NCBI GenBank assembly: GCA_002415345.1
Contig: DHXV01000003.1
Location: 24,213-88,212 of the forward strand
Source: Patescibacteria group bacterium UBA5147
GTDB taxonomy: Bacteria > Patescibacteriota > Saccharimonadia > UBA4664
Reading direction: 5' to 3'
Length of the DNA stretch: 64,000 nucleotides
The position numbers were made by a program, and so were the translations under genes. The notes under the pieces are model-generated. The model was not told where the DNA came from. It did not search any database and was given only the letters and a program-made list of their open reading frames with translations. This document shows, piece by piece, positions 1 through 64,000 of this stretch (positions within the stretch are counted from its first letter, which is position 1; each line of letters starts with the position of its first letter).

Positions 1-164
1 AAGGCGAACTGGAAACGATAGTCGACGGCGTTATTGCTCGCCTCGGTGCTACGGACATGAAACAAATGGGCGCGGTGATTGGTATGGCAATGAAAGAGGT
101 TGGTGCCCGGGCAGAAGGCGGCGCGGTCTCGGCTGTCGTGAAAGCCAAATTGGGGAACTCGTGA
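1..164 (+). CDS. C-terminal fragment of a YqeY/GatB-domain protein (5' end outside window)
   Basis: Frame beginning at nt 3 reads ...GELETIVDGVIARLGATDMKQMGAVIGMAMKEVGARAEGGAVSAVVKAKLGNS*, typical YqeY C-terminus. Stop TGA at 162-164 overlaps the next gene's GTG. Confidence 0.55.
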   Translation, partial: GELETIVDGVIARLGATDMKQMGAVIGMAMKEVGARAEGGAVSAVVKAKLGNS

Positions 165-634
165 GCGCGCCCCTGGAACTTGAGATAGCGGGGGTAGTCC
201 CCGATGAACTGGATACGGCGCCGTTGCGTAAGGTGTTCAGCGCAACGGCTGCCCGCGCTAAAGAGTTGAAATTGCCCGGCGGAACCATCAATGTTACTTT
301 TGTTGATGACGCCGAGATCCAACGGCTTAACCGTGAGTACAGTGGCAACGACTATCCGACTGACGTATTGTCGTTTAATTATCTGGAAACCGGTGAGGCT
401 ATTGAAGGCGTTATCGGCGAAATGGCCATCAGCCTGACGACGGCGGGGCGCCAGGCTAAAGAGGCGGGGATTAGTCTGGGTGAAGAGACCGCCCTCCTGT
501 GTCTGCACGGGGTGCTGCACATCGGGGGTTATGATCACGCGGACGCGGACGGCCGGGAGCAAATGCAGCTGTTGCATCGTTCGTTGATGGAAGAAGCCGG
601 CTTAACTTATAGGGAATTCGAATGGAAAGATTAA
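161..634 (+). CDS. ybeY: YbeY endoribonuclease (rRNA maturation factor)
   Basis: 157 aa. DVLSFNY and HGVLHIGGYDH zinc-binding histidine triad motifs. GTG start overlaps upstream stop. Confidence 0.85.
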   Translation: MSAPLELEIAGVVPDELDTAPLRKVFSATAARAKELKLPGGTINVTFVDDAEIQRLNREYSGNDYPTDVLSFNYLETGEAIEGVIGEMAISLTTAGRQAKEAGISLGEETALLCLHGVLHIGGYDHADADGREQMQLLHRSLMEEAGLTYREFEWKD

Positions 635-984
635 TCACGAGCTTCGGCCACGCCGGACGAGGCGTCCGCTATGTGGTAAAGCATGAGAAAAATGCCCGAA
701 TACATTTAGTGTTCGCTATTGCGGTTTTAGCTCTGGGGCTGATGCTTCGGATAACGTCCGGTGATTTGGCGGCCATCCTGTTAGCTGTCATCATCGTCTT
801 TTTCGCCGAAATCATGAACACGGCTTTTGAGAAAACCCTTGATCTGGTTCAGCCCAACCATCATCCCCAAGTAAAACTGATTAAGGATATGGCGGCGGGG
901 GCAGTAATGGTAAGCGCTACAGCAGCGGTCGTCATCGGCATTGTAATTTTTACACCGTACCTGGTTGGTCTATGGCCTCGTTAA
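622..984 (+). CDS. dgkA: diacylglycerol/undecaprenol kinase
   Basis: 120 aa, three TM segments, ...AEIMNTAFE... DgkA signature. 13-nt overlap with ybeY. Confidence 0.8.
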   Translation: MERLITSFGHAGRGVRYVVKHEKNARIHLVFAIAVLALGLMLRITSGDLAAILLAVIIVFFAEIMNTAFEKTLDLVQPNHHPQVKLIKDMAAGAVMVSATAAVVIGIVIFTPYLVGLWPR

Positions 985-1505
985 TCCTGCTTATGGGTGC
1001 TACGGGGGCCGGGAAGTCCGCCCAGTCGGACCTGCTGGAGTCGGAGCTGGGATGGACCCATATTTCCAGCGGACGACTGCTACGCCAATCTCCGCATTAC
1101 CGCAAACTGTTGGAGACAGGGCAGCTAGCTCCATCGGCCGCCGTCCAATCGCTCGTGGGTCAGGCGCTGGCAAACATCGGTCCGACCGAAACGGTTATTC
1201 TAGATGGATTTCCGCGAACCGTTGACGACATCAAATGGCTTAATTCGTTCATCGCCGAAACCGGCATCGTCCTGGGGGCAGTCGTACTAATGGAAGTCGA
1301 CCGGGAAGTCAGCTTGCGGCGGCTGAGCGGTCGCAGGCGCAGCGACGACACCATCAAAGCGCTGGAGGAGAAGTGGCGGCAGTTTGATACTGAAACCTCA
1401 TTGGTATTGAACCATTATCGTGAACAAGGCAGCTTGGTCACAATCGATGCCAACGGTACTATCCGGCAAGTCCATAACAGAATAAAAAAGGTGCTCAAGA
1501 TATGA
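972..1505 (+). CDS. adk: adenylate kinase, short type without LID insertion
   Basis: P-loop LLMGATGAGKS, ISSGRLLR, ILDGFPRT and RRLSGRR motifs collinear with Adk. Overlaps dgkA by 13 nt and map by 4 nt. Confidence 0.7.
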   Translation: MASLILLMGATGAGKSAQSDLLESELGWTHISSGRLLRQSPHYRKLLETGQLAPSAAVQSLVGQALANIGPTETVILDGFPRTVDDIKWLNSFIAETGIVLGAVVLMEVDREVSLRRLSGRRRSDDTIKALEEKWRQFDTETSLVLNHYREQGSLVTIDANGTIRQVHNRIKKVLKI

Positions 1506-2248
1506 TGAATCAAATAAAATCGCCGGACGAAATTATCGCTATCCGGGAAAGCGGCCACATGTTGGCGGCAGTCTTGCGCTACCTTGAAGCCAAGACCGTA
1601 CCAGGAATAACCACCGGAGAACTTGACCGCCTGGCCGCAGCGGAACTTAAGTCATTGGGCGGTCAGCCGTCCTTCCTGGGCTATGAAGGTTTCCCCGCCG
1701 TCATCTGTATCTCGGTCAACGAAGAAGTGGTCCACGGCATCCCCGGCAAACGTACCCTGCAGATCGGCGACATTGTGGGCCTGGACTTTGGTGTGACTTT
1801 CCAGGGGATGATTACCGACGGCGCGATTACGATTCCGGTGGGTGCGGTATCCAGCGAGGCCAGTCGTCTGATGAGGGCTACCCGTGAGGCCCTGGACCAG
1901 GGAATCGCCGAGGTTAGGGCAGGCGCCCGTCTCGGGGATATCGCCCATGCTATTGAGATGAGGCTGCGGGCTGACAAACTAGGTGTTATCGAAGATTTGA
2001 GTGGCCATGGGGTCGGGCACGAGGTGCATGAGGATCCGTTGGTTCTCAATTACGGACCAGCTGGCCGCGGTATGCGCTTGAAGGCCGGTATGACCATCGC
2101 CATCGAACCGATGGCAACGCTGGGGACTCGTGAGATTGTTCAGGCAGATGACGGGTGGACCATTATGACCGCTGACGGAAGCCTCGGTTCACAACATGAA
2201 CATACCGTCCTGGTATTGCCGGACGGGGCCGAAGTTCTCACCGTTTAG
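1502..2248 (+). CDS. map: methionine aminopeptidase type I
   Basis: 248 aa. FPAVICISVNEEVVHGIP, DIVGLDFG, GHGVGHEVHE metal-ligand motifs. Confidence 0.9.
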   Translation: MMNQIKSPDEIIAIRESGHMLAAVLRYLEAKTVPGITTGELDRLAAAELKSLGGQPSFLGYEGFPAVICISVNEEVVHGIPGKRTLQIGDIVGLDFGVTFQGMITDGAITIPVGAVSSEASRLMRATREALDQGIAEVRAGARLGDIAHAIEMRLRADKLGVIEDLSGHGVGHEVHEDPLVLNYGPAGRGMRLKAGMTIAIEPMATLGTREIVQADDGWTIMTADGSLGSQHEHTVLVLPDGAEVLTV

Positions 2249-2357
2249 AACACCAAAGGTGTTCGATGTCCTTGTTTTCAGATATGGCCTATCCGCGTAT
2301 ACTTACGGTGTACACACCATTTGCGCATTCTAGTACATAAGCACTATAATTAGCTCA

Positions 2358-3614
2358 ATGAAGAAACTGGCACTAAAGATGGCTGCAGGCCCGACAGAAC
2401 AGATTTATATCGGACTCGACGTCGGCAGTACTAAAGTCTGCTGCATTGTCGGTCTCCATGAGGAAGGCTCCGCCAAGCCCAGCGTCATTGGCGTGGGTGT
2501 GGCTCCGACGAGCGGCATGCGCAAAGGCGTGGTCGTGGACGTCGACGAGACAGTGTCTTCGATTACGGCGGCCGTCGATGAGGCTGAACGTATTTCTGGG
2601 ATTGCCATCGACCGCGCAACTATTTCAATCGACGGTGCGCATATCCAAAGCCTTAACTCCAAGGGTGTTATCGCGGTGGGCAGAGCCGACAATGAGATAT
2701 CCATTGATGATCTTATCCGGGTCGAGGAAGCCGCCACGGCAATCCAGCTACCGCCCAACCGTGAAATCCTTCAAGTGTTCCCCCGGAGCTACGCCGTAGA
2801 TTCGCAAAGCAACATCAAAGACCCCGTAGGCATGAACGGTGTGCGACTGGAAGTTGAGAGCCACATCATTACGGGTGCGACGCCGGCCATCAAGAACTTG
2901 GACCGCAGCATTTATCAGGCTGGGATTGAAATCCAAGGCCAGGTGCTCGTGGCCTTGGCAGCCGGCCGGGCGGTGCTGACAAAGCGTCAGAAAGAACTCG
3001 GTGTGGCCGTCATCGATATCGGCGGAGGCACGACGGGTATCGCCGTCTATGAAGAGGGCGACGTACTCTATTCCAGCGTACTTCCGATTGGCGCCGGCCA
3101 TATTACCAACGACCTGGCTATCGGCCTCAAAACCGACATCGACGTCGCCGAAAAGATTAAGCTCAAATATGTTCGGGCCCACACTGCCCGGCTGAATCTG
3201 AATGAAAAAATTCGCATCGAGGAGCTAGATGGTGACGATACCGTCATGACCCGCCGTGATCTCCAGCGGATTGCCGATGCCCGCCTGGAAGAAATTTTCA
3301 GTCTGGTCCGTGGCGAACTTAAGAAAATCGGAAAAGACCATTTGCTGCCAGGCGGCGTGGTCATAACAGGCGGCGGTGCTAAAATGGTCGGTATCGAGGA
3401 ACTCGCCAAGGAACTATTACAGCTGCCAGCCGTCGTCGGCAAGCCCGAGGGTTTTACCGGGATTGTCGACCGGGTAAACGACCCCGCCTTTGCGGCACCG
3501 ATTGGTCTGATGCTCGAAAACATGACGCTTGGCGCCACCCATAGTACCCCAGGCGCCGGAATCGGTCAGACCGTCGATAAGATCAAGGGGATATTTAAGA
3601 ACTTCCTCCCATAG
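2358..3614 (+). CDS. ftsA: cell division protein FtsA
   Basis: 418 aa actin-fold protein. IYIGLDVGSTKVCCIVG N-terminus, DIGGGTTGIAVY, S1C/2B subdomain layout. Confidence 0.9.
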   Translation: MKKLALKMAAGPTEQIYIGLDVGSTKVCCIVGLHEEGSAKPSVIGVGVAPTSGMRKGVVVDVDETVSSITAAVDEAERISGIAIDRATISIDGAHIQSLNSKGVIAVGRADNEISIDDLIRVEEAATAIQLPPNREILQVFPRSYAVDSQSNIKDPVGMNGVRLEVESHIITGATPAIKNLDRSIYQAGIEIQGQVLVALAAGRAVLTKRQKELGVAVIDIGGGTTGIAVYEEGDVLYSSVLPIGAGHITNDLAIGLKTDIDVAEKIKLKYVRAHTARLNLNEKIRIEELDGDDTVMTRRDLQRIADARLEEIFSLVRGELKKIGKDHLLPGGVVITGGGAKMVGIEELAKELLQLPAVVGKPEGFTGIVDRVNDPAFAAPIGLMLENMTLGATHSTPGAGIGQTVDKIKGIFKNFLP

Positions 3615-3641
3615 ATGGCCTATATATCAGTTCAACCGGTT

Positions 3642-3667
3642 CCCGCCTAAACACGGCGGGTTTTTTG
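3642..3667 (+). terminator. rho-independent terminator after ftsA
   Basis: cccgcc-taaacac-ggcggg stem followed by TTTTTTG. Confidence 0.6.
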
Positions 3668-3949
3668 ATTGGAATTTTGGCGGATATTTGGCCGGCAATA
3701 GTTTGACTGTGGAAAACTTTTATGCAGACATTTTGTGTTCAAGCATAAGTATGATGAAATATGGATGCGCAATACATTGCTTGGCATAGGCAAAATAGTT
3801 TGGTTTAGAACAAAATATGTGCACTAAGTTTTTGGCTGAAATATGCCGAATAAAAAAGTTGCATTGTTTTTTATAACAGTCTAGAGTTGACGTTGTACCC
3901 GCTAGTGGTTAACACGGCTTTTGAACTTGGTGGTTAAGGAGTTATATAT

Positions 3950-5401
3950 ATGGCAGAAATAATGCCAGAGGTCGACACGTCGGCCCGGATCAAAGTAATA
4001 GGTGTAGGCGGTGGTGGCGGTTCAGCCATCAACCGAATGATCGATGCAAAAATGCAGGGGGTGGAGTTCGCGGTTATCAATACCGACGCCCAGGCTCTGG
4101 TCCACTCCAAGGCGCCGAGCAAAATTCACATCGGCCGCGAAACGACTCGTGGACTGGGAGCCGGCGCTGATCCGGAGGTTGGTCGTAAAGCCGCCGAAGA
4201 AAGCGAACAGGAAATATACGAAGCTGTAAAAGGTGCCGACATGGTGTTTATCACATTAGGTGAAGGTGGTGGAACCGGTACCGGATCCGCCCCTTATATA
4301 GCGGCCGCAGCACGTGAGGCGGGAGCCCTGGTGGTCGGTATCGTTACCAAACCCTTCACTTTTGAAGGTGAGCGCCGACGCCGCAGCGCTGATGCCGGCA
4401 TCCGGGAGCTTAAAGAAAACGTCGATACGCTGATCACTATTCCCAACGACCGTTTGCTCCAGATGATTGACCGCAAGACCTCGCTCGTGGACGCTTTCGG
4501 TATTGTGGACGAAGTGCTGCAGCAGGGCGTACAAGGAATAAGTAATCTGATTACGATCCACGGGCTGATCAACCTGGACTTCGCCGACGTCAAGGCTATC
4601 ATGAGCAATGCCGGTTCCGCCCTCATGGGTATAGGCCGCGCCAAGGGCGACAACCGGGCGGTGGAAGCTGCCCGTCAGGCTATCGACAGCCCGTTGCTTG
4701 AAACCAGTATCGAAGGTGCGCGCGGCGTACTCTTTAATATCACTGGCGGTCGTAACATGACGATGCATGAAATCGATGAAGCGGCCAAGACGGTCACAGA
4801 TGCCGTGGATCCCGAAGCCAACATTATCTTTGGTGCGGTGCTCGACGATTCCCTGGAGGACGATATCCTTATTACTGTGGTCGCGACCGGCTTCGACAAC
4901 ACGCCCAAGGAAGCTCGAAACGCTTTCCACACCAGCCGCACGGAACACGCCTCCGGAACGCCGGTGGCAGTGTCGACGCCGGAACCGCAGCCTGTTGCAG
5001 AGGCTGAACCGGAGTTTGAGCCGGAGCCTGAGCCGCAACCTATTTTCACCCGAGCGACGGTCGTGCCAACGGAACGCCAGCCGTTCATCAATGAACGTCC
5101 CCAAACCGAGATGGACTCGGACGTGGTACTGCCGGATTTCGAACCGGAGCCACCAGCTCCGCCGCGACGGTTTGCCCCACTGGCATCCATTGAACCCGAT
5201 AACAATGAGACGGCTCACGACAGCAAACAATCACATCACGCAGGCCGCCAATCCCACAGCGCCGTCGATGACGAACCGGTACTTCAGGCATTCGATGATC
5301 CGGAAGACTTTCCGGTTCGTAAGCCCCAGCCTTTAAGCGATTTCGGGATTGAAGAGGACGACTTAGACGTTCCGGCCTTTATCCGTCGCAAAGTCGAGTA
5401 G
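3950..5401 (+). CDS. ftsZ: cell division GTPase FtsZ
   Basis: [14 protein letters not shown] tubulin signature, GGGTGTG T4 loop, long acidic PEPEPE-rich linker and conserved C-terminal peptide [23 protein letters not shown] precedes the ATG. Confidence 0.95.
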
Positions 5402-5422
5402 AATTGTCCTGCCGAAGAATAG

Positions 5423-5452
5423 AGACCCCCTGATCGGGGTCTTTATTTTTTG
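5423..5452 (+). terminator. rho-independent terminator after ftsZ
   Basis: agaccccc-tgat-cggggtct stem plus TTATTTTTTG. Confidence 0.7.
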
Positions 5453-5588
5453 TGTCGGACCTTTTCTCAAAATAGTGTTGCATTACCAAACGAATGCGCT
5501 ATATGTTGTGTTCCGGCTGTGGATAAAGCCTGAGCCGCCGCACAATTTTTGGCGTTTTTGGCTTGGCTACGGGAGCAAATCAAAACGC

Positions 5589-5619
5589 TTGACGCCTCAT
5601 GCAAGCCTAGCGTTATACT
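5589..5619 (+). promoter_or_regulatory. candidate sigma70-type promoter of nrdR (TTGACG ... TATACT)
   Basis: -35 TTGACG at 5589-5594 and -10 TATACT at 5614-5619. Spacer about 19 nt, so the fit is imperfect. Confidence 0.3.
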
Positions 5620-5630
5620 AGGAACACGAC

Positions 5631-5646
5631 ACACCACATATGGTGG
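5631..5646 (+). promoter_or_regulatory. candidate NrdR box (16-bp palindrome ACACCACATATGGTGG)
   Basis: Near-perfect palindrome resembling the NrdR-box consensus acaCwAtATaTwGtgt. It sits just downstream of the putative -10 and upstream of the nrdR RBS, as expected for autoregulation. Confidence 0.4.
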
Positions 5647-5672
5647 GCCAGCAAAAAAGGAGGGTGGTAAAA

Positions 5673-6131
5673 ATGAAATGTTTCGACTGCGATTACATTG
5701 ACTCGAAAGTAGTTGAATCACGTGACGTTGACGACAGCGCCACCATCCGCCGCCGCCGGCAATGTCTACGCTGCGGGGCACGCTTCACAACTTACGAGCG
5801 GATGGAAATGCCGACGATAGCCGTGATCAAAAAGGACAACCGGCGCGAGTTGTTCAGCCGCAGCAAAGTCGCCTCAGGTATTTATCGCGCAGTTGAAAAA
5901 CGACCGATTGCGATTGCCCAAATCGAGGATCTCATCTCGCAGATCGAGCGCGAAGTCCGAGCCTGCGGTGAGGCCGAGATCGCCAGCACAAAAGTGGGCG
6001 AGATGGTGATGAAGAAGTTAGAAGTCCTGGACGACGTGGCATACGTGCGCTTCGCCAGCGTTTACCGGAGCTTCACCGATGTTGCCAGCTTTGAGGCTGA
6101 ACTTAAGCGCCTCAAGACGCGCATCTTATAA
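5673..6131 (+). CDS. nrdR: transcriptional repressor NrdR (Zn-ribbon + ATP-cone)
   Basis: MKCFDCDY...CLRCGARFTTYER zinc ribbon followed by an ATP-cone. The tracked ORF starts 33 nt earlier inside the palindrome; MKC with RBS AAGGAGGG upstream is the likely start. Confidence 0.85.
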   Translation: MKCFDCDYIDSKVVESRDVDDSATIRRRRQCLRCGARFTTYERMEMPTIAVIKKDNRRELFSRSKVASGIYRAVEKRPIAIAQIEDLISQIEREVRACGEAEIASTKVGEMVMKKLEVLDDVAYVRFASVYRSFTDVASFEAELKRLKTRIL

Positions 6132-6251
6132 CGATAGGCCGGTAATCGGTCCGGGGGTATGGGCAGGTTGTGCCTCCGGACTGGTTCCTTGCGGACCAGA
6201 AACGTATTTTGACAAGTAAGTTCAAATAACGATCAATCGCTTACTGGCTGT

Positions 6252-6315
6252 GGTTGGGCGCGGAAATTGGGGACCCTATGGAGGGTGTAGGGGCCCCGAT
6301 TTCCGCGGTCCAACC
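6252..6315 (+). promoter_or_regulatory. long imperfect hairpin in the nrdJ 5' leader
   Basis: ggttgggcgcggaaat ... atttccgcggtccaacc forms a stem of about 25 bp with a GC-rich internal palindrome (ggggcccc). Function unknown; attenuator or processing site is possible. Confidence 0.35.
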
Positions 6316-6378
6316 AAGTCAACCTGACTCCCCGCGGCAACTAAACACTGCCGCGAGGCAGGGAAGGAAGTGAACACG

Positions 6379-9144
6379 ATGACTTCTGTCATTGAAAAGC
6401 CTGCCTCGACCCCGACCGGTCGACTCAACTTGAGCGTTGCGCGAGAGGTGGTATCGAACTTCTTCGGAAGTGAGGACCGCCTGGAGCCTGCCTTCAAGGG
6501 CAACGCCGAGATCATCTTCATGAAGCGCTTCCCCCGCAAGGGCAGCGACGGCGAACCCGCCGAAACCGCAGCCGATGCGCTGTGGCGGGTGGCCTTGAAC
6601 GTCTCGAGCGTGACGGTCCTGTATGAAAAGGGTGCCGTAGCGCACAAGGCGTCCGAGGTTGGTACCCCGGTGGTGGCAACGGAGCTGGACTTCCCGTTCC
6701 GTACCATCGCCCGGCAGTACAACTGGATGCTCAAGGAAGGTCACAAGCTCAAGAAGTTCGACAAGGTTGTGACCTCAGGCGTCGACGCTTGGCTCTCACA
6801 GGCATCAGCGTACTACGACAACCTCGCGGCGCTCGTCTTCATACCGAACTCGCCCACGTGGACGGGTGCGGGAACGCCGCTGGGACAGCTGGCTGCCTGT
6901 TTCGTTCTCCCTATCGAGGACTCGCTGGTAGCTGGTGACTCCAACATCATGAAGACCCTTCGTGATGCCGTGGCTATCCAGAAGACGGGCGGCGGCAACG
7001 GGTTCTCGTTCGGGCGCCTGCGTCCGGCCAAGACCCGCGTCTCCACCAGCATGGGCGAGGCCACCGGTGTCGTCGGCTTCCTGTCGATGTTCAACGGCGT
7101 CTTCGAGCACATCCGTCAGGGTGGCTCGCGGCGTGGTGCCAACATGGGTGTTTGTCCAGTGTGGCACCCGGATGTCGTCTCTTTCATCAACTCGAAAACC
7201 ATCGAGGGCAAGATTGAGAACTTCAACATCTCGGTGGGCATCACCGGCGCGTTTATGGAAGCGGTTGACGAAGGTTCCGACTGGAACTTCCACTTCCCGG
7301 GGCCCGACGGCCCCATGGTACCGATTGAGTGGAACGGTGAGATGGTCGACAGTGTTCCTGCCAAGGACCTCTACGACCTGATCATTACCAACGCCCACAT
7401 CATCGGCGACCCCGGCGCGCTGTTCCTGGACGAGGCCAACAAGTACAACCCGAACCCCAAGTGGTACGAGTTGGAGTCCACCAACCCCTGCGGCGAGCAG
7501 TGGCTGGGCCCGTACGAGAACTGCTGCCTCGGCTCGATTGCGATCCACCACTTCGTTCGGGCGGACAAGACCTTCGATTGGGAGGCCTTCCGCAAGGTCA
7601 TCGTCGTGTCGACCGAGTTCCTGGATGACGTCGTGGATGCCAACACGTACGTCGAAAGCGTTCCCGAGCTGGAGATTGCCGCCCAAGGCGGTCGCCGTAT
7701 CGGTCTGGGACTCATGGGCGTGGCCGACGCGCTGGTCAAGATGGGCCTGCGCTACGGCAGCGATGACGGTTTGGACTTTGCATCTCAGGTGCAGGAGTTC
7801 AACCGTTATCACACCATGTTGGCGTCCATTGATCGGGCCAAGGCGCGTGGGACGTTCCCGCGTATCGAGGAGTCGATTTACGACCCGACGCTTCTCAAGA
7901 AGCTTGGCCCCGGTGCCGCATACTCAGGTACCAAGGTGGATGGGGTAACCCCCTACATCGGAAACCTGTGGCAGATTCCCGTTGGCGTTTTCGTTCGCAA
8001 CATCGATTTCGGTCGGCCGAAGTCGGATTGGATTCGGGTATGGGATCTTCTTATCGCCCATGGCATCCGCAATTCGGCCCAGAACACTTTTGCCCCCACT
8101 GGCACCATCGCCAGCGTCGCGGGAGTGGAAGGGTACGGTTGCGAGCCGGTTTTTGCCCTGGCGTTCGTTCGGACCATGATGCAAGAGGGTCAGAACATCG
8201 AGTTGCCCTACCTCTCGGATCTCTTCCGCGAGGCCTTGGTCGAATACGGCGTCAGCGAGGACCTGTTCGAGGTCATCGCAAGCAAGGTCAAGGCAAACGG
8301 TGGCTCATGCCAGGGAATCGATGAGGTTCCCGAGTCCATCCGCCATTTCATGGTGGTCACCGCCGACTTGACCTACACGGAGCATGTCCGGATGCAGGCG
8401 GTTTTGCAGGCGTACGTAGACAACTCCATCTCCAAGACCGTCAATCTCCCCAACGGGGCGACGGTGAAGGACGTGGACGACACCTACCGCCTGGCGTTCA
8501 ACCTGCACTGCAAAGGCATCACTGTCTACCGACAGGGTAGCCGGCAGCTGGAAGTTCTCAGCACCAAGGCGGCAACAACCGGTGCGGTCGAGGTCGTGGA
8601 CAGTACCCACTGGCCAATCATTCGGCCTTTGCCAATCCCGGCAGATGCCGAGACCGACGGTATGCCCTCAACGACCTACACCGTGCGCACGCCGTTCGGC
8701 AAGATGCGGGCAACTATCACGGAGCACCCCGAGCACCGGGACCGACCCTTTGACATTGGGGTTGGTATTGGTCGTGGTGGTACCGACGTCAATGCCTTCA
8801 CTGAGGCTATCGGGCGCGTGGTGTCAATTGCTCTCCGGGGAGGTATCGACCCCGGCGAAGTCGCCGACCAGCTTATCGGTATCGGCGGCTCAACTCAGGA
8901 GCTTACACTGCGGCCCGATAAGTCGCAGTCGCTTCCGGATGCACTCGGAAAGCTGCTGCGTCGTCACTATGAGATGTTGCAGGAACGAGCGAGCGGCGAA
9001 ATAGTCACGATTGTGATTCCGGCGCCTGAGAAGACTCCCGACCTGGGTATCTTTTGTCCGGAGTGTTTGCACGCCACCTTTGTTCGGTCAGAGGCATGCA
9101 TGCAGTGCAAGAATCCTGACTGTCTTTACGAACAGTGTAAATAG
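6379..9144 (+). CDS. nrdJ: class II (adenosylcobalamin-dependent) ribonucleotide reductase
   Basis: About 920 aa. NPCGEQWLGPYENCCLGS active-site/thiyl region. C-terminal Cys cluster CPECLHATFVRSEACMQCKNPDC. RBS GGAAGGAAG sits 10 nt before ATG 6379; GTG 6370 is the alternative start. Confidence 0.9.
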   Translation: MTSVIEKPASTPTGRLNLSVAREVVSNFFGSEDRLEPAFKGNAEIIFMKRFPRKGSDGEPAETAADALWRVALNVSSVTVLYEKGAVAHKASEVGTPVVATELDFPFRTIARQYNWMLKEGHKLKKFDKVVTSGVDAWLSQASAYYDNLAALVFIPNSPTWTGAGTPLGQLAACFVLPIEDSLVAGDSNIMKTLRDAVAIQKTGGGNGFSFGRLRPAKTRVSTSMGEATGVVGFLSMFNGVFEHIRQGGSRRGANMGVCPVWHPDVVSFINSKTIEGKIENFNISVGITGAFMEAVDEGSDWNFHFPGPDGPMVPIEWNGEMVDSVPAKDLYDLIITNAHIIGDPGALFLDEANKYNPNPKWYELESTNPCGEQWLGPYENCCLGSIAIHHFVRADKTFDWEAFRKVIVVSTEFLDDVVDANTYVESVPELEIAAQGGRRIGLGLMGVADALVKMGLRYGSDDGLDFASQVQEFNRYHTMLASIDRAKARGTFPRIEESIYDPTLLKKLGPGAAYSGTKVDGVTPYIGNLWQIPVGVFVRNIDFGRPKSDWIRVWDLLIAHGIRNSAQNTFAPTGTIASVAGVEGYGCEPVFALAFVRTMMQEGQNIELPYLSDLFREALVEYGVSEDLFEVIASKVKANGGSCQGIDEVPESIRHFMVVTADLTYTEHVRMQAVLQAYVDNSISKTVNLPNGATVKDVDDTYRLAFNLHCKGITVYRQGSRQLEVLSTKAATTGAVEVVDSTHWPIIRPLPIPADAETDGMPSTTYTVRTPFGKMRATITEHPEHRDRPFDIGVGIGRGGTDVNAFTEAIGRVVSIALRGGIDPGEVADQLIGIGGSTQELTLRPDKSQSLPDALGKLLRRHYEMLQERASGEIVTIVIPAPEKTPDLGIFCPECLHATFVRSEACMQCKNPDCLYEQCK

Positions 9145-9185
9145 ATCATTGAGAGGCGTGGCGTTTGATACCAAGCCTTCCAACA

Positions 9186-9230
9186 GCCGGCTGCAGGGTA
9201 CCTTCGGGTACCTTGCAGCCGGCGCTTTTC
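9186..9230 (+). terminator. strong rho-independent terminator after nrdJ
   Basis: gccggctgcagggtacc-ttcg-ggtaccttgcagccggc (17-bp stem) followed by GCTTTTC. Confidence 0.7.
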
Positions 9231-9267
9231 ATTTCTGGGGCCAGTCTTTTGTTGTATACTTTTTGTA

Positions 9268-9531
9268 ATGACGGTTTATCTTCTTTATAACAAATCGACT
9301 GCGGCTGAACGCAAGATGGCAGACCTTGCCAAGAAGCTTGAGGAAGCCAAAGTCAACTTTGAGCTGGTGGACGCCGATACGGCGCGTGGTATTGCCGTGG
9401 CGACCGATTACGATGTGCTGGCCCGCCCGGCAATTATTCTCACCAGTCATGATGGCGGGGTCCTCGAAGTATGGCCGGAGGAAGACCGGTTTCCATCGGT
9501 TCAGGAATTGGCTTACCGGGACCGCGCCTGA
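9268..9531 (+). CDS. thioredoxin/glutaredoxin-fold protein lacking the CxxC active site (NrdH-like, redox-inactive)
   Basis: 87 aa. VYLLYNKSTAAERK occupies the position where NrdH/glutaredoxins carry CxxC. No cysteine anywhere in the protein. Confidence 0.45.
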   Translation: MTVYLLYNKSTAAERKMADLAKKLEEAKVNFELVDADTARGIAVATDYDVLARPAIILTSHDGGVLEVWPEEDRFPSVQELAYRDRA

Positions 9532-9791
9532 TGTTCGTGACCGTAATATCGATATTTACCGACCTGTTCGTCCTGATTTATACCGTTCTCTTGATTGCCA
9601 GGGTTGTAGGCAGCTATATTGCAAAATCGGGAGGGCAGTTTTATCGAGCCCTAGTCAGTATTACCGAGCCGGTCATAGCACCGGTACGAAAAGTATTGCC
9701 CCAGACGCCCGGGTTGGATCTCGCGCCCTTGGTCACCTACGTTGTACTGAGAGGCATTCAATACCTCGTCCACAGCTTGCTTGGAGCATAG
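9531..9791 (+). CDS. YggT family membrane protein
   Basis: 86 aa, two TM segments. MFVTVISIFTDLFVLIYTVLLIARVV ... PLVTYVVL pattern typical of YggT/Ycf19. ATG overlaps upstream stop (TGATG). Confidence 0.6.
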   Translation: MFVTVISIFTDLFVLIYTVLLIARVVGSYIAKSGGQFYRALVSITEPVIAPVRKVLPQTPGLDLAPLVTYVVLRGIQYLVHSLLGA

Positions 9792-9799
9792 ATTAGGTT

Positions 9800-10006
9800 C
9801 ATAATAGCGTTACAACTTGGCAATGCATTTCGATTTATCGAATGAGCGGTTATCAACCGCAAAGCAGCGGAAAGAAATCGTGATCAGCGCGAAATTAGAC
9901 TCCGACGTTGACGGCTCACGATAACAGCCGATAACTAAGTGTCCATCTGGAAAGCAGGGTGGTACCGCCGGGAATCCGGTCCCTGCATCAACGGATGGTT
10001 TTTTGT
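9800..10006 (+). promoter_or_regulatory. T-box leader (tRNA-sensing riboswitch) upstream of ileS, probable Ile specifier
   Basis: Conserved T-box sequence AGGGTGGTACCGCC at 9956-9969 containing the UGGU tRNA-acceptor-binding bulge. ATC codons followed by purine in the putative specifier region (gaaATCgtgATCAg, 9877-9886). Downstream hairpin plus U-run (catcaacggatggTTTTTT) precedes the ileS RBS. Confidence 0.65.
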
Positions 10007-10023
10007 ATAAAAAAGGAATTATC

Positions 10024-12915
10024 GTGAAGAAAGCTCCAACCGCCAATTTCCCCGAATTTGAAGCCGAGATGCTGCGCGTCTGGGCCGATGAAGACACGTT
10101 TAAGAATAGCTTGGATAACCGTTCCGACGCCGAGCGATTCAGCTTCTATGACGGTCCGCCGTTTGCCAACGGCCAGCCCCACTTTGGCCACACACTGGTC
10201 ACCAGCATCAAGGATGCCCTCGGACGCTACAAAACCATGCAGGGATATTACGTGGAGCGCCGCAACGGTTGGGACTGCCATGGTTTGCCGGTCGAGTTTG
10301 CCGTCGAAAAAGAGTTCGGTGTCAGCGGTAAGAAACAGATTTTAGAACTGGGGCTGCAAAAATTCAACGATGCCTGCCGCGCCAGCGTCTTTAAATACAA
10401 AGGCGAATGGGAGGAGTTCTTCCGGCGCGCCGGCCGCTGGACCGACACCGCCAACGCCTATGCCACCATCGACCGCGACTACACCGAGAGCGTGTGGTGG
10501 ATGCTGGGGCAGGTGAATGACAAGGGGCTGCTGTATCGTGGCTATAAGAGTATGCCGTACTGCCCTCGGTGCGAAACGCCGCTGTCAAACTTCGAGGTGA
10601 ACGAGGGCTACAAGGACGATGTTCCGGACCCAAGCCTGTACGTTAAATTCAAACTGGTGGGTGAGGATGCCAGCTTGCTGGGATGGACCACTACCCCGTG
10701 GAGCCTGCCAGGCAACGCCGCTGTGGCCGTCAATCCCAAGGCAAAATATGTCTATGCCAAGCTGACCGGCGATGACGGCACCAGCGAGGTACTGGTATTG
10801 GCGAAAGCCCGGCTCGAATCGCTCAAAGCTGAATACGAAATTATTTCCGAAGTCAGCGCCGGGGAACTTGTCGGCAAATCCTATGAGCCACTGTTCAAAC
10901 AACCCTCGGCCGCACTGACCGCCGATGAGAAGAAGAATCTTTTCAAGGTTTGGGCTACCGATATCGTTTCGGTTGAAGACGGTTCCGGCGTGCTGCATGT
11001 GGCGCCCGCCTTCGGCGAGGACGACCTTAATATGTCCGTGGAATACGGCATTCCTGTCCTCACCACGGTCAAACCGAACGGCCATATTACCGATGACGTC
11101 GAGCTCGAAGACGTGCGCGACAAGTTCTTTAAGAGTGCCGACCGCCTAATCACCCAGCACCTGACGGAGCAGGGCAAAGTGTTTCTGGCCGAGACCTTCA
11201 CCCACACCTATCCGTTCTGTTACCGCTGCGAAACCCCGCTGCTGTACTACGCCATATCGACCTGGTTCGTTAAGGTCTCGGCCGTCCGTGACCAAATGCT
11301 TGCCACTGCCGAACAAATCACCTGGAGCCCGGCGAACATCAAGTCCGGCCGCTTTGGTAAATGGCTCGAGGGCGCCAGGGATTGGGCCATCAGCCGCAGC
11401 CGTTACTGGGGTGCGCCGATGCCGATCTGGGTGAACGTGGACGATGCCGATGATTTCATTGTAGTTTCAAGCCTTGATGAGCTGGTGAAGCTGGCCGGTC
11501 TGGAAGGAAAGCCCGAGGACCTGCACCGCCCAGGTATCGACAACGTCGTCATTACCAAAGACGGCAAAACTTACAAGCGCATCGACGACGTCTTTGACTG
11601 CTGGTTCGAGAGCGGATCTATGCCAGTGGCGCAGCAGCACTACCCATTTGAAAACAAGGACGTGTTTGAAACCAGTTTTCCGGCCGACTATATCGGTGAG
11701 GGTCTGGACCAGACCCGCCTCTGGTTCTACGTCCAGCATGTCCTGTCGACGATCGTCTTTAACCGCCCGGCGTATAAAAACGTCCTCGTAAACGGCATGG
11801 TCATGGCTGCTGACGGAGAAAAGTTGAGCAAGCGACTGAAGAATTATCCTCCGGTTGAAGACGTCTTCGCCAACGAGGGCGCCGATACTTTACGGTTCTA
11901 TTTACTGGGCAACGACCAGGCCGTAGGTGCCGATTATATGCGCTTTTCCCGCGACGCCATGCGGGATATCCAACGTAACGTGTTCGGGACCCTGTGGAAC
12001 ACCTACAGTTTCCTGAGTATGTATGCCGAAATCGATAAATGGCAGCCTACCAAAACCTTGCAACGGCCGACCAGCGACAATGTCCTGGACCAGTGGCTGC
12101 TGGCCCGCCTTGATGTAACGGTCGCCGAAGTCACCCGCCAGGCTGACGACTACAAATTGGCAGCCGCCCTGCGCCCTTTGCGTGCACTGGTGGAAGACCT
12201 GAGCAACTGGTACGTCCGCCGCAGCCGGCGAAGGTTCTGGAAGAGCGAAGACGACGGCGATAAGGCCGCAGCATATGCCACTTTGCATTATGCGCTCTGC
12301 CGGATCGCCCAGATTTTAGCTCCCTGGAGCCCGTTCATCGCCGAAAAACTGTGGCGCGGCCTAACCGAAGGTATGGACGAGCCGGCCAGCGTGCATTTGA
12401 GCGACTGGCCAAAAGCGGACAAAACGGACCAACCTTTGCTTGATGAAATGGAGCAGGCCCGAGCCTACATCAATGCCGCACTCTCGCAGCGGGCTGAGGC
12501 CTGCATCAAGGTACGGCAACCACTGTCGCGCCTGGAAGTGCCGCAACTAGGTGATGCTTATAAGTTCATCATCGCCGATGAAGTCAATGTCAAGGAAGTC
12601 GTCTGGAACGAGGGCGGCGAAGTCAAGCTGACTACTACTTTGACTCCCGAGCTTAAGGCCGAAGGCCTGATGCGCGACATCGTCCGCCAGGTACAATCGA
12701 CACGCAAGAGCGCGGGGCTGAAAGTTGATGACCGCATTGTTCTGACGCTCCAAACCGAGGCCGGTAACGACCTGGCGCTGGCAATTCAGGCCCACAAAGA
12801 CACCATCATGGCTGAGACCTTGGCGACCGATCTCAAGATGACCGACGCTGATCCGGACCTGATTCCGGTCAAAGTCAACGGCATGGAACTGACGATCGAC
12901 GTGGTAAAAGCTTAG
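10024..12915 (+). CDS. ileS: isoleucyl-tRNA synthetase (type 2, eukaryote-like)
   Basis: HIGH motif PHFGH, KMSKS variant KLSKRL, WAISRSRYWG. GTG start with AAGGA RBS 7 nt upstream. The tracked TTG 10003 start is inside the T-box terminator. Confidence 0.9.
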   Translation: MKKAPTANFPEFEAEMLRVWADEDTFKNSLDNRSDAERFSFYDGPPFANGQPHFGHTLVTSIKDALGRYKTMQGYYVERRNGWDCHGLPVEFAVEKEFGVSGKKQILELGLQKFNDACRASVFKYKGEWEEFFRRAGRWTDTANAYATIDRDYTESVWWMLGQVNDKGLLYRGYKSMPYCPRCETPLSNFEVNEGYKDDVPDPSLYVKFKLVGEDASLLGWTTTPWSLPGNAAVAVNPKAKYVYAKLTGDDGTSEVLVLAKARLESLKAEYEIISEVSAGELVGKSYEPLFKQPSAALTADEKKNLFKVWATDIVSVEDGSGVLHVAPAFGEDDLNMSVEYGIPVLTTVKPNGHITDDVELEDVRDKFFKSADRLITQHLTEQGKVFLAETFTHTYPFCYRCETPLLYYAISTWFVKVSAVRDQMLATAEQITWSPANIKSGRFGKWLEGARDWAISRSRYWGAPMPIWVNVDDADDFIVVSSLDELVKLAGLEGKPEDLHRPGIDNVVITKDGKTYKRIDDVFDCWFESGSMPVAQQHYPFENKDVFETSFPADYIGEGLDQTRLWFYVQHVLSTIVFNRPAYKNVLVNGMVMAADGEKLSKRLKNYPPVEDVFANEGADTLRFYLLGNDQAVGADYMRFSRDAMRDIQRNVFGTLWNTYSFLSMYAEIDKWQPTKTLQRPTSDNVLDQWLLARLDVTVAEVTRQADDYKLAAALRPLRALVEDLSNWYVRRSRRRFWKSEDDGDKAAAYATLHYALCRIAQILAPWSPFIAEKLWRGLTEGMDEPASVHLSDWPKADKTDQPLLDEMEQARAYINAALSQRAEACIKVRQPLSRLEVPQLGDAYKFIIADEVNVKEVVWNEGGEVKLTTTLTPELKAEGLMRDIVRQVQSTRKSAGLKVDDRIVLTLQTEAGNDLALAIQAHKDTIMAETLATDLKMTDADPDLIPVKVNGMELTIDVVKA

Positions 12916-12996
12916 CTACTTACGTAAATTTGGTTTGCCGTTCAAAAAGCTTCGCTTATCAGATAAGATGGGTGAAGTAATACATGAGTAAGCAGA

Positions 12997-14112
12997 GTGC
13001 TCCAAAGCCGCTTCTGGAAAAATTTTGATTGGATCCTATTCGGTTTCATAGTCCTCCTGACGGCTATGGGCCTGATTGTGATATATTCCACGTCATTTAA
13101 AGCCACATCGCTGGACAGTTCGAGCGAGGTGGTGCATCAGGGGATTTTTGCAATCATCGGCCTGGTGGCGTTGGTAACCGTGTCGCGCATAGATTATCGG
13201 ATGTGGGGGAAAATGGTCAATTGGATCTATGGCGGTTCAATTCTGATGTTGGTCGTGGTCGAGGTTTTTGCCCGTCCCGTACTGGGAGCCAAGCGGTGGA
13301 TTGATCTTGGCTTCTTCCAGTTCCAACCCAGTGAGCTGATGAAGCTGGCTCTTATCATCGTGCTGGCCAAACTCTACGCCGACAATTACGACCAGTTGGA
13401 GCGGCCAAAGTTCCTTCTGATTTCGTTGGCGTACATGGCTGTTCCGGTTATTTTGACCTTCAAGGAGCCGGACCTCGGTTCGACGTTGGTGCTCATAGTG
13501 ATTTGGCTGGGTATGACACTGGTGTCGCGGGTCCGCAAAGTCTATTTGGGCGCGCTGCTGGCGGCCGCCGTGGCGATGGCACCTATTGGATATGCACTCC
13601 TGAAGCCGTTTCAAAAAGCCCGACTGGCCACCTTCATGGACCCTGCCGCCGACCCGCTCCATACGGGATATAACGTGGTACAGTCAACCATTACGGTGGG
13701 GAGTGGTCAGATGTTTGGAAGGGGACTGGCGGCCGGCTCACAAACGCAGCTCAACTTCTTGCCGAGCCTGGCCCAGCATACTGACTTTATTTTTGCGGTG
13801 TTGAGCGAAAAGATGGGATTCGTAGGCTCGGGCTTGGTGGTTGCCCTGTTCGGGGGGGTTATGATTCGAGGGTTGATTATAGCGAACCGTTCGCAGGATC
13901 GCTTCGGTATGTTCGTTGCCTCCGGCGTGGTAGCGATGCTCTTATTCCACTTCTTTATCAACGTGGGCATGAATATTGGCATTGCGCCGGTAACCGGAAT
14001 CCCGCTACCGTTTGTCAGTTACGGCGGAACCTCGTTGATTGTAGCCATGATGAGTATCGGATTGCTTGAAAGTATCGCCATTCGTCGGAAGAAGCTGCAA
14101 TTCGGCAGCTAA
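12997..14112 (+). CDS. SEDS family peptidoglycan glycosyltransferase (FtsW/RodA)
   Basis: 371 aa, about 10 TM segments, GSGQMFGRG and conserved PE/PLPF.SYGGTS motifs. GTG start. Confidence 0.85.
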   Translation: MLQSRFWKNFDWILFGFIVLLTAMGLIVIYSTSFKATSLDSSSEVVHQGIFAIIGLVALVTVSRIDYRMWGKMVNWIYGGSILMLVVVEVFARPVLGAKRWIDLGFFQFQPSELMKLALIIVLAKLYADNYDQLERPKFLLISLAYMAVPVILTFKEPDLGSTLVLIVIWLGMTLVSRVRKVYLGALLAAAVAMAPIGYALLKPFQKARLATFMDPAADPLHTGYNVVQSTITVGSGQMFGRGLAAGSQTQLNFLPSLAQHTDFIFAVLSEKMGFVGSGLVVALFGGVMIRGLIIANRSQDRFGMFVASGVVAMLLFHFFINVGMNIGIAPVTGIPLPFVSYGGTSLIVAMMSIGLLESIAIRRKKLQFGS

Positions 14113-14141
14113 GCATAAGCATATTATGGTAGGATGGCTGT

Positions 14142-15722
14142 ATGAAATGCCCAAATTGCAACACTGAACTGACTCTAGGCGGTAAAATAGCCTTATGCCT
14201 AAATTGCGGCACCACCCAGCCGTTACCCACCGCACAACCTAAAGGTCCTGAAACGACCGCAGCCACCGCGCCAGCTGACGCGGCTAACATGGCTCAGCCC
14301 GCCACGACGCCGGTCGTAATGCCGACTATCCCCCTGGTGCCGACCGCACCCACGCCGGCTAGCCTATCCGCTCCCGAACCTGTCAACCAGCCGGCAGTAG
14401 TCGGCCTGGTGCCGCCCGTCGCAGATTCGGTCCAGTCGTCACAACCGGGTTTGACGCCGTCGCTGGCGGCCAAACAGCCCCGTCGTAAGTTGACGCTGGC
14501 GTTGATAGTCGGCGTGCCGTTACTGCTTGTGGGCGGGAGCGGTGCCTACGCCTATAACGCTTATCAAATCGCCCCCAGCCATGCTCTGGTTGGGTACCTC
14601 AATAAACTCGTAAATTCCAAAACGGGCAAGTATAGTGGCACGATTACCTATCGCGGTGATTCTGGCGACGGTTCCTCTCTGGGTATCTCCAAAGTCGATC
14701 TCACTGTTACCGGAGCCTATGATATTGTCGATCAGAAGAACCCCAAGGCCGACCTGACGCTGGGCGGTTCGGCCGGGACCTACGGCGTCAAGGCGCAACT
14801 GCGTACCCTTGATAAGGCGGCCTACTTCAAACTGGACAGCCTTGATCTGGTCCAAAACTTTGGCCTGACGCTGTCCAAAGATTGGTACAAAATCGCTATG
14901 GACGACAACGCCGAGGCAAGTAAGTGCACGAGTCAGTCGAGCAAGAACTCCAAGAACTTCCTCGGATCGCAGGTATTAACCGATCTGCCGCTCAAAAACG
15001 TTAAGGCTGTCTCATTATGGGAAAACATCGCCGGACACCGCACTACTCATTATTCTGGTGAGTTGAATGTTGCCAAATTACAGTCGTACATCGATAACGC
15101 CAATAAGGACTTGTCGGCCGATTGTAAAATTACGCTGTCGGCCAAAGATTTGGAACATACTACGATAAGTTATGATTTGTGGTCGGGTACGGACTTTGAC
15201 CGTATGCGCATCAAGGCCAATGATACGGAATCCAAAAGCCAGATCGAGAGCACCATCGATACCTCCGGTTACAATAAATCGGTCAAGATTGTTGCCCCGG
15301 CCAATGCTAAAGAGCTTAAGGATGTGCTCTCCGCCCTCTACGGCAGCGACGGCACGGACTCGGTCGGCTCATTCAGTAGTAGCTCCACTAGCTCATCCGG
15401 AGCAAGCGCGCAGGTGAAGGCCCGCGACATCCAACGTCAAACCGATTTGCGGTCTGTCCAAAAGGGGCTTGAAGAGTATTTTGTCGACAACAGTACCTAT
15501 CCATTGACGTTGATTGCTCTTACTCAGGGGCAGGTGCCGATATTTAAAACGGTACCGGTTGATCCAGTAGGCAAGGCACCCTATGGGTACATCTATAAGC
15601 CTGGTCCGGCCGGATGCAAGACTACGTGTGACAGCTACACCCTCAGCGCACAACTAGAGGATACAAAAGCTACCGGCTCAAATATCGTCAACGGAGTATA
15701 CTCTCTCGTAAACCCCAATTAG
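14142..15722 (+). CDS. membrane protein: N-terminal Zn-ribbon, Pro/Ala-rich linker, TM, large ectodomain ending in a pseudopilin (GspG)-like domain
   Basis: MKCPNCNTELTLGGKIALCLNCG zinc ribbon. TM segment LTLALIVGVPLLLVGG. C-terminus ARDIQRQTDLRSVQKGLEEYFVDNSTYPLTLIAL...PVDPVGKAPYGYIYKP matches the type IV pilin/pseudopilin globular-domain pattern but has no prepilin N-terminal helix. Confidence 0.6.
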   Translation: MKCPNCNTELTLGGKIALCLNCGTTQPLPTAQPKGPETTAATAPADAANMAQPATTPVVMPTIPLVPTAPTPASLSAPEPVNQPAVVGLVPPVADSVQSSQPGLTPSLAAKQPRRKLTLALIVGVPLLLVGGSGAYAYNAYQIAPSHALVGYLNKLVNSKTGKYSGTITYRGDSGDGSSLGISKVDLTVTGAYDIVDQKNPKADLTLGGSAGTYGVKAQLRTLDKAAYFKLDSLDLVQNFGLTLSKDWYKIAMDDNAEASKCTSQSSKNSKNFLGSQVLTDLPLKNVKAVSLWENIAGHRTTHYSGELNVAKLQSYIDNANKDLSADCKITLSAKDLEHTTISYDLWSGTDFDRMRIKANDTESKSQIESTIDTSGYNKSVKIVAPANAKELKDVLSALYGSDGTDSVGSFSSSSTSSSGASAQVKARDIQRQTDLRSVQKGLEEYFVDNSTYPLTLIALTQGQVPIFKTVPVDPVGKAPYGYIYKPGPAGCKTTCDSYTLSAQLEDTKATGSNIVNGVYSLVNPN

Positions 15723-15816
15723 GTACGGTTGCCAGGAGGGAGTATTTCTGGTATTATCGTTTGGTTACGCAAACTAACAAGCACGCCTGCTAGACCCAGG
15801 CTTACAAGGAGCTTAC

Positions 15817-16125
15817 ATGCAAGCAGTTATCGCTTCCGGTGGGAAGCAATACATCGTTAAGGCCGGAGACATCGTTGAACTGGAACTGCTGGGCGACGCC
15901 AAGAAGTTCGAGTTTGACGCCCTCATGACCTTTGACGGCGACAACATCAGTATCGGTACGCCGTTGGTCGATAAGATCAAGGTGCATGCCGAGCTGATTG
16001 AAGAAGTTAAGGGTGAGAAGATCAAAATCATGAAATTCAAGGCCAAGAAGCGCGTTAAGCGCCTCACCGGTCACCGCCAGAAATATACCCAGCTCAAGAT
16101 CACCAAGATCACCAAGATCACCTAA
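15817..16125 (+). CDS. rplU: 50S ribosomal protein L21
   Basis: MQAVIASGGKQYIVKAGD...GHRQKYTQLKI. RBS CAAGGAG. No rpmA follows. 3' end carries a 3x9-bp tandem repeat (KITKITKIT). Confidence 0.9.
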   Translation: MQAVIASGGKQYIVKAGDIVELELLGDAKKFEFDALMTFDGDNISIGTPLVDKIKVHAELIEEVKGEKIKIMKFKAKKRVKRLTGHRQKYTQLKITKITKIT

Positions 16126-16130
16126 GAAAA

Positions 16131-16157
16131 ATCACCGCTTCGGCGGTGATTTTTTTG
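16131..16157 (+). terminator. rho-independent terminator after rplU
   Basis: atcaccgc-ttcg-gcggtgat followed by TTTTTTT. Confidence 0.75.
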
Positions 16158-16179
16158 ATCCGGCCGGTAACGCCGAATA

Positions 16180-17286
16180 CTATTGAATGACCCAATAATC
16201 AAAGGCGTAGCCACGGCCCGAGTATATGCCTGAGGCTGCCCCAATAGTAAAGTCGGTAGCCGTGCGTTGGACGTAATAGGGCAGCGCCCCGGCAAATGAC
16301 CCGACGGGAGTTATCAGAACCCGGGGCACCCGCCCGTAAGCGGTATGGAAAGTGACTTTAATGAGTAATCCGCCTCCCGCCGTAGCGGCATTGGTGACTG
16401 AACCGGTATTGACGGAAACGGTACCCGCAGAATCATTGCCATCGATGTTGGCCGAGGCGCCACCGCCAGCCTCACTCCCTAAGCTTATGCCGGGGCGTTG
16501 GCCGGTAATAATCAGGTGGCCGCTCAGGTTGAGGTTGCCGGTAACGGCCAGAGTCGAAGTATTGATGACGCCGGCGGACAAACTCCCGCCGAACGTCCCG
16601 TTGCCGCTGGCCGAGAGGTCGCCCTTGGCCGTGGCCCCGCCGTTTAAGAGCGCCGGGCTTTGCAGGATGAGCGGCCCGGTGACGTTCAGGGCGGCACGAA
16701 CGTTAGTGACGCCAAGGGTTGATGTCTTATCGACGATCAGGTCGCCCAGGTTGGCGGATCCAGGAGCGGAAATGCCGCCAATAACCTTGAGGTCGTTATT
16801 TATCGCAACGCGGTTTGAGAATAACGTGGAGGAAGAAATGGTCAGAACCTGAGACGAGCCGCCGCCCGCCCCGCCAAAAAACGTTCCCAGTTTTTCCAGG
16901 TCTTTTTGGTCGAGGGTCGTCACTTTGGGCGCGGTCACTACGGTCTTTTTATTCGTTTGAGTCAGGTATAAATAACCCCCCAGAACGAGGCCGGCGGCAA
17001 TTATTGCCACCACGAAGGTTACGAGCGTCGTGATAATGTCGGCACGTTGGTAAACCGAAGTCAGGGAAGCGCGTCCCTTGGCGACGACTCCAGCCGAGAT
17101 TCCAGCGCCGGGATCCAGCACGGTCGGGACCGTACCGTCTGAGAGGGGGTCGGCCTGAAGCTTGCCGCCTGCGAGAGGTTGCGCCTCAGCTTCATCCCCG
17201 GCAGCGGGGGTCACCAAATTGTCCGGCTCGGCAACAGGAGTAGGGTCGGTTTTGGTTGTATCTTCGTCGCTCATCATCGTGCTCAC
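16180..17286 (-). CDS. membrane-anchored beta-helical repeat protein (paralog 1 of 2)
   Basis: 368 aa. Acidic/Pro-rich N-terminus, one TM, then Gly/Thr/Asn-rich repeats (LxVxGxxNLxG...). Conserved C-terminus GRGYAFDYWVIQ shared with 33001-33918. Confidence 0.55.
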   Translation of the reverse strand: MSTMMSDEDTTKTDPTPVAEPDNLVTPAAGDEAEAQPLAGGKLQADPLSDGTVPTVLDPGAGISAGVVAKGRASLTSVYQRADIITTLVTFVVAIIAAGLVLGGYLYLTQTNKKTVVTAPKVTTLDQKDLEKLGTFFGGAGGGSSQVLTISSSTLFSNRVAINNDLKVIGGISAPGSANLGDLIVDKTSTLGVTNVRAALNVTGPLILQSPALLNGGATAKGDLSASGNGTFGGSLSAGVINTSTLAVTGNLNLSGHLIITGQRPGISLGSEAGGGASANIDGNDSAGTVSVNTGSVTNAATAGGGLLIKVTFHTAYGRVPRVLITPVGSFAGALPYYVQRTATDFTIGAASGIYSGRGYAFDYWVIQ

Positions 17287-17375
17287 TCAGTAATAATATG
17301 ATAGCGGTTACGCTTAGGTTTGTACAACCTGGCAGCTATCCGGGGCGGGCGTATGGTATATTCTAAGTAACGGTT

Positions 17376-18317
17376 ATGGTTGTCAAACTAAGTCATCATC
17401 GGCATTCGGGGCGGTTAAGACCCCATCACGAGACGTCTTATGCGTTGCTCGTATTTTTGCTAATGGTTACGACCATCGTTGTGGCTGCCGTAACTACGCC
17501 TGCCAAGGCGGCACTCACAGGATCAGGTTCCTACAGCGTATTGGCTGTAGTGCCCGGACCGCGTCCGACGCAACCAGCTATCATTACTTCACCGGTCAAC
17601 GGGCAGATCTTCCAGACGAACCCCATTACCGTTGTGGGAACGTGCCCTAAGGGAACGCTGATTAAAATATTCAAGAACGGGGTTCTCGCTGGGAGCATCA
17701 TCTGTGACAGTACCGGTCATTTCAACCTGCCCATCGACCTGCTGATTGGTTCCAACGCTCTCACGGCCGTTGCTTTTAACACTAACGATCAGGCTGGTCC
17801 GGATTCGCCGGCCGTCAATGTGACGCTCAACGTGCCGGCCGGGGGATTCGGTTTCTCCAGCGAGCTGATATTGCAATCCACCAGTTATTACCGCGGGGTA
17901 GTCCCGGGTCAACAAGTGGTGTGGCCCATTGATATCGTGGGCGGGCTAGCTCCGTATGCCGTCAACTTTGAATGGGGCGACGGTACCAGCAGCCTGGTTA
18001 CGCGGCTTGGTCCCGGACCGTTCACCCTTGAGCACGTATACAATAAGGTCGGGGGATATCTGGGAGCATTCCCGTTGATTATCCGGGCCACAGACGCCGC
18101 CGGGCATACCGCTTACTTGCAACTGACAACCATTGTCAACGACCCGACGGCCGCAACGGCCTCCACGACCAAAGGTGGCGGCACGGGTTTTAACGTCAGC
18201 AGCGTTATGGTTATTTGGCCGCTTCTCATAGTTTTGTTCCTGATTGTACTGGCCTTCTGGCTCGGTGAGCGTCGTGAAGAAGGCATTATGCAGCGACAAA
18301 TGGCAGCGTTGGCGTAA
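17376..18317 (+). CDS. bitopic membrane protein with Ig-like and PKD-like domains (paralog 1 of 2)
   Basis: His-rich N-terminus HHRHSGRLRPHHETSYA, TM, PKD signature FEWGDGTSS...HVY, C-terminal TM ending WLGERREEG. Paralog of 39227-40180. Confidence 0.6.
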   Translation: MVVKLSHHRHSGRLRPHHETSYALLVFLLMVTTIVVAAVTTPAKAALTGSGSYSVLAVVPGPRPTQPAIITSPVNGQIFQTNPITVVGTCPKGTLIKIFKNGVLAGSIICDSTGHFNLPIDLLIGSNALTAVAFNTNDQAGPDSPAVNVTLNVPAGGFGFSSELILQSTSYYRGVVPGQQVVWPIDIVGGLAPYAVNFEWGDGTSSLVTRLGPGPFTLEHVYNKVGGYLGAFPLIIRATDAAGHTAYLQLTTIVNDPTAATASTTKGGGTGFNVSSVMVIWPLLIVLFLIVLAFWLGERREEGIMQRQMAALA

Positions 18318-18325
18318 GGGGGATT

Positions 18326-18901
18326 ATGATTAAGACACGACTTGCAAAGACAATTTCGATTCTAATCCTGGTAGGGGCGATTTTCGGCTTTGCCATTATA
18401 TTCCTGATGAGGTTCGTCGACGGCCCCGTCTCGGGCAAGGTCAGCTCCACAACGCTGGCCGATGTCAAGGCCAGTGCCGCACCCACCCCACTACCGGCGC
18501 ACCAGCTCGCCGGACTGTATGTAGCCTTGGATTACCCGGCAACCTATGACCAGCTGGCCCAAATTAAAACCGACAAAACGGCCTTGGAACAATATGATAT
18601 GTCCCCAAAGGGCGATTACCGCCAGTCGATTACCGTTCACGTCGCCGAGTTGCCTTCAGGCGATCCGCACGAGGACGCAAGCTACCGCATTCGCGAGCTG
18701 AACACTGCCGAATATCGATCGACGGTTATTCCAGGCGGTGACCGGACTGTCCTTATGACTAAGGCTGACGGCAGCGAACAGACCTTGTTTGTGGTGCATA
18801 AGGCGAGGCTGCTCACCGTAGCGGTGACGTCCACCAGCACCAAGGCGACCGCCAAGGAGATCATGGCAATAATCCAACCAAGCGTGAGGTGGATCCAGTG
18901 A
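18326..18901 (+). CDS. N-terminally anchored hypothetical protein
   Basis: 191 aa, signal-anchor TM (ISILILVGAIFGFAIIFLM), no recognisable motif. Co-oriented and overlapping with the next gene. Confidence 0.45.
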   Translation: MIKTRLAKTISILILVGAIFGFAIIFLMRFVDGPVSGKVSSTTLADVKASAAPTPLPAHQLAGLYVALDYPATYDQLAQIKTDKTALEQYDMSPKGDYRQSITVHVAELPSGDPHEDASYRIRELNTAEYRSTVIPGGDRTVLMTKADGSEQTLFVVHKARLLTVAVTSTSTKATAKEIMAIIQPSVRWIQ

Positions 18902-19953
18902 CGGGAGGCAGATGGCTGCAGGCCGTCCTGTCGGCGGTGATGCTTGCCGCCCTACCGGCGAGCGGTAACTACCAGCTCAATTCCTACGGGTTCGGCACAG
19001 GCGGCACTGCCGGGACCAGTTCGGCCAACTACTCCATTAACGGCATCGCCGGGGATATGGCCGGATCTGCGGCTTCGGCCAATTTTAAAATCGGCGGGGG
19101 GGAAACCTTCGCTAAACAGGCTGATGCCCCCACGGTAACAATCGCTAACAATGCCCAGTGGTATAACAAACTGCTGCTGACGATAGGTCCCGAAGGCAAT
19201 CCTAGCGATGCGCTGTTTGCGGTGGCCATCTCCACCGACAGCTTTGCGACCACCCAGTATGTTAAAAGCGACCTGACTGTGGGCTCGAGCCTGACTCTGG
19301 CCGATTACCAGACTTATGCCGCCTTTGGCAGCGGGAGCGGGGTCTTGATCCGCGGGCTTAAATCGGGAACGGTGTATACCGTAAAAGCCAAAGCGTACCG
19401 CGGCCATTACACGGAGTCCGGCTACGGGCCAACTGCCAACGTCGCGACGGCCGACCCGCAATTATCATTCGACATCAATGTATCAGCAGCCAACACCGTG
19501 ACGGCGCCGCCATATGTCGCGAGCTTCGGTAACCTGTTGCCGAGCAGTGTGACTAATGCCCCTCTGCCGATATGGATTAACTTTGCCTCCAACGCCGAGT
19601 CGGGCGGGAACGTGTATCTCACGGGCCAGAACGCCGGCCTCAGGTCGGCGACCAGCACCTATACCATTGCTTCGCAGTCGGGCGATATCAGCGCGCTCAG
19701 CGAAGGTTTCGGTGCTCAGGTTGCAAGCGTTACTCAAACCTCCGGCGGCCCGTTGTCGGCCTCGGCGCCTTATAACGGCGGCGGATCCATCGTCGGTATC
19801 GCGGACACGGTTTATCGGACCATCATAACGGCCACGGCGCCGGTCGTAGGCGGCCAAAGCTCGGTAACACTCAAGGCCAAGTCCCAGGCGTTGACCCCGG
19901 CTTCCAGTGATTATTCCGAGCTACTGACTCTTGTGGCAGCGGCCAGTTTCTAA
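18889..19953 (+). CDS. secreted surface-subunit family protein, subfamily A
   Basis: Signal peptide, N-terminal NY.LN...G.GG...SANF repeats shared with 34036-34800, Thr/Ser/Gly/Ala-rich body. C-terminus DYSELLTLVAAASF (family motif). Confidence 0.6.
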   Translation: MDPVTGGRWLQAVLSAVMLAALPASGNYQLNSYGFGTGGTAGTSSANYSINGIAGDMAGSAASANFKIGGGETFAKQADAPTVTIANNAQWYNKLLLTIGPEGNPSDALFAVAISTDSFATTQYVKSDLTVGSSLTLADYQTYAAFGSGSGVLIRGLKSGTVYTVKAKAYRGHYTESGYGPTANVATADPQLSFDINVSAANTVTAPPYVASFGNLLPSSVTNAPLPIWINFASNAESGGNVYLTGQNAGLRSATSTYTIASQSGDISALSEGFGAQVASVTQTSGGPLSASAPYNGGGSIVGIADTVYRTIITATAPVVGGQSSVTLKAKSQALTPASSDYSELLTLVAAASF

Positions 19954-20094
19954 TGATGTGGTGTTGTGGAAAAGAAACGTTGTAAAAAGTGTTGACAAGC
20001 CTAAGCGTATTGCTGTAAATTAAGCGTAAGTAGTTTTAAAAACAAAACGTCGGTGGAAAAACTAAACACGCCTCCGACAGAAAATAAACCAAAA

Positions 20095-21213
20095 ATGAAA
20101 TCCAGAAAATTAAAACTCATCTTTGCTACCACCACGGCTATAGTTTTAGAAATTATGGCACCTACCTTTATTCAGGTGGCTAACGCCGCGAGTGCGCCTC
20201 AGTTCACGGAGACATTTGTGCGGGTTGATCGTCACAAGGCTCTTACACAAACTGGTCTCATGGTCTGTGCCAAGCCGTCGGCGGCCAGTACCGCCGGAAT
20301 TGAAGCGGCAGTGAATATAACGTTACCGACATTGTTGGGCGCGGGCACGGACTTTGTGGTGAACGCGACAGCCGCCAACTGGACGGTAGACGTTTTGAAT
20401 CTACCAACTGAGCCAGGCAGCACCGGCCCAGCCGTGGCTGCAACCGCATGGCCAGGAATCGGAACCGCCACGAATGTCAGCGGACATACCGTAACGTTCC
20501 CATCGGGAGACCTGACAGCTGCGACTCTTTACTGCTTCCACATCTCCGGGACTAACACCTTTACGACCAGTACTGCCGCCGCAGGATCAGCCATCGTTAA
20601 TGCGACTTTGTACACTGAGGACAGCGTTCCGGCTACAATCAACCAAACAAACTGGTCAACCTCGGTAATCACTGACGACCAAATCGTAATCTCCGCCATC
20701 GTACCTCCTAGCTTCTCACTGACTCTCGATGGTAATACCGATGCCTTCCAGTTCAATCTGGACCCGGCCGCCACAATCAGCACCGGCGGCCGTACCGTCA
20801 GCGTCGTCACCAACGCAGTAGGTGGATGGATAGCCTGGGTAAAGGACACCCAGCAGGGCCTATACTCCGCGACGGCTAACTACACCATCCCGACCAAAGG
20901 GACGATCAACGCCACTCCCGAAGCGTTAACGAACGGCACCGAAGGCTACGGATTAGTCACATCCATTACCACGGCCAACGTGGGCGGCTGTACGACGGTA
21001 GTAGATCCGGAGTACAACGGCTCAGCCACCGACGTGGGTGCCTTCAGCGCATCCTTCCAGCCGATCGCCGCCTGTACCAGGACAGGGGCTCCTCCTGGAA
21101 CCTCCGACGGTGACGTGCTCACCCTGATCGAGCGGGCGACCATCAGAGGTGGTACTCCGGCCGGATCAGACTACTCGGACATTCTTACCATCGTCGGAGC
21201 CGGTAACTTCTAA
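20095..21213 (+). CDS. secreted surface-subunit family protein, subfamily B
   Basis: MKSRKLKLIFATTTAIVLEIMAPTFIQVANA signal peptide. The tracked GTG 20053 is 42 nt upstream. ANWTV, YCF.ISGT, AIVPPSFSLTL.GNTD motifs shared with 21337-22419. C-terminus DYSDILTIVGAGNF. Confidence 0.6.
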   Translation: MKSRKLKLIFATTTAIVLEIMAPTFIQVANAASAPQFTETFVRVDRHKALTQTGLMVCAKPSAASTAGIEAAVNITLPTLLGAGTDFVVNATAANWTVDVLNLPTEPGSTGPAVAATAWPGIGTATNVSGHTVTFPSGDLTAATLYCFHISGTNTFTTSTAAAGSAIVNATLYTEDSVPATINQTNWSTSVITDDQIVISAIVPPSFSLTLDGNTDAFQFNLDPAATISTGGRTVSVVTNAVGGWIAWVKDTQQGLYSATANYTIPTKGTINATPEALTNGTEGYGLVTSITTANVGGCTTVVDPEYNGSATDVGAFSASFQPIAACTRTGAPPGTSDGDVLTLIERATIRGGTPAGSDYSDILTIVGAGNF

Positions 21214-21231
21214 ACCGCCTTAATCGAGCAG

Positions 21232-21259
21232 GGAAGCCATGAAAATGGCTTCCTTTTGC
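21232..21259 (+). terminator. rho-independent terminator
   Basis: ggaagccat-gaaa-atggcttcc followed by TTTTGC. Confidence 0.55.
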
Positions 21260-21288
21260 TTGTAGCAGCATTTTGTTCTTGCAACCTG

Positions 21289-21302
21289 CTTATGCTTTAG
21301 CT
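21289..21302 (+). promoter_or_regulatory. CTTATGCT-type extended -10 promoter element (operon 21337-24446)
   Basis: ctgCTTATGCTttagct, 41 nt upstream of the start codon. Confidence 0.35.
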
Positions 21303-21336
21303 AAACTACGTTCAGTAGTGTAGTGAAAGAGGTTAT

Positions 21337-22419
21337 ATGCGGAGCTTACAGCCCCGAGCGATTTATCGAATTGTTATTATTGTGGCAATCGTACTGAGTA
21401 CGTTGTCAGTATTTACTCCTGCTTCAGCTGGGGCTGTCGGCTTTCAACAGGCGTATATCCGCCTGGACCGTCTGAAAGCCAACACGGCAACCGGTGGAAC
21501 CGTTTGTGCCACGCCGGCATCAGCTGCCACGGAAGGCAAAGTAGTTCTAACGTTTCCCTCGACCTATACTCTCAATACCACCGCGGCCAACTGGACCGTC
21601 ACAACAACCAATCTCCCGACGGGCGCCACTGCCTGGGTTGGTATTACGACTGCGACCGCCATTGATAACGTACTAAAAACCGCCACCTTTACATCGGGTG
21701 ATCTCACCGTAGCTACAGAGTACTGCTTTAATTTTTCCGGAACCACCACACTGACCACGGCTGCTAGCGCGGCCACGAACCAACAGGCGAACATTCAGAC
21801 CCAGACGAGCGGTGCAGTCGTGATTGATTTCACCAATATCGCTTTTGCCAACATTAACGATGACCAAATTCTGGTAACCGCCGTGGTCCCGCCATCGTTC
21901 AGCTTCACACTGTCCGGTAACACTGATCCGTTTGTGACCAACCTTGATGCAACCCAGGTGATTTCCACGAGTGGCAAGACAGTTACCGTCACCACCAACG
22001 CCAAAGGCGGCTGGATAGCCTGGGCTAAGGACAGCCAACAGGGCCTGCATTCAGCAACCGCCAACTACACTATCAACACTACCAGCGTGGTATCTGGTTC
22101 ACCGCCCCTAAAACAAGTTTCTGCCGGCGTCGAAGGGTACCTCCTTGATACCGATTTAACTACCGACGCAGCCAGCGGGTGTACACTTGCAATTGACACG
22201 TCTTACGGCGGTACGACTACTGGTGTACCAGTAACTTTGGCAACTGGCGGTGCCTTTAGCGCCAACTTCCAATCGATAGCTGCTTGTACGGGTGCGTCGC
22301 CAGCCTTCTCTGCCGGGGACGTGATCACCCTGATTGAGCGGGCTGCAATTACCAATGCCACGCCAGCTGCCAGCGACTATACTGATATTGTCACTGTTGT
22401 GGGCGCCGGTAACTTTTAG
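21337..22419 (+). CDS. secreted surface-subunit family protein, subfamily B
   Basis: Signal peptide. Paralog of 20095-21213 (ANWTVTTTNLP, YCFNFSGT, AVVPPSFSFTLSGNTD). C-terminus DYTDIVTVVGAGNF. Confidence 0.6.
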   Translation: MRSLQPRAIYRIVIIVAIVLSTLSVFTPASAGAVGFQQAYIRLDRLKANTATGGTVCATPASAATEGKVVLTFPSTYTLNTTAANWTVTTTNLPTGATAWVGITTATAIDNVLKTATFTSGDLTVATEYCFNFSGTTTLTTAASAATNQQANIQTQTSGAVVIDFTNIAFANINDDQILVTAVVPPSFSFTLSGNTDPFVTNLDATQVISTSGKTVTVTTNAKGGWIAWAKDSQQGLHSATANYTINTTSVVSGSPPLKQVSAGVEGYLLDTDLTTDAASGCTLAIDTSYGGTTTGVPVTLATGGAFSANFQSIAACTGASPAFSAGDVITLIERAAITNATPAASDYTDIVTVVGAGNF

Positions 22420-22443
22420 ATCATTTCTGTACAAAGGTCCTTC

Positions 22444-23505
22444 ATGAAGAAACGTTTCCTTCTTTCCCTGTCATTTATCACGCTTATTGGGGCACAAGCT
22501 CTTATCCCCCTAGTTGCTGTGGCGGTCGATTCTAAACCATTAAATCTGATAACCTCGCCGCTACCGATTAACTTGGCGACCGATCCGGGCAAAACCGTGA
22601 GCACGGATCTGAGAATTAAACAGGCCGGCGGCGACACCCAGCGCCTCAAGGTCAGCCTCATGAAATTTGCCGCCTATGGCAGCGAAGGCAAGCCCAGGCT
22701 GGTTGACCGCGGTCCGGGAGACAATTATTTTGACTGGGTAAAATTTGATAAGACCCAGTTCGACGCCCCTTCCAACGTTTGGCAAACAGTGCATATGACG
22801 ATCAACGTTCCTAAGGATGCCGCTTTTGGTTACTACTACGCCGTGGTTTTTAGCCGTGAGGGGGATGACACGCGCCAGGCCGGTAACACCAACGCCATAA
22901 ACGGTGGCACGGCCGTTTTAGTGCTGTTAGATGCCAAGGTGCCCAACGCTGTCCGCTCGCTGCAGTTAAACGCTTTTACGTCCGAACATCGGCTCTACGA
23001 GTTTTTGCCGGCCAAGTTCAAGGTCAGCTTCCACAATAGCGGGAATGTCCATCTGGTCCCGACGGGCAATATTTTCATTAGCAAAGGCAAGACTCAGGTT
23101 GCCACACTATCGATAAATGCTGAACAGGGCAATGTTCTCCCTCAATCCAACCGGGTATACGATAGTAGCTGGGGTGACGGTTACCCTCATAGTGAACCGG
23201 TGGTTGAGGGCGGAAAAACCAAAATCGACGCCAAAAACCAGGAGGTGGACCATTTGGTGTGGAGTAACGGCGAAGGCAAGGACATCACACCCCATCTACG
23301 CATGGGCAAGTATACGGCCCATTTGTTTGCCGTTTACGACGACGGCCAGCGTGACGTACCGGTAGAGAGCGAAATTAGCTTTTGGGTGATCCCGTGGCGC
23401 TTCCTCTTGGCTCTGCTGGGTGTGGCACTACTCATCGGATTCGGCGTCTACGGCTTAATCCGCGGAACCTGGAGCGGGGCGCGTAAGATAGGGCGTAAGA
23501 AATAG
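22444..23505 (+). CDS. two-Ig-domain cell-surface protein with C-terminal TM anchor (CscA/DUF916-DUF3324-like architecture), paralog 1 of 3
   Basis: Signal peptide, beta-rich ectodomain with NSGNVHLVP and GNVLP motifs. C-terminus SFWVIPW + TM + GRKK basic tail. Confidence 0.6.
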   Translation: MKKRFLLSLSFITLIGAQALIPLVAVAVDSKPLNLITSPLPINLATDPGKTVSTDLRIKQAGGDTQRLKVSLMKFAAYGSEGKPRLVDRGPGDNYFDWVKFDKTQFDAPSNVWQTVHMTINVPKDAAFGYYYAVVFSREGDDTRQAGNTNAINGGTAVLVLLDAKVPNAVRSLQLNAFTSEHRLYEFLPAKFKVSFHNSGNVHLVPTGNIFISKGKTQVATLSINAEQGNVLPQSNRVYDSSWGDGYPHSEPVVEGGKTKIDAKNQEVDHLVWSNGEGKDITPHLRMGKYTAHLFAVYDDGQRDVPVESEISFWVIPWRFLLALLGVALLIGFGVYGLIRGTWSGARKIGRKK

Positions 23506-23507
23506 CG

Positions 23508-24446
23508 GTGGCGCTCAGACGCCTGCTAATGGGACTGCTTCTAGCCGGGGGCTTGAGCATTCTGATGGCCCTGCCGGTGCGGGCAGCGAGCCAGGGGTTC
23601 ATTATTTCGCCCGCATTTCAAAGCGTCATCCTGACGGCGGGCCAGACTCACACGCAGTATGCGCTGCAGCTGACCAATTCGACACCCACGGATCAGAATT
23701 TCCGCTTGTCCGCGGTGGATTTCGGCTCGCTTGATGAAAGCGGTGGCGTAGCCTTCCTAGGAATCCCAACCAGCGAACTTGAACATCGGTATGGCTTGGC
23801 AGCCTGGATGAAACTGGGCACCAACACGGTATTTGTAGCGGCGGCGAAGAGCGTCCAGGTAATCGTGACGATTGATAACCGTGCGTCGCTGGCTCCAGGG
23901 GGCCATTATGGGGCGATTTTAGCGACGGCCGTCACCGATACCGGTAAGGATACTGCGGGTGATCCAAGGGTTAACTTGCGCCAGGTATTATCATCCCTGG
24001 TGCTGTTAACCAAAGACGGGGGGATTAACGCTGAGCTCAAACTGACCAGCCAAAGCGTTAACCGGTCCGGGCTGCGGATGCCTAGTGCTACTTCCCAACG
24101 GTTCCAAAATACCGGCAATGTGCATTTGGTACCGCGGGGCACGGTGGTAATAAAAGATCCGGCCGGACGTGTCGTGTCACGCGGAGCGCTCAATGACGGA
24201 TCCGGCACTATCTTGCCCGAGAGTTTTCGCCGCTATGACACACCTCTAATGAGCATCGGCGCCCCCTGGCTACCCGGCCGGTATCAGGCCGTCACGACCT
24301 ATCGCTACGATGGTACCGAACAAACCAAGACGTTGGCGACTAGTTTCTGGTACGTAGGACAAGGAATTGTTTGGATTGCCGCGGTGGCGGTAGTTGGTTG
24401 TGTCGGTTGGCTGGGCTGGTTTTTTTGGCGGCGCAGGCGGAGCTAA
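23508..24446 (+). CDS. two-Ig-domain cell-surface protein with C-terminal TM anchor, paralog 2 of 3
   Basis: NTGNVHLVPRG, GTILPESFRRYD. C-terminus SFWYVGQG + TM + RRRRS. Confidence 0.6.
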   Translation: MALRRLLMGLLLAGGLSILMALPVRAASQGFIISPAFQSVILTAGQTHTQYALQLTNSTPTDQNFRLSAVDFGSLDESGGVAFLGIPTSELEHRYGLAAWMKLGTNTVFVAAAKSVQVIVTIDNRASLAPGGHYGAILATAVTDTGKDTAGDPRVNLRQVLSSLVLLTKDGGINAELKLTSQSVNRSGLRMPSATSQRFQNTGNVHLVPRGTVVIKDPAGRVVSRGALNDGSGTILPESFRRYDTPLMSIGAPWLPGRYQAVTTYRYDGTEQTKTLATSFWYVGQGIVWIAAVAVVGCVGWLGWFFWRRRRS

Positions 24447-24508
24447 CTGGAAGTTGGGTTTTTCCTTATGGTTAAGCCTTATAACTCTTGTGTTTAAGTA
24501 ACAAAACC

Positions 24509-24522
24509 CTTATGCTATAAGG
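24509..24522 (+). promoter_or_regulatory. CTTATGCT-type extended -10 promoter element (giant-protein operon)
   Basis: ccCTTATGCTATAAGgg. TGn + TATAAG, embedded in the inverted repeat CCCTTAT-gct-ATAAGGG. Confidence 0.4.
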
Positions 24523-24539
24523 GTAAATGTTGTTATGGA

Positions 24540-27500
24540 GTGTATCTGCCTAATCGTCTCTCTACGAGTCGAATGTTCAAGGTAGCGGCGGTAGCCATAC
24601 GTCGGCAAAAGACAAAGGCCCTTGCGGTAACTGGTCTTTTAGGCGTTGTGCTGATTACAGCGATAAGTTCGATGCCCGCTCCGGTCATTGCCGCCGTGGG
24701 CATCAACAAAACCATCAACTTTCAGGGGAAAGTCGTCAATACCAACGGCACCAACGTGGCCAACGGCAGCTATACTTTTGTCTTCAAACTCTACACTGTT
24801 GCCAGCGCGGGAAGTGCCAACTGGACCGAATCAAAGTCGCTGACCGTAACCGACGGAGTGTTCCAGACCAACCTCGGTGACGTAACCAGCCTCCCGGGAT
24901 CGGTCGACTTCAACAGCGATAATATCTACATGGGGATTACTTTTTCGACCGATGCTGAAATGAGCCCGCGCATCCAGTTCACGGCCGCGGCTTACGCCTT
25001 TAACTCTGACCGTCTGGGAGGGATTGCGGCGGCCGGTTTCGGTCAACTTAACCCGGGGAGTGCGCAGTCCGGTTCGCTCAATGTTACCGGTAGCATTCAG
25101 GCCGCTACTTCGCTGCAGGCGCCACTGGTGGATACCGCCACGGGTGTGGCCCTGAATATCGGCACGACCACTCAGACCAGCCTGACCCTTGGGCGTAGCG
25201 GTGCGGCCTTCGTTTTGCAGGGTTCATCAACCAGCACGGTTAAAGCCACCTCGGGCGCATTTACCACCACTTTGGGATTCATTACGCCAACGGCCAATAA
25301 TACTATCAGTCTGCCGAATGAGGGGGGTACGCTGTGCATACAGAATTCCGTTAGCTGCGGGTTCCTGACGGGCGCGACTAGCGATTACGTCCAGAACACG
25401 ACAACCCAGCAGGCGAGCAGTAATTTCAATATTTCCGGCATCGGTGTTGCTGCCGTCGCAATCCAAGCACCACTTCATGCTACCGCCGATTCGGCAGTCG
25501 CCGGGACGGCAAATTTGACTCTCCGTACGGGAAATGTGACAGCCGGAAATGCCCTGTCGTCTGGGAACGTTACGATTAAGTCGGGCGACGGAACGGGTAC
25601 CAGCACCAACACCAGCACCGGAAATGTCTCGGTCGATGCCGGAGTCAAGAGCGGCAGCGGATTCGCCGGCAATTTGAATATCGGGACGATCAACGCTCCG
25701 AACGTCACGATTGGCCACAACGGCGCAACTCCTGCAACAGTTTCAATCCAGGGTGCGGCGGCCACTTCGGCTCTCATTATGTCCAATGCCGCCGGTACCT
25801 TTAGCTCGACGATTGCCTTTGCCAACCCTACCGCAACAACCACTACGACTATTAGCAATGCGGGCGGCACGGTTTGTACGACCGTATCGAGCACGTGTTC
25901 TGGGACGTACCTGGTTTCGGGCAGTTATTTGGCAAAAAATGCCGCGGATACTTCCAACGCGGGCGTTGCCGGCTATTTGCTGGGTCTCACCAACACCTCT
26001 GGAAACGTGTTGCAGCTAACTGGTGCCGGCACCGGTTCGGCACTCAGCGTGAGCCAATCCGGCAATCCGGTGGCAGGCTCGGCGGTAATTTTTGCCAACA
26101 ATACCAACGGAACACCGTCAGGCAACCTGATTGATCTGCAAGCTGTGAGCGTCAGCAAGTTCAGCGTGACAAGCGCTGGTGCCGTCACTGCTGCCAGCAC
26201 CATCAATAGCCAGACGATTTCCGCCACCGCTCAGTTTACGGGTACTGTAACATCCGCTGGTGCAGTGACGGTTCAGGCTGGCGGGATTGGAGTGACCGGA
26301 AACTCATCAATCACAGGTACGCTGGGTGTGAGTTCTAACGTCACGGTTTCGGCCGGTAACCTCACGCTGTCAAACGGCACGCTTAGCGTTACCAGTGCGG
26401 CCCAGAACTCCATCAGTGGCGGCCTGCAATTAACCGGCGGCTTGGATAATCAGAGCGGCGGCATAACTAACACCGGTGCCGTGTCCGGCGCAACCACTGT
26501 GACGGCCAACGGCACCATTACCGGCGGCGGGGCGTTCAAATCGGCCGCTGCGGCCTCAACTTCCGCGGTCACCCTGATGTCCGGCAATGCCAGCGCCGGT
26601 ACATCGGGCGACGTTACCGTGGATTCTGGAACCGCCACTTCAACAACCGGCATCGTGAACATCGGGACCTCAAATGCATCGGCTATTAATGTCGGGAACT
26701 CCACGGCTCCCGTTACGGTGCAGGGGAGTGCAACTTCGAAATTGGTGTTTGGCAACAGCACGATTAGTGCTGTCAGCTCGGCTACGGCAGCCACCTATCA
26801 ATTTGCGGCCCCCTCTAGCGCTACAACCTATAACATTTGTACCAGTGACGCCAACTCCTGTACGGCGACCTTCCTCCGCAAGAACATCGTGGGTGAACAA
26901 TCATCGGCAGGCTTGGCCGCAGGGCAATACTTGTATCAGTTCGCCAACACCGGTGCCGCCACAGCAGACGTGTTGCAGCTAAATTCTGGCACCGGCACCG
27001 GTTCAGCCCTTAAGGTAACCGCTGCCGCCAACGCTGCCGCCGGAAACGCCCTGATTTTTGCGGAACTTACTAACGCCTCTATCGGCGGCAATCTGCTGGA
27101 CCTATGGAGCGGTGCCAGCGGCAGTGAGACTAGTAAGTTTGCCGTGGCCGCCAGCGGTGCCGTCACCAGTGGCACCATTAACGGCCAGACATTGGGCGCC
27201 ACTTCACAGCTCGCAATCGTCAACACCTCTGGCCTTCTGACGGCAAACTCCCTCACGGTTACAAACACTGCCAACTTAAACAGCGCTGTAAATGTTACCG
27301 GCCTACTAAGCGCCAATGGCGGGGCCAGCGTTACCGGGGGAATTGCCAATAATGCCGGCGGGATTACTGGGGCCGGGGCAGTGAGCGGAGTAACTGGCAT
27401 TACCTTCAGTTCGGCCGGGGCAATAGATTCCAGCGCCGCCACGGCTATAAACATTGGTACAACGACAGCATCCACCGTCAACATCGGGCGGACGGCGGGA

Positions 27501-28550
27501 TCGTTGTCATTGCAGGGCGCGGCCGCGAGCACTACGCTGGCCGGATCTAACGGTGGCTTTACGACAACGGTTGGTTTCGCCAACCCGATGGCGGCGGTAA
27601 TTTATCAATTCGCCACGGCTACCGCCGGTACTTACCAGCTGTGCTCGACCTACGCGTCAACCTGTGGGAGCACCTACGCGCCCTTTTACGGTGCCGGGTA
27701 TGTTCAGCTGGCACCAGGCTCGGCCCAAACTGATACTTCAACCAATACTGCGTTATTCATTAATAAAACTGCCGGAACTTCGTTGGTTAACTTGCAGGCT
27801 TCGGGGTCAACGGTATTCAATGTCCAGACTAACGGCACAGCCTATCTGGGAGGAGACTCAGCCTCGGCTGCCTTTATGGTGGACACGACCAGTTTCCGCG
27901 TCAAAGTAGGAACAGGCACGCCGAGCCAGTCCGGGGGCACCAACAACGCCACCACTGGGCTATATGTCAGTGGCACCACGGAGCTCGCAGGGTTGGTATT
28001 TATTGGAACCGCGGCCAACAACGCTTCCTTTAGTAATGCCACCAAGGAAGTAACATTCAACGGAACCGCGCGTCACGCCAGGACCTTACGCCTGATTGCC
28101 GAATACGCTGGCGCAGTGCTTGATACCGGTGGAGCCTCCACCGTCAATGGAATTATGACTGCCAGTTTTGATGCTGCGGCATCGCCGACCATGAGCTATT
28201 ACAAATGGACTACCAGCCAGGCAACCAACCAGAGCTATGACGTCGTAGTTACCGTACCGGTGCCTGAAGATTGGGGAGCCTGGAACGGCAACGCGACAAT
28301 CGTGAACTATGGTAGCGGAACCGGAGTATCGGAATCCGTCACCGTTTATGACACTGCCAATGCTATCGATACCAATATCAATACTTCAGCTCTGACGGTG
28401 GCAGGAGCGTGGTCGACCAGAACCCTCCCGGCATATGCAGGAACGTATACGGCTGGTGGGGTAATGAAGCTGCGCATCCATATGGTATCCGGTGCCGGCG
28501 GTGACGTAAGGTTGGGCACAATCTCCTTGCCTTATTTGAGCAAGTGGTAG
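24540..28550 (+). CDS. giant secreted Gly/Thr/Ala/Asn-rich repeat fibre protein (1336 aa)
   Basis: Signal peptide, likely from MFKVAAVAIRR at 24573. Internal tandem modules of about 330 aa (e.g. LQLTGAGTGSALSVSQSGNPVAGSAVIFANNTNG vs LQLNSGTGTGSALKVTAAANAAAGNALIFAELTNA). Four repeats carry a Cys pair (GT[LV]C...S.C). Distinct C-terminal globular domain ending LPYLSKW. Confidence 0.7.
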   Translation: MYLPNRLSTSRMFKVAAVAIRRQKTKALAVTGLLGVVLITAISSMPAPVIAAVGINKTINFQGKVVNTNGTNVANGSYTFVFKLYTVASAGSANWTESKSLTVTDGVFQTNLGDVTSLPGSVDFNSDNIYMGITFSTDAEMSPRIQFTAAAYAFNSDRLGGIAAAGFGQLNPGSAQSGSLNVTGSIQAATSLQAPLVDTATGVALNIGTTTQTSLTLGRSGAAFVLQGSSTSTVKATSGAFTTTLGFITPTANNTISLPNEGGTLCIQNSVSCGFLTGATSDYVQNTTTQQASSNFNISGIGVAAVAIQAPLHATADSAVAGTANLTLRTGNVTAGNALSSGNVTIKSGDGTGTSTNTSTGNVSVDAGVKSGSGFAGNLNIGTINAPNVTIGHNGATPATVSIQGAAATSALIMSNAAGTFSSTIAFANPTATTTTTISNAGGTVCTTVSSTCSGTYLVSGSYLAKNAADTSNAGVAGYLLGLTNTSGNVLQLTGAGTGSALSVSQSGNPVAGSAVIFANNTNGTPSGNLIDLQAVSVSKFSVTSAGAVTAASTINSQTISATAQFTGTVTSAGAVTVQAGGIGVTGNSSITGTLGVSSNVTVSAGNLTLSNGTLSVTSAAQNSISGGLQLTGGLDNQSGGITNTGAVSGATTVTANGTITGGGAFKSAAAASTSAVTLMSGNASAGTSGDVTVDSGTATSTTGIVNIGTSNASAINVGNSTAPVTVQGSATSKLVFGNSTISAVSSATAATYQFAAPSSATTYNICTSDANSCTATFLRKNIVGEQSSAGLAAGQYLYQFANTGAATADVLQLNSGTGTGSALKVTAAANAAAGNALIFAELTNASIGGNLLDLWSGASGSETSKFAVAASGAVTSGTINGQTLGATSQLAIVNTSGLLTANSLTVTNTANLNSAVNVTGLLSANGGASVTGGIANNAGGITGAGAVSGVTGITFSSAGAIDSSAATAINIGTTTASTVNIGRTAGSLSLQGAAASTTLAGSNGGFTTTVGFANPMAAVIYQFATATAGTYQLCSTYASTCGSTYAPFYGAGYVQLAPGSAQTDTSTNTALFINKTAGTSLVNLQASGSTVFNVQTNGTAYLGGDSASAAFMVDTTSFRVKVGTGTPSQSGGTNNATTGLYVSGTTELAGLVFIGTAANNASFSNATKEVTFNGTARHARTLRLIAEYAGAVLDTGGASTVNGIMTASFDAAASPTMSYYKWTTSQATNQSYDVVVTVPVPEDWGAWNGNATIVNYGSGTGVSESVTVYDTANAIDTNINTSALTVAGAWSTRTLPAYAGTYTAGGVMKLRIHMVSGAGGDVRLGTISLPYLSKW

Positions 28551-28555
28551 GGTTG

Positions 28556-31500
28556 ATGCCAAAATTTTCAACGGTTAAGCTTAGGACTATGCCTGGGCTT
28601 CTTCGAATTATCTATCGCCAAAAAAAACCGGTTCATCTGGCAACTCTTGGACTCATTCTTGGCGCAATTATCGCTCCCATTATCAGCCAACTGGTCATTA
28701 ACCAACAATATCGGCTCAGTTCCGACATCACCGCCTTGACCGCCCCGCGCACCCCCAAACTTGAGGCAAAAATGATGCGCGATGAATCTAACAAGCAGAC
28801 GTCTTTCAATGCCTCGGCGAATACGGCGAGCAAAGACAAGCTCCAGTCAAAGATTGGTGCCGGCACATCCGACCAGCTTTATTCGGTAGTGTTCCCTGAC
28901 GACAGCCGCAAAGGCATAACCATCACCGACAACGTCAATCAAGTTGATGTGGTGATGACCCCACGGTTTAAAACCAGTGAGGCACGGTTATCGGATGGCA
29001 GAGTAATATATCCGACCGCAATCAGTTCGGCCAGGCTGGTTTATACCCCCGCGTCCGACGGGCTCAAAGAAGATATCGTCATCGATTCCAAGCCGGGCCA
29101 AGACACTTTGTCTTTTGCCTATGATCTGAAACTTCCGGATTATTTAGAAGCCAGGATGATGCCCGACGGCTCTCTGGGAGTGTATTCCGGGGCACCGGAA
29201 CTGTTCGGGGCGATGTCATACGGCAGTGATAATGATCGTGCCACCATCACTAAGGCGCGCCAGAACGCCGCCAAGAATTATTTGATGTTCGCCATTCCTG
29301 CCCCGGTCGTAAAACAGACGGGTAAGCCGTCTCGGGCTGTGGCGTCCCGTTTCGAATTCAAAGCCGGTGTCCTCACTGTAATAACAACCGGATTGGGTCA
29401 GGCTTCATATCCGTTAACTATCGACCCGACATTCTTTATTTCCAGCAGCAGCGACTTTGACGCCGGTACCGGTGAGGAGGACCTCGACTACAGCGTAGCC
29501 GGGCAAATCGGCCGGGCGGCCCTTACGGGCGGGGCGGTTAACAGCTGGACCGCAACTAATACGTTACCGAACGCCCAGTGGGGGGTATCATCAGCCGGGT
29601 ACAACAATTACTTGTACACGACCGGGTCGTACCAGGGATCAATGTACACCTCCCATGCGCCGGTCAATTCCAACGGCTCACTTGGCACGTGGGTATCGGA
29701 CGGGGTCACTTATACTCCCGGCAAAATCGGCTCTCGCATGGTTGCCTATAATGGCTATTTATACACGCTGGGTGGCGAAGATAGCTCAACGCACACGCAG
29801 TATGCGACCGTGTTGTACTCGAAAATCGATGCGATAACGGGCGCTGCCGGTACCTGGAACAGCACTACCGGTTTCTCCGGGGCGCGGGCGTTCTTTGGTG
29901 CGGTGGTTTATAAGGGTTACATCTACCTGATGGGCGGTGGCCAGGGCGCTAATGAAACGGCCGCCAGCGACGTGCAGTATGCCAAAATCAATGGTGACGG
30001 AACTTTGGGTACCTGGGCGACCACTACGGCCTTGTCGAGCGCGCGCGAAGGGTTGGCTGCCACTGCGCAGAACGGCTGGCTTTATGTGACCGGTGGCCGG
30101 AGCGGTACGTCCGCATCCACTAACGCAAAGACTACGGACGTGTATCGGGCTGCTCAAAATGCCAACGGAACACTCGGGAGCTGGGCACAGACCACCTCAT
30201 TTAATACGGCGCGACGGGACCATCAGATATCCATTAACAATAACTATATGTATATTACGGGCGGTTGTACCGCCACGGGGGCAGATCCCTGCACCACGCT
30301 GGCTGCTGACACACAATATGCCCCAGTTTATGCTGATGGTACCGTAGGAACCTGGACAGCCAGCGCCAACATCACGACGGCGAGGGATCAGGCCGGAATG
30401 GCCGCCTACCGGGGAAATCTGTATGTAGTGGGCGGCTGCTCTGCCGAAACGGCCGGTCCGGCTTGCGGTACCAGCGATGCTAATGCTTTGGGCAGCGTCC
30501 AATACTCCTCCCTGGCGGCTGCTGGCAACATGGCATCAGCAGCGGCATCCGGAAGCACCTTTACGACGGCCCGCCACTCTCAGCTGACAACGGTTTACGA
30601 CGGGTATATGTACGTCGCCGGTGGTTGCGCGGTAAACACTTGCTCTGCCGTTCTCAGTGATACCTATTACGCTTCCGTAGCGGCTGATGGAACAATTGGC
30701 ACTTGGACCGCGACCGGAACCTTGCCCTCGACCGCTAACGACCAGCCTGGTCGGATGGCCTCATGCATGGTCGGGTATAACGGGCGGCTATACATCGTCG
30801 GGGGAGGGCAACTGCACAATGGTAACAACAACCTGGAAACGGTAAGCGACACCGTGGTTGGGGTAATTGGAGCGAGTGGCGCAGTAAGCAGCTGGACAAC
30901 TGGTACGGGAGGATCGCTGCCGGTCAACTCCTGGTATCATTCCTGCGAAACCTACAACGGCTACATCTATGTTATCGGTGGCACGACCTCGACTACCGCG
31001 ACCTACCGCACTACTATATATTACGCCACACTCAACGCTGATGGTTCCTTCGGGACTTTTGCCACCACCACCAATACCTTTGCCACGGGACGTAACAGCC
31101 AGGCCTCCGCGGTTTGGCATGGCTATCTCTACATTGGCGGAGGGTATACGGGCAGTGCGTATTTGAACGATATCCAATATGCGAAAATGGGTAATGCCGG
31201 CGACATTACGAGTACTTTTGCAACCGCCGGAAACACGTTTACGCAAACCCGCAGATTCCTGACGATGGTTGCTACCAACGCCGTGTTATATGTATACGGA
31301 GGCTATACCGGGTCGGCGGTTAGGAGCGATGTACAGTACTCTACCCTGGATCCGACGACAGGTGCACCTGGCACTTTCACAACATCAGGATCGACGCTAT
31401 CGACTGCCCGCTGGGGGACAGGCACGTCATACCGTGGTGTCTTATATCTGGTGGGTGGATGCACGACCGCCAACTGCACCGGTTTCTCAAACGTAACTGA

Positions 31501-32965
31501 TATTTTACAGACTAACAACGGCGGTAACGGCCAGACGGCGACCTGGACGACAAGCGGCTCAAATTATACTACGGCTCGCGTCGACTTCATGAGCGTGGCG
31601 TATAACGGCTTCGTTTATGTAATGGGCGGATGCGCCGCGTTCGGCAATGGTAACGGCACTTGCACCAATACTCTAACCACCGTGTGGGCCGCACCAATCA
31701 ATGCTGACGGCTCGCTGGGCACCTGGGTTGCCGCGACTGCGCTTCCGTCAGCCCGGTACAGCGGCTCAGTGGTGGCTTATAATAACCGGATCTATGTGAT
31801 TGCTGGCAGCAGTGGTGCTACGGCACTTTCAAGCGTAATTTACACCCAACAGGCAGCAAATGGCACTCTGGGCGCCTGGCAGACGGTAGCTGCCAATGAT
31901 ATGCCCGGCGGAGCGGCCCGATATGACGGTGATGCCACATTGTATGGATCTTATATTTACGTAGGGTCGGGTTATAACGGAACCGCCCAACTGAGTGACA
32001 TTTATTACGCTCAAATTACCACGGCCGGAAACCTGGCGGCCAACTCTGGCTGCGGTACTACTTGGTGCACAGGTACTTCATTCACTACCATACGGCGTAG
32101 TGCCTCTCTATTCGCATATAACGGTACCCTCTATATTGCCGGAGGGGTGTCCGGAACGACAACCCTGCGTGACGTGCAATACGCTCCAATTAACTCCAAC
32201 GGCACCATTGGGACTTGGAATTACACCAATGCCATTGAAAGCGGTATCATCGACATTCCGGTGGTCGGCTCAAACGGATACATATATATGATGGGAACGG
32301 CGCGCGACACCAGCGACATTACTTATTTTGCGGTGAGTGCCAACGGCACTCTGGGGCAGTCTGCCAACAGTAACGCCAAGATGGCCGCCAACCACTCGCG
32401 AGGATCGGCCGTTACCAACGCCGGTTTCGTCTACGTTCTGGGTGGCTGTACCACGCTCGGGACGGGCGGGGACTGCACCACTATGAACCAGACGATTGAA
32501 TATACCGGACAGCAGGCATCCGCGCGTATCGGCCGTTATGCCAGGCTATTTAGTACCGGTGCCGACACTGCCCCCTCACAGGTGGTCATGAATGGTACAC
32601 TATCAAGTTACAACTCGGCGGTTCAACTCTCTTTCCAGACCGCTAGCCAGGCCGACCCGGTGCTGGGTTTAGCTCAAATCATCAATCCGGTGGTGTTTAA
32701 TACCAACTACTCAGTCCTGGCACTGGATACCAGCGGAACTAACGTCGGCGTGGCCTACAACTATTTCCTAGAATTACTTCTGGATGACTCCGCGTCCAGT
32801 TCCTTCCCGGATGTGCCAACATCAGGGACCCAGACGTCAATCAACAATTTTATCCTGTACTACCATGCCAACCCCGGCCGACGGCTACGACACGGTGCCA
32901 GCTTCAACGATACTAGCTGCTCCGACACCCCGGCCACAGGCTGTGTCTTGGACACGGCCCCGTAG
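28556..32965 (+). CDS. giant surface protein with arrays of Kelch-type beta-propeller repeats (about 1470 aa)
   Basis: Signal-anchor HLATLGLILGAIIAPIISQLVI. At least 20 repeats of the form YNGYLYTLGG, YKGYIYLMGG, NGWLYVTGG, YRGNLYVVGG, YDGYMYVAGG. Tracked GTG 28544 overlaps the upstream stop; ATG 28556 is the likely start. Confidence 0.7.
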   Translation: MPKFSTVKLRTMPGLLRIIYRQKKPVHLATLGLILGAIIAPIISQLVINQQYRLSSDITALTAPRTPKLEAKMMRDESNKQTSFNASANTASKDKLQSKIGAGTSDQLYSVVFPDDSRKGITITDNVNQVDVVMTPRFKTSEARLSDGRVIYPTAISSARLVYTPASDGLKEDIVIDSKPGQDTLSFAYDLKLPDYLEARMMPDGSLGVYSGAPELFGAMSYGSDNDRATITKARQNAAKNYLMFAIPAPVVKQTGKPSRAVASRFEFKAGVLTVITTGLGQASYPLTIDPTFFISSSSDFDAGTGEEDLDYSVAGQIGRAALTGGAVNSWTATNTLPNAQWGVSSAGYNNYLYTTGSYQGSMYTSHAPVNSNGSLGTWVSDGVTYTPGKIGSRMVAYNGYLYTLGGEDSSTHTQYATVLYSKIDAITGAAGTWNSTTGFSGARAFFGAVVYKGYIYLMGGGQGANETAASDVQYAKINGDGTLGTWATTTALSSAREGLAATAQNGWLYVTGGRSGTSASTNAKTTDVYRAAQNANGTLGSWAQTTSFNTARRDHQISINNNYMYITGGCTATGADPCTTLAADTQYAPVYADGTVGTWTASANITTARDQAGMAAYRGNLYVVGGCSAETAGPACGTSDANALGSVQYSSLAAAGNMASAAASGSTFTTARHSQLTTVYDGYMYVAGGCAVNTCSAVLSDTYYASVAADGTIGTWTATGTLPSTANDQPGRMASCMVGYNGRLYIVGGGQLHNGNNNLETVSDTVVGVIGASGAVSSWTTGTGGSLPVNSWYHSCETYNGYIYVIGGTTSTTATYRTTIYYATLNADGSFGTFATTTNTFATGRNSQASAVWHGYLYIGGGYTGSAYLNDIQYAKMGNAGDITSTFATAGNTFTQTRRFLTMVATNAVLYVYGGYTGSAVRSDVQYSTLDPTTGAPGTFTTSGSTLSTARWGTGTSYRGVLYLVGGCTTANCTGFSNVTDILQTNNGGNGQTATWTTSGSNYTTARVDFMSVAYNGFVYVMGGCAAFGNGNGTCTNTLTTVWAAPINADGSLGTWVAATALPSARYSGSVVAYNNRIYVIAGSSGATALSSVIYTQQAANGTLGAWQTVAANDMPGGAARYDGDATLYGSYIYVGSGYNGTAQLSDIYYAQITTAGNLAANSGCGTTWCTGTSFTTIRRSASLFAYNGTLYIAGGVSGTTTLRDVQYAPINSNGTIGTWNYTNAIESGIIDIPVVGSNGYIYMMGTARDTSDITYFAVSANGTLGQSANSNAKMAANHSRGSAVTNAGFVYVLGGCTTLGTGGDCTTMNQTIEYTGQQASARIGRYARLFSTGADTAPSQVVMNGTLSSYNSAVQLSFQTASQADPVLGLAQIINPVVFNTNYSVLALDTSGTNVGVAYNYFLELLLDDSASSSFPDVPTSGTQTSINNFILYYHANPGRRLRHGASFNDTSCSDTPATGCVLDTAP

Positions 32966-33000
32966 ACAGTACTTTGCGGACGACAGTTTGTTATCCGAGG

Positions 33001-33918
33001 CTATTGGGTTACGAAGTAGTCGAAAGCGAGCACTGAGCCGGCCGGAGGGGGAGAATCGGTACGTATCTGGAATCCGGAGGAAGTGCGGTTTACGTAGACA
33101 GGAGTTGCGGCGCTTGCCCCGGTAAGCGGCGACAGCAGAACATGGACGCCACCGGTGAAGCCCGCGCGGAAGGTAACCGAGGCCAAGATTCCGGCTGCCG
33201 TGCCGCTGCCGGTGTTAACGTTAACGGTACCCGCAGTGTCGTTACCGCTGATGTTAACCGTTCCGCCGCCGCCAATGGCGCTTCCGGCCGTGATTCCCGG
33301 GGTTGCGCCTTGGGTGCGCAGATGTCCGATGGTCAGAGGCCCGGCAATGGAAATAGTTTGCGTGGAAATGGATTGCGTGTTCAGCGTGTTGACGCTGGCT
33401 GCTCCGCTCACATTGAGGCCGCCATTCACTGACAGTAACTGAGAAACTGTCAGTCCTTTAAGCAGGGTGGTTGTTCCTGATACCGTTAGATTGGACCCCA
33501 CGCTCAGTCCGGAAAGTGCGGTGGTGCCGCTGATATTAAGCTCACTCAAGGTTACTGGCCCGTTGGCATTGAAATGGCCGCCCACACTAAGGTCGCCGGC
33601 GACGTCCAATTTCCCGCGGAACAGGGAATTGGCGCCAATATTAAGGGTCTGGTTGGAGTTACCCAGGCTGGTGCTGACGTCGGTAAGCTTTTGGATATCT
33701 TCCTGACTCAAGGTCTGGACCTGGGTTTTAGCGGGAACAGCCGTTTTCTTGGTACTCAGCGAATAAAAGTATCCCACCACAGCCCCGACGAATAACACGC
33801 AGATGAGCAGCGCGACAACGGTTGAAATATTGTTGGCCCGCCTGATCATGCGCGACCATGAACGCCCCTCCTTACGGGGCGGCGGGTTTGTGGGGGTTGG
33901 CAGTGTGGTAGGGGGCAT
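33001..33918 (-). CDS. membrane-anchored beta-helical repeat protein (paralog 2 of 2)
   Basis: 305 aa. Basic N-terminus, TM, LNISGTTALSGLSVGSNLTVSGTTTLL beta-helix-like repeats. C-terminus VLAFDYFVTQ matching 16180-17286. Confidence 0.55.
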   Translation of the reverse strand: MPPTTLPTPTNPPPRKEGRSWSRMIRRANNISTVVALLICVLFVGAVVGYFYSLSTKKTAVPAKTQVQTLSQEDIQKLTDVSTSLGNSNQTLNIGANSLFRGKLDVAGDLSVGGHFNANGPVTLSELNISGTTALSGLSVGSNLTVSGTTTLLKGLTVSQLLSVNGGLNVSGAASVNTLNTQSISTQTISIAGPLTIGHLRTQGATPGITAGSAIGGGGTVNISGNDTAGTVNVNTGSGTAAGILASVTFRAGFTGGVHVLLSPLTGASAATPVYVNRTSSGFQIRTDSPPPAGSVLAFDYFVTQ

Positions 33919-33950
33919 TTGGGTAAATTCTCTTATCTATCAATATAGCG

Positions 33951-33966
33951 CTTATGCTCCTACAAT
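33951..33966 (+). promoter_or_regulatory. CTTATGCT-type promoter element in the divergent region 33919-34035
   Basis: gcgCTTATGCTcCTACAATcc. Confidence 0.35.
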
Positions 33967-34035
33967 CCAACTCTACAATCGTTAATTAGCCTAAGCGGTT
34001 TGAAAATATCATTGGTATAGGCCATTATAGATAAC

Positions 34036-34800
34036 ATGAGACGATTGCGAATTGTAGGAGTATACGCCCTGGCCGGCATAATTGGCTGGCCCACCGCGGC
34101 CCTGGCCGTGACCCCGGGCGACCCGTCATTCAGGTCGACTAACTACAGTATCAACGAGAGCTATATTGGACCGGGCGGGGACAGCCAGGGCATCTCCACC
34201 AGCTATAAGACTCAAGGCTCAACCTTGGGAGATACCGGCGTAGGTAATTCCGGCTCGGCCAACTTTCAGGCCAACAGCGGTTATGACACCACCAACGATC
34301 CGCGGTTGAGTTTTACCGTTAACACGGCTTCCGCCGATTTAGGCGTTCTGTCCACGTCTGTGGCGTCTACGGCCACGGCTACCTTCAGTGTCCTCAATTA
34401 CACGTCGTACGGGTACGTCGTTTCTATGGTGGGAAGTCCGCCTAGTAATAGCGGGCATCCGCTGTCTGCCCTTGCAACCGATACTGCCAGTGCTAACGGG
34501 GTGGAACAATTTGGAATTAACCTGGTTGCCAACACGAGCCCGGTGTCGGTAGGAGCTAACCCGGTTCAGGACGTCAGCGGTTCCACCACATTTGGTTTTG
34601 GGCGCGCCGGTACCGGCGCCGGCACGGCCTATGCTCAAACTAATTTGTATCGATACGTTCCCGGCGAAACCATCGCCTCGGCACCAAAATCCTCTGGCAT
34701 AACCAACTACACGATGTCGTTTATGGCCAACATGAGTACCACGACTCCAGGTGGCAAATACTCGGGTCCCATGACGCTCATTTGTACCGGTACATACTAA
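34036..34800 (+). CDS. secreted surface-subunit family protein, subfamily A
   Basis: Signal peptide. STNYSINESYIGPGG...SANFQANSG N-terminus (paralog of 18889-19953), FGINLVANTSP. C-terminus YSGPMTLICTGTY. Confidence 0.6.
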   Translation: MRRLRIVGVYALAGIIGWPTAALAVTPGDPSFRSTNYSINESYIGPGGDSQGISTSYKTQGSTLGDTGVGNSGSANFQANSGYDTTNDPRLSFTVNTASADLGVLSTSVASTATATFSVLNYTSYGYVVSMVGSPPSNSGHPLSALATDTASANGVEQFGINLVANTSPVSVGANPVQDVSGSTTFGFGRAGTGAGTAYAQTNLYRYVPGETIASAPKSSGITNYTMSFMANMSTTTPGGKYSGPMTLICTGTY

Positions 34801-34823
34801 TTAATGTCACTAACATAAGCGGG

Positions 34824-34852
34824 TTGACCTGGTAATTATTCTTATGCTAATA
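34824..34852 (+). promoter_or_regulatory. sigma70-like promoter with CTTATGCT extended -10 (subfamily C operon)
   Basis: -35 TTGACC, 17-nt spacer, cttaTGcTAATAT. Confidence 0.45.
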
Positions 34853-34893
34853 TTCATGCATTAGTATGGTCATAAAAGGGAATTGAATTAACC

Positions 34894-36012
34894 ATGAAAA
34901 ACGTATCAATTAAATTAAAGGACTTGCGTCGGAAACTGGCCGTATGGGCTTCCGTTGTTGCTATGGCATCGATGGCATTGCTTCCAGGCGCTGCTAGTGC
35001 AGCCGGCCAATTGACTGCTCGTAAGACCGTGCTTACTAGTTCGGCAGCTGCCGCAGTGACAACTTACGTCACCACATTCACTATGGGAACCGCCGGCCAA
35101 ACGCTGGGTTCCTTAAAAGTTGAACTATGCGACTCGCCGCTTCAAACTGCCTCGTGTGTCAACACTGGTAGCTCCTCCGGCGTTAGCATGTCTGCTGCCG
35201 CTTTAACTGGCGTTACCGGTGCAGTTGGAACGGGTACCTGGACTATAGGTACCAGAACCGCTAATTCCGCCCTGGTTAACAAGTCCACAAACGATGTTCA
35301 GACCGCTAACCCAACCCTGGTTGTAACCTTGACCACCATTACGAACCCAACGGCGATCAACTCGCCATTCTATCTCCGCGTTTCAACCTACACAGCTACA
35401 GCCGGTGGTGGAACTAATACCGACTTTGGTGCCATGGCACTGTCTACTACCCAATCATTAACTGTTTCAGCCAACGTTCAGGAAAGTCTGACCTTCTGCA
35501 CTGGCACCAACGTTGCTTCAACGAGCTGTGGTGATATCACTGGCAGCACCGTTAGCGTCGGCACTGGTACCGACAACATCCTATCGACATCACCATCGGG
35601 TGGAGTATCCGTCATGTACGCGGCTACCAACGGCACCAGTGGGTACTCCGTTACCTACTTTGCCGCGAACTTCTCGTCTTCTAGCGACACCATTGCGTCC
35701 AACGGTGCTGTCAAAGCCGCCTTACCGGCAGTCGGAACCGCCGCCTTCGGTATCAACCTGGCTGCCAACGCGACGCCGTCAATTACCGGTTCTTCCGCAG
35801 TCTCTGGTGCCGGTTCAGGCGCCGTGGATGCCAACTACAACACCGCAAACCAATTCGCTTTTGTACCCTCGGCAGCATCGGCCGTGGCTTCAGCGGCCGG
35901 GCCTACCCTCATAAACAAGTACGTCGTGTCATACGCCGGTCAAGCTGGCAGCACGACCAAGCCTGGCGCCTTCTCGACAGTCTTCACCTACGTCGCTACC
36001 GCCACTTTCTAA
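34894..36012 (+). CDS. secreted surface-subunit family protein, subfamily C
   Basis: Signal peptide, conserved Cys pair (ELCDSPLQTASC; LTFCTGT), FGINLAANATP. C-terminus FSTVFTYVATATF. Confidence 0.6.
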   Translation: MKNVSIKLKDLRRKLAVWASVVAMASMALLPGAASAAGQLTARKTVLTSSAAAAVTTYVTTFTMGTAGQTLGSLKVELCDSPLQTASCVNTGSSSGVSMSAAALTGVTGAVGTGTWTIGTRTANSALVNKSTNDVQTANPTLVVTLTTITNPTAINSPFYLRVSTYTATAGGGTNTDFGAMALSTTQSLTVSANVQESLTFCTGTNVASTSCGDITGSTVSVGTGTDNILSTSPSGGVSVMYAATNGTSGYSVTYFAANFSSSSDTIASNGAVKAALPAVGTAAFGINLAANATPSITGSSAVSGAGSGAVDANYNTANQFAFVPSAASAVASAAGPTLINKYVVSYAGQAGSTTKPGAFSTVFTYVATATF

Positions 36013-36058
36013 GACTCTCTCTCGTTATTCTAGTAACCATTAACGACTGAAGCCAATC

Positions 36059-37096
36059 GTGAAAATAAACCGACTCATTTTAAAAGCCATTCTTGTCGCA
36101 ACTGCGGTATCCATACTACCGCTTGCGGCCATGGCAACAGAGGTAACCGATCGGAGTATTACGTTAGGTTCCTCTGCCCCGGGAGCTATAACGACCCATA
36201 CTTTCGGCCTCACCGTACCGAGCACTGCAAATGTTGGATCCATTGAGTTCAAATATTGCACCACACCCCTCGGTGCCTGCACCACCCCCGCGGGCCTCGT
36301 TACCACCGTCGCGTCGCTAATAAACCAGACGGGTGCTACAGGCTTCAGTGTAGTCAACACTAATAACGGCACGCCGTACATTTCACGCGGTTCCGCCAGT
36401 ATTCCGGCGACAACGCAAGTCACATATCAGTTCTCCGGTGTAACCAACCCGTCAGGGGTGAACGTCGAATATTGGGTCCGGGTTAACACCTACGCGAGCA
36501 TCGACACCACCGGTTCCCCTATAGATGGCGGAGTCGTCGACTTTGTTACCACAAGTGATATCACCGTTTCAGGAATCATGCCTGAATCACTGATCTTCTG
36601 CGTCGGAACCAGTGGCACCAGTTGTGCCAATATTACCGGTAGTGCCGTGAGTCTTGGAATTTTCAGTCCGGCTCTTACCAACACGGGTACCAGTGTGATG
36701 AGTGCCAGTACTAACGCCTCATTCGGATACACTATCGCGCTGGCTGGAAGTACTCTCAGTTCCGGGGCCAATACTATTACATCCATGGGGCAGCAGTCTC
36801 AGAACGGTACGGCCTCGGCGTCGGCCGTTGGGACAAGCCAGTTCGGAACGAATCTTAGAGCTAACTCAACACCACCTGTCGGAGCGAACGTGAGTGGTTT
36901 GGGCACAGGAGTAGTCGTAGGCGGGTATAATGTCGTCGATAATTTCCGCTACTTCTCAGGTGATACTTTGGCTAACGCGGGTGGCCCGGTCAACGATAAT
37001 CTCTTCACGAACTCATACATCGTCAACGTGAGCCCCGATCAGGCGGCCGGAGTCTATACCGCTACCATGACCTACATTTGTACGGCGACCTTCTAA
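36059..37096 (+). CDS. secreted surface-subunit family protein, subfamily C
   Basis: GTG start. Signal peptide, FKYCTTPLGACTTPAGLVTT, LIFCVGT, FGTNLRANSTP. C-terminus YTATMTYICTATF. Confidence 0.6.
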   Translation: MKINRLILKAILVATAVSILPLAAMATEVTDRSITLGSSAPGAITTHTFGLTVPSTANVGSIEFKYCTTPLGACTTPAGLVTTVASLINQTGATGFSVVNTNNGTPYISRGSASIPATTQVTYQFSGVTNPSGVNVEYWVRVNTYASIDTTGSPIDGGVVDFVTTSDITVSGIMPESLIFCVGTSGTSCANITGSAVSLGIFSPALTNTGTSVMSASTNASFGYTIALAGSTLSSGANTITSMGQQSQNGTASASAVGTSQFGTNLRANSTPPVGANVSGLGTGVVVGGYNVVDNFRYFSGDTLANAGGPVNDNLFTNSYIVNVSPDQAAGVYTATMTYICTATF

Positions 37097-38109
37097 TGAC
37101 GACGCGCCGCAGTACGGCCATAGCTGTAATCGTGGCTTTGTTGCCGTTTACGGCGAATGCTGCCGCCCTCATCCCCCGGTCGGTACAGCTGGGTTCAAGC
37201 CAAGCCGGCGTAACAACCACTAATACGGTGGCTGTCATGACGGCGACCACATCGAACATTGGGTCCATTGGTTTGAAATACTGTACGACCGCCGCCGGCG
37301 CGTGTACTACTCCCGCCGGCCTTGTAACCACTAGCGCAAGCCTCACCGGACAGATCGGGATAGCCGGCTTTAGTATTAATAACGTGGTCAACGGGGCGCC
37401 GTTTATTAGCAATGGGGCAGTACCGAATGTGAACGTTGGCACGTTGGTTACGCTTAATTTGAGTAGCATCGTAAATCCGTCTAGCGCAAATACAACGTTT
37501 TTTATTCGGGTCACTACATATATCGGTACCGATGGCGCAACCAGTGTAGTCGATGCTGGAACGGTGGCGGTAAGTACCGCACAGGAAGTCCAACTCACAG
37601 GGGTCACGCCGGAAATTCTAATCTTCTGCGTTGGCATCACTATAACCACTGATTGCAGTTCCATGACCGGATCAAATATCGACTTTGGTGATTTTTCGCC
37701 ACAATCTACCCGCACCGGTTCCAGCGTGATGCAGGCCTCAACAAATGCGACCGGGGGGTATAGCGTTACGGTGAACGGAACAACGCTGGCGTCGGGGGTG
37801 AACACAATCCCGGCGCTGGCCGCTCAAACTATATCAACCGTGGGAACGGGGCAGTTTGGTTTGAATCTGCGAGCTAACTTCACACCGGCTGTTGGGGCTG
37901 ACCCAACCGGAGCCGGTACCGGCACGTTTACAGGCACTTATGGCGCTCAGAACCAATACCGATTCAATACGGGTGATTCGGTAGCTACAGCCGCAATGCC
38001 AACCAATGCTAATACGTATACTTCCAGTTATATTGTGAATATCGGTGGGATACAGGCGGCTGGTGTTTATACGTCAACTATGACATATATTTGTACCGCA
38101 AATTTTTAG
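37096..38109 (+). CDS. secreted surface-subunit family protein, subfamily C
   Basis: ATG overlaps upstream stop (TAATG). LKYCTTAAGACTTPAGLVTT, LIFCVGIT, FGLNLRANFTP. C-terminus YTSTMTYICTANF. Confidence 0.6.
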   Translation: MTTRRSTAIAVIVALLPFTANAAALIPRSVQLGSSQAGVTTTNTVAVMTATTSNIGSIGLKYCTTAAGACTTPAGLVTTSASLTGQIGIAGFSINNVVNGAPFISNGAVPNVNVGTLVTLNLSSIVNPSSANTTFFIRVTTYIGTDGATSVVDAGTVAVSTAQEVQLTGVTPEILIFCVGITITTDCSSMTGSNIDFGDFSPQSTRTGSSVMQASTNATGGYSVTVNGTTLASGVNTIPALAAQTISTVGTGQFGLNLRANFTPAVGADPTGAGTGTFTGTYGAQNQYRFNTGDSVATAAMPTNANTYTSSYIVNIGGIQAAGVYTSTMTYICTANF

Positions 38110-38178
38110 AGTCTTCGGGACATTTTAACATTGTGCAATCCTCTAAAAAAACCAAGACGCAGGTTGTATACTAACGCC

Positions 38179-38191
38179 CTTATGCTATTAT
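38179..38191 (+). promoter_or_regulatory. CTTATGCT-type extended -10 element immediately upstream of 38199
   Basis: ccCTTATGCTATTATtac. ATG follows 8 nt after the hexamer. Confidence 0.4.
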
Positions 38192-38198
38192 TACTTTA

Positions 38199-39203
38199 AT
38201 GCAAAAGTGGTTTACTAGAGGAATAACGGTTGTCGCGGCGTTAGTCGTGGTTTCGTCGTCGCTGGCTCTTGCTGCTACGCCTGTTCCGACCGCCACGCCA
38301 AAGGCCACCAATTCGGGTCAGGGTCTTGAGATATCGCCCCCGGTCATTGAGCTGAGCGCCGATCCAGGCCAGACTGTCACCGCTACGATTCGAGTTCGAG
38401 ACGTATCCTCGGGTCCGCTCATCGCCAAAGGTCGGGCCGATGACTTTGGGGCTGGCACCGCCGAAGACGGACAGCCAAAATTGTTATTGGATGAGCAGGG
38501 CGCAACGCGCTACTCTCTCAAATACTGGATACCGAGCGTTCCTGATCTTAATCTAGCACCTCAGGAGCTTAAAACTGCGGTAGTAAACATTATCATCCCC
38601 AAGAACGCCGAGCCGGGGGGGCACTTTGGTGTTATTCGGTTCACCGCAGTTCCGCCGGATTTGGCAGGCACTGGAGTATCTCTTTCGGCAAGTGTCGGTA
38701 CGTTGGTCCTACTTAAGATTTCGGGTGCAGTGAAAGACGATCTGAGTCTAGCTGAATTAAGCACAGGTGCCGTAGATGCCAAGGGCGCCTTCAAGTCCAA
38801 ATCCCGCTTCTTCGAAACGGGCCCGGTGGGATTCCTGGTGCGCCTGCGTAATAACGGTACCGTCCATGAAAAAGCTACTGGCGGTATCACTGTTACAGAT
38901 ACCTTCGGCAATAACGTGGCAACCGTCGCCGTGAATGACAAGGGTGGCAACGTCCTCCCAGACAGTATCAGGCGTTTTGAGCAAACGCTCGCCAAAAAGA
39001 ACCTGTTCGGCCATTACAACGCCAAGCTTAGCCTGACATACCTGGGCGGACAGAAGAAGATTGATGCCACGACCAGTTTTTGGGTGATTCCATGGGTATT
39101 GATTCTGGATGTAATCGTAGTACTGGTGATACTGTTCTTTGCCCTAAGGTTCTCGCTCAAAAAATATAACCAGCACATCATTGCTCAGGCCCGTCGTAGA
39201 TAA
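38199..39203 (+). CDS. two-Ig-domain cell-surface protein with C-terminal TM anchor, paralog 3 of 3
   Basis: NNGTVHEKATG, GNVLPDSIRRFE. C-terminus SFWVIPW + TM + ARRR. Start only 8 nt downstream of a -10-like TATTAT, so possibly a leaderless mRNA. Confidence 0.6.
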   Translation: MQKWFTRGITVVAALVVVSSSLALAATPVPTATPKATNSGQGLEISPPVIELSADPGQTVTATIRVRDVSSGPLIAKGRADDFGAGTAEDGQPKLLLDEQGATRYSLKYWIPSVPDLNLAPQELKTAVVNIIIPKNAEPGGHFGVIRFTAVPPDLAGTGVSLSASVGTLVLLKISGAVKDDLSLAELSTGAVDAKGAFKSKSRFFETGPVGFLVRLRNNGTVHEKATGGITVTDTFGNNVATVAVNDKGGNVLPDSIRRFEQTLAKKNLFGHYNAKLSLTYLGGQKKIDATTSFWVIPWVLILDVIVVLVILFFALRFSLKKYNQHIIAQARRR

Positions 39204-39207
39204 AGCA

Positions 39208-39220
39208 CTTATGCTACACT
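39208..39220 (+). promoter_or_regulatory. CTTATGCT-type extended -10 element immediately upstream of 39227
   Basis: caCTTATGCTACACTag. ATG follows 6 nt after the hexamer. Confidence 0.4.
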
Positions 39221-39226
39221 AGAAAC

Positions 39227-40180
39227 ATGAAATACGGTCTCTGGCAACTTATAGCGCATCATCATTCGGGGAGACTCCGGCATCATAGCCATACGTCATA
39301 TGCCGGGTTGATGTTCGCATTACTCCTTACCGGAGTGTTGCTTGTTGGCTCCAGTATAGCGACACTGGCCGCCGTGCCGCCCGTGAACCCCCAGAGCGGA
39401 TCAGTTGGCCTGACCGGGGCCGTGAGGGGGCCGGCTCCGTCACAGGCCGCCACCATCATCAGTCCGGCCAACGGAACCCGGACAACCACCATACCGCTGA
39501 GTGTTTCAGGTAACTGTCCGGCGAACACCTTCGTCCTTATTACCAAGAACGGAGCCTTTGCCGGTGCGACCGATTGCTCGGCTAACGGCACCTATAAGCT
39601 TGATATCGACTTATTTGACGGCCAGAACCAACTGGTTGCCAAAGTGTCCGATGCTCTTGGCCAATATGGCCCCGACTCCGTTCCGGTCTCGGTGTTTTAC
39701 GCCGCGCCAAGTTTTGGTGTTCCTGGCGGGAGCGTCGGGCGGCAGCTGTTCTTGCAGGCCGATGCCACGGTGTATGCCGTTTCGCCCGGCCAGGACCTGT
39801 CGCGCAGCGTCACGATTGTCGGTGGCGTCGGGCCATATGCCGTTTCCTGGGATTGGGGCGATGGTACGACCAGCCTGATCAGCCAGGGGGTGGAGGGGAC
39901 TATCGTAACCAGCCACTCGTATGAACGACCAGGCAACTACCGCGTGATCGTGCGCGTAACCGATGGTGCGAGCAACGCGGCTTTCCTGCAGCTGGTGACC
40001 ATCGTAAACGGGCCGGTCGCCGCCGCCGGTACAACTAATGGGAGCGGTTTGGGGGCACTTTCAGGTAATCTCCTGTCTGCTTGGCCGCTCTACATTTTAG
40101 CGTTATTAATGGTCTTGTTTTTTTGGATCGGCGAGCGCGTTGGACTCAGACAAAATCGGCAACGCGAACTCCATGCTTAG
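39227..40180 (+). CDS. bitopic membrane protein with Ig-like and PKD-like domains (paralog 2 of 2)
   Basis: HHHSGRLRHHSHTSYA N-terminus, TM, PKD signature SWDWGDGTTS...HSY, C-terminal TM + WIGERVG. Paralog of 17376-18317. Confidence 0.6.
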   Translation: MKYGLWQLIAHHHSGRLRHHSHTSYAGLMFALLLTGVLLVGSSIATLAAVPPVNPQSGSVGLTGAVRGPAPSQAATIISPANGTRTTTIPLSVSGNCPANTFVLITKNGAFAGATDCSANGTYKLDIDLFDGQNQLVAKVSDALGQYGPDSVPVSVFYAAPSFGVPGGSVGRQLFLQADATVYAVSPGQDLSRSVTIVGGVGPYAVSWDWGDGTTSLISQGVEGTIVTSHSYERPGNYRVIVRVTDGASNAAFLQLVTIVNGPVAAAGTTNGSGLGALSGNLLSAWPLYILALLMVLFFWIGERVGLRQNRQRELHA

Positions 40181-40271
40181 GCAAGATCTTTACCAATAAC
40201 TAAATCAAAAATGCCCAACCACAAGCAATATTTGCTATAATGGATTAAGAAGCGAGGTATGTTTACGCTCT

Positions 40272-41048
40272 ATGGCACACATTATAGCCATTGCGAACCA
40301 AAAAGGCGGCGTCGGAAAGACCACCACCACCATCAATCTGGGGGCCTATTTAGCTGACGGGAAGAAATCGGTACTGATTGTCGATCTCGATCCTCAGGGC
40401 AATACCTCGAGTGGCCTTGGCATTGCCAAAGACAAGCTGGCAGGTGATTTGTATGACGTGCTCGTGGAAAAGATGCCAGCCCTGGCCGTGGTGCAGGAGA
40501 CGGCTATCAAAGGTCTGAGCGTGTTGCCGGCCTCGCCGGTATTGGCCGCCGCCGAAGTTGAGCTGGTGGCTCACGCCAAACGTGAATTCAAACTGCGTGA
40601 GGCAATCAAGGATTTATCTTACGATTACATTATTATCGATTGTCCGCCGTCATTGGGGATCCTGACCATAAACGGCCTGGTGGCCGCCAACGACCTGATT
40701 ATTCCGGTCCAGGCCGAATTTTACGCTCTCGAGGGTTTGGGCCAGTTGGTGCAGACGGTGCAGCGAGTGCGCAAAGGCCTTAATCCCAAGCTTGGTCTGA
40801 TGGGTGTGCTTGTAACCATGCATAACGGCCGGACCAGCCTGAGTACTCAGGTTCACAGCGAAATCAAGCGTCATTTCCCCGATAAGGTTTTTGATACCGT
40901 GATTCCGCGTAATGTCCGGCTGGCGGAAGCGCCGAGTTTCGGAAAATCCATTATGCATTATGATAAGTGGAGCAAGGGAGCCAAGGCGTACAAGGATTTT
41001 GCCAAAGAGGTGGTAAAACGGTCTAAACAGCCGGCGGGCAAGTCATGA
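40272..41048 (+). CDS. parA: chromosome partitioning ATPase ParA/Soj
   Basis: IAIANQKGGVGKTTTTINLGAYLA deviant Walker A. Promoter TTTGCTATAAT upstream. Confidence 0.9.
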   Translation: MAHIIAIANQKGGVGKTTTTINLGAYLADGKKSVLIVDLDPQGNTSSGLGIAKDKLAGDLYDVLVEKMPALAVVQETAIKGLSVLPASPVLAAAEVELVAHAKREFKLREAIKDLSYDYIIIDCPPSLGILTINGLVAANDLIIPVQAEFYALEGLGQLVQTVQRVRKGLNPKLGLMGVLVTMHNGRTSLSTQVHSEIKRHFPDKVFDTVIPRNVRLAEAPSFGKSIMHYDKWSKGAKAYKDFAKEVVKRSKQPAGKS

Positions 41049-41091
41049 GCATTGACGCAGCAATCATTCGTAACGTAAGAGGGCAAGAGTA

Positions 41092-42000
41092 ATGGCAAAC
41101 AACAAACGAGGACTGGGCAGAGGATTTGATTCACTTATCCCAACGCAGCTGGTTGAAGAGGAGTTCGATATAACGGCCACGGGCGGTGCCGATGGCAAGT
41201 CTCGGGTATTAGATACCCTTCGCGAGGTATCGCCGGAGCTGGTCGACCCGAACCCGCATCAACCGCGCACTAACTTTGACGCGGCGGAACTTGAGGCCTT
41301 GGCGGCAAGTATCCGGGTTCACGGGATACTGCAGCCGCTAATCGTCACACTGGTCGGGCAGAGGTATGAACTGATTGCCGGCGAGCGACGTTTGCGTGCC
41401 GCCAAGCTGGCGGGATTTGATGCCGTTCCGGTTATCGTCCGCAGTTTCGACGAACAGCAGAAGCTGGAGCTCGCCCTAATTGAGAACCTGCAGCGCGCTG
41501 AACTCAACCCCATTGAAACCGCCACAGCCTACCGTAAGCTCATGGACCAGTTCAATCTGAATCTGGCCGACATCGGAGGCCGGGTGGGTCGCGATATTTC
41601 CACCGTTTCCAATACGATGCGCTTACTCAACCTGCCGCTTGAGGCCAAACGGGCCATCGTGGAAGGGCGCATAACCGAAGGTCATGGGCGGGTCATCCTG
41701 AGCGTGCTTGAGCCCGATAAACAGGCCATGTTGCTGGACCTGATGCAAAAAAACCATTGGACTGTTCGCCAGAGCGAAGAGTACGCGCGCGCTTTTAAGG
41801 GCGCTTCCGGCACCCATGAGAAAGCCGCCGCCCGCATTGCCTCAACCAATGATTTAACTCGGTCCCTGGGCGATTACCTGGGCACCAAAGTGACCCAAAC
41901 GACATCGGCCAAGGGCGGCAAGTTGGTCATCGAGTATTATTCCGACGAGGAATTGGACCGTATTTACCAAGCGATCAAACCCAGCGGCGTAGCGCTCTAA
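41092..42000 (+). CDS. parB: chromosome partitioning protein ParB/Spo0J
   Basis: ParB N-terminal domain (GERRLRAAKLAG), HTH and C-terminal dimerisation region. Confidence 0.9.
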   Translation: MANNKRGLGRGFDSLIPTQLVEEEFDITATGGADGKSRVLDTLREVSPELVDPNPHQPRTNFDAAELEALAASIRVHGILQPLIVTLVGQRYELIAGERRLRAAKLAGFDAVPVIVRSFDEQQKLELALIENLQRAELNPIETATAYRKLMDQFNLNLADIGGRVGRDISTVSNTMRLLNLPLEAKRAIVEGRITEGHGRVILSVLEPDKQAMLLDLMQKNHWTVRQSEEYARAFKGASGTHEKAAARIASTNDLTRSLGDYLGTKVTQTTSAKGGKLVIEYYSDEELDRIYQAIKPSGVAL

Positions 42001-42626
42001 AAAAGCTTTGACTGCGCAACCGGTAACAGACGCATAATGGCGTTGCCGATGATATTCTCCGATGGGAGCTGGCCCCAAGCACGGGAGTCAAAGGAACCGC
42101 CCGGAGTGCGGTTATCGCCCATGACAAAGACGTGGCCGGGTGTCACGGTAATATCGGTGTCTTCCAAAGTTTGGGTACCTGAAGGTTCATAAGCGACATC
42201 CGGGTTGTAGCCGGCGGGTCGGGCGTCGTTATATACCGTCACAGTCCCGTTTCGAACGACCACGCGGTCTCCCGGGAGGGCGATGACTCGTTTGACAAAG
42301 ATTTCCGCGGGATCAACGGGGTAATGGAACACGATAATCTGGCCACGCGCCGGCAGGTAATCGGCGTTTTTGTTAACCGCGTGACGAACTTGCGCGATGG
42401 TGTCATCTAGCTTTGAGACTATGAGATAATCGCGATTCTGCAACGTTTGCAGCATGCTAGTGCCCTCAACGTGGTAAGCCTGGAAAACAAAAGTATGCAG
42501 TACCAGGACCATCACGAGCGGGAGGATAACCCAGCTTAGCAAACCCCGCCCAGCAATCGTTAACCCTTTTGCGAAGCGGCTGAGCGGCGATTTATGATCT
42601 GGTGATGGTGGTGGCGTATCGGCCAT
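41997..42626 (-). CDS. lepB: signal peptidase I
   Basis: GTSMLQTL (Ser box), KRVIALPGD, GDNRTPGGSFDSR (box E). Confidence 0.85.
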   Translation of the reverse strand: MADTPPPSPDHKSPLSRFAKGLTIAGRGLLSWVILPLVMVLVLHTFVFQAYHVEGTSMLQTLQNRDYLIVSKLDDTIAQVRHAVNKNADYLPARGQIIVFHYPVDPAEIFVKRVIALPGDRVVVRNGTVTVYNDARPAGYNPDVAYEPSGTQTLEDTDITVTPGHVFVMGDNRTPGGSFDSRAWGQLPSENIIGNAIMRLLPVAQSKLF

Positions 42627-42645
42627 AATCAGCTTCGGCGGGTGC

Positions 42646-43395
42646 CTAGAATACCTTGGTGTCTTTTAGCGGCAGCAATCGCAAAACCGCATCGCCGATG
42701 ATATAGCTGGACGGAAGCTGGCCCCATTCGCGAGAGTCAAAGGATCCCCCTGGTGTCCGGTTATCGCCGAGGACAAAGACATTGCCGGGTTGTACGGTCT
42801 CATCGGTATCTATGAGGGTGGTGGTGCTGCTAAGTTCGTATTTGGTATCGGGATTGAAACCATTGGGGTTGGCAGGGTTGAACACTGTAACCGTACCGTC
42901 TTTGATGATGACGTGGTCGCCGGGCAGTCCCACTACTCGTTTCACGAATACTTTCGTCGGGTCCTGCGGGTAGTGGAATACAATGATTTGGCCACGGGAC
43001 GGAATATAGTCGACGTGCTTGCCAAATACGCCCTCTACCATCGCCGCCGTGTCACCCAATTTCGATACGATGAGGTAATCGGTTTCATGGAGCGTCGGCA
43101 CCATGCTGCTGCCTAGAACATGGTAGGCCTGGAAAACAAAGTTGTGGAGCAGCAAGACAATGGCAATCGGGAAGATGACCCAGCTCAGCAGCGCAAATAC
43201 CACTGCCTTGAAACCGTTGGCGACCGTTTGGAGCGGCCCTGGGGGTGTTTGAAAATCGGCGTCGGCTTCGGAAGGGTCGTCGACGCGTAATATATCGCCG
43301 AGCACTGGGGTTTGAGGCTTATCCGCGACGGGAGGGGGAGCCGGGGTGGAAGGCTCCGGGCGGAAAGGATTTTGCGGGCGATTTTGCGGTTCCAT
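42646..43395 (-). CDS. lepB: signal peptidase I (tandem paralog with Pro-rich N-terminal extension)
   Basis: GSSMVPTL, KRVVGLPGD, GDNRTPGGSFDSR. About 60-aa Pro-rich cytoplasmic N-terminus. Confidence 0.85.
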   Translation of the reverse strand: MEPQNRPQNPFRPEPSTPAPPPVADKPQTPVLGDILRVDDPSEADADFQTPPGPLQTVANGFKAVVFALLSWVIFPIAIVLLLHNFVFQAYHVLGSSMVPTLHETDYLIVSKLGDTAAMVEGVFGKHVDYIPSRGQIIVFHYPQDPTKVFVKRVVGLPGDHVIIKDGTVTVFNPANPNGFNPDTKYELSSTTTLIDTDETVQPGNVFVLGDNRTPGGSFDSREWGQLPSSYIIGDAVLRLLPLKDTKVF

Positions 43396-43492
43396 ATGTT
43401 TCCGAGTATACCCTTAACGCCTAAGCTCCCGCAACCGTTCGGTTAACTTTTGGCGTTTACCGCCCGGGAGATACTGGTTATACTTAATATCA

Positions 43493-45082
43493 ATGAGTAA
43501 AGATTCCACGCCAGGACGGCGACAACTTGACGGACCCGTACGCAGGATAGCCAGCCCGCCGGTTGATACCGGTACTCCTGATGAACCCAGGTTGCAGGGT
43601 TTCGTCCCGCGGCCTGTTACCGACCTGAAAATTGACCCGATCGAACCAGTTTATGTTTATCGCAAGTCCAAACGCCATGGTTTCAAAAAGAAACTGCTCT
43701 TCATTCCGGTGCTAATAATTGTCGTCGTCGTGGGATGGTTCGGTTACAAGGCGGTCCAGGCGGCTCACCGAATTATCGGCCAGGCCGGATCAGGAGCGCC
43801 GGCTCTGGCAGGAGCCATCGATCCCACCAAACTTAAAGGTGAGGGGGACGGCCGGGTCAATATTTTGGTTTTGGGTGTTGGCGGGGCCGGCCACGACGGA
43901 CCGGACCTGTCCGATACCATGATGGTCTGGAGTATCGATCCCAAAACCAAGGACGTGGCGATGCTGAGCGTGCCGCGTGATTTGTATGTCAAAATTCCGG
44001 CATCGGTCAAGAACAAGTCCCAATCCGGCAAAATCAACTCGGCCAATGCGCTGGGCGGCCCGAACGTGGCAGCTAAGGTCGTGGAAAACGTCATCGGCGT
44101 GCCAATCCATTATTACGTAGTCGTGGACTTCTCCGGCTTCAAACAGGCGGTTGACGCGGTGGGAGGCGTAGATATCGACGTCAAGCAGGCTTTGTTCGAT
44201 AGGTCCTACCCTTGTGAAACCGGCAATAAGTATTGTCCTTACGTGCAGCCGGCGGGCCACATCCATATGAGCGGCATCCAGGCCCTGCGCTATGCCCGCT
44301 GCCGACATGATGAGGCGGGAATCGGCAACTGTGGCAACGACTACGGTCGTGCCGCCCGTCAGCAGGAGGTTATCGCGGCGCTGCGGCAGAAAGCCCTCTC
44401 GGCGGGCACGCTGACGAATCCTATCAAACTGAACGCTCTCATCAACGCCATCGGCGAGCACGTTAAGACCGACTTGCAGTTCGGCGAGCTTAAGAAACTT
44501 GCAGCTATGGCCAAAGACGTCAATCCGGCCAAGATCGTCAACAAGGTGTTGGACGACGCACCAGACAGCTTTCTGGTGGGCGGAGTCAATATTATCCCCG
44601 CTGCCGGCTATATATACGTACCGAAAGCCGGCGCAGCGCAAGCGAATTACTTCGACTATTCCGATATCCAGGATTTCGTTAAGAATATTTTCGTCGACCA
44701 CTACATCACTGACGAGAACGCACGGCTGGAAATCCAGAATGGTTCGGGTATTATCGGATTGGCATCGCGAATCACGCAAAGTCTGAAGTCGGCGCACTAT
44801 AATGTCATGCTTCCGGCAAACGCTCCGACCATTACCGCTCAAACCGTCATTTATGACTACACAAATGGCAAAAAGCCGTATACTATCAACTATCTGGAGA
44901 AGCGATTCGGCGTGAAGGCGATTAAAACCAACTTGCCGCCGGTGGTCTCGACGTCACCGACGATAACATCAAGCGCCAGTGTGTCAGGATCGCCCGCGGC
45001 TGCGGCGTCACCAGAGATTAGGATTATCCTTGGCTCAAATTACCAGTCGACAACTCAAAGCAGCCCGACACCGCTTAACTAA
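43493..45082 (+). CDS. LytR-CpsA-Psr (LCP) family cell-wall glycopolymer ligase with C-terminal LytR_C domain
   Basis: TM anchor, VNILVLGVGG...DTMMVWSIDPKTKDVAMLSVPRDLYVKIP LCP core, R-rich motif YARCRHDEAGIGNCGNDYGRAARQQEV. Confidence 0.85.
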   Translation: MSKDSTPGRRQLDGPVRRIASPPVDTGTPDEPRLQGFVPRPVTDLKIDPIEPVYVYRKSKRHGFKKKLLFIPVLIIVVVVGWFGYKAVQAAHRIIGQAGSGAPALAGAIDPTKLKGEGDGRVNILVLGVGGAGHDGPDLSDTMMVWSIDPKTKDVAMLSVPRDLYVKIPASVKNKSQSGKINSANALGGPNVAAKVVENVIGVPIHYYVVVDFSGFKQAVDAVGGVDIDVKQALFDRSYPCETGNKYCPYVQPAGHIHMSGIQALRYARCRHDEAGIGNCGNDYGRAARQQEVIAALRQKALSAGTLTNPIKLNALINAIGEHVKTDLQFGELKKLAAMAKDVNPAKIVNKVLDDAPDSFLVGGVNIIPAAGYIYVPKAGAAQANYFDYSDIQDFVKNIFVDHYITDENARLEIQNGSGIIGLASRITQSLKSAHYNVMLPANAPTITAQTVIYDYTNGKKPYTINYLEKRFGVKAIKTNLPPVVSTSPTITSSASVSGSPAAAASPEIRIILGSNYQSTTQSSPTPLN

Positions 45083-45821
45083 GCAGTTGGAGGGGGTACC
45101 GCAACGGCTTCTACTGCCGGTGCTTCTAGGTCTGTTAATTTGGTGGCCCAGCCAGAAGGGATACTGGTGGGTGGCCCTTATCCTAGTGGTAGCTGCCGAG
45201 ATTGTCCTGGCGGAGTCAAAGGACACCATTCAGAATCGTCTGATTGAGCGGTTTCCGGCTCTCATGATGGCGGGAAGCATCGCGCTGAGTATCTCGCTGT
45301 TACCTAAGGCCGCTTCCCAATTGGCCCTGGCCGGAGCCTACGTCACCTGGCGGTTCTTCTTCGACGGTGTCTCGAAAGCCGGCGATAGTGGCTTAATCAG
45401 TATATTCTTAGTTCAAATTGCGTTCTTTGAGGCGGTATTTTTGTCCGCGGCCATCGCCGGGCCATCGCCCGCGTTGACGATTACTGCGGTTTGGCTTGGC
45501 TGCTTTGGCCTGGCTCACGCGCTGTTGCGTGGTCGAGGGGAGCGGAGCACCATGCTTATGGCATCGGTTTGGGCGCTGGTGGCGGCGGAGTGCAGCTGGG
45601 TATTTACGACTTGGCTTGTCAGCTACGTTACGGTCGGTGGGTACGTAATCGTGCCACAGCCTACGCTCGTGTTGTCAGCACTGGCGTACTGTTTTGGCGG
45701 CATCTACATGGCGCAACGCCAGAACAAGCTCAGCCGGACGCGTCTGAGTGAATATTTATTTATTGTCCTGATTATTCTAGCGATCGTTATTGCCGGGACA
45801 AAATGGCGGGGCTCGCTTTAG
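44979..45821 (+). CDS. polytopic membrane protein, unknown function (start uncertain)
   Basis: Six or more TM segments. The tracked GTG start overlaps the LCP gene by 104 nt. Later in-frame starts (TTG 45087 after the GGAGGGGG-like stretch, GTG 45120) are more plausible. Confidence 0.45.
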   Translation: MCQDRPRLRRHQRLGLSLAQITSRQLKAARHRLTKQLEGVPQRLLLPVLLGLLIWWPSQKGYWWVALILVVAAEIVLAESKDTIQNRLIERFPALMMAGSIALSISLLPKAASQLALAGAYVTWRFFFDGVSKAGDSGLISIFLVQIAFFEAVFLSAAIAGPSPALTITAVWLGCFGLAHALLRGRGERSTMLMASVWALVAAECSWVFTTWLVSYVTVGGYVIVPQPTLVLSALAYCFGGIYMAQRQNKLSRTRLSEYLFIVLIILAIVIAGTKWRGSL

Positions 45822-45877
45822 CTTTCAGCTGACCCTCAGGGTGCTACCATAGAATTAAGGTAATTAAGCGCCCATAA

Positions 45878-47032
45878 ATGAGGATAATTATGTTGCTCGA
45901 AAATATTCCCAGGCCTAGACGTATCTCCGGCTTAACGTCCCGGGTAATCGCTATCGGACTTGCTGCCGGTCTTGTCGGGGGAAGTCTCGGTTCCTACAGT
46001 TTTATCAAGTATTTTGCCAGCGCCGTACCCACCGCTAAACAGCAGTTGGTGGTTAATGAGACCTCCAGCGTCATTGACGTTGCCGCCAAGGTATCTCCGA
46101 GCGTCGTATCCATTACCACAAAACAACTGGCCCAAGGTTTCTTCGGGAGGACGCAACAGGTGGAAGGTGCGGGAACAGGCATAATCGTGACTGCCGATGG
46201 ATTAATTCTAACCAACAAGCACGTGGTGCCGGCCGGGACGTCTACGGTCACCGTGGTCGATTCAAACGGTAAGCAGTATACCGACGGGCAAGTAATCTCA
46301 CGCGATCCGGTTAATGACATAGCATTTATCCGCATCAAGGCTTCCGGTCTGCCGGCGGCCCAACTCGGCGATTCGAGCAACGTGAAAGTCGGTCAAAAAG
46401 TGGTTGCCATCGGTAATGCTCTCGGGCAGTTCCAGAACTCGGTCACCGAAGGGATTATTTCAGGAGTTTCCAGGGAGATAGCGGCGGGGGACGAAACCGG
46501 CACCGCATCCGAGGTGCTTCAAAACGTCTTTCAGACCGACGCCGCCATTAACTCCGGCAACTCGGGCGGTCCCTTGGTGAATTTGGCCGGCCAGGTCATT
46601 GGCATGAACACGGCCGTCGCCAGCCAAAACGCGCAGAATATCGGCTTTGCCATACCGATCAACGATATTAAAAATGACATCTCCAGCGTCAAATCACAGG
46701 GGAAAATTGTCCGACCTTATCTCGGCGTTCGGTTCGTCGCACTGACCAAAGACGTCGCCACAAGTAATAACTTGAGCGTCAACAGCGGCGCCTGGCTGCA
46801 GAGTGATTCTTCGGGCTCAGCTGTTGTTCCGGGGAGCCCGGCCGAAAAAGCCGGTCTCAAGGACGGAGACATTATTGCGAAGGTAGCAGGTACTACGATC
46901 GATGGGACCCATAGTCTGCAAACCTTGGTATCAAACCATAAGGTCGGCGATAAGGTGGATCTCAACATCATCCGTGATGGCAAGACCATTAATGTCGCTG
47001 TAACCCTCGAAGAGGCGACGGCTAGTAATTAG
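45878..47032 (+). CDS. HtrA/DegP-family serine protease with one PDZ domain
   Basis: TM anchor, trypsin-like catalytic triad region (TNKHVV; GNSGGPLVN), C-terminal PDZ. Confidence 0.85.
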   Translation: MRIIMLLENIPRPRRISGLTSRVIAIGLAAGLVGGSLGSYSFIKYFASAVPTAKQQLVVNETSSVIDVAAKVSPSVVSITTKQLAQGFFGRTQQVEGAGTGIIVTADGLILTNKHVVPAGTSTVTVVDSNGKQYTDGQVISRDPVNDIAFIRIKASGLPAAQLGDSSNVKVGQKVVAIGNALGQFQNSVTEGIISGVSREIAAGDETGTASEVLQNVFQTDAAINSGNSGGPLVNLAGQVIGMNTAVASQNAQNIGFAIPINDIKNDISSVKSQGKIVRPYLGVRFVALTKDVATSNNLSVNSGAWLQSDSSGSAVVPGSPAEKAGLKDGDIIAKVAGTTIDGTHSLQTLVSNHKVGDKVDLNIIRDGKTINVAVTLEEATASN

Positions 47033-47079
47033 TTGCACAGGTACGCACTATTACTGCCGTACATCGCCAGTGCGATTTA

Positions 47080-47892
47080 TTAAATATTTCGGCGTAAGCC
47101 CAATATAAAGTAGTCTTGTTCAATCACCTCAAGCCCAACTTTTGCTGCCTCGGTTATCAGATTCGGTTGTTGCCACGGGTCGCATTCGGTGAACAGGAAG
47201 CCGCCATCGATTAACCGCTCTGGAATAGCTGTCAGAAAACGGCGATAAATATCCAGTCCGTCCTGGCCGCCAAACAACGCTACGTCTGGTTCACGTTTTA
47301 CTTCTTCCATGAGCTCAGACCTAGCCTCATCCTTGAGATAGGGGAGGTTGGTGCAAATGGTATCGAATTGACCTTCTATGCTCTGCCATAAGTCGCTTAA
47401 AACAAACGTCATGTCAGCTTGATGAGCGGAGGCATTTCGCCGAGCTACCTCCAACGCGGTTTCAGACACCTCGGTTGCAGTAACGTCGAGATCGGGCCGA
47501 GTATTTTTAATAGCTACGGCAATGGCACCTGATCCGGTTCCAATGTCGATAAGTCGGGAGTTTTGCGGCGCGTATTTGACCGCCCATTCAACCATTTGCT
47601 CGGTTTCGACGCGGGGCGTTAGCACCTCTGGGGTAATCTCAAAATCAAGGCCATAAAATTCACGCTTGCCAATTATATGGACCAGCGGCTCGCGGTCTAA
47701 GCGGCGGTTGAGGAACGTTTGCGCCTGGCGTGCCCCCGCTTCCGGGAATACGTCATCGGTGTGGGCCAGAACCCAGGCACGGTTGTGATTGGTGACATGC
47801 GCCACAATCAGCTCAGCATCAAGCCGGCCGGACGGTACGCCGACCCGCTCGAGGGCACTATATGAAGCGGTTAACCATTGGCCGATGGTCAC
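47080..47892 (-). CDS. prmC: release-factor glutamine N5-methyltransferase
   Basis: [14 protein letters not shown] motif and NLPY (NPPY-type) motif. 4-nt overlap with prfA. Confidence 0.85.
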
Positions 47893-48962
47893 GCGGCCGC
47901 TTGCTCCAGCTTGAGCCGCAGGTCTTCGGCGCGCAGGGCTTCGATAATGCCGCCGATGTCGCCGGTCATGAAGGAGGGCAGCCCGTGGCGCGTGAATCCG
48001 ATGCGGTGGTCGGTGACGCGGTCCTGCGGGAAGTTATAAGTGCGGATCTTCTCCGAGCGGTCGCCGGAACCGATTTGACTCAGGCGCGCGTCGCGGCCGG
48101 CCTGCTCTTCTTCGTCGCGCTTGGCGGCCAGCAGTCGTGAGCGCAAGACGCCCATGGCCTTGATCTTGTTCTTAAGCTGGCTCTTTTCATCCTGGCAGGT
48201 CACGACCAGTCCCGAAGGCAGGTGGGTGATGCGCACCGCCGAGTCGGTGGTGTTAACCGACTGGCCGCCGTGGCCGCCGGAGCGGTAGACGTCGATGCGC
48301 AGGTCCTGGTCGCGGATTTCCAGATCGTGTTCCTCGGCCTCAGGCAGCACGGCTACGGTGACGGTTGAGGTGTGGATGCGGCCGCCGCTTTCGGTTTCCG
48401 GCACGCGCTGCACGCGGTGGACGCCGGATTCGTATTTGAGGGAGCCAAAAACGTCGGCTCCTTTAACCTCAAAGATAATTTCCTTGTAGCCGCCGACGTC
48501 CGACGGGCTTTCGCTGATCAGTTCAATTTTCCAATGGCTGACTTCGCAGAAGCGCGCGTACATGCGGTACAGTTCGCCGGCAAACAGGCTGGCTTCGTCG
48601 CCGCCGGCGCCGGCCCGAATTTCAACGATGGCGTTCTTGGTGTCGGCCGGGTCCTTGGGCACTAGTGCCAGCCGCAGCTCATCGTTGACGGCCGCGAGCC
48701 TGGCCTCGATGGCCGGCAATTCCTCGCGGGCCAGCTCTTTCATTTCGGTGTCGCTGCCTTCGAAAGCGGCGGCGTACTCGCGCTGGTCCGCTTCCAGGGC
48801 GGCGCGCTTGTCGTAGAGCTCAACCAGAGGCGTGAGTTCGCTCTGTCGTTTGGCTAGAGTTACCATTGTTTTAGTACCAAAAAGACTCGCATCGAGCATT
48901 TGCTCGGCGATGGCTTGGGACTCTTCTCTGATTTTGACTTCGCTTGGGTCCATGTCTATCAT
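47889..48962 (-). CDS. prfA: peptide chain release factor 1
   Basis: PxT-region and [25 protein letters not shown] (GGQ motif). Confidence 0.9.
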
Positions 48963-49035
48963 CCTACTGTTGATTGCGGGCGATTACAAAAGGAGCGGCC
49001 TGAAAACAGGGCACGCTCCTTATAAATGACTTAAG

Positions 49036-49353
49036 CTAAGCTTTGGTCTGGGCGGCGTCGACGGTCTCGCTCTGGAGTTCGTCTTGGATCTCGGCGAGCT
49101 TGGCGTCTTTCTTATTCTGCAGGGCGGCTTTGACTTCGGCGGCTTTGGTACCGGCGGCTTTGCGCGCCTTGAAGCGGTCGACCCGACCGGCGGTATCGAG
49201 AAGTTTCTGCTTACCCGTGTAGAACGGGTGGCAGTTTGAACAAATTTCGACGTCAATCGTCTTCACAGTGGTGTGAAGAGTAAACTTGGTGTCGCAACCA
49301 TTACAGTGAACGGCGGTCTCAAATACTTCGGGGTGAATTGCTTGCTTCATAAC
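49036..49353 (-). CDS. rpmE: 50S ribosomal protein L31 with Lys/Ala-rich C-terminal extension
   Basis: MKQAIHPEVFETAVHCNGCDTKF...CSNCHPFYTGKQ (Zn-ribbon Cys4). The tracked ORF extends 37 codons upstream; MKQAIHP matches the canonical L31 start. Confidence 0.8.
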   Translation of the reverse strand, partial: VMKQAIHPEVFETAVHCNGCDTKFTLHTTVKTIDVEICSNCHPFYTGKQKLLDTAGRVDRFKARKAAGTKAAEVKAALQNKKDAKLAEIQDELQSETVDAAQTKA

Positions 49354-49538
49354 TGCACAATCATAGCCGATAACTTCTGGAGGGTCAACCCTGATAGCTA
49401 AGGTCGCTGCAGTACGGCGCTTTAGATGCTTGGCAGGCGGCAATGTTTCTGTTAAAGTGGTCAAGTTATCAATGAATGAATCAATACGACCGTAATCCTC
49501 CCGCTCGGGTGGTCGTATGAAGTGAAAGGAACTATTAC

Positions 49539-50264
49539 ATGGCAGACGTAAGCCTGAAAGAATTATTGGAGTCCGGTGCGCATTTTGGCCACCAGACCCG
49601 TCGTTGGAATCCCAAGATGAAACCGTTTATCTTTGGAGCTCGTGGCGGCGTACATATCATCGACCTTACCCAGACGGCCCCCCGACTCAAAGAGGCCGCC
49701 GATTTCGCCCGCAGCGTTACAGCCCGTGGCGGGAAGGTCCTGTTTGTCGGCACTAAGCGCCAAGCCGCCGATATCGTTAAGGATGAGGCGCTGGCCGCCG
49801 GAATGCCTTACGTCAGCGTTCGCTGGCTCGGCGGCATGCTCACCAACTTCCGCACCATCAAGCAGCAGATCAGCCGCCTCAAGAAGCTGGACGCCGGCCT
49901 GGAAGGCGGAGATTTCCTTACCAAGTACAACAAAAAGGAAATCCTGGACTTCACTAATGAAGCCGCAGCCCTGGAGCGCATCTTCGGCGGTATCAAGCAG
50001 ATGGATCAGTTGCCAGCCGCCGTCTTTGTAATTGATACCCCCAAGGAGGAGCTGGCTATTGCCGAGGCCCGCAAGCTTGGCATTCCGGTCATAGCTTTTG
50101 CCGACACCAATTCTAACCCTGACTACATCGATTATCCGATCCCAGCCAACGACGACGCTATCAAGGCCGTTAAGATAATTACTCATCACATAGCCGAAGC
50201 CGCCGCCGACGGTGCCAAGGCTTACGCCTCCAAAAAGGCCGACGAAGAAGCGCCAGCCGCTTAA
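49539..50264 (+). CDS. rpsB: 30S ribosomal protein S2
   Basis: LLESGAHFGHQTRRWNPKM, VLFVGTKRQA. Confidence 0.9.
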   Translation: MADVSLKELLESGAHFGHQTRRWNPKMKPFIFGARGGVHIIDLTQTAPRLKEAADFARSVTARGGKVLFVGTKRQAADIVKDEALAAGMPYVSVRWLGGMLTNFRTIKQQISRLKKLDAGLEGGDFLTKYNKKEILDFTNEAAALERIFGGIKQMDQLPAAVFVIDTPKEELAIAEARKLGIPVIAFADTNSNPDYIDYPIPANDDAIKAVKIITHHIAEAAADGAKAYASKKADEEAPAA

Positions 50265-50286
50265 ATATCGAAAAGGACTAACATTC

Positions 50287-50874
50287 ATGGCTCACACAAT
50301 CCAAGATATCAAAAAACTCCGTGATATGACCGGCGCCGGCATGATGAAGGCTAAAGAGGCCCTCGAAAATTCCGACGGCGACATGGACAAGGCCGTTATC
50401 TACCTGCGGGAAAAAGGTGACGCCTCGGCCGCCAAGAAGAGCGACCGCGAGGCCCGCGCCGGTCTCATCGAGGCCTACGTCCACGGTGGCCGCATCGCGA
50501 CTATGGTTGAAATCAACTGCGAGACCGACTTCGTCGCCATGACTGACGACTTCAAGACCTTTGCCCGCGACATCGCCATGCACGTGGCCGCCGCCAACCC
50601 GGAGTACCTCAATCCGGAGAGTGTGCCGGCCGAGATCGTCGAGCGCGAACGTTCCATATACGCCAAAGAAGTCGAAGACAAGCCGGCCGAGATTCTCGAC
50701 AAGATCGTCGACGGCAAGCTCGCCAAGTTCTACGAAAGCGTCTGCCTGACCAACCAGCGATTCATTAAGGATCCTGACATTACCATCGACAAACTCACCA
50801 AGGAACTCATTGTTAAGTTGGGCGAGAACATCGTTATTCGTCGCTACGTGCGGTTTGAACTGGGCCAGCTCTAG
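50287..50874 (+). CDS. tsf: elongation factor Ts (short form)
   Basis: MAHTIQDIKKLRDMTGAGMMKAKEAL UBA-like N-terminus. ATG 50287, not the tracked upstream ATG 50212. Confidence 0.85.
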   Translation: MAHTIQDIKKLRDMTGAGMMKAKEALENSDGDMDKAVIYLREKGDASAAKKSDREARAGLIEAYVHGGRIATMVEINCETDFVAMTDDFKTFARDIAMHVAAANPEYLNPESVPAEIVERERSIYAKEVEDKPAEILDKIVDGKLAKFYESVCLTNQRFIKDPDITIDKLTKELIVKLGENIVIRRYVRFELGQL

Positions 50875-50968
50875 GGGAATCGTCAAAACAACCAACTACA
50901 CATCATTATTTGCGGTGTAGACTGGATATAAACCTTTATCAACGCCAAAAACGGGAGAACAAGAGCAT

Positions 50969-51529
50969 ATGATTAGACCTATTGTCGAAAGCGCCCAGCC
51001 AAAAATGGACAAAGCCATCGACCACCTGGTGGAAGAATTGAAATCAATTCGGACCGGACGCGCCTCCGGAGCCCTCGTCGAAAATCTGGTGATTGATTAT
51101 TACGGCATGACCCAACCGCTCAAGGCTATTGCCTCCATTAACACCCCCGACGCCCGCACTATTGCCATTACGCCCTGGGATAAGGGTGCAATGACCTCAA
51201 TTGAGAAAGCCATCAAGGAGTCGCCCACGCTGGGCTTAAACCCGATGAACGACGGCATCGTAATCCGCTTGTCCATTCCGACACTTACCGAAGAGCGTCG
51301 TCGCGAAATCGCCAAGAGCCTGGGGACTAAGATTGAAGATTGCCGCATCACCCTCCGCAACGTCCGCCACGACGTCCTCAAAGAGGTTCAGAAACTCGAG
51401 AAAGACAAACTCGCGACTCAGGACGACGTGAAGTTCGCCGAGGCCGAGCTCAACAAGAAGATTGATGCCTGCCAGAGGCGCATCGATGAGATTGAGACCG
51501 CCAAGACGAAAGAAATCCTGGAAGTTTAA
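50969..51529 (+). CDS. frr: ribosome recycling factor
   Basis: 186 aa, LKSIRTGRASGALVENL...RRF fold motifs. Confidence 0.9.
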   Translation: MIRPIVESAQPKMDKAIDHLVEELKSIRTGRASGALVENLVIDYYGMTQPLKAIASINTPDARTIAITPWDKGAMTSIEKAIKESPTLGLNPMNDGIVIRLSIPTLTEERRREIAKSLGTKIEDCRITLRNVRHDVLKEVQKLEKDKLATQDDVKFAEAELNKKIDACQRRIDEIETAKTKEILEV

Positions 51530-51553
51530 GCCACGGACACCTCAGCCAATAAT

Positions 51554-52234
51554 TTGATTGTTCCCGGGCATCTGGGTATTATTCCCGACGGTAATCGGCG
51601 CTGGGCGAAGTTGCATGGCAAAATGACCATCAGCGGACACCGGCAGGGTTTGGACGTCGCCAAGGATATCGCAATGAAGGCCTTTGATCGCGGCGTCAAA
51701 TTTTTCACTATTTACTCCTTTTCCACCGAGAATTGGAGCCGGGCCGAAGAAGAAGTCGGTTACTTGATGGAGCTGTTCTACGGTCTGGCCACCGACGAGT
51801 TGAGCGAACTCGGGAAGAAGAACATTCGTTTTCGGGTCATTGGCTCACGCGAGCGCCTGTCGCCGCGCCTGGTTGAGGCCCTTGAGACTGCCGAGAAACA
51901 GACCCAGCACAATACCGCTGGCACTCTGGCTGTCTGCCTCAATTATGGCGGGGAGCAGGAAATTGCCGATGCCGTGACCAGCTTGATTGCCAACGGCCAT
52001 ACCGGCAAGGTCACGCCCGCCGATATCAATGCTCATCTCTACGCCCCCGAAATCCCGCCGGTCGATTTGATTATAAGAACCTCAGGCGAACACCGCATCA
52101 GTGGCTTCATGCTGTGGCGGGCGTCTTATGCTGAGTTATATTTTGTCGCCAAGCACTGGCCGGAATTTACCGAAGCCGATCTTGACGCCGCCCTTAATGA
52201 TTATTCCAAGCGCCAACGCCGTTTCGGGGTTTAA
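51554..52234 (+). CDS. uppS: undecaprenyl diphosphate synthase
   Basis: IIPDGNRRWAK, FSTENWSR. TTG start. Confidence 0.85.
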   Translation: MIVPGHLGIIPDGNRRWAKLHGKMTISGHRQGLDVAKDIAMKAFDRGVKFFTIYSFSTENWSRAEEEVGYLMELFYGLATDELSELGKKNIRFRVIGSRERLSPRLVEALETAEKQTQHNTAGTLAVCLNYGGEQEIADAVTSLIANGHTGKVTPADINAHLYAPEIPPVDLIIRTSGEHRISGFMLWRASYAELYFVAKHWPEFTEADLDAALNDYSKRQRRFGV

Positions 52235-52278
52235 GCCAGACGACGTTCGAATAGCCGTGGGCCGTGATATCGGCTAGA

Positions 52279-53391
52279 ATGGAATCTATGCTAACTATCA
52301 TCGTCATCCTATTCCTGTTCTCCTCGCTTGTGTTACTTCACGAGTACGGCCACTTCGTGGTAGCACGGCGCAACGGCGTTGACGTGGAGGAGTTCGGTTT
52401 TGGGTTTCCCCCCAAGCTCTACGGCCGCAAGTACAAGGGCGTGCTGTATTCATTTAATCTCTTACCGCTTGGGGGTTTTGTCCGCCTCAAGGGCGAAGAC
52501 GCCAACGACATGAGCAAAGGCTCGTTTGCAGCCTCATCGTTATCAGTGAAAGCCAAAATCTTATTGGCTGGCGTCGGGATGAACCTGCTCACGGCTTTTG
52601 TCATTTTTTACGCCTTGTGCGTTACCGGCATTCCCGGTCTGGGCAAACAGTTCGAGCCGTCGTTCCTCAAGCCTACCTACGCTCAGAATAAGCAGTTGAT
52701 CCTTTCGGAAGTCGAAAAGAACAGTCCCGCTGAAGGCGCGGGGCTCAAGCGCGGCGATTACGTCTTGGCATTTAACGGCGCCACTATTGCCACCGACGTC
52801 CAGCTTCATGACCTGACCAAGGCCAATGCAGGGAAGGAGGTCGCTCTTACCGTGCGTCATGGCGATAACATTAAGGACATCAAGCTCACGTTGCGTCCTG
52901 CCAGTGCCAAGAGCGGGTTCCTGGGTGTCGTCTCGCAACAGGTTTACAAACTGCGTTATGACCCGCTTCAGGCTGTAGTAGCGGCGGCCTATGTGACGTT
53001 GGCTCTGCTGCTGGCAACCATAGTTGGCGTCTTGCAGCTCTTTATAGCGCTGCCAGCTCTCATTATTGGACTATTTTCACCCAGTGTACCGGCCGCCGCC
53101 GCCGCGGCTTCGGGACCGGTGGGTATAGTCTTTATTCTTAAAAGCATCTCCTCGCTGGGTTGGGCCTATGTACTGTTGTTCATGGCCAACATTTCGGTGG
53201 CGCTGGCTGCCTTTAACGCCCTGCCTCTGCCGGCCCTGGACGGAGGACGCCTCTTTGTCTCGGTCATGCAGCGGGTAACCAAACGCAATTGGAAGCCCGA
53301 AACTGAGGCCAAGTACCATGCCATAGGCTTCATTGCGCTCATAGGGCTGATGATACTGATCTCCGTTTACGACGTGAGGAAATACTTCTAG
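52279..53391 (+). CDS. rseP: site-2 protease RseP (zinc metalloprotease with PDZ)
   Basis: HEYGHF (HExxH) in first TM, PDZ domain, LDGG motif. Start taken at MESM/MLT rather than the tracked GTG 52264. Confidence 0.8.
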   Translation: MESMLTIIVILFLFSSLVLLHEYGHFVVARRNGVDVEEFGFGFPPKLYGRKYKGVLYSFNLLPLGGFVRLKGEDANDMSKGSFAASSLSVKAKILLAGVGMNLLTAFVIFYALCVTGIPGLGKQFEPSFLKPTYAQNKQLILSEVEKNSPAEGAGLKRGDYVLAFNGATIATDVQLHDLTKANAGKEVALTVRHGDNIKDIKLTLRPASAKSGFLGVVSQQVYKLRYDPLQAVVAAAYVTLALLLATIVGVLQLFIALPALIIGLFSPSVPAAAAAASGPVGIVFILKSISSLGWAYVLLFMANISVALAAFNALPLPALDGGRLFVSVMQRVTKRNWKPETEAKYHAIGFIALIGLMILISVYDVRKYF

Positions 53392-53392
53392 C

Positions 53393-54121
53393 GTGCGACC
53401 TCTACCGTCTCACTTGAGGGTGCCGTGGGGAATCGGTTCGGCGCTGGTGGTATATCTGTCAGCCTGGGTGGGTTCAACCCTAATTTTGGTGGCGTTGCTG
53501 CGGGTCGCGGCGGTGTATTTGGCGGAAGCTCAGAAGTACCTGCAGGCCCTATCGACCGGGGAAATTTACGCCAGTTTCAGCCTGACGATTATCAACGCAC
53601 TTATAGCCCTGGGACTGGAAGCCTGGTATTTGAAGCGCTATCACCTCACCTGGAAAGCGGTCGGCTGGCGAAGATTCAACCTGTGGGAAGCTGCGCTATA
53701 TCTGCTGGGGATTTTTGTAACCTTTGCCGTGGCGGTCAATGCCTTGCTGTGGATACTGCCGTTTCTTATTCCCGGATTTAACAGCCAGCAGCCCCAAGTC
53801 AATGAATTTACCTCTTCAACGATCAGCAACCCAACGCTTGCCCTCATAGCGCTCGTCGTAATACCGCCAATTATCGAAGAAACCGTGTTCAGGGGCTTTA
53901 TCTTTCCCGCATTTGCCAAAAAGTGGGGGACGGTCTGGGGCGCCATCATATCCAGCCTATTGTTCGGCTTCGCTCATCTCCAGCTCAATATAAGCGTCTA
54001 TACCTTTGTTCTGGGGCTGCTGCTCTGTTTTTTGTACGTTCGCTTAAAGAGCATATTTCCGGGGATGTTCTTTCATATGCTTAATAATTATCTGGCGTTT
54101 CTTGCAATCACCGGTAAATGA
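53393..54121 (+). CDS. CPBP family intramembrane metalloprotease (CAAX protease/Abi)
   Basis: EETVFRGF and FGFAHL motifs, about six TM segments. Confidence 0.75.
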   Translation: MRPLPSHLRVPWGIGSALVVYLSAWVGSTLILVALLRVAAVYLAEAQKYLQALSTGEIYASFSLTIINALIALGLEAWYLKRYHLTWKAVGWRRFNLWEAALYLLGIFVTFAVAVNALLWILPFLIPGFNSQQPQVNEFTSSTISNPTLALIALVVIPPIIEETVFRGFIFPAFAKKWGTVWGAIISSLLFGFAHLQLNISVYTFVLGLLLCFLYVRLKSIFPGMFFHMLNNYLAFLAITGK

Positions 54122-54192
54122 CGGTGCCTCGAGATATGAAGCTGGTACGGGTTGGCTAGAGAAAATCCGCCCAGTACGGTAAAATACGACCC

Positions 54193-55446
54193 ATGAGACT
54201 TTCCAAGCTGTACACCAAGACCCGACGCGACGCCCCAAAAGACGAGACCGCCAAGAACGCCCAGCTACTGATTAAAGCCGGCTACATCCATAAGGACGCG
54301 GCTGGCGTTTACCTGTGGTTGCCGTTGGGCCGTATCGTCCTCAATAAAATCATTCAGATAATCCGGGACGAAATGGACGCCCTCGGCTATCAGGAAGTCA
54401 TGATGTCGAGCCTGCAGCGCAAAGAGTTGTGGGAAACCACCGACCGCTGGGACGACGACAAGGTGGATATTTGGTTCAAGACCAAGTACAAGAACGGCAA
54501 GGAAGCCGGGCTGGCGTGGAGCCACGAAGAGCAGATGGTGGACATGATGCGGCAATTCATTTCCAGCTACAAGGATCTTCCGGTGGGCGTGTACCAGTTC
54601 CAAAACAAGTTACGTAATGAGATACGCGCAAAAAGCGGTATTATGCGGACCCGTGAATTCATCATGAAGGATTTGTACTCGTTTTGCCGCGACCAAGAGC
54701 AGCACGATAGCTTTTATAACGACGTCAAGGAGGCCTATCTGCGGATTTTCGAGCGGGTCGGACTGGGTGATTCGACATACTTTACTTTTGCTTCCGGCGG
54801 TCCATTTGCGGAGTTCTCGCACGAATTCCAAACCGTGACCGAGGCCGGTGAGGATATTATTTACGTTGATAAGTCTAAGCGCATCGCCATCAACCAGGAA
54901 GTGCTACGGGATGACGTTCTTAACAATCTTGGTGTTAAGCGTGAGGATCTTGAGGAAGTTAAGGCTTCTGAGGTGGGGAACATCTTCAGCTTCGGAACCA
55001 GCAAGAGCGAACCGTTCGGTCTGAAATTTACCGACGAAGACGGCAAGGAGAAGTTTGTCACCATGGGGTCCTACGGGATCGGTCCCGCCCGCGTCATGGG
55101 CGTCATCGTGGAGCATTTTGCCGATGAACGGGGCCTGGTCTGGCCCAAGGGAATCGCGCCGGCCGATGTCCATATCGTGCGCATCGGTGATACCCCTGAG
55201 GTGGTGGCTGCGGCCGACAAGCTCTACGCCGATCTCCAAGCGGCCGGCAAGCAGGTCATTTACGACGACCGCAACGAGCGCGCCGGCCAAATGTTCGCGG
55301 ACGCCGACCTGATTGGCGTGCCGCACCGCGTGACCGTCTCGGCTAAAACCATCGAACAAGGGAGTGTGGAATACAAGGCTCGCACCGGATCCGACAGCAA
55401 ACTTGTCAAGACCGATGAGGCTGTCAAGACCTTGACAAAGGCCTAA
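54193..55446 (+). CDS. proS: prolyl-tRNA synthetase (compact form without insertion/editing domain)
   Basis: MRLSKLYTKTRRDAPKDETAKNAQLLIKAGYI N-terminus, class II motifs, C-terminal anticodon-binding domain. 417 aa. Confidence 0.8.
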   Translation: MRLSKLYTKTRRDAPKDETAKNAQLLIKAGYIHKDAAGVYLWLPLGRIVLNKIIQIIRDEMDALGYQEVMMSSLQRKELWETTDRWDDDKVDIWFKTKYKNGKEAGLAWSHEEQMVDMMRQFISSYKDLPVGVYQFQNKLRNEIRAKSGIMRTREFIMKDLYSFCRDQEQHDSFYNDVKEAYLRIFERVGLGDSTYFTFASGGPFAEFSHEFQTVTEAGEDIIYVDKSKRIAINQEVLRDDVLNNLGVKREDLEEVKASEVGNIFSFGTSKSEPFGLKFTDEDGKEKFVTMGSYGIGPARVMGVIVEHFADERGLVWPKGIAPADVHIVRIGDTPEVVAAADKLYADLQAAGKQVIYDDRNERAGQMFADADLIGVPHRVTVSAKTIEQGSVEYKARTGSDSKLVKTDEAVKTLTKA

Positions 55447-55450
55447 ACCC

Positions 55451-55942
55451 TTGACAAAAGCGAGCTCAACCAGTGAAGGCTCGTTGCTGACCGGCATTTC
55501 AACTATTATTTTTGATATCGGGTCCACCCTTAAACACATGCAGGCCTGGGATTGGTACGACGATGCCAGGCCATGTTTGAAGCGGCTCAGCGCGACTCAC
55601 CGCTTACTCGTGGGTGCCAACCAACCGAGCCTGATGTTGGGCTATCTGGAAGCCGGCGGGATGGCGCAGTATTTTCATCATATATATCTCAGCGAATCAA
55701 TCGGCTACGCCAAGCCGGACCCGCAGTTCTTCCTGCATATTTTAGGTCAGGAAGGGCTGAACCCGACAGAAGTAGCCATGGTTGGCGACGAACTGATCAA
55801 CGACATCGCCCCGGCCAACATGCTGGGGATGCGCAGTATTTGGATTAAGCGGGGATTGGGGCTGGAGCTGGCTCAAACTATGGATTTGGAAGCCAAAATA
55901 AAACCGGATCATGTGATTCGGACGCTGGACGAATTACGCTGA
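55451..55942 (+). CDS. HAD-superfamily hydrolase
   Basis: MVGDELINDIAPANMLGMRSIWIKRG C-terminal HAD motifs. N-terminal DxG motif diverged (IIFDIGST). Confidence 0.6.
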   Translation: MTKASSTSEGSLLTGISTIIFDIGSTLKHMQAWDWYDDARPCLKRLSATHRLLVGANQPSLMLGYLEAGGMAQYFHHIYLSESIGYAKPDPQFFLHILGQEGLNPTEVAMVGDELINDIAPANMLGMRSIWIKRGLGLELAQTMDLEAKIKPDHVIRTLDELR

Positions 55943-56016
55943 AGGAGCGTTTAAGGCGGGCCTTGCCCCAGATAGCGGCCGACTGTTAGACTAGGGGGAA
56001 TGAAAATGCTTGCCTT

Positions 56017-57069
56017 ATGATAAACCGATTACTCGGCCTGTTGAGCCATGATATCGGTATTGACCTTGGAACCGCCAATACGTTGGTGTACGTACGCGGG
56101 CAGGGAATTACCATCAACGAGCCAAGCGTCGTGGCCATCAACATCAAGACCAAGCAGGTGTTGGCCATCGGTGAAGAGGCCAAAAAAATGGTCGGAAAAA
56201 CTCCGGCCAACATTGTGGCGACGCGCCCTCTCGTCGACGGGGTGGTAAGTGATTTCGAAGTTACCGAGCAAATGCTCAAATACTTCATCAACAAGGTCCA
56301 CAAGGAGTCCTACAGCATTTTTCCGCGGCCCCGCGTTGTGGTGGGTATTCCATCCGGAGTGACTGAAGTTGAAAAACGCGCGGTGGAAGACGCCGCCACC
56401 AATGCCGGGGCCCGGCAGACGTTTCTGATTGAGGAACCGATGGCGGCGGCAATTGGCGTTCGGCTGCCCATTCAGGATGCGGCCGGCAGCATGATCGTGG
56501 ATATCGGCGGTGGCACCACGGAAGTGGCGGTTATTTCGCTCGGCGGAATCGTGGCGTCGCGCAGCCTGCGCATTGCGGGCGACGAGTTGTCGGACGATAT
56601 TATCAAATATGCCCGCGAACAGTTCAGTTTGCAGATTGGCGAGCGGACGGCCGAAAACATCAAGATTCAGATCGGTTCCGCCTATCCCTTGAGCGGGGTC
56701 AAGCCCGTGCCGATGCGCGGACGGGACCTGGTTACGGGCCTTCCTAAAGAAATAATGGTTGAACCGGAGCAAATCCGGGCCGCCCTGGCCAAAAGCGTCC
56801 GCGAGATCGTCGAAGCCGTGAAGATTACCATTGAGGAAACGCCGCCGGAGCTGGTAGCCGATATCATGGACCGCGGGATCGTGCTGGCCGGAGGCGGGGC
56901 GTTGCTTAAGGGCCTCGACAAGATGATTGAGCATGAGACCAGAATGCCGGTCCACGTGGCCGATGATCCGTTGACGGCAGTTGCTCGCGGAACCGGTTTG
57001 GTGCTGGAGGATCTGGACTCGCTGAAAGACATCCTGATTCCGACGCAATATGGCAAGATTCCGCGCTAA
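56017..57069 (+). CDS. mreB: rod shape-determining protein MreB
   Basis: DIGIDLGTANTLVYV, DIGGGTTEVAVIS actin-fold phosphate loops. Confidence 0.9.
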   Translation: MINRLLGLLSHDIGIDLGTANTLVYVRGQGITINEPSVVAINIKTKQVLAIGEEAKKMVGKTPANIVATRPLVDGVVSDFEVTEQMLKYFINKVHKESYSIFPRPRVVVGIPSGVTEVEKRAVEDAATNAGARQTFLIEEPMAAAIGVRLPIQDAAGSMIVDIGGGTTEVAVISLGGIVASRSLRIAGDELSDDIIKYAREQFSLQIGERTAENIKIQIGSAYPLSGVKPVPMRGRDLVTGLPKEIMVEPEQIRAALAKSVREIVEAVKITIEETPPELVADIMDRGIVLAGGGALLKGLDKMIEHETRMPVHVADDPLTAVARGTGLVLEDLDSLKDILIPTQYGKIPR

Positions 57070-57081
57070 GGATGGTCTGAT

Positions 57082-57882
57082 ATGAACCGACGCAATTTAA
57101 ATCGTCGAATATTCCTCATCGTTACGGCTGGGGCAGTTTTAGTAATTATCGGCTTGACCAGTGCTAAGGGGCCGCTGGACTGGCTTTATAACGTTACGCT
57201 TGCCCCCGTGTCCCGGTCGCTGGCCGGCATGGGCAGCGGCATCAGTGCCACCATGGCCGACGTTGGGCGGGTAAGCCGCCTGGCAAGTGATAATGCCGCG
57301 CTGGCACGGGAGAACGCTAAGTTGCGTCAGCGCCTGGCTGCCGATAGCGAAACGCGCCATGATAACGAACTGCTCCGTCAGCAACTGGGCCTTGACGTCG
57401 CCGGTGCCGCGCCGCAGGTGGCCGCCGAAGTGGTGGCGTTCCAACCTGATTCGTACCGCCAATTCATAACAATCGATAAAGGCTCGGCCGACGGACTCAA
57501 AGCTGGGCAGGCCGTTCTGAGCGAAGGAGTGCTGGCTGGGTTGATCGCTTCCGTCACAAGCCATAGTGCCAAAATTATTTTGGTCGTCGACCCCGAATTT
57601 AAGCTGGCTGCCAAGGTCCAAGGCAGTAATATGGCCGACGGAATCGTCCAGGGCCAATTGGGCGGCGGCCTGGTCATGCAAAAAATCGACCAGACAAAGC
57701 AGGTTAAACCCGGGGATACGGTGACCACCAGCGGTCTTGGCGGGCGTGTCCCGGCCGGCCTGCTTATCGGCCAGGTTCAGTCGGTTAACAACCATATCAA
57801 CGTAATTTTCCAGTCGGCTCAAATTTCCACGCCGCTGGAACCGAGTCGGTTACGCTTTGTGTTTGTGGTGACACCCGAGTGA
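57082..57882 (+). CDS. mreC: rod shape-determining protein MreC
   Basis: N-terminal TM, coiled coil (ENAKLRQRLA), beta-barrel domains. Confidence 0.8.
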   Translation: MNRRNLNRRIFLIVTAGAVLVIIGLTSAKGPLDWLYNVTLAPVSRSLAGMGSGISATMADVGRVSRLASDNAALARENAKLRQRLAADSETRHDNELLRQQLGLDVAGAAPQVAAEVVAFQPDSYRQFITIDKGSADGLKAGQAVLSEGVLAGLIASVTSHSAKIILVVDPEFKLAAKVQGSNMADGIVQGQLGGGLVMQKIDQTKQVKPGDTVTTSGLGGRVPAGLLIGQVQSVNNHINVIFQSAQISTPLEPSRLRFVFVVTPE

Positions 57883-58379
57883 GACGGATATCGTTGGTAT
57901 TATTATTGGCCTTGGCAATTGCCGCCCAAGTCAGCTTGTTGCCTGCCCTGCGTCCGTTAGGGGTCGTACCGGGCATGTTATTAGTGCTGGTAATATTGCT
58001 TGGGCTAAGATCGACAGTGAGTCAGGCCTTGATGTTGGCGTTGTTCGGCGGGGTCATAATGGATCTTTCAAGCGGGTCGGATTTTGGCATTCATACGGGA
58101 ATACTGGTTCTGGCGGCATTGTCGACGGGAATGGTCCGGCGCAGCGGAATTGCCCTGATAGGTCCGCTTGTAGCTATCGGCCTGGTGCTGGTGCTGACCT
58201 TGGTGTCAAACGGCCTGAGCTTGGCAAATATCCTGGGGTCATTGTCATTGGGGTCGGCTGGCACGGTACTGGCAACCCTGCTCGGTGAGCTCGTGATAAA
58301 CTTAACTCTAACGCTTGGGATCCGGCCGATCATCAACCGGTTGGTACCCGACGAGTCGGCGTTGCCGACGATAGCCTAG
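57879..58379 (+). CDS. mreD: rod shape-determining protein MreD
   Basis: 166 aa polytopic membrane protein directly following mreC with 4-nt overlap. Confidence 0.7.
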   Translation: MRRISLVLLLALAIAAQVSLLPALRPLGVVPGMLLVLVILLGLRSTVSQALMLALFGGVIMDLSSGSDFGIHTGILVLAALSTGMVRRSGIALIGPLVAIGLVLVLTLVSNGLSLANILGSLSLGSAGTVLATLLGELVINLTLTLGIRPIINRLVPDESALPTIA

Positions 58380-58389
58380 GGGGGCGGAC

Positions 58390-60429
58390 ATGAAGGGCAA
58401 AATATTCGGATATCTCGAAGGCGGTGGTACGAGAGGCCTCAAATTGAGCGGTGATTTGGCACGTCACGAGGAGTGGACCGAAGCCATCCTCCCGGCGGAC
58501 TCCGAGCGACTGGGAGCCGAGACCGAGACTAACCGCCGGCCCCTCATAGTGTTTGCTGCCATTATCATCGGTGCGATAAGCCTGTTAGGGGTGCGGTTGT
58601 TCGGCCTGCAAATCGTCGGCGGCGACCACAACCTGGCGCTGGCCGACGGCAACCGCACCCGGCAACAAGTGACCCGCGCCCCGCGCGGAGATATCCGCGA
58701 CCGTAACGGCGTGGTCCTTGCCAGCAATCAGGCCAGTTTTGATGTGACCGTGGTCCCGCAGCAGCTCCCCAGGGACGTCGGGGCACGCTCTGCTCTGTAC
58801 GGCCGCGTCGCCGCTACTCTAGGGATGACGCCGGCCGATGTGCAGGCTAAGGCCGAGGTCACCTGTAAGGGTCTTAAACTGAGCTCGGGCTGCCTGACGA
58901 TGCCTATCCCGCAACTCATCGCTGCAAACGTGGAGCGTAACCGTGCCCTGCTGATCGATCAGGACAGCGCAACCCTGCCCGGTTTTTCCTTGGACACCAA
59001 CCCCATCCGCCAGTACAAAGACGATAGCTTGCTGTCGGTATTTTTAGGTTACACGGGGCGCGTAAATGCCGACGAAGCCGTAAATGATCGGACTTATGGT
59101 CCCACTGATCTCATTGGCAAACTGGGACTCGAAAAGCAGTACGAGTCGGTTCTGCGGGGCAAAAACGGCTATAAGCAAACGGAAGTGGATGCCATGGGCA
59201 AGCCGGTTAGGGTGCTGGCAAGCCAGGATCCATCCCCTGGTAGTAACATTATCCTAACGGTCGATATGGCGCTGCAGCGCAAGTTGGCAGAGTCGATCGC
59301 CAAACAAATGGCCGCTTCCGGTGCCAAGCGTGCATCCGGGGTTGCCCTGAACCCCAAGACCGGGGAAGTGTTGGCCGCCGTTTCCTTGCCGAGCTATGAT
59401 AACAATTCGTTCAGCGGCGGCATTTCGAATGACGATTATCAGCGTCTCGTTAAGGATCCCGGTCAACCTCTGTTCAATAAAGTTGTGAGCGGCACGTATC
59501 CTTCCGGCTCGATTATCAAGCCGATTGGGGCGGCAGCCGCTCTGGAGGCAGGTATCGTAACGGTGGCAACATCCGTTTTGGATGCGGGGCAAATTACGGT
59601 CCCGAATAAGTATGATCCTTCAAAACCGTCCATTTATAAAGGTTGGGAAACCGGGCATGGCGGCTTGGGTGTCATGAGCGTACTGACAGCGCTTTCGCGT
59701 AGCTCGGACATCTTCTTCTATAAGGTTATGGGAGGTTTGGTCGGCACCAATGAGGATTTCGCTCGTCCCCTCGGCGTGACGAAGCTCACTGACTACTACA
59801 AATTATTTGGTCTCGGCGCCCGGAGTGGGATAGATCTGCCTAATGAGGCCGTCGGCAGAGTACCGACGCCGGCGTGGAAAAAGGCTTTCTCGGGCGACAG
59901 TTGGTACACCGGAGATACTTATAACATTTCGGTCGGCCAGGGCGATATCTTGGTGTCGCCGTTGCAGATGGTAACGTCGCTGGCAGCCATTGCTAATGAG
60001 GGAACGCTGTATAAGCCTCATTTCCTAAATGCCGTCACGGATTCGTTAGGTAATGTTGTCCAAACGCGCCAACCAGAAATTATACGTCAAAATTTTATTA
60101 GCAAAAGCAACATTGACACGGTGAGGCGGGGAATGTGGATGGCCGTCAACGATCCCAATGGTACGGCATGCTGCCGGATCAAACAGGAGGTGCCGGTAGA
60201 GGTTGCAGGCAAGACTGGAACCGCTGAGACGGTTGTGCACGATGACGGTTCAGGTGCTCTTCTACAAAGCCGCCCCCATGCATGGTTTGAAGCTTTTGCG
60301 CCGTTCAACAATCCCCAAATAGCCATCGTCGTATTGGTGGAGCACTCCGGTGAGGGAGCTGAGTACGCCGCCCCCGCCGTCAGGGAAACCATGTCTTGGT
60401 ATTTCACCCAAGGCGCAGGGAGCAAATAG
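58390..60429 (+). CDS. mrdA: penicillin-binding protein 2 (class B transpeptidase)
   Basis: SGSIIKP (SxxK), SRSSD (SxN-like), KTGTAE (KTG). N-terminal TM anchor. Confidence 0.85.
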   Translation: MKGKIFGYLEGGGTRGLKLSGDLARHEEWTEAILPADSERLGAETETNRRPLIVFAAIIIGAISLLGVRLFGLQIVGGDHNLALADGNRTRQQVTRAPRGDIRDRNGVVLASNQASFDVTVVPQQLPRDVGARSALYGRVAATLGMTPADVQAKAEVTCKGLKLSSGCLTMPIPQLIAANVERNRALLIDQDSATLPGFSLDTNPIRQYKDDSLLSVFLGYTGRVNADEAVNDRTYGPTDLIGKLGLEKQYESVLRGKNGYKQTEVDAMGKPVRVLASQDPSPGSNIILTVDMALQRKLAESIAKQMAASGAKRASGVALNPKTGEVLAAVSLPSYDNNSFSGGISNDDYQRLVKDPGQPLFNKVVSGTYPSGSIIKPIGAAAALEAGIVTVATSVLDAGQITVPNKYDPSKPSIYKGWETGHGGLGVMSVLTALSRSSDIFFYKVMGGLVGTNEDFARPLGVTKLTDYYKLFGLGARSGIDLPNEAVGRVPTPAWKKAFSGDSWYTGDTYNISVGQGDILVSPLQMVTSLAAIANEGTLYKPHFLNAVTDSLGNVVQTRQPEIIRQNFISKSNIDTVRRGMWMAVNDPNGTACCRIKQEVPVEVAGKTGTAETVVHDDGSGALLQSRPHAWFEAFAPFNNPQIAIVVLVEHSGEGAEYAAPAVRETMSWYFTQGAGSK

Positions 60430-60660
60430 CGGCTAATTTACTGACTCAATAACCGCGGTGGATAACCGGATTCAAGACTGTCCACAGGGTCGTTTTATTG
60501 TTTATCGTGGTTATGGTATTTATGGCTCTGGGAAGCATAATAACCCTGTTAAACAATAGTAACTCTTGACGTTACGCGAGCCCTGAGCGAATATAGTAAA
60601 ACAAAACAGATACGCAACTAACGTTTAGAAATTTAAGTCGTCCAACTTGACCGATTGCCT

Positions 60661-60684
60661 AGGGGTTCCCCCGGGGTTTTTTTT
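60661..60684 (+). terminator. intrinsic-terminator-like hairpin in the greA 5' leader
   Basis: aggggttCCCCCGGGGTTTTTTTT, about 40 nt upstream of the greA ATG and about 230 nt after the mrdA stop. Confidence 0.5.
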
Positions 60685-60724
60685 CACTCACCCAGATTGT
60701 TCAAGGCTGATGAGGAGCACAATT

Positions 60725-61204
60725 ATGACTACAACTACAACTACAACTAAAACTGAATTCAGATTAACCGCCGGTGGAATGGCTGCCTTGAAGGCGGAAC
60801 TTCAGGAGTTAACAACCAACAAGCGCGTTGAGATTGCCGAGCGCCTTAAAGAGGCAAAGGCAGATGGCGACCTGAGCGAGAACGCGATGTATGATGCCGC
60901 ACGTGAAGCTCAAGGTTTCATGGAAGGACGGATTTCGGAAATCGAGCATATCCTTAAACATTCTTCGCTGATTTCAAACACCGGTAAGAGCGAAGTTGCC
61001 CTTGGATCCACTGTACACGTGGCCCTTGCGGGAAGTACCCAGAAATACACCATCGTCGGTTCAACCGAAGCCAATCCTGACGAAGGCAAGATCAGTGAGG
61101 AGTCTCTCGTTGGCAAAGCATTGCTCGGCAAGAAGGCTGGTGACGAGGTATCCGTCCAGGTTCCGTCGGGCACCCTCACCTACACGATTCACAAAGTCGA
61201 GTAG
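60725..61204 (+). CDS. greA: transcription elongation factor GreA
   Basis: MTTTTTTTK then coiled-coil with acidic tip (DLSENAMYDAAREAQ) and FKBP-like C-terminal domain. RBS GAGGAG. The tracked ORF begins upstream, inside the terminator. Confidence 0.85.
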   Translation: MTTTTTTTKTEFRLTAGGMAALKAELQELTTNKRVEIAERLKEAKADGDLSENAMYDAAREAQGFMEGRISEIEHILKHSSLISNTGKSEVALGSTVHVALAGSTQKYTIVGSTEANPDEGKISEESLVGKALLGKKAGDEVSVQVPSGTLTYTIHKVE

Positions 61205-61228
61205 CTGAGCGTCGTTCAAAATGGAAAA

Positions 61229-61254
61229 TGACCGCCCATCCGGGCGGTCATTTG
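61229..61254 (+). terminator. rho-independent terminator after greA
   Basis: tgaccgccc-atc-cgggcggtca followed by TTTGAG. Confidence 0.6.
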
Positions 61255-61323
61255 AGTTGGGAGCTCCATTCAATTTTAGTTACCATTCGCTCCGAGGTGA
61301 ATTTTCGGGTAAAATAGGCCTCA

Positions 61324-62897
61324 TGAAACCCCAAAGCAACTATTGGCTCGATGTCGCGGTACGCGAGATCCTTGAGAAATATCCGGAAGGCGAAATCGTC
61401 GTCTCAAGCGGCATCTCGCCCTCAGCCTCTTACCATATCGGCCACTTTCGCGAGATCATGACGGCTGACGCCCTTACCTGGGGTATTAAACAGGCTGGAC
61501 GCAGCGCGCGGCACCTCCACGTCGTCGATAACTTCGACCCCCTGCGCAAACGCTACCATTTTTTACCCGAAAGCTTCGAACAGTACGTCGGTTGGCCGAT
61601 ATCGCTGGTGCCAGATCCGATTGACGCCTGTCGCGACGAGCACAAGACCTATGCCGAGCACTTCTACCGCGAGTTCGAAGGCTACGCCCGCCAAATGGGC
61701 ATCGTGCCCGATGAGGTAGTGCGCTCGTACGAGCAGCTTTATGCCAGCGGCAAGATGGCCTCAAGTATCGAGAAGGCCGTTGAGAATGTCGGGCGAATCA
61801 AGACGATAATGAAGGAAGTCTCCAAGCGCGACCTGCCTGACGGGTGGCTTCCGTTGCAGCTGATGGGACCGAACAAGAGTTTTGCTGAACTTACCTACAA
61901 GAGTATCGATACTAAAGCTAAACGAATTATCGGCATTTCCACCGACGGCATCGAACATAGCCTCGATTACACGGCCGGGGAAGTCAAGATGTACTGGCGT
62001 TTGGATTGGCCGGCCCGCTGGCAGGTACTCGGTGTGAAAGTAGAACCTTTCAGCATCCAGGAACACGGAGCCGCGGGTGGTTCATACGAGACTGGCGTGA
62101 GGTTAGATCGCGAGATTTTCGATTATGAACCTCCTATTCCGGGGGTACGTTACGGCAACATCCATATGCAGGGTGATACCAAGAAGATGAGCTCATCGTC
62201 AGGCAATCTCATCACTCCCGAGCAGGCCTTGCAGATTATGCCGCCGGAAGTACTGCGCTACTTTATTGCTCGCAGTCGGCCCGAGCGGACGCTGTTTTGG
62301 GAGTCCAATCAGGGGCTGATGAAGTTACTGGAGGAATTTGCCCAGGTCGGACAGGCGGTGGACGCGGGGGAGCCGCATGAATTCGCCGAAGCTTACGCTT
62401 TTGCTATGGCTTCCAAGGTGCACAACACTATATCCAGCGTGCCCTTTAATCATCTGATCCAAGTGTGGCAAGCCTCTCGCGGCGACCAGGTCCGTGCACT
62501 CGAAGTTCTTGAACGCACCGATTTCTCCGAGGCCGTTAAGAACGAGTCCGATGTCTTGGAGCGGGAATTCGTCTATGTTGCCAAATGGTTGGAGCTTTAC
62601 GCACCGGAAACCGTGAAATTCAGTGTTCAGGAAGTTTTGCCCCAGGTTGAATTAAGCGAACAGCAGCGTGATTTTCTTGGGAAGCTGGTCGACGCTGTCG
62701 CCGAGAGTGAGTTGGACGGCCAGGGGATGCATCAGGCAATCTATGCCGCAATCGATGCGGCCGGTCTCAAACCAGGAGAAGCCTTTAAGGCATTGTACCG
62801 GGTAATCCTCGGCAAAGACTCTGGCCCCAAGGCCGGATGGTTCCTGGCCTCTCTGGAAAGAGGCTGGCTGGTTGAACGTCTGCACTTGACAAAATAG
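61324..62897 (+). CDS. lysK: class I (archaeal-type) lysyl-tRNA synthetase
   Basis: SGISPSASYHIGHFREI (HIGH region of class I LysRS), KMSSSSGN (KMSKS variant). ATG 61324; the tracked ORF start lies inside the greA terminator. Confidence 0.8.
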
Positions 62898-62979
62898 CGA
62901 AAAAGTACGATTGTAAAGGACGACGGTTGGCCTTCTGCCAGCCCTCGCTCTTTTTTCATAGATCCAGGAGGCGGTACGG

Positions 62980-63183
62980 ATGGGATTTCTCGATCGAGCA
63001 CGTCAAGTTATTACTGCCGGGCAACATGCGGCCGACATCAAGCGGCTTCAGGAAGCGGCGAATCTGCCCGGCAACAACATGCAGGCTCAGACCCGACTTC
63101 ACGTTGCCCACAGCAAGAAATTCCATCAGGGAGTTCGATGCCCCAAGGCAACGAAAGCCCTTCAACCCAAGAAGCGCAAATAG
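62980..63183 (+). CDS. small basic hypothetical protein (67 aa)
   Basis: Strong RBS AGGAGG 8 nt upstream, followed by a good terminator. Lys/Arg-rich C-terminus. No recognisable family. Confidence 0.45.
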   Translation: MGFLDRARQVITAGQHAADIKRLQEAANLPGNNMQAQTRLHVAHSKKFHQGVRCPKATKALQPKKRK

Positions 63184-63197
63184 CGCCCTCCGGCTAT

Positions 63198-63232
63198 GGC
63201 CCGCTTCCGTTCATCGGAAGCGGGCCTTTCTC
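63198..63232 (+). terminator. rho-independent terminator
   Basis: ggcccgcttccg-ttcat-cggaagcgggcc (12-bp stem) followed by TTTCTCG. Confidence 0.65.
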
Positions 63233-63270
63233 GTGCCAAAAACTGCCTGGCGCGGTATACTTGTCCTATT

Positions 63271-64000
63271 ATGATTGATATACGTGAACTCAAAACCAAC
63301 CCGGACCCGTACCGGCAGGCAGCCGCTGCCAAGGGTATCGGAATCGACTCTATCGACCGCATCATAAAACTGGATAATCGACGAATCGAACTGCTCGGTA
63401 CGGTTGAAGCGCTGCGCGCCCAGCTCAACGTCAAAGGCAAGCCGTCGGCTCAGGAACTGGAGACCCTTCAGACCGCCAAAGCCAAACTAGCCGATTTGGA
63501 TGTGAAGCTCAAGGATATTGAAGCCGAGCTGCATCAGGAAAGTCTGCTGGTCCCGAACCTGATTGCGCCCAACACACCCGAGGGCGGCGAGGATAACAAC
63601 CGCGAAGATCGCAGCTGGGGGGAGCATAAATCCTACGAATTCGAAATTAAAGACCACCTGACCATAGCCGAGGCCAACGGCTGGGTCGACTTTGAACGCG
63701 GCGCCAAAGTCGCCGGCTCCAAATTTTATTACCTGCGTGGCTCGCTTGTTCGCCTGGAATTGGCTGTCACACAGCTGGTTTACGATTTGGTTGCCAAGCA
63801 CGGCTTGGAACCGATGCTGGTGCCACACATGGTTAATTCCCGCGTCTTGGAAGCCTCTGGTTACCAGCCGCGCGGTGAGGAGCAGCAATCGTATAAGATC
63901 GAGAATGACGATCTAACCCTGATCGGTACGGCCGAGATCCCGTTGACCGGTTTTTACGGCGATGAAATCCTGCCACTCGAGAAATTGCCCGCCGCCTTCA
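63271..64000 (+). CDS. serS: seryl-tRNA synthetase (N-terminal part, continues beyond window)
   Basis: MIDIRELKTNPD... N-terminal coiled-coil arm, then the start of the class II core (FYYLRGSLVRLELA). Confidence 0.85.
   Translation, partial: MIDIRELKTNPDPYRQAAAAKGIGIDSIDRIIKLDNRRIELLGTVEALRAQLNVKGKPSAQELETLQTAKAKLADLDVKLKDIEAELHQESLLVPNLIAPNTPEGGEDNNREDRSWGEHKSYEFEIKDHLTIAEANGWVDFERGAKVAGSKFYYLRGSLVRLELAVTQLVYDLVAKHGLEPMLVPHMVNSRVLEASGYQPRGEEQQSYKIENDDLTLIGTAEIPLTGFYGDEILPLEKLPAAF

Follow-up and report, generated by a model that had tools for sequence, protein, structure and literature searches.

The seven secreted proteins analysed here very probably make up two pili of the Pam type, which assemble by donor-strand exchange without an usher. 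Their genes lie in a 64,000-nucleotide stretch of DNA (the window) from a soil or permafrost bacterium of the Saccharimonadia (CPR). Pam pili were introduced in a 2026 preprint (bioRxiv 10.64898/2026.03.03.709456) as thin filaments of ultrasmall Saccharibacteria whose subunits are joined by donor-strand exchange. The closest known system is that of Candidatus Mycosynbacter amalyticus (PamA, PamB, PamE, PamT, PamC/D and PamR; NCBIfam models NF058578, NF058579 and NF058581).

Two paralogous gene sets

The region holds two paralogous gene sets, locus 1 (16180-32965) and locus 2 (33001-40180), with rplU/ftsW and parAB around them (Table 1). Each set encodes a PamR anchor, a tip protein, pilins of the shaft and chaperones that have two Ig domains and a membrane anchor; a gene for a fibre-like, likewise membrane-anchored protein is transcribed divergently from these.

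Table 1. Features of locus 1 and locus 2, numbered by position in the window
Feature	Position	Strand	Description
TFL1	16180-17286	-	N-terminally membrane-anchored fibre-like protein, divergent from the pilus genes; paralogue of TFL2
PamR paralogue, locus 1	17376-18317	+	RbmA-like anchor/terminator; signal/TM, N-terminal strand GSYSVLAVVPGP (nt 17526-17561), Ig/PKD-like domains, C-terminal TM helix
Small protein	18326-18901	+	N-terminal TM segment; between PamR and tip gene
A1	18889-19953	+	Tip-like subunit; PamT-like N-terminal Gly/Ser/Asn repeats, inserted ~110-aa beta domain, B-type CTD
B1	20095-21213	+	Two-domain pilin; NTD beta-sandwich, linker DDQIVISAIVPP (nt 20674-20709), CTD ending in YSDILTIVGAGNF
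Hairpin	21230-21255	+	11-bp stem, then T-rich tail; 17 nt past the B1 stop codon
B2	21337-22419	+	Second two-domain pilin; linker DDQILVTAVVPP (nt 21859-21894)
D1	22444-23505	+	Membrane-anchored, chaperone-like; signal peptide, two Ig-like domains, C-terminal TM helix, basic tail
D2	23508-24446	+	Second membrane-anchored chaperone-like protein; C-terminal TM
Thr/Ser/Gly/Ala-rich protein	24540-28550	+	1336 aa, secreted or anchored; four C-x6-C pairs
Kelch protein	28544-32965	+	1473 aa, beta-propeller repeats (Pfam Kelch families, 5.2e-38); N-terminal hydrophobic segment
TFL2	33001-33918	-	Membrane-anchored fibre-like protein, divergent transcription
A2 (PamT)	34036-34800	+	Tip subunit; N-terminal repeats plus CTD only, without NTD or linker
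C1	34894-36012	+	Pam two-domain pilin; linker TQSLTVSANVQE (nt 35449-35484)
C2	36059-37096	+	Pam two-domain pilin; linker TSDITVSGIMPE (nt 36551-36586)
C3	37096-38109	+	Pam two-domain pilin; linker AQEVQLTGVTPE (nt 37579-37614)
D3	38199-39203	+	Membrane-anchored chaperone, PamC/PamD type (model and Foldseek)
PamR, locus 2	39227-40180	+	Anchor/terminator; N-terminal strand GSVGLTGAVRGP (nt 39398-39433), PKD domain, C-terminal TM helix

Locus 2 is a canonical Pam pilus operon and belongs to the described system. It has the same gene set and order (opposite-strand fibre-like gene, PamT, pilins, chaperone, PamR), its source class is the same, its chaperone is likewise TM-anchored, and its PamR likewise combines an N-terminal strand with a C-terminal TM helix. 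Furthermore, its proteins pass the PamT and Pam pilin CTD models. A2 reaches 262.5 bits with CPR_pilus_PamT (equivalog cut-off 240), and CPR_Pam_pilin_C (cut-off 55) is passed at 80-168 bits by four of the seven proteins: C1 (79.9), A2 (144.4), C2 (149.6) and C3 (167.9). The locus-2 PamR narrowly misses its cut-off of 300 (295.5 bits, 3e-88) and contains a PKD domain recognized by Pfam (5.5e-09). A conserved 'tail fibre-like protein' adjoins pam operons (bioRxiv 10.64898/2026.03.03.709456); homologues of TFL1 head 41 loci among the Pam loci that were retrieved. In Pfam, TFL2 has a weak bactofilin-like match only, and TFL1 has no family.

Some differences from M. amalyticus are apparent. All three locus-2 pilins are PamE-like, with scores for the PamE position of 126 (the best position for C1), 192 (C2) and 214 bits (C3), and there is no 55-kDa PamA-type or PamB-type pilin; the pilin types of M. 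amalyticus were deduced from seven loci that agree with it in gene order, protein size and number of cysteines. Locus 2 encodes one chaperone instead of two, and no ATP synthase genes lie near the loci. Gene callers start C3 at 37096, giving 337 aa.

Locus 1 is a distant relative of Pam, a complete but strongly diverged second set. Its fibre-like gene, PamR and chaperones are clear BLASTP paralogues of their locus-2 counterparts: TFL1 and TFL2 are 36% identical (2.4e-41), the two PamR proteins 41%, and D1 and D2 match D3 at 2.5e-21 and 1.5e-17. The locus-1 PamR, with a hydrophobic helix at its C-terminus, scores 285.5 bits (3.5e-85) with CPR_pilus_PamR, below the equivalog cut-off of 300. D1, whose C-terminal helix is also hydrophobic, and D2 reach 295 and 261 bits with the HMM of the chaperone family. 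Beyond this paralogy of the accessory genes, we infer that the locus encodes a pilus. It differs from the described system in being an extra complete set whose B1, B2 and A1 fall outside the curated models, and in having a tip with an extra domain, two chaperones, a small TM protein that is conserved and, downstream, secreted proteins of giant size.

The locus-1 gene order beside rplU recurs in five other genomes. In all five, an orthologue of the small protein, which has no Pfam or NCBIfam match, occupies the same position. A1 opens the pilin array, as PamT does in locus 2, and has five syntenic orthologues (52-62% identity); its inserted domain resembles fibronectin III by eye only, a likeness unsupported by any search. 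A search with the B-family profile recovers 709 cluster representatives (E<=1e-3), and the Pam models have no match among 64 locus-1 family members. B1 is a candidate for the major locus-1 subunit. The hairpin behind it may be an attenuating terminator after the major pilin gene, which is suggestive only because terminator-like structures in the region are not more numerous than in shuffled sequence. A GTG at 20053 is also open as a start of B1; homologues favour 20095.

Downstream of the chaperones, the 1336-aa protein matches no Pfam or NCBIfam family; it is a candidate for a cargo of locus 1 or for an adhesin. In four of the five other examples, both chaperones are followed by giant ORFs (1662-4651 aa), and in the fifth (L074) by several medium-sized ones. 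The Kelch protein is a candidate surface adhesin between the two loci. L006 likewise has a Kelch protein, of 1592 aa and ~4 kb upstream of its locus 2.

Kinship of the seven subunits

All seven ORFs lie on the plus strand and end in the C-termini quoted in the initial annotation. Each has basic residues at the N-terminus and then a hydrophobic stretch, as claimed for signal peptides, and Thr, Ser, Gly, Ala and Asn make up ~50-60% of the residues, in agreement with the proposed beta-type composition. The N-terminal NY.[IL]N / SANF repeats are confirmed in A1 and A2. The cysteine motifs assigned to C1-C3 are present in C2 and C3, whereas C1 has cysteine pairs in a different context. In C2, the cysteines are Cys67-Cys74, Cys181-Cys189 and a lone Cys341 within the C-terminal strand.

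The proposed division into three subfamilies conflates homology of the CTD with role (tip versus shaft). By CTD there are two robust groups: A1 sides with B1 and B2, and A2 with C1-C3. 'Subfamily A' is thus a pair of tip-like first genes, and the A1-A2 link stands only as an N-terminal motif (BLASTP 0.9; the NCBIfam PamT model matches A1 residues 15-76 at 4.6e-07). As judged from the sequences, relatedness within each group is far above chance. In BLASTP, B1 and B2 are 49% identical (5.8e-97), C2 and C3 are related to a similar degree (1.4e-92), and C1 matches C2 at 1.5e-32; the tip subunits join through the CTD (A2-C2, 2.3e-12; A1-B1, 6.7e-08). With the B-family HMM, B2 scores 481 bits and A1 has an E-value of 5.9e-09. 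None of B1, B2 and A1 passes the curated Pam pilin model.

The B and C groups are only marginally linked in sequence: the full-length hhalign score (4.9e-07) was inflated by signal peptides, mature regions align at 0.0041 and the CTDs without significance. PamB-type proteins of other genomes bridge the groups, at 4.8e-05 to the B CTD and 1e-27 to the C family. HMMs of both families found no further members in the window.

Proposed assembly and comparable systems

The seven proteins had been proposed to form a strand-exchange fibre. That they are polymerising strand-exchange subunits is supported by the NCBIfam Pam models (four of seven), by cryo-EM of M. amalyticus homologues and by the two-Ig-domain chaperone genes. 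In the cryo-EM structures, PamA and PamB each have a sandwich as NTD and an Ig CTD that is truncated, and subunits are joined by donor-strand exchange through the donated linker; the system also includes PamC/D as chaperones with a TM anchor, PamT at the tip and PamR as anchor (bioRxiv 10.64898/2026.03.03.709456).

By analogy, subunits carrying signal peptides would be exported by Sec. The CTD would adopt an Ig-like fold with an open groove, as shown for PamA and PamB of M. amalyticus, and a chaperone with two Ig domains and a membrane anchor (D3 for locus 2, either D1 or D2 for locus 1) would first cap this groove. The linker strand of the incoming subunit, between NTD and CTD (pattern h-x-h-[ST]-[AG]-h-h-P), would then displace the chaperone strand from the groove of the previously added subunit and thereby drive polymerisation. 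The first subunit of the fibre would be a tip protein with a CTD and without a donor linker (A2 in locus 2; A1 in locus 1, where no linker is visible), and the shaft pilins, C1-C3 or B1/B2, would follow. Lastly, PamR would close the fibre with its linker-like N-terminal strand and tie it to the membrane through its C-terminal TM helix.

This scheme resembles the chaperone-usher pili of Gram-negative bacteria (Pap/Fim, CFA/I, Csu), in which an Ig-like pilin domain is likewise completed by a strand of the next subunit. Both have two-Ig-domain chaperones, a tip subunit without donor, a C-terminal strand that is conserved and contains an aromatic residue, and an alternating hydrophobic donor strand with a small central residue. 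The small residue is comparable to the P4 Gly of Pap/Fim N-terminal extensions. However, the Pam-type system has neither usher nor outer membrane, its chaperones are membrane-anchored, its subunits have two domains, and its donor is an internal linker instead of an N-terminal extension. No sequence-level match to PapD or fimbrial families was found. The likeness is structural: the AF2 model of D3 (pLDDT 86) comprises two beta-sandwich domains and a C-terminal helix (299-333), and in Foldseek it matches CfaA (1.4e-09), CsuC (5.7e-08), FimC, DraB, SafB and CupB2 in the PDB, at 1e-9 to 1e-6.

The best PDB match of D3 is another protein, the WxLIP of the Firmicute Enterococcus faecium, both alone and in complex with a long WxL protein (9i1y, 9.9e-11; 9i25; ~1e-10), so that D3 matches span 1e-10 to 1e-06 overall. 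Locus 1, or both loci, could accordingly encode a surface complex that forms no filament, like the WxL type of Firmicutes: a membrane-anchored, WxLIP-like protein would keep one short and one long secreted beta-rich protein at the cell surface by strand insertion, and these would not polymerise. In WxL clusters, a WxLIP (DUF916, DUF3324 and a TM helix) occurs beside WxL proteins of a short and a long kind, and a WxLIP strand is predicted to insert into the WxL domain (PMC10599100). The parallels are considerable: a monoderm envelope, the same chaperone layout (signal peptide, two Ig domains, C-terminal TM) at similar size, weak Pfam WxLIP_PGBD matches below threshold in 39 of 50 chaperone-family members, and a CTD-only 'short' protein beside longer ones sharing that C-terminal domain, as with tip and pilin here. 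On the other side, WxL clusters are not known to contain a PamR equivalent, nor are WxL complexes known as filaments, and a profile search of PDB sequences did not find WxLIP. We consider this alternative improbable: the seven proteins and 126 family members give no WxL domain signal, homologues of locus 2 were seen as filaments, and the Foldseek scores of chaperone-usher chaperones nearly equal those of WxLIP. In addition, a B linker that is conserved, with a matching strand in the locus-1 PamR, makes sense only for serial strand donation.

Composition and signal peptides would also suit many surface proteins, so the seven could be self-contained secreted beta-sandwiches (S-layer or adhesin paralogues) whose shared C-terminus is a secretion or cell-wall sorting signal. 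This is very unlikely in view of the curated family matches, the solved homologous filaments and the dedicated chaperone-like and anchor genes of both loci; no LPxTG occurs near the seven C-termini, and no sortase was found in the part of the window's ORFs that was scanned.

The donated strand

The C-terminal strand had been put forward as the exchanged element, and this part of the proposal does not hold: in the Pam pilins solved by cryo-EM, the internal NTD-CTD linker is exchanged. Conservation peaks in both families at the linker/first CTD strand and at the C-terminal strand, in agreement with the ConSurf result of the preprint (bioRxiv 10.64898/2026.03.03.709456); locus 2 conserves the same two elements as Pam. 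Among 9-residue windows, the linker ranks first in C (PESLIFCVG) and fourth in B (ISAIVPPSF); in C2 the peaks fall at 175-183 and 335-343. In the AF2 monomer model of B1, the linker DDQIVISAIVPP has no beta partner and lies outside any beta ladder.

The anchors point to the same element, since in each locus the N-terminal strand of PamR resembles the pilin linker of its own locus. In locus 1, [SF]V[TL]AVVPGP of PamR corresponds to V[TS]A[IV]VPP of the B linker in five of six genomes; in locus 2, GL[ST]G[TA]V.GP, a motif kept in ~49 PamR orthologues, corresponds to [VL][ST]G[VI][MT]PE of the C linker. With its final Phe or Tyr, the conserved C-terminal strand would most likely line the acceptor groove and not be exchanged itself, by analogy with the C-terminal F strand of chaperone-usher pilins.

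Donation by the C-terminal strand, as in the type V pili of Bacteroidota, is the least likely reading. In its favour, few segments are as well conserved as this strand, and an aromatic residue closes it in each of the seven; but the donor in the cryo-EM homologues is the linker, PamR imitates the linker and not the C-terminus, and the tips A1 and A2 retain the C-terminal strand without a linker, as fits an acceptor-only tip. Type V subunits (FimA/Mfa1 of Porphyromonas) also polymerise by strand exchange and have two beta-sandwich domains, yet they are protease-processed lipoproteins, whereas the seven proteins have no lipoprotein signal or lipobox and contain no cysteine before residue 57. The initially suggested affinities to type V pili, amyloids and S-layers lack support, as no match to any such family was found.

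We conclude in favour of Pam-type pili assembled through the internal linker. Locus 1 probably builds a fibre separate from that of locus 2 and probably represents a variant undescribed so far. The genome thus holds the described Pam type together with a second, far more divergent complete set that the curated models miss.

Two groups of secreted proteins and their loci

The initial annotation listed seven open reading frames (ORFs) and quoted their C-termini; these ORFs are real and read as it had written, and the starts of B1 and C3 are backed by homologues and gene callers (see the table). In all seven proteins a hydrophobic stretch follows the basic N-terminus. Thr, Ser, Gly, Ala and Asn are abundant and cysteines few or absent, and each sequence ends in an alternating strand closed by Phe or Tyr. 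Groups were defined by the C-terminal domain (CTD, ~130-160 residues) in an all-against-all BLASTP comparison. Because B1 and B2 match over their full length (E 5.8e-97) and A1 matches B1 in the CTD (6.7e-08), and because C2-C3 (1.4e-92) and C1-C2 (1.5e-32) match over their full length and A2 matches C2 in the CTD (2.3e-12), two robust groups are recognized: A1, B1 and B2 at locus 1 (B family) and A2, C1, C2 and C3 at locus 2 (C family). The earlier division into three subfamilies holds in so far as A1 and A2 share an N-terminal Gly/Ser/Asn repeat region, but these two, the first genes of their respective pilin arrays, form no CTD family by BLASTP. Searched with HMMs of both families, the rest of the 64-kb window yields no additional member. 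The antisense ORFs of the region were discarded as spurious: they overlap annotated genes and, in the part that L001-L003 cover, are not called by gene callers.

Table. Features of the two loci and their surroundings. NCBIfam release 20 cut-offs: CPR_pilus_PamT (equivalog), 240 bits; CPR_Pam_pilin_C, 55 bits; CPR_pilus_PamR (equivalog), 300 bits.
Feature	Position (strand)	Description	NCBIfam match
526-aa ORF	14142-15722	between ftsW and rplU; no Pfam match at E ≤ 1e-5	
Locus 1	16180-32965		
Fibre-like protein	16180-17286 (-)	N-terminally membrane-anchored, Gly/Thr/Ser-rich	
PamR1	17376-18317	PamR paralogue	CPR_pilus_PamR, 285.5 bits, full-length match, just below cut-off
Small TM protein	18326-18901	N-terminal TM segment	
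A1	18889-19953	secreted protein	
Sigma-70-like match	19992-20021	best of the region; upstream of B1	
B1	20095-21213	secreted protein	
Hairpin	21230-21255	11-bp stem and T-rich tail directly after the B1 stop codon	
B2	21337-22419	secreted protein	
D1	22444-23505	chaperone-like	
D2	23508-24446	chaperone-like	
1336-aa protein	24540-28550	four C-x6-C pairs	
Locus 2	33001-40180		
Fibre-like protein	33001-33918 (-)	paralogue of 16180-17286	
A2	34036-34800	secreted protein; Cys250 at 34783-34785	CPR_pilus_PamT, 262.5 bits, 3e-78, full length, passed; CPR_Pam_pilin_C, 144 bits, passed
C1	34894-36012	secreted protein	CPR_Pam_pilin_C, 80 bits, passed
C2	36059-37096	secreted protein; Cys341 at 37079-37081	CPR_Pam_pilin_C, 150 bits, passed
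C3	37096-38109	secreted protein; corresponding Cys at 38092-38094	CPR_Pam_pilin_C, 168 bits, passed
D3	38199-39203	chaperone-like	
PamR2	39227-40180	second PamR	CPR_pilus_PamR, 295.5 bits, full-length match, just below cut-off
Signal peptidase I	41997-42626 (-)		
Signal peptidase I	42646-43395 (-)	adjacent to the preceding gene	
LCP	43493-45082 (+)	LytR-CpsA-Psr gene	

Locus 1 comprises, in order, a divergent membrane-anchored fibre-like gene, a PamR paralogue, a small TM protein, A1, B1, B2, D1, D2, a 1336-aa protein and a 1473-aa Kelch protein. Locus 2 carries a paralogous fibre-like gene, likewise divergent, then A2, C1, C2, C3, a single chaperone-like gene (D3) and a second PamR. The paralogy extends to the accessory genes by BLASTP: PamR (41% identity, 4e-68), the fibre-like genes (2.4e-41) and the chaperones (D1-D3, 2.5e-21; D2-D3, 1.5e-17). 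Both flanks are housekeeping, with ftsA/Z, nrdR, a ribonucleotide reductase gene, ileS, ftsW and rplU upstream, and parAB, two signal peptidase I genes, an LCP gene, ribosomal protein S2, ribosome recycling factor and mreB downstream. Identical contigs are known from soil and permafrost metagenomes, and the named homologues all belong to Saccharimonadia.

Several neighbouring features deserve mention. The fibre-like proteins share a conserved C-terminal [YL]AFDY[WF]V[IT]Q, have homologues placed alike at 41 fetched loci, and are probably the 'tail fibre-like protein' of the neighbourhood network in the preprint discussed below. The small TM protein lies between PamR and the tip gene in 6/6 locus-1 examples, with no family match and no counterpart in locus 2. 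The Cys pairs of the 1336-aa protein (266/273, 446/453, 767/774, 1035/1042) occur in similar sequence contexts and are spaced like Cys67-Cys74 in the C-family pilins. Of the five other locus-1 examples, four have giant ORFs (1662-4651 aa) after the chaperones and one, L074, has several medium-sized ORFs there; neither linker-like motifs nor Pam domains are found in the giant or the fibre-like proteins. The signal peptidase and LCP genes, directly downstream of locus 2 and parAB, could be relevant to processing or wall attachment of the secreted proteins. A promoter upstream and a hairpin after the stop codon are frequent around major pilin genes. In promoter and terminator scans total counts are not above those of shuffles, and only the hairpin after B1 stands out.

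Relation of the two loci to the Pam pilus

The NCBIfam Pam models stem from a 2026 preprint (bioRxiv 10.64898/2026.03.03.709456), in which PamA (WP_260763287.1) and PamB (WP_260763280.1) were recognized by cryo-EM (EMD-80296 and EMD-80297) as the two pilins of thin filaments from Candidatus Mycosynbacter amalyticus (NZ_CP045921.1). Both combine an N-terminal domain (NTD) sandwich of nine strands with one linker strand and an Ig-like CTD whose open groove takes the linker of the neighbouring pilin. Further products of the operon are PamE (WP_260763285.1), the tip PamT, which consists of a CTD only, the RbmA-like PamR, and PamC and PamD, two FimC/PapD-like chaperones with C-terminal TM helices; the system has no usher. 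The N-terminal strand of PamR is predicted to enter the last pilin while its TM helix anchors the fibre, and conservation is highest in the donated linker and the site that binds it (bioRxiv 10.64898/2026.03.03.709456).

Locus 2 is a member of this system, with a PamT equivalog in A2 and three pilins above the family cut-off. Both PamR paralogues of the window match the PamR model at E 1e-85 to 1e-88, with scores just short of its cut-off, and possess the N-terminal strand and the C-terminal TM helix. As the genome of M. amalyticus was not among the 67 Saccharimonadia loci retrieved by a PamT-alignment profile search of genome contigs, seven loci that agree with that species in gene order, protein sizes and Cys counts served as stand-ins. 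Their order is PamT, a 535-677 aa pilin (PamA position), a ~360-390 aa pilin (PamE position), a chaperone, PamR, a ~385 aa six-Cys pilin (PamB position) and a second chaperone, and the pilins fit the published masses of 55.3 and 38.7 kDa as well as the published Cys pairs. Each of the three pilin positions is of C-family type (1.8e-18 for the PamA position and 1e-27 for the PamB position against the C-family alignment). C1, C2 and C3 match the PamE position best, with 126, 192 and 214 bits.

The proteins of locus 1 behave differently. A1, B1 and B2 fail CPR_Pam_pilin_C and match none of the PamA, PamE and PamB positions; the B-family HMM likewise matches none of the three, and 0/64 B-family members match any Pam NCBIfam model at E ≤ 1. 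A1 aligns with CPR_pilus_PamT over its N-terminal ~60 residues only (15-76; 29.5 bits, 4.6e-07) and is no PamT equivalog. Locus 1 is nevertheless conserved gene for gene, adjoining rplU, in five other genomes, and the B-family profile retrieves 709, 508 and 297 cluster representatives at E ≤ 1e-3, 1e-10 and 1e-30. Given this conservation, the spread of the B family and the lack of Pam-model matches, locus 1 is therefore a distinct, widespread and strongly diverged Pam-like system. The language-model matches of the preprint may already include it.

Profile comparisons link the two families. An hhalign value of 4.9e-07 between B and C was rejected as overstated, the alignment having started in the signal peptides; leaving signal peptides in profile-profile comparisons of secreted families inflated significance by about four orders of magnitude. 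On mature regions the E-value is 0.0041, with the linker and a TNA..G[YW] motif in register, and CTD-only and NTD-only comparisons of B with C give nothing significant. PamB-type proteins of other genomes bridge the groups, with E-values of 1e-27 against the C family, 1.9e-04 against mature B and 4.8e-05 against the B CTD, the last alignment extending to the C-terminus. One related locus (L073, 4235-7558) encodes a weak C-type pilin, a chaperone and a 397-aa protein with weak matches to the B-family and A1 HMMs (about 6e-09 and 2e-08); it may be intermediate between the families. Some long relatives (P0378, P0383, P0385 and P0389, 784-1641 aa) end in a whole B-type pilin module, and others (P0505, P0508 and P0510, ~910 aa) begin with a B-type NTD only, which suggests pilins fused to large extra domains.

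Pfam provides no fimbrial, SCPU, WxL or fn3 match for the seven proteins and 126 family members (62 + 64). Sequence searches with single proteins and profiles gave no significant match in a PDB copy without the Pam structures of the preprint. A fibronectin-III identity of the domain inserted in A1 is backed by no search.

Pilin architecture, donor strands and chaperones

The AF2 model of B1 consists of two beta-rich domains (pLDDT 87, pTM 0.62), and Foldseek aligns one of them with the chaperone-usher pilins CfaB and FimF/G at a probability of 0.99-1.0. The full-length search against the PDB was uninformative, returning mostly generic two-domain adhesins (SdrE, SdrG, Cna) and arrestins at TM ~0.2. 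The invariant segment DDQIVISAIVPP of B1 belongs to no beta ladder of the monomer model, as would be expected of a strand meant for another subunit. For C1-C3, an NTD sandwich, a linker and a truncated Ig-like CTD are predicted from homology to the solved PamA and PamB.

Conservation agrees with the preprint's account of linker and binding site. Among nine-residue windows of the C family, the top two places go to the linker/first CTD strand (PESLIFCVG) and the C-terminal strand (ATMTYICTA); among those of the B family, the linker comes fourth and the C-terminal strand second. Furthermore, ~49 locus-2-type PamR sequences carry, after the signal/TM segment, GS[VI]GL[ST]G[TA]V.GP, which resembles the C-family linker I.[VL][ST]G[VI][MT]PE. 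The six locus-1-type strands read SYSVLAVVPGP, KYSVTAVVPGA, SYGVTAVVPGP, SFSVTAVVSGP, QFDVLAVVEGP and GYGVEGVVPGP, and five of them nearly reproduce the B-family linker DQI.V[TS]A[IV]VPP. At the centre of the strand stands a small residue, Ala for locus 1 and Gly for locus 2. The linker spans residues 194-205 of B1, with Ala201, and residues 166-176 of C2, with Gly172. At the sequence level, this resemblance supports the linker as donor and PamR as a strand-donating terminator, and each locus is probably a self-contained system.

An unpaired Cys occupies the C-terminal strand of C2, C3 and A2. It is kept in at least 90% of C-family pilins and is absent from C1 and from PamT of two related loci (L005, L006). 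C2 and C3 have five cysteines each, and A2 this one only. Conceivably it forms a disulfide between subunits, with the Cys-containing linker region as partner.

The AF2 model of D3 (pLDDT 86) shows two Ig-like beta-sandwich domains and a C-terminal helix. Its best Foldseek match in the PDB is Enterococcus faecium WxLIP (9.9e-11; 9i1y/9i25 ~1e-10, TM 0.45-0.57), followed by CfaA, CsuC, CupB2, DraB, FimC and SafB (1e-9 to 1e-6); entry 9i25 is WxLIP in complex with a long WxL protein. D1 and D2 are paralogues of D3 with C-terminal TM helices, and the operons encode membrane-anchored PapD/FimC-like chaperones. In Pfam, WxLIP_PGBD matches 39/50 chaperone-family members, only at E ≥ 8.6e-4 and under the gathering score; D1, D2 and D3 give no such match at E ≤ 0.1, and a PDB sequence search with the family finds no WxLIP. 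PapD families match 0/50 members, all of which have a TM anchor. WxL is absent from the text of the preprint (bioRxiv 10.64898/2026.03.03.709456).

Comparison with other fibres and biological meaning

Chaperone-usher pili require an outer-membrane usher and a soluble periplasmic PapD-family chaperone, whereas neither locus has an usher-like ORF and the chaperones are TM-anchored. Their single-domain pilins donate an N-terminal extension, unlike the two-domain proteins with an internal conserved linker described here. WxL clusters encode secreted proteins with a C-terminal WxL domain, for which the seven proteins and the 62 + 64 family members give no match at E ≤ 1. Type V pilins are lipoprotein precursors; here no lipobox is present, and the first Cys, in those proteins that have one, comes no earlier than residue 57. 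Their donor strand is C-terminal, in contrast to the internal donor of Pam homologues (bioRxiv 10.64898/2026.03.03.709456). Sortase-assembled pili carry a C-terminal LPxTG signal and need a sortase; here C-terminal LPxTG is lacking, the sole LP.[TSA]G lies inside the A1 signal peptide, and no sortase occurs among the scanned window ORFs, which comprised all but a few of those of 150 aa or more. The initial suggestion of a strand-exchange fibre was right in kind, but it named the C-terminal strand as the exchanged one and the homologues donate the internal linker.

Filament formation and linker donation have been shown for homologues (bioRxiv 10.64898/2026.03.03.709456). By analogy, subunits would be exported by Sec, and the CTD groove, presumably lined by the C-terminal strand, would be capped by anchored chaperones until an incoming linker displaces them. 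Growth would proceed tip-first from A2 or A1, PamR would terminate and anchor the fibre, and the two loci would build separate fibres.

The Pam system itself has been known since 2026, from one cultivated species, and its pili are thought to let episymbiotic or parasitic Saccharibacteria reach host cells. As far as we found, three points go beyond the published description: the presence of a full second set in locus 1, the agreement of PamR strand and pilin linker, and the WxLIP resemblance. The last offers a testable evolutionary link from CPR pili to a surface system that lactobacilli, enterococci and Listeria possess and that is poorly understood. We tentatively propose a joint reading, to which we would give less than an even chance. 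Locus 1 (PamR1, small TM protein, domain-bearing tip A1, B1/B2, two chaperones and giant secreted proteins) would represent an undescribed second class of CPR strand-exchange pilus, parallel and orthogonal to the Pam pilus in the same ultrasmall cell. Specificity would come from donor strands that co-vary, with Ala at the centre in locus 1 and Gly in locus 2, and that recur in the PamR terminator of the same locus. The Pam chaperones would be homologues of Firmicute WxLIP. If true, an ancient usher-less 'anchored chaperone' pathway of single-membrane bacteria would have given rise to two branches, Pam pili and WxL clusters.

Soil Saccharimonadia carry the Pam system in another composition, with three pilins like PamE and none of the PamA or PamB type. 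A second set, complete, widely conserved and far more divergent, stands next to it and is missed by current curated models, and annotation pipelines will therefore label these abundant surface proteins hypothetical. The match between each PamR strand and its cognate linker suggests how two fibres could stay separate in one cell.

What the first reader, a model, noticed from the sequence alone, without database searches (positions are those of the whole stretch)
22444..39203. Three paralogous Ig-fold proteins with a tripartite C-terminus (SFW[VY] motif, TM helix, basic tail)
22444-23505, 23508-24446 and 38199-39203 share N[ST]GNVHLVP / NNGTVHEKATG and GN[VI]LP[DQE]S.RR[FY] motifs. Their C-termini are SFWVIPW-TM-GRKK, SFWYVGQG-TM-RRRRS and SFWVIPW-TM-ARRR. 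Motif+TM+basic cluster is the layout of processed sorting signals (LPXTG, PEP-CTERM, GlyGly-CTERM), yet no cognate sortase-like enzyme is encoded nearby. Overall size and layout match CscA-type DUF916/DUF3324 proteins of WxL clusters. This may extend that system to a CPR-like lineage, with different partner proteins.
Basis: partly seen in the sequence, partly recalled or inferred. Interest (0 to 1): 0.7.

Follow-up and report, generated by a model that had tools for sequence, protein, structure and literature searches.

The report
Membrane-anchored pilus chaperones of CPR bacteria
The three paralogous genes most likely encode the membrane-tethered helper proteins (PamC/PamD type) that build the recently described "Pam" pili of ultrasmall CPR bacteria, and they prove to be distant relatives of the WxL-interacting proteins of Gram-positive bacteria.

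Summary
There are three paralogs (353, 312 and 334 aa). Each has a signal peptide, two Ig-like beta-sandwich domains, a conserved aromatic motif, one TM helix and a basic tail.

The genes lie in two pam-type pilus clusters. NCBIfam recognises PamT, Pam pilins and PamR beside them. By position, size and fold they match the PamC/PamD "FimC/PapD-like chaperones with a C-terminal TM helix" of a 2026 preprint on Ca. Mycosynbacter amalyticus. No direct sequence comparison with PamC/PamD was possible.

- The best PDB structural matches are E. faecium WxLIP.
- Ectodomain-only profile-profile comparison with 76 bona fide WxLIPs gives E = 3e-12; reversed controls give E ≥ 0.2.
- Domain 1 against DUF916 gives E = 1e-13.

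The preprint does not mention this link.

The motif is really [ST]-F-W-[VI]-x-P-[WY]-[KR], and the Ser is variable. It ends the last beta-strand directly before the TM helix. In 687 kb of CPR DNA it occurs only in this family. It is therefore most likely an anchor junction, not a portable sorting signal.

Verdict: new members of a very recently described kind, plus a new evolutionary link. The chaperone function is inferred, not shown.

The parts
22444..23505 (+). Paralog p1: membrane-anchored two-Ig-domain chaperone-like protein of cluster I (PamC-like by context). 353 aa, 38.8 kDa, pI 9.4. It carries a 38-aa insertion in domain 2.
   Evidence: ORF. BLASTP to p3 E=1e-22. Family HMM 383.7 bits. 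794 homologs. Conserved position before p2 in L181-L183.
23508..24446 (+). Paralog p2: second chaperone-like protein of cluster I. 312 aa, 33.5 kDa, pI 10.1. It lacks the ~20-residue hinge hairpin, as reported for PamC. Its junction motif is SFWYVGQG.
   Evidence: ORF. BLASTP to p3 E=6e-19. Alignment A1. 712 homologs. Motif [FVI]WY[AV]G in the family.
38199..39203 (+). Paralog p3: positional equivalent of PamD, lying between the last Pam pilin and PamR. 334 aa, 35.5 kDa, pI 9.7.
   Evidence: AF2 model pLDDT 90.5. Foldseek top hits are WxLIP and CU chaperones. Gene order pilin(s)-chaperone-PamR in about 57 of 80 metagenome loci. The M. amalyticus locus order PamR-PamD-PamE-...-PamT and its protein sizes match.
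23377..23397 (+). p1 junction motif SFWVIPW (aa 312-318). It is followed by the TM segment RFLLALLGVALLIGFGVYGLI and a basic tail ending GRKK.
   Evidence: Family consensus FWVIPWR with F, W, P and W at 100%.
24342..24365 (+). p2 junction motif SFWYVGQG (aa 279-286). It is followed by the TM segment IVWIAAVAVVGCVGWLGWFFW and RRRRS.
39075..39095 (+). p3 junction motif SFWVIPW (aa 293-299). F294 and W295 end the last beta-strand (286-296), and P298-W299 start the TM helix (299-333). The cytoplasmic tail KKYNQHIIAQARRR is conserved in orthologs.
34036..34800 (+). PamT tip pilin (254 aa, 25.8 kDa).
   Evidence: NCBIfam NF058579, 262.5 bits, above the cutoff of 240.
34894..38109 (+). Three Pam pilins (34894-36012, 36059-37096, 37078-38109). 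Each has a C-terminal Pam pilin domain ending in ...T-A-[TN]-F at the very C-terminus.
   Evidence: NF058581 at E=2e-22, 6.5e-44 and 1.5e-49. All 108 homologous domains end exactly at the protein C-terminus with F or Y.
39227..40180 (+). PamR, an RbmA-like pilus tether with a C-terminal TM helix (317 aa, 32.9 kDa).
   Evidence: NF058578, 295.5 bits (cutoff 300), plus a PKD domain.
17376..18317 (+). Second PamR paralog, at the head of cluster I.
   Evidence: NF058578, 285.5 bits.
18326..22419 (+). Cluster I putative subunits: a conserved 191-aa unknown (18326-18901), a 354-aa protein with a PamT-like N-terminus (18889-19953), and two acidic pilin-like proteins ending GAGNF (20053-21213, 21337-22419). 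These are probably PamB-type.
   Evidence: Weak NF058579 hit. hhalign to the Pam pilin C domain is only E=7e-4 to 5e-3. The order is conserved in L181-L183. The assignment is inferred.
24540..32965 (+). Two giant secreted proteins downstream of p1/p2: a 1336-aa T/S/G/A-rich protein and a 1473-aa Kelch beta-propeller protein. Both are conserved downstream in relatives.
   Evidence: Pfam Kelch hits. Synteny. Their role in the system is unknown.

Best explanation
The three genes encode PamC/PamD-type assembly chaperones of the CPR "Pam" pilus system.

Proposed mechanism:
- Each protein is exported by Sec and its signal peptide is removed.
- It stays in the cytoplasmic membrane as a type I protein. 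Two Ig-like domains face outward, one TM helix spans the membrane, and a short basic tail faces inward.
- At the membrane surface it captures newly translocated pilin subunits. The C-terminal Ig-like domain of each pilin lacks a strand, and the chaperone completes it by lending a beta-strand (donor-strand complementation).
- The pilin is then handed to the growing fibre by donor-strand exchange. There is no outer-membrane usher.

Division of labour:
- p3 (PamD-like) serves the PamT/PamA/PamE-type pilins of cluster II.
- p1 and p2 (PamC-like) serve the divergent acidic pilins of cluster I.

The [ST]FW[VI]xP[WY][KR] motif is the end of the last beta-strand plus an interfacial aromatic/proline junction. 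It holds domain 2 rigidly against the membrane. It is not a cleaved sorting signal.

The family is a divergent CPR branch of the WxLIP (DUF916-DUF3324-TMH) superfamily of Firmicutes.

Shown here: paralogy, fold, membrane-anchor layout, operon context and WxLIP homology.

Inferred: chaperone activity, the identity of the donated strand, the pairing of each chaperone with its pilins, and retention of the anchor.
For: Context:
- Neighbours match NCBIfam PamT, Pam pilin C-domain and PamR models.
- The order pilin(s)-chaperone-PamR recurs in about 57 of 80 metagenome loci.
- The cluster I order is conserved in 3 of 3 other genomes examined.

Literature:
- The preprint 10.64898/2026.03.03.709456 describes PamC/PamD as FimC/PapD-like chaperones with a C-terminal TM helix. 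Its AlphaFold models show chaperone strands inserted in the pilin CTD groove, and the pairs PamT:PamD, PamD:PamA and PamB:PamC.
- The M. amalyticus locus order and sizes (PamR 32.8, PamD 37.4, PamE 38.6, PamT 25.6 kDa) match cluster II here (32.9, 35.5, 34-37, 25.8 kDa).

Fold:
- The AF2 model (pLDDT 90.5) has two beta-sandwiches plus a TM helix.
- Foldseek hits WxLIP 9i1y/9i25 at E=2e-10 to 6e-10, then CU chaperones CfaA, CsuC, YadV, DraB, Caf1M and SafB at E=1e-9 to 1e-6.

WxLIP homology:
-.
- WxLIP is predicted to complete the incomplete WxL sandwich with a strand (PMC10599100), and a WxLIP-WxL complex has been solved (9i25).

Anchor rather than sorting tag:
- The motif lies in a strand with pLDDT 97-98.
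- It is confined to this family.
- The p2 family uses a different junction.
- The p3 family has the conserved cytoplasmic tail rrYNxhIIaqARrr.
- No sorting-domain HMM hits.

Other:
- All pilin domains end in a C-terminal aromatic residue.
- The chaperones are basic (pI 9.4-10.1) and most pilins are acidic (pI 4.5-5.7).
Against: - No experiment, here or in the preprint, shows chaperone activity. The preprint's assignment rests on AlphaFold and Foldseek.
- I could not compare sequences directly with M. amalyticus PamC/PamD, so orthology rests on context, size and fold.
- Domain 2 homology to DUF3324 is weak on its own (E=5e-4).
- Cluster I 'pilins' match the Pam pilin domain only weakly.
- The near-invariance of FWVIPW is stronger than a mere anchor junction needs, so an added role such as recognition or processing is not excluded.
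- The WxLIP authors interpret their protein as a stable anchor or adhesin rather than a transient chaperone.
Confidence: 0.75

Rival explanations
1. Stable membrane tether or adhesin, the WxLIP-style reading. The proteins do not act transiently. They stay bound to a pilin or pilus base, or bind cell-wall or host ligands, and so hold surface proteins on the cell. Domain 1 would bind the subunit and domain 2 would point outward.
For: - Homology to WxLIP. The WxLIP authors propose anchoring of WxL and host binding (PMC10599100).
- A stable WxLIP-WxL complex was crystallised (9i25).
- PamD is abundant in the M. amalyticus proteome (rank 30).
Against: - The system already has a dedicated predicted tether, PamR, and the window holds two copies.
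- Pam filaments are homopolymeric stretches of PamA/PamB without chaperone density.
- The ectodomain sits directly on the membrane with no linker, which is poorly placed for reaching a host.
- There are one or two chaperones for 3-4 pilin genes per cluster.
Confidence: 0.15
2. Processed C-terminal sorting signal. FW[VI]xP[WY] plus a TM helix plus a basic cluster is recognised by an intramembrane or membrane-associated protease. Candidates are a CPBP-type enzyme like the myxosortase, MrtS or MrtJ families, or an unknown enzyme. This enzyme would release the Ig domains or attach them covalently to the envelope.
For: - The tripartite layout is real and the motif is conserved very strongly: F 98% and P 98% across representatives that are at most 50% identical.
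- Motifs directly abutting the TM helix are typical of PEP-CTERM and PGF-CTERM signals (own knowledge).
- A CPBP/Rce1-like protease is encoded at 53393-54121, with sub-cutoff hits to MrtS and MrtJ.
Against: - The tag is found only in this one protein family in 687 kb of CPR DNA, whereas true sorting tags are shared by unrelated proteins.
- No sorting-domain NCBIfam model hits.
- No sortase, exosortase or rhombosortase was found among the scanned window ORFs.
- The CPBP gene lies in a housekeeping row (uppS-rseP-CPBP-proS) and scores far below every equivalog cutoff.
- The p3 tail is conserved in sequence, not just in charge.
- The p2 family has a different junction.
- WxLIP homologs keep a TM helix without the motif.
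Confidence: 0.07
3. Generic Ig-fold surface proteins that merely neighbour the pilus genes, with no role in pilus biogenesis.
For: - No Pfam or NCBIfam family is assigned.
Against: - Synteny with pilins and PamR is tight and conserved across loci that share only 35-68% identity.
- The homology to WxLIP is specific, and WxLIP is itself always clustered with its strand-deficient partners.
Confidence: 0.03

Closest known systems
PamC / PamD of the Ca. Mycosynbacter amalyticus pam operon (Troman et al., bioRxiv 10.64898/2026.03.03.709456)
   Same: - Signal peptide, two beta-sandwich domains and a C-terminal TM helix.
- Encoded between Pam pilins and PamR (p3 = PamD position) or beside PamB-type pilins (p1/p2 = PamC position).
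- Sizes match.
- A hinge hairpin is present in p3 and p1 and absent in p2, which mirrors the reported PamD/PamC difference.
- The lineage is Saccharimonadia.
   Different: - A different organism: an uncultured soil or permafrost metagenome contig.
- This window has three chaperones, not two, and two separate clusters, each with its own PamR and a divergently transcribed fibre-like gene.
- Direct sequence identity to PamC/PamD could not be measured.
WxLIP / CscA (DUF916 PF06030 + DUF3324 PF11797 + TMH) of WxL (csc) clusters in Lactobacillales, Listeria and Bacillus; PDB 9i1y, 9i25
   Same: - Same domain order, size (about 310-370 aa), signal peptide, C-terminal TM helix and basic tail, and often a basic pI.
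- Best structural match in the PDB.
- Significant profile-profile and HMM similarity, strongest in domain 1, the partner-binding domain.
- The partner is a beta-sandwich lacking a strand.
   Different: - Below Pfam thresholds.
- Lacks the NQIDKxxxYFDLK signature (an 11-residue gap).
- No 20-25-residue linker between domain 2 and the TM helix; the FWVIPW junction takes its place.
- Partners are polymerising Pam pilins with no significant WxL similarity (E 0.003-0.01).
- Host lineage is CPR.
Periplasmic chaperones of chaperone-usher pili (PapD, FimC, CfaA, CsuC, Caf1M, SafB)
   Same: - Two Ig-like domains.
- Proposed donor-strand complementation of pilins that end in a conserved C-terminal aromatic residue.
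   Different: - No sequence-level similarity (PapD_N and PapD_C are not among the family's Pfam hits).
- Anchored in the membrane rather than soluble.
- No usher and no outer membrane.
C-terminal sorting signals (LPXTG/sortase, PEP-CTERM/exosortase, GlyGly-CTERM/rhombosortase, MYXO-/Synerg-/JDVT-CTERM with CPBP proteases)
   Same: Motif, then TM helix, then basic cluster at the extreme C-terminus.
   Different: - The motif is part of a folded strand.
- It is restricted to one protein family.
- No cognate enzyme is linked to it.
- The cytoplasmic tail is conserved in one subfamily.

Membership tests
PamC/PamD Pam-pilus chaperones (CPR) | N-terminal Sec signal peptide | tested here: met
   All three have a basic n-region, a hydrophobic core and an A-x-A-like site. 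AF2 predicts helix 2-20 followed by a disordered linker. SignalP was not available.
PamC/PamD Pam-pilus chaperones (CPR) | Two tandem beta-sandwich domains with a FimC/PapD-like fold | tested here: met
PamC/PamD Pam-pilus chaperones (CPR) | C-terminal transmembrane helix | tested here: met
   Helix 299-333. 149/149 diverse relatives have a hydrophobic 17-mer after the motif.
PamC/PamD Pam-pilus chaperones (CPR) | Encoded in a pam operon with PamT, Pam pilins and PamR | tested here: met
   NCBIfam NF058579, NF058581 and NF058578 hits on the neighbours. Conserved synteny.
PamC/PamD Pam-pilus chaperones (CPR) | Sequence similarity to WP_260763277.1 / WP_260763284.1 | not testable with these tools
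   The reference sequences are not retrievable here. Only the locus order and protein sizes could be compared.
PamC/PamD Pam-pilus chaperones (CPR) | Forms a donor-strand complex with a pilin CTD | not testable with these tools
   No multimer prediction is offered. The pilin monomer model failed (pLDDT 51).
WxLIP (DUF916+DUF3324+TMH) | PF06030 and PF11797 above the gathering score | tested here: not met
   No hit at E<=1 for p1-p3. 47/123 relatives give sub-threshold PF06030 hits, best E=1.5e-4. Control WxLIPs score 100-180 bits.
WxLIP (DUF916+DUF3324+TMH) | Homology detectable by profile methods over both domains, in order | tested here: met
   hhalign on ectodomains gives 96.5-97.6% and E=1e-9 to 3e-12, against reversed E>=0.2. 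D1 gives E=1.2e-13; D2 gives only E=5e-4. The HMM hits 76/76 WxLIPs, up to 46.8 bits, against 3.9 bits for shuffled sequences.
WxLIP (DUF916+DUF3324+TMH) | Conserved N-terminal NQIDKxxxYFDLK motif | tested here: not met
   The alignment shows an 11-residue gap. Pam proteins have GLxISPPxxEL instead.
WxLIP (DUF916+DUF3324+TMH) | Clustered with at least two WxL-domain proteins | tested here: not met
   The neighbours have no WxL Pfam hit. Pam pilin C domain against WxL gives prob 4-10% and E=0.003-0.01, and HMM scores are at shuffled level.
WxLIP (DUF916+DUF3324+TMH) | 3D similarity to solved WxLIP | tested here: met
Chaperone-usher periplasmic chaperones (PapD-like) | PapD_N / PapD_C sequence families | tested here: not met
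   Absent for p1-p3. Not among the 25 most frequent families in 123 relatives.
Chaperone-usher periplasmic chaperones (PapD-like) | Soluble periplasmic protein working with an outer-membrane usher | tested here: not met
   A TM anchor is present. No usher family was found among the cluster genes scanned.
C-terminal protein-sorting signals | Tag shared by several unrelated protein families of the same genome | tested here: not met
   86/115 family ORFs against 0/1357 other ORFs in 687 kb of window and CPR loci. Whole genomes were not sampled.
C-terminal protein-sorting signals | Cognate sorting enzyme encoded | tested here: inconclusive
   No sortase, exosortase or rhombosortase was found in the scanned window ORFs. 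One CPBP protease lies at 53393-54121, with sub-cutoff MrtS/MrtJ hits, in a housekeeping context.
C-terminal protein-sorting signals | Proteolytic removal of the TM segment | not testable with these tools
   This needs proteomics or biochemistry.

The most novel reading that the evidence does not exclude
The CPR Pam pilus and the Firmicute WxL/Csc surface clusters may be two branches of one ancient, usher-less assembly pathway for single-membrane cells. In that pathway a membrane-anchored two-Ig-domain chaperone (PamC/D = WxLIP) completes strand-deficient subunits.

On this reading the Pam pilin C-domain and the WxL domain would also be homologous. Hints are that the motifs G-[WY]-x-[LIV] and Y-x-T-x-[LM]-T-[WY]-x-[LC] align collinearly. 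WxL proteins might then be assembled or displayed by donor-strand exchange rather than by simple peptidoglycan binding.
Probability: 0.3. Interest if true: 0.75.

Novelty: new member of a known kind. Interest (0 to 1): 0.5.

Why it matters
Pam pili are thought to be how parasitic or episymbiotic CPR bacteria first contact their hosts, and the system was described only in 2026. This window shows three things:
- The machinery is widespread in environmental Saccharimonadia.
- It can be duplicated into two differentiated clusters.
- It can carry three chaperones.

The more useful result is the link to WxLIP. It ties an uncharacterised CPR family (more than 11,000 cluster representatives at E<=1e-3) to the long-enigmatic CscA/DUF916 proteins of lactobacilli, enterococci and Listeria. 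For both it suggests one testable mechanism: donor-strand complementation by a membrane-anchored chaperone. It also shows that current Pfam and NCBIfam models miss the whole CPR branch.

Tried and rejected
- Pfam and NCBIfam scans of the three proteins found no family.
- A profile search of PDB sequences found nothing at E<=1.
- The afdb50 fold library was unavailable.
The 4-sequence window-only alignment gave pLDDT 51.
- Pam pilin C-domain against WxL domain, by hhalign and by reciprocal HMMs, was not significant.
- Cluster I pilin-like proteins against the Pam pilin domain gave only weak similarity.
- The pilin sequence against the PDB gave no solved relative.
- I could not identify M. amalyticus sequences among the hits. 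Cluster look-ups returned no names, and the window's own contig is a JGI soil or permafrost metagenome.
- No paper describing PDB 9i1y/9i25 was found in the library.
- The sorting-signal idea was considered and set aside, for the reasons given under the rival explanations.

Full report
OBSERVATION. The three ORFs are present as described. They are 22444-23505 (p1, 353 aa), 23508-24446 (p2, 312 aa, GTG start 2 nt after the p1 stop) and 38199-39203 (p3, 334 aa), all on the + strand. BLASTP shows clear paralogy: p1/p3 E=1e-22, p2/p3 E=6e-19 and p1/p2 E=2e-9, at 26-29% identity. A family HMM finds exactly these three genes in the window. The quoted internal motifs and the three C-termini are present at the coordinates given under "parts".

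Each paralog has its own large ortholog set in Saccharimonadia metagenomes, with 794, 712 and 612 hits at E<=1e-3. The same long contigs often carry all three.

THE MOTIF. In about 120 orthologs of p1 and of p3 the core is F-W-V-I-P-W-[KR], with F, W, P and W at 99-100%. The preceding Ser is variable (S/T/G/D). The p2 family has [FVI]-W-Y-[AV]-G, then a TM segment, then WWLWRRRR. In 150 representatives that are at most 50% identical to one another, F is 98%, W 83%, [VI] 95%, P 98% and [WY] 77%. All 149 with enough sequence carry a TM segment after the motif. The aromatic motif is therefore conserved, but "SFW" is better written [ST]FW[VI]xP[WY][KR].

STRUCTURE. AlphaFold2 on a 123-sequence alignment of all three subfamilies gives a confident model of p3 (pLDDT 90.5, pTM 0.78). 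It shows a signal helix at 2-20, a low-confidence linker, beta-sandwich domain 1 (43-174), domain 2 (182-296) and one continuous helix at 299-333. F294 and W295 are the last residues of the final strand (286-296). P298 and W299 open the TM helix. There is no linker between the fold and the membrane.

CONTEXT. NCBIfam recognises the neighbours as a CPR "Pam" pilus system:
- 34036-34800 is PamT (262 bits, cutoff 240).
- 34894-38109 holds three proteins with the Pam pilin C-domain (E=2e-22 to 1.5e-49).
- 39227-40180 is PamR (295.5 bits, cutoff 300).
- A second PamR paralog lies at 17376-18317.

The window thus has two clusters:
- Cluster I: fibre-like gene (-), PamR2, a 191-aa unknown, a PamT-like 354-aa protein, two acidic pilin-like proteins ending GAGNF, p1, p2, then two giant proteins.
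- Cluster II: fibre-like gene (-), PamT, three pilins, p3, PamR.

In 80 metagenome loci fetched with the chaperone profile, the order pilin(s)-chaperone-PamR on one strand recurs in about 57. The rest are cut by contig ends. Many loci have a further chaperone upstream. Cluster I is collinear in three other genomes, always after ileS-ftsW-rplU.

WHAT IS KNOWN. A 2026 preprint (10.64898/2026.03.03.709456) solved the PamA and PamB filaments of Ca. Mycosynbacter amalyticus by cryo-EM. The pilins have Ig-like folds and assemble by donor-strand exchange. From AlphaFold and Foldseek the authors named two operon proteins PamC and PamD as FimC/PapD-like chaperones that, unlike the classical ones, keep a C-terminal TM helix. 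They proposed assembly without any trans-envelope machine and predicted the complexes PamT:PamD, PamD:PamA and PamB:PamC.

The M. amalyticus locus order is PamR-PamD-PamE-...-PamT, with sizes 32.8, 37.4, 38.6 and 25.6 kDa. This matches cluster II here, at 32.9, 35.5, 34-37 and 25.8 kDa. The reported difference, that PamD has an extra hinge hairpin, matches p3 and p1 against p2. I therefore assign p3 as PamD-like and p1/p2 as PamC-like. This rests on context, size and fold.

THE WxLIP LINK. None of the three proteins hits PF06030 or PF11797 at E<=1. Deeper tests are positive.

(i) Foldseek against the PDB ranks E. faecium WxLIP first: 9i1y_A at E=1.8e-10 and 9i25_C, bound to a long WxL protein, at E=5.8e-10. 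Chaperone-usher chaperones CfaA, CsuC, YadV, DraB, Caf1M and SafB follow.

(ii) I fetched 96 Firmicute loci with the back-translated WxLIP signature. From them I extracted 76 full-length proteins. All 8 that I tested hit PF06030 and PF11797 at 80-180 bits.

(iii) hhalign of the Pam chaperone alignments against this WxLIP alignment gave the following:

| Comparison | Probability | E-value |
|---|---|---|
| Full length | 98.8-99.3% | 6e-17 to 1e-20 |
| Ectodomain only (signal peptide and TM removed), ~218 collinear columns | 96.5-97.6% | 1e-9 to 3.2e-12 |
| Reversed controls | - | 0.2-0.35 |
| Domain 1 vs DUF916 | 98.1% | 1.2e-13 |
| Domain 2 vs DUF3324 | 31.6% | 5e-4 |
| Cross-domain and reversed controls | - | ≥0.08 |

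(iv) The ectodomain HMM hits 76/76 WxLIP ectodomains, best 46.8 bits and median 31.8, against a maximum of 3.9 bits for shuffled sequences.

(v) Among 123 family members the most frequent sub-threshold Pfam hit is PF06030 (47 members, best E=1.5e-4). PapD families do not appear among the 25 most frequent families shown.

The family is therefore a divergent CPR branch of the WxLIP superfamily. WxLIP is itself predicted to insert a strand into a gap in the WxL beta-sandwich (PMC10599100). The Pam preprint does not mention WxL or DUF916.

Differences from WxLIP:
- The NQIDKxxxYFDLK signature is missing.
- There is no linker before the TM helix.
- The partners are Pam pilins. Their C-domain shows no significant similarity to WxL domains: hhalign E=0.003-0.01, prob 4-10%, and HMM scores at shuffled level.

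One hint is recorded only as a hint. The weak alignment is collinear and pairs GW.L with the invariant GY.[IV], and Y.ttLTW.L with Y.t.lTY..T.

SORTING SIGNAL OR ANCHOR? Evidence against a processed tag:
- The motif belongs to a confidently folded strand.
- In 687 kb of window and CPR loci it occurs in 86 of 115 family ORFs and in 0 of 1357 other ORFs.
- The p2 subfamily uses a different junction.
- The p3 subfamily has a sequence-conserved cytoplasmic tail, rrYNxhIIaqARrr.
- No sorting-domain model hits.
- No sortase, exosortase or rhombosortase is among the window genes scanned.

What keeps the idea alive:
- The motif is conserved very strongly.
- Motifs abutting the TM helix are typical of PEP-CTERM and PGF-CTERM signals.
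- A CPBP/Rce1-like protease at 53393-54121 gives weak, sub-cutoff hits to the MrtS, MrtJ and myxosortase families. It sits in a housekeeping row next to rseP.
- Whole genomes were not searched.

I rate processing at about 0.07.

MECHANISM (inferred). The proteins are exported by Sec and stay in the membrane as type I proteins. Domain 1 is the DUF916 equivalent and holds the most conserved loop residues, F83, E89, G91, P93 and W110. The strand-poor pilin C-domain is completed by a chaperone strand, and the pilin is then passed to the fibre by donor-strand exchange.

Three observations fit such complexes but do not prove them:
- The pilin domains always end at the protein C-terminus with F or Y.
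- The chaperones carry an invariant Arg (R258).
- The chaperones are basic (pI 9.4-10.1) while most pilins are acidic.

Which strand is donated, and which chaperone serves which pilin, is not established.

VERDICT. These are new members of a kind described in 2026, so the novelty is modest. The chaperone-WxLIP homology is, as far as the searched literature shows, a new and testable connection. The family is very large (11,655 cluster representatives at E<=1e-3) and is invisible to current Pfam and NCBIfam models.

Noticed in passing
16180-17286 (-) and 33001-33918 (-): Two paralogous secreted or anchored proteins (368 and 305 aa) with C-termini ...FDYWVIQ and ...FDYFVTQ and a weak bactofilin-like beta-helix hit. 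Each is transcribed divergently from the head of one pam cluster. A 368-386-aa minus-strand gene occupies the equivalent position in L181-L183. This may be the 'tail fibre-like' neighbour mentioned in the preprint.
   Followed up: partly
38199-39203, residues 316-334 (about 39144-39200): The cytoplasmic tail of the PamD-like subfamily is conserved in sequence (rrYNxhIIaqARrr; Y, N, I, I, A and R at 80% or more in 119 orthologs). This is much more than a positive-inside signal needs. It suggests a cytoplasmic partner or an interfacial helix. Unexplained.
   Followed up: partly
17376-18317 and 39227-40180: Both PamR paralogs begin with an unusual conserved His/Arg-rich stretch (HHxSGRLRxHxxTSY) before the first hydrophobic segment. 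This is atypical for a plain signal peptide.
   Followed up: no
24540-28550 and 28544-32965: Two giant genes overlap by 7 nt, directly downstream of p1/p2. One is a 1336-aa T/S/G/A-rich repetitive protein with no family hit. The other is a 1473-aa multi-Kelch beta-propeller protein. In relatives the first is 2538-4651 aa. They could be adhesins or cargo of cluster I.
   Followed up: partly
41997-47032: Just after parA/parB, downstream of cluster II, lie two tandem signal peptidase I genes (41997-42626 and 42646-43395, both -), an LCP (LytR-CpsA-Psr) protein (43493-45082) and an HtrA protease (45878-47032). Together they form an envelope-biogenesis neighbourhood.
   Followed up: partly
53393-54121: A CPBP/Rce1-like intramembrane protease next to rseP. 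It gives sub-cutoff NCBIfam hits to the MrtS, MrtJ and myxosortase sorting proteases. It is the only sorting-enzyme-like gene in the window.
   Followed up: partly
18326-18901: A 191-aa protein conserved at this position in cluster I of three other genomes (220-250 aa; C-terminus ...S[VL][RK]W). It has no family hit and no similarity to the pilin or chaperone profiles.
   Followed up: partly
Literature (preprint Table S1): The preprint's proteome table lists pamC as QHN42421.1, at 119 kDa and next to pilM. This conflicts with its text, which describes a FimC-like protein of about 35 kDa (WP_260763277.1). QHN43268.1 (36.5 kDa), two loci from PamR, looks like the more plausible PamC.
   Followed up: no
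L001-L096 (Firmicute loci): WxL proteins end ...Y-x-T-x-L-T-W-x-L-x-D-x-P and Pam pilins end ...Y-x-T-x-[LM]-T-Y-x-x-T-A-x-F. The resemblance is not statistically significant.
   Followed up: yes

Follow-up and report, generated by a model that had tools for sequence, protein, structure and literature searches.

The question raised by this locus is whether two adjacent giant genes of a saccharimonadial bacterium encode parts of one surface structure, and what such a structure might serve. In the window, by which we mean the whole 64,000-nucleotide stretch of DNA analysed here, the first-pass annotation had marked two long reading frames, and both are present as claimed and uninterrupted: gene 1 at 24540–28550 (1336 aa counted from GTG 24540) and gene 2 at 28544–32965 (1473 aa counted from GTG 28544). 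It had also raised the concern that the repeats might be assembly artefacts or the genes pseudogenes. DNA-level repeats are absent from 24540–32965, and an independent ENA contig, which spans the junction of the two genes, reproduces 27403–30138 with 1 SNP and no gaps; hence, assembly collapse and pseudogenes are not supported for the covered parts, and repeats and frames appear genuine. All named homologues of both genes come from Candidatus Saccharimonadia/Saccharibacteria MAGs, in agreement with the suggested episymbiont lineage, and as far as sequence can tell both genes belong to uncharacterised families limited to Saccharimonadia.

Gene 1 is best read as a 1325-aa secreted modular fibre (24573–28550, + strand), whose start is likely ATG 24573 rather than GTG 24540, because the homologues align from residue 1. 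Its composition (T 15%, A 15%, G 13%, S 12%) bears out the Gly/Thr-type make-up first described, and sequence searches returned no match in Pfam, NCBIfam, PHROG or PDB. The putative signal peptide, read by eye at aa 1–40 (24573–24692, +), runs from RRQKTK through a hydrophobic core to PAPVIA/AVG. It is followed by an N-terminal domain delineated by homologue comparison (aa ~40–159; 24690–25049, +; motif INFQGK...PRI.FTAAAYAFN), which is 55–80% identical across many CPR surface proteins with different C-terminal domains, and whose profile found no match in PDB. Proteins sharing this domain carry CBM_4_9, H_lectin, LamG or Peptidase_S74, the last of which is a chaperone of trimeric phage fibres.

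The fibre body (25050–27665, +), delimited by Cys pairs, alignment and AlphaFold, comprises four modules (aa ~150–262, 263–442, 443–763 and 764–1031), each closing with ...PN.GGT.C-x6-C. All eight cysteines of the protein fall into four C-x6-C pairs (255/262, 435/442, 756/763 and 1024/1031) with none left unpaired, and four such pairs arose in 0 of 20,000 random placements. Four copies of a Cys-pair motif had indeed been reported, but the pattern given for them, GT[LV]C-x5-[SN]-x-C, fits 0/4. Likewise, the announced tandem duplication of a ~330-aa module is real (local alignment z=20 against shuffles), but the duplicates, 443–763 and 764–1031, measure 321 and 268 aa; the two shorter N-terminal modules resemble them at the module end only. 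The AlphaFold model renders the body as short-strand β repeats at pLDDT <50, and fibre length ranges from 430 to 3260 aa across species. The distinctive C-terminal domain ending in LPYLSKW is also present as described (aa ~1125–1325; 27945–28547, +), with the motifs EYAGAVLD...YYKWTT...LPYLSKW, and is conserved among relatives (30–55% across species). It is modelled as a confident jelly-roll β-sandwich (pLDDT 75–97), for which Foldseek matched CBM4/6/11/22/61, MAM and phage tailspike C-domains (E ~2e-4), as well as phage tail-fibre and minor-tail proteins, the fold matches being modest to weak (E ~1e-4, TM <=0.6).

The reading frame, Pfam matches and homologues mark gene 2 as a 1469-aa Kelch protein (28556–32965, +). 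Its N-terminus conforms to a family-wide pattern of a basic stretch, 16–27 hydrophobic residues with a conserved Pro, and RYxL within ~10 aa; here the hydrophobic segment (aa ~27–48, after RQKK; 28634–28699, +) may act as a signal anchor or be cleaved off as a signal peptide. The conserved N-domain of ~290 aa (aa 52–334; 28709–29557, +) contains family-invariant residues and the motifs NGLKEDIV, IPAPV and YPLxIDP, and its structure model is a confident β-sandwich with one long helix (pLDDT 84, pTM 0.78), which in Foldseek weakly matched solely the N-terminal sandwiches of GH92/95/98 (E 5e-3, TM <=0.31). The Kelch nature of the central part is firmly supported by Pfam (PF24681 E=5e-38, PF01344 E=4e-21) and by matches to solved 6-bladed Kelch propellers. 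The count of at least 20 blades given earlier does not hold: the spacing of 49–63 aa yields 18 blades (aa 345–1337; 29588–32566, +), as does the consensus of the 49-member family, and we take them to form three propellers of six blades each. In several blades the loop following the GG motif bears a Cys pair, and all cysteines of the protein are paired. The C-terminal domain (aa ~1338–1469; 32567–32962, +), with the motifs LDDS...FPD...RLRHG..F...LDT, is kept throughout the family, and its profile found no match in PDB.

At the junction of the genes, the TAG at 28548–28550 overlaps the frame opened by GTG 28544, with a further ATG at 28556, just as first noted. Stop and start may nevertheless not overlap, because translation of gene 2 could begin at GTG 28544, ATG 28556 or ATG 28589, and a gene caller took the last of these three on the independent contig. 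The co-translation deduced from the overlap is not upheld: beyond the ambiguous start codon, the overlap is not conserved, the projected gap in relatives ranging from -34 to ~300 nt (median ~90), and a convincing Shine-Dalgarno sequence was not apparent. A sequence scan found no promoter-like or terminator-like site at the junction, and we count the apparent operon structure of the two genes as support for their association. A hairpin with an 8-bp stem, ACCCTTATGCTATAAGGGT (24506–24524, +), sits in the 126-nt gap that separates gene 1 from the WxLIP-like gene upstream, although the terminator-like scan that found it gave a total number of sites not above shuffle expectation.

The pairing itself is widespread. 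In a set of 65 distinct loci drawn from the species representatives of GTDB, a gene with the gene 1 C-domain end lies directly upstream on the same strand in 38 of 62 cases of g2-like genes by tblastn, and at 31 of 48 species-level loci by HMM searches on ORFs; the homologues VMT30_00205 and VMT30_00200 are similarly adjacent. Certain relatives even fuse the elements: P0081 joins a signal peptide, the gene 1 N-domain, fibre and one six-blade Kelch propeller in a single chain, while dispensing with the gene 1 C-domain and both end domains of gene 2. The same domains are missing from L007:111-4739, L010:74-5695 and P0103, which combine the gene 1 N-domain with Kelch repeats, their ORFs being N-terminally truncated and differing in Kelch content. 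A mirror-tree comparison of the gene 1 C-domain with the gene 2 N-domain gave r=0.68, barely over the N-domain control of 0.61.

These fusions, together with the co-replacement described below, argue against the two genes being independent neighbours, with gene 2 perhaps a carbohydrate-active or mutarotase-like enzyme beside an unrelated adhesin. That view draws on the automatic annotation of gene 2 relatives as 'N-acetylneuraminic acid mutarotase' (NanM), on the weak likeness of the gene 2 N-domain to glycoside hydrolase sandwiches, and on the ~35% of g2-like genes without a detectable fibre gene upstream in the HMM searches. As in NanM and galactose oxidase, the Kelch blades are grouped in six; however, gene 2 has 18 of them in one chain between two family-specific flanking domains. 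PF24996 (NANM) is not matched by gene 2; against the gathering cut-off of 45, P0121 falls short with 24.8 and P0124 passes with 53.2, scores on which that view also draws. No catalytic family in Pfam or NCBIfam rises above threshold in gene 2. We consider mere neighbourhood unlikely.

The most informative comparison is with the closest relative, L002, which shares ~74% DNA identity with the window over 16181–27837 and again over 33037–34511, whereas 27838–33036 has no DNA homology to it. The left breakpoint (27837–27838, +) falls at aa ~1088 of gene 1, where protein identity drops from ~85% to ~40% (aa ~1090), and the right one (33036–33037, unstranded) lies where homology resumes. The swap thus covers exactly the fibre C-domain and gene 2; in their place L002 has a C-domain of divergent sequence, followed by a 1782-aa partner that is unrelated to gene 2 and for which Pfam gave no match. 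Partner type follows C-domain subtype: all three fibres of the '...IRFDYR..' subtype (3/3) precede non-Kelch partners orthologous to that of L002 and 53–60% identical to one another, the LPYLSKW type accompanies Kelch partners, and the '...INFTMKGK' subtype also has a Kelch partner, with a small ORF between. On the strength of these alignments, the fibre C-domain travels with the partner gene as one cassette, in inheritance as in exchange.

Phage long tail fibres offer a parallel, since there too a tip adhesin or assembly protein encoded downstream co-varies with the fibre, as in T4 gp37/gp38 and the fibre-Tfa pairs of Mu and P2. The likeness extends to a conserved N-terminal fibre part with the breakpoint just ahead of the C-terminal domain, a downstream gene swapped along with that domain, a distal jelly roll resembling those of tail fibres and tailspikes, and N-domain relatives bearing Peptidase_S74. 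In contrast, genes 1 and 2 are cellular and occupy a core part of the chromosome, flanked by rplU and parAB, with no phage genes nearby and no PHROG match for gene 1; their products have predicted Sec-type signals, and gene 2 encodes a 1469-aa putative triple Kelch propeller rather than a small adhesin or chaperone. A variable C-domain ahead of a co-varying gene also formally recalls polymorphic toxin systems, in which a giant filamentous exoprotein with a C-terminal toxin is followed by its immunity gene. This candidate is effectively refuted by the C-domain, a CBM-like jelly roll with no toxin fold that is conserved across species, and by the large exported partner, quite distinct from a small cytoplasmic immunity protein; nor did Pfam searches reveal pre-toxin motifs, Rhs/YD repeats or secretion partners.

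The neighbourhood of the pair suggests a different affiliation. Directly upstream of gene 1 are two tandem genes (22444–24446, +) for WxL-interacting-protein-like (WxLIP, DUF916) proteins of 353 and 312 aa, recognised through profile matches of their family, each with a signal peptide, two β domains, a C-terminal TM helix and a basic tail. In this family 50 of 100 members match PF06030 WxLIP_PGBD (best E 2.6e-10), though the window's own proteins do not. A third paralogue lies at 38199–39203, the locus also contains seven small secreted paralogues, and the layout is kept in L001, L002, L005, L009, L069 and L071. WxL/Csc cell-surface-complex clusters, known from Bacilli (PMC1534035, PMC9772566, PMC10599100), likewise bring together a WxLIP, a large protein and small WxL proteins, with the defining domain of the large protein invariably at its C-terminus (PMC9772566, PMC10599100). 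The pair might accordingly belong to a peptidoglycan-associated complex of this type, with gene 1 as its 'large WxL protein', the C-domain serving as a cell-proximal anchor via WxLIP-like proteins or a membrane-anchored gene 2 product, and the N-domain pointing outward. The size of the WxLIP-like proteins (312–353 aa), their architecture and a large multi-domain secreted protein with a distinctive C-terminal domain all suit this arrangement. Nonetheless, WxL motifs and PF13731 matches are absent throughout, and for gene 1 and the small paralogues Pfam gave no WxL hit even with E relaxed to 10. Comparison of the C-domain with these paralogues in hhalign detects no relationship, and the locus has no LPXTG protein. 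Moreover, this lineage is CPR rather than Firmicutes, a giant propeller protein comes in addition, and in most Saccharimonadales the fibre-Kelch pair comes next after rplU with no WxLIP gene nearby. The N-domain, for its part, is common to proteins with typical distal binding modules at their C-termini, which points to the N-terminal rather than the C-terminal end as their shared base. A role within a WxL-type complex is therefore doubtful, if still deserving of attention.

A cultivated counterpart, which also speaks for the WxL-type affiliation, is found in the saccharibacterium Southlakia epibionticum ML1, where neighbouring genes of the cluster SEML1_0623-0628 encode a WxL-like protein, a DUF916 protein and a giant surface protein that combines two β-propellers with Ig/FN3 domains (Wang et al. 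2023, Cell, Tables S1/S2; PMC10633639). Its propellers, however, are 7-bladed RCC1 rather than Kelch; these tables report no fibre with gene 1 N- or C-domains, and the proteome table lists no Kelch protein. The cluster is listed as non-essential by Tn-seq, and the main-text section on essential envelope functions does not take it up (PMC10633639); such clusters are thus not generally needed for epibiotic growth in the laboratory, which weighs against the fibre-plus-head reading given next.

Taken with the observed domain anatomy, family distribution, adjacency, cassette replacement and fused chains, the reading we favour, at roughly even odds, is a two-part fibre-plus-head surface complex of environmental Saccharimonadia with an exchangeable specificity cassette. 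The two products would probably associate non-covalently at the cell surface: gene 1 as an exported, possibly trimeric fibre with an N-terminal 'base' domain, a variable count of disulfide-clasped modules and a jelly-roll end, and gene 2 as a large β-propeller body of N-domain, three six-bladed propellers and C-domain. Because C-domain and partner gene move as one cassette, we infer that the partner docks at the C-domain. The 'stalk plus head' of the first-pass annotation is in this respect partly sustained: both proteins have predicted N-terminal hydrophobic signals and paired cysteines, hallmarks of export and an extracellular location, and the conserved pairing and fused relatives fit; the adhesin role and the anchoring that came with it are kept here as inference. 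If gene 2 were truly membrane-anchored, the simple geometry of a head at the fibre tip would fail.

A membrane-anchored propeller could then form the base of an envelope or S-layer-type scaffold carrying an outer fibre, structural rather than adhesive, with SlaB/SlaA as a loose model. The g2-like family is widespread in Saccharimonadia and conserved over its full length (460 matches), its place beside rplU is conserved, the hydrophobic segment of gene 2 is close to the first domain, and the surface-exposed parts differ between close relatives. Nothing, however, points to lattice formation, fibre length varies several-fold by species, the partner is replaceable by an unrelated protein, and the Southlakia proteome table is devoid of Kelch proteins; we regard such a scaffold as quite improbable.

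Under the fibre-plus-head reading, the propellers and the CBM-like jelly roll may bind surface glycans of other cells, in host recognition or adhesion, and swapping the cassette may alter specificity. The joint inheritance and exchange of the two genes would therefore make the pair, through its exchangeable cassette, a candidate surface device by which these bacteria recognise other cells.

Two long open reading frames lie on one strand of the window at 24540-28550 (gene 1, coding for a modular fibre) and 28544-32965 (gene 2, coding for a Kelch-repeat protein). Both translations are uninterrupted, and the possibility of frame-disrupted pseudogenes, raised in the first-pass annotation, was not borne out. 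The overlap of the two genes that the same annotation described holds for a GTG-initiated reading of gene 2, in which the stop of gene 1 (TAG 28548-28550) falls inside gene 2 and an ATG follows at 28556, but gene 2 has three candidate starts, namely GTG 28544, ATG 28556 and ATG 28589, the last being the one used in the publicly available gene prediction for an independent contig. On inspection of the sequence, no convincing Shine-Dalgarno element was seen before any of the three. The homologues of gene 1 have their own first residue aligned to the methionine encoded at 24573, and we therefore used a working product of 1325 residues. The junction between the two genes is independently confirmed by contig k119_164831 of ENA ERZ27248657 (L068; 2763 nt), which aligns without gaps to window positions 27403-30138 and differs at one SNP. 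The 5' end of this contig (positions 1-27) is a Nextera transposase adapter (…AGATGTGTATAAGAGACAG), left as untrimmed contamination in the deposited assembly. Region 24540-32965 is free of tandem repeats and of long direct repeats at the DNA level; hence, the internal repeats of the proteins are old and diverged rather than assembly artefacts.

The product of gene 1 is rich in T, A, G and S, and has no family match in Pfam, NCBIfam, PHROGs or the PDB sequences. It begins with what is, read by eye, a typical putative signal peptide, comprising a basic n-region, a hydrophobic core and then PAPVIA/AVG. This is followed by an N-domain (residues ~40-160), which shows 55-80% identity across scores of CPR proteins, some of those sharing only this domain coming from Moranbacteria MAGs, and whose profile finds no match in the PDB. 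The remainder of these proteins differs, encompassing CBM_4_9, Peptidase_S74, LamG_3, H_lectin, pectate-lyase-type or Kelch domains. Being common to proteins with such diverse distal binding modules, the N-domain would be the cell-proximal base of the fibre. Four modules come next, at residues ~150-262, 263-442, 443-763 and 764-1031, each ending in ...PN.GGT.C-x6-C. The two long modules align with each other (z=20 against shuffles in Smith-Waterman comparisons), which bears out the tandem duplication proposed earlier; self-BLASTP did not show an internal duplication. All 8 cysteines of the protein fall in the four C-x6-C pairs, an arrangement never obtained in 20,000 random placements; the four Cys-pair copies proposed from the sequence are thus present, but the motif as originally written is one residue out and fits none of them (0/4). 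Homologues range from 430 to ~3260 residues through different numbers of modules.

An AlphaFold2 model of residues 126-1325, based on a 35-sequence alignment, gave only short-strand β repeats with pLDDT <50 for the body, and a β-sandwich with pLDDT 75-97 for the last 185 residues, the C-domain ending in LPYLSKW. The poor monomer model, together with the existence of Peptidase_S74-bearing relatives, suggests that the fibre may be oligomeric. Foldseek matches of the C-domain (E ~2e-4, target TM up to 0.6) group with carbohydrate-binding modules of families CBM4, 6, 11, 22 and 61, MAM domains, domain III of Cry toxins, and the C-terminal domains of the phage tailspikes K2-2 TSP and CBA120 TSP4. 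In a viral library its local matches were phage tail-fibre and minor-tail proteins over 140-180 columns at an rmsd of ~5 Å; the long top matches in this library had an rmsd >35 Å, reflect the unstructured fibre and were discarded. The CBM_4_9 domains of the homologous proteins P0014, P0018 and P0256 were set aside as internal domains distinct from the gene-1-type C-domain.

The gene 2 product starts with a basic stretch followed by a hydrophobic segment (residues ~27-48), after which no consistent AxA site was found in the family. Within ~10 residues of this segment begins a 290-residue N-domain with the invariant motifs NGLKEDIV, IPAPV and YPLxIDP, which was modelled as a β-sandwich with one long helix (pLDDT 84, pTM 0.78) and matches the N-terminal sandwiches of GH92, GH95 and GH98 enzymes too weakly for its fold to be assigned (Foldseek E 5e-3, TM <=0.31). 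The body carries Kelch motifs of the β-propeller type by the thresholds of the Pfam Kelch clan, scoring above the gathering cut-offs of PF24681 (131 bits against 50), PF01344 (74.6 against 20.1) and PF13964 (49.9 against 25.3), and solved Kelch propellers were recovered with phmmer at E-values down to 1e-15. The Kelch repeats had been recognized earlier as at least 20 blades, but there are exactly 18, spaced by 49-63 residues, as in the family consensus. Six-bladed Kelch domains give the best Pfam and PDB matches, and the natural reading of the 18 blades would be three closed six-bladed propellers, their closure being predicted from the repeats. Several blades have two paired cysteines in the loop that follows their GG motif. 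The last ~130 residues form a family-specific domain (LDDS...FPD...RLRHG.F...LDTC), whose profile has no match in the PDB. Both proteins belong to uncharacterised Saccharimonadia families, and appear, from signals read by eye, to be exported and multi-domain. All named homologues of the two come from Candidatus Saccharimonadia/Saccharibacteria MAGs, and the few bins under other names are probably contaminated.

The fibre and partner genes form a conserved pair. In another Saccharimonadia MAG (locus L001) the same gene order extends over ~23 kb, and its 2255-aa fibre stops one base ahead of the 1528-aa Kelch protein. A scan of GTDB species representatives recovered 65 loci, in which tblastn placed the gene-1 C-domain directly upstream on the same strand in 38 of the 62 informative gene 2-like genes. 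With HMMs on ORFs, using a model restricted to the N-domain of gene 2 without the Kelch columns, the figure was 31 of 48; the reverse count, 33/40, is biased upwards by the sampling of the loci. Many genomes have the order rplU, fibre, Kelch, on maps that mark any Kelch-rich ORF. Certain Saccharimonadales (L011, L027, L036, L030 and L034) carry two gene 2-like Kelch genes, in tandem or divergent; only the first of them is preceded by a fibre gene, suggesting a duplication of the head gene. That the two are independent proteins that merely happen to be neighbours is quite unlikely in view of the joint replacement and the fused versions described below. A mirror-tree comparison of the C-domain with the gene 2 N-domain gave r 0.68 against 0.61 for the N-domain control, and is uninformative.

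A further aspect of the pair emerges from its closest relative, GCA_038244585.1 (locus L002), where the C-domain and the partner have been replaced together. The two genomes share ~74% DNA identity over window positions 16181-27837 and again from 33037, with DNA homology absent between 27837 and 33037, and the fibres show ~85% protein identity up to residue ~1090 and ~40% beyond. The drop in identity and the gap in DNA homology together delimit the replaced segment as the fibre C-domain plus all of gene 2. In the L002 fibre this C-domain is present as a divergent allele that ends in ...IRFDYRASF, and the fibre is followed by a 1782-aa partner with no Pfam family, neither end of which resembles gene 2 by BLASTP and which lacks both end domains of gene 2. 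Two further fibres of the IRFDYR type, P0005 and P0011, are followed by orthologues of this partner, the three being 53-60% identical to one another. Such alternative partners, of ~1750 residues and without a Pfam match, were located at L002:13938-19286, L069:13068-18335 and L070:6702-11933. Their signal peptides end in a signal-peptidase-type site, which is a clear PPxAxA for the partners of P0005 and P0011, or loci L069 and L070, and reads PPAANA in that of L002. They carry many repeats of ~50-60 residues, each with a Cys pair (G.PW[VI]SYYD..N..L[RK]VA.YVG.GG.GC....W.C..VDN...G.Y.S[IL]AFD), which may represent a new β-propeller-like repeat family. A third C-domain subtype (...INFTMKGK) is followed by a 190-aa ORF and then a gene 2-like Kelch protein; therefore, the correspondence between C-domain subtype and partner is strong without being one-to-one.

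Fused versions also exist. The protein P0081 is a single chain in which one six-blade Kelch propeller is joined to a fibre, the gene-1 N-domain and a signal peptide; it lacks the gene-1 C-domain and both end domains of gene 2. The gene-1 N-domain and Kelch repeats are similarly combined, with the same three domains missing, in L007:111-4739, L010:74-5695 and P0103, which are N-terminally truncated ORFs differing in Kelch content (~10 blade motifs in L010:74-5695). One would expect these three domains to be dispensable in a fusion if their role were the non-covalent joining of the two chains.

The preferred interpretation, to which we assign a probability of roughly one half, is a complex of fibre and head with exchangeable specificity. 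The C-domain would dock the partner, and the Kelch propellers, together with the CBM-like jelly roll, would bind glycans of other cells. By analogy, the closest parallel to how the module would work is a phage tail fibre whose partner at the tip co-varies with it. Sequence membership fails here: gene 1 differs from phage tail fibres in having no PHROG match, and gene 2 matches only a PHROG of unknown function, through its Kelch repeats. A likeness may reside in the distal domains, where the C-domain matches tailspike and tail-fibre domains as well as CBMs (E ~1e-4, TM <=0.6). A bolder and decidedly tentative extension would make the module of environmental Saccharibacteria a cell-encoded analogue of the phage receptor-binding module, base-anchored and probably trimeric, in which the docking domain and the propeller head are exchanged between strains as one cassette that sets the host bacteria or surface glycans to which the episymbiont attaches. 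The three head types so far, namely Kelch propellers, the 1750-aa repeat protein without Kelch blades and, in oral strains, possibly RCC1, might then be alternative host-range alleles. A swapped C-terminus with its own downstream gene is also the layout of a polymorphic toxin and its immunity protein, a scarcely credible reading in this case, where the C-domain is a CBM-like jelly roll and the downstream product a 1469-aa exported Kelch protein.

The locus lies in what is ordinary chromosome. It is preceded by ftsA, ftsZ, ribonucleotide reductase, ileS, ftsW/rodA and rplU, and followed by parA, parB, lytR, htrA, prfA, proS-type and class-I lysS synthetases and a PBP, with a flat GC content of ~0.55 across the window. 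The lysyl-tRNA synthetase at 61221-62897 belongs to class I (PF01921), a type uncommon in bacteria at large; it agrees with the CPR assignment, which does not rest on it. A T4SS context, considered for the position near the origin and 'pilin-like' paralogues, was rejected, as VirB4 or another such ATPase is absent among the 30 ORFs scanned. A 526-aa protein at 14142-15722 combines an N-terminal zinc-ribbon-like CxxC...CxxC motif, a Pro/Ala-rich linker, a TM segment and a large extracytoplasmic part without a Pfam match, its C-terminal region resembling pseudopilin or pilin-like sequence (RDIQRQTDLRSVQKGLEEYF). Promoter and terminator scans returned site counts at or below chance. In the intergenic stretch before gene 1, at 24506-24524, a perfect hairpin (8-bp stem, 3-nt loop) is flagged as terminator-like on both strands, and could be the end of the upstream WxLIP operon or an RNA element.

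The pair is enclosed by a block of exported proteins without Pfam families (17376-40180), which looks like two paralogous sub-clusters. The block is bracketed by the paralogues 17376-18317 and 39227-40180, which have an HHxSGRLRxH N-terminus with a His-rich motif (HHRHSGRLRPHHETSY and HHHSGRLRHHSHTSY, respectively), a TM segment, a Glucodextran_B/Big_13-like domain, a PKD-like domain and a second, C-terminal TM segment; PKD is matched in Pfam only in 39227-40180 and not in its paralogue. The motif suggests a possible role in metal binding or as a processing signal. Each sub-cluster is also accompanied by one of two paralogous, β-helix-like TM proteins on the minus strand (16180-17286 and 33001-33918), which are N-terminally anchored, have G/T/S/N-rich repeats resembling the gene 1 body and share the conserved end AFDY[WF]V[IT]Q. 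Relatives of these adjoin fibre/Kelch genes in L001, L003, L005, L009, L017 and L023. Seven small secreted paralogues of 250-390 residues, with F or Y as the last residue, are found at 18889, 20053 and 21337, and at 34036, 34894, 36059 and 37078.

The remaining neighbours, at 22444 and 23508 and at 38199, are proteins of 312-353 residues in which a signal peptide precedes two β domains and the C-terminus forms a TM helix. Their architecture and size fit the definition of the WxL-interacting protein or WxLIP: DUF916 (PF06030), a second Ig-like domain, a C-terminal TM helix, ~320-380 residues and a signal peptide (PMC9772566, PMC10599100). A profile of the three recovered 9701 cluster representatives from a 50%-identity library, of which 100 were scanned, 50 of these matching PF06030 (WxLIP_PGBD; best E 2.6e-10) and 23 matching fn3_5; the three window proteins themselves have no PF06030 match. 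The WxLIP side of the locus is supported at the level of the family. The WxL clusters of Bacilli combine a WxLIP with small WxL proteins and with a large one whose WxL domain is C-terminal (PMC9772566, PMC10599100), and Hassan and Williamson define them by at least one WxLIP and at least two WxL proteins within four genes. The main rival of the fibre-and-head complex draws on this layout and reverses the polarity, making the C-domain an anchor as in WxL systems. The WxL domain itself (two WxL motifs, PF13731) has no match in gene 1, in the seven small paralogues even when E-values of up to 10 are admitted, or in 16 family members. A relationship of the C-domain to the small paralogues through a shared WxL-like domain was tried and rejected by hhalign. 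An LPXTG-type C-terminal signal, frequent in WxL clusters and not obligatory, occurs in no real ORF of the window, and in most Saccharimonadales the fibre-Kelch pair has no WxLIP-type neighbours. We regard the reversed arrangement as unlikely, and an envelope scaffold as improbable beside the replacement of the partner by an unrelated protein. The context is related to WxL/Csc surface-complex clusters, and membership by sequence fails for WxL as it does for the phage fibre.

The cultivated Southlakia epibionticum has an analogous arrangement in its supplementary tables, SEML1_0626-0628, where SEML1_0626 bears the annotation DUF916, the best Foldseek match of SEML1_0627 is a WxL domain protein, and SEML1_0628 contains two 7-bladed RCC1 propellers and FN3 domains, all three being non-essential in Tn-seq (PMC10633639). 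Its proteome table lists no Kelch protein (PMC10633639). Those rows excepted, no paper, in the portions of the literature available to us, ties Kelch, WxL/DUF916 or giant fibres to surface structures of Saccharibacteria; likewise, a WxL-type surface complex in CPR is absent from the main text of the papers found, to the extent accessible, and figures only in the Southlakia supplement.

How CPR/Patescibacteria episymbionts choose and bind their hosts is largely open; in oral strains, published genetics implicates type IV pili, a T4SS and some unnamed 'adhesins' (PMC10633639, PMC11665869). The gene pair described here is a candidate fibrillar surface adhesin or receptor-binding module, an undescribed candidate for host recognition whose function is wholly inferred and whose candidate status, in an uncultured lineage, is well-supported. 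The module is widespread in environmental Saccharimonadia and, apart from Kelch, all of its domains lie outside Pfam families. It displays the signature expected of a specificity determinant, namely a conserved base with the tip domain and partner swapped together between genomes ~74% identical in DNA. The WxLIP family, with thousands of relatives on the CPR side, adjoins giant propeller proteins in Saccharibacteria, which is new with respect to the literature searched. If the fibre-and-head interpretation is true, the pair would provide a concrete, testable candidate for host-range determination, and the C-domain subtype together with the partner type would serve as a sequence marker for predicting host associations from metagenomes.
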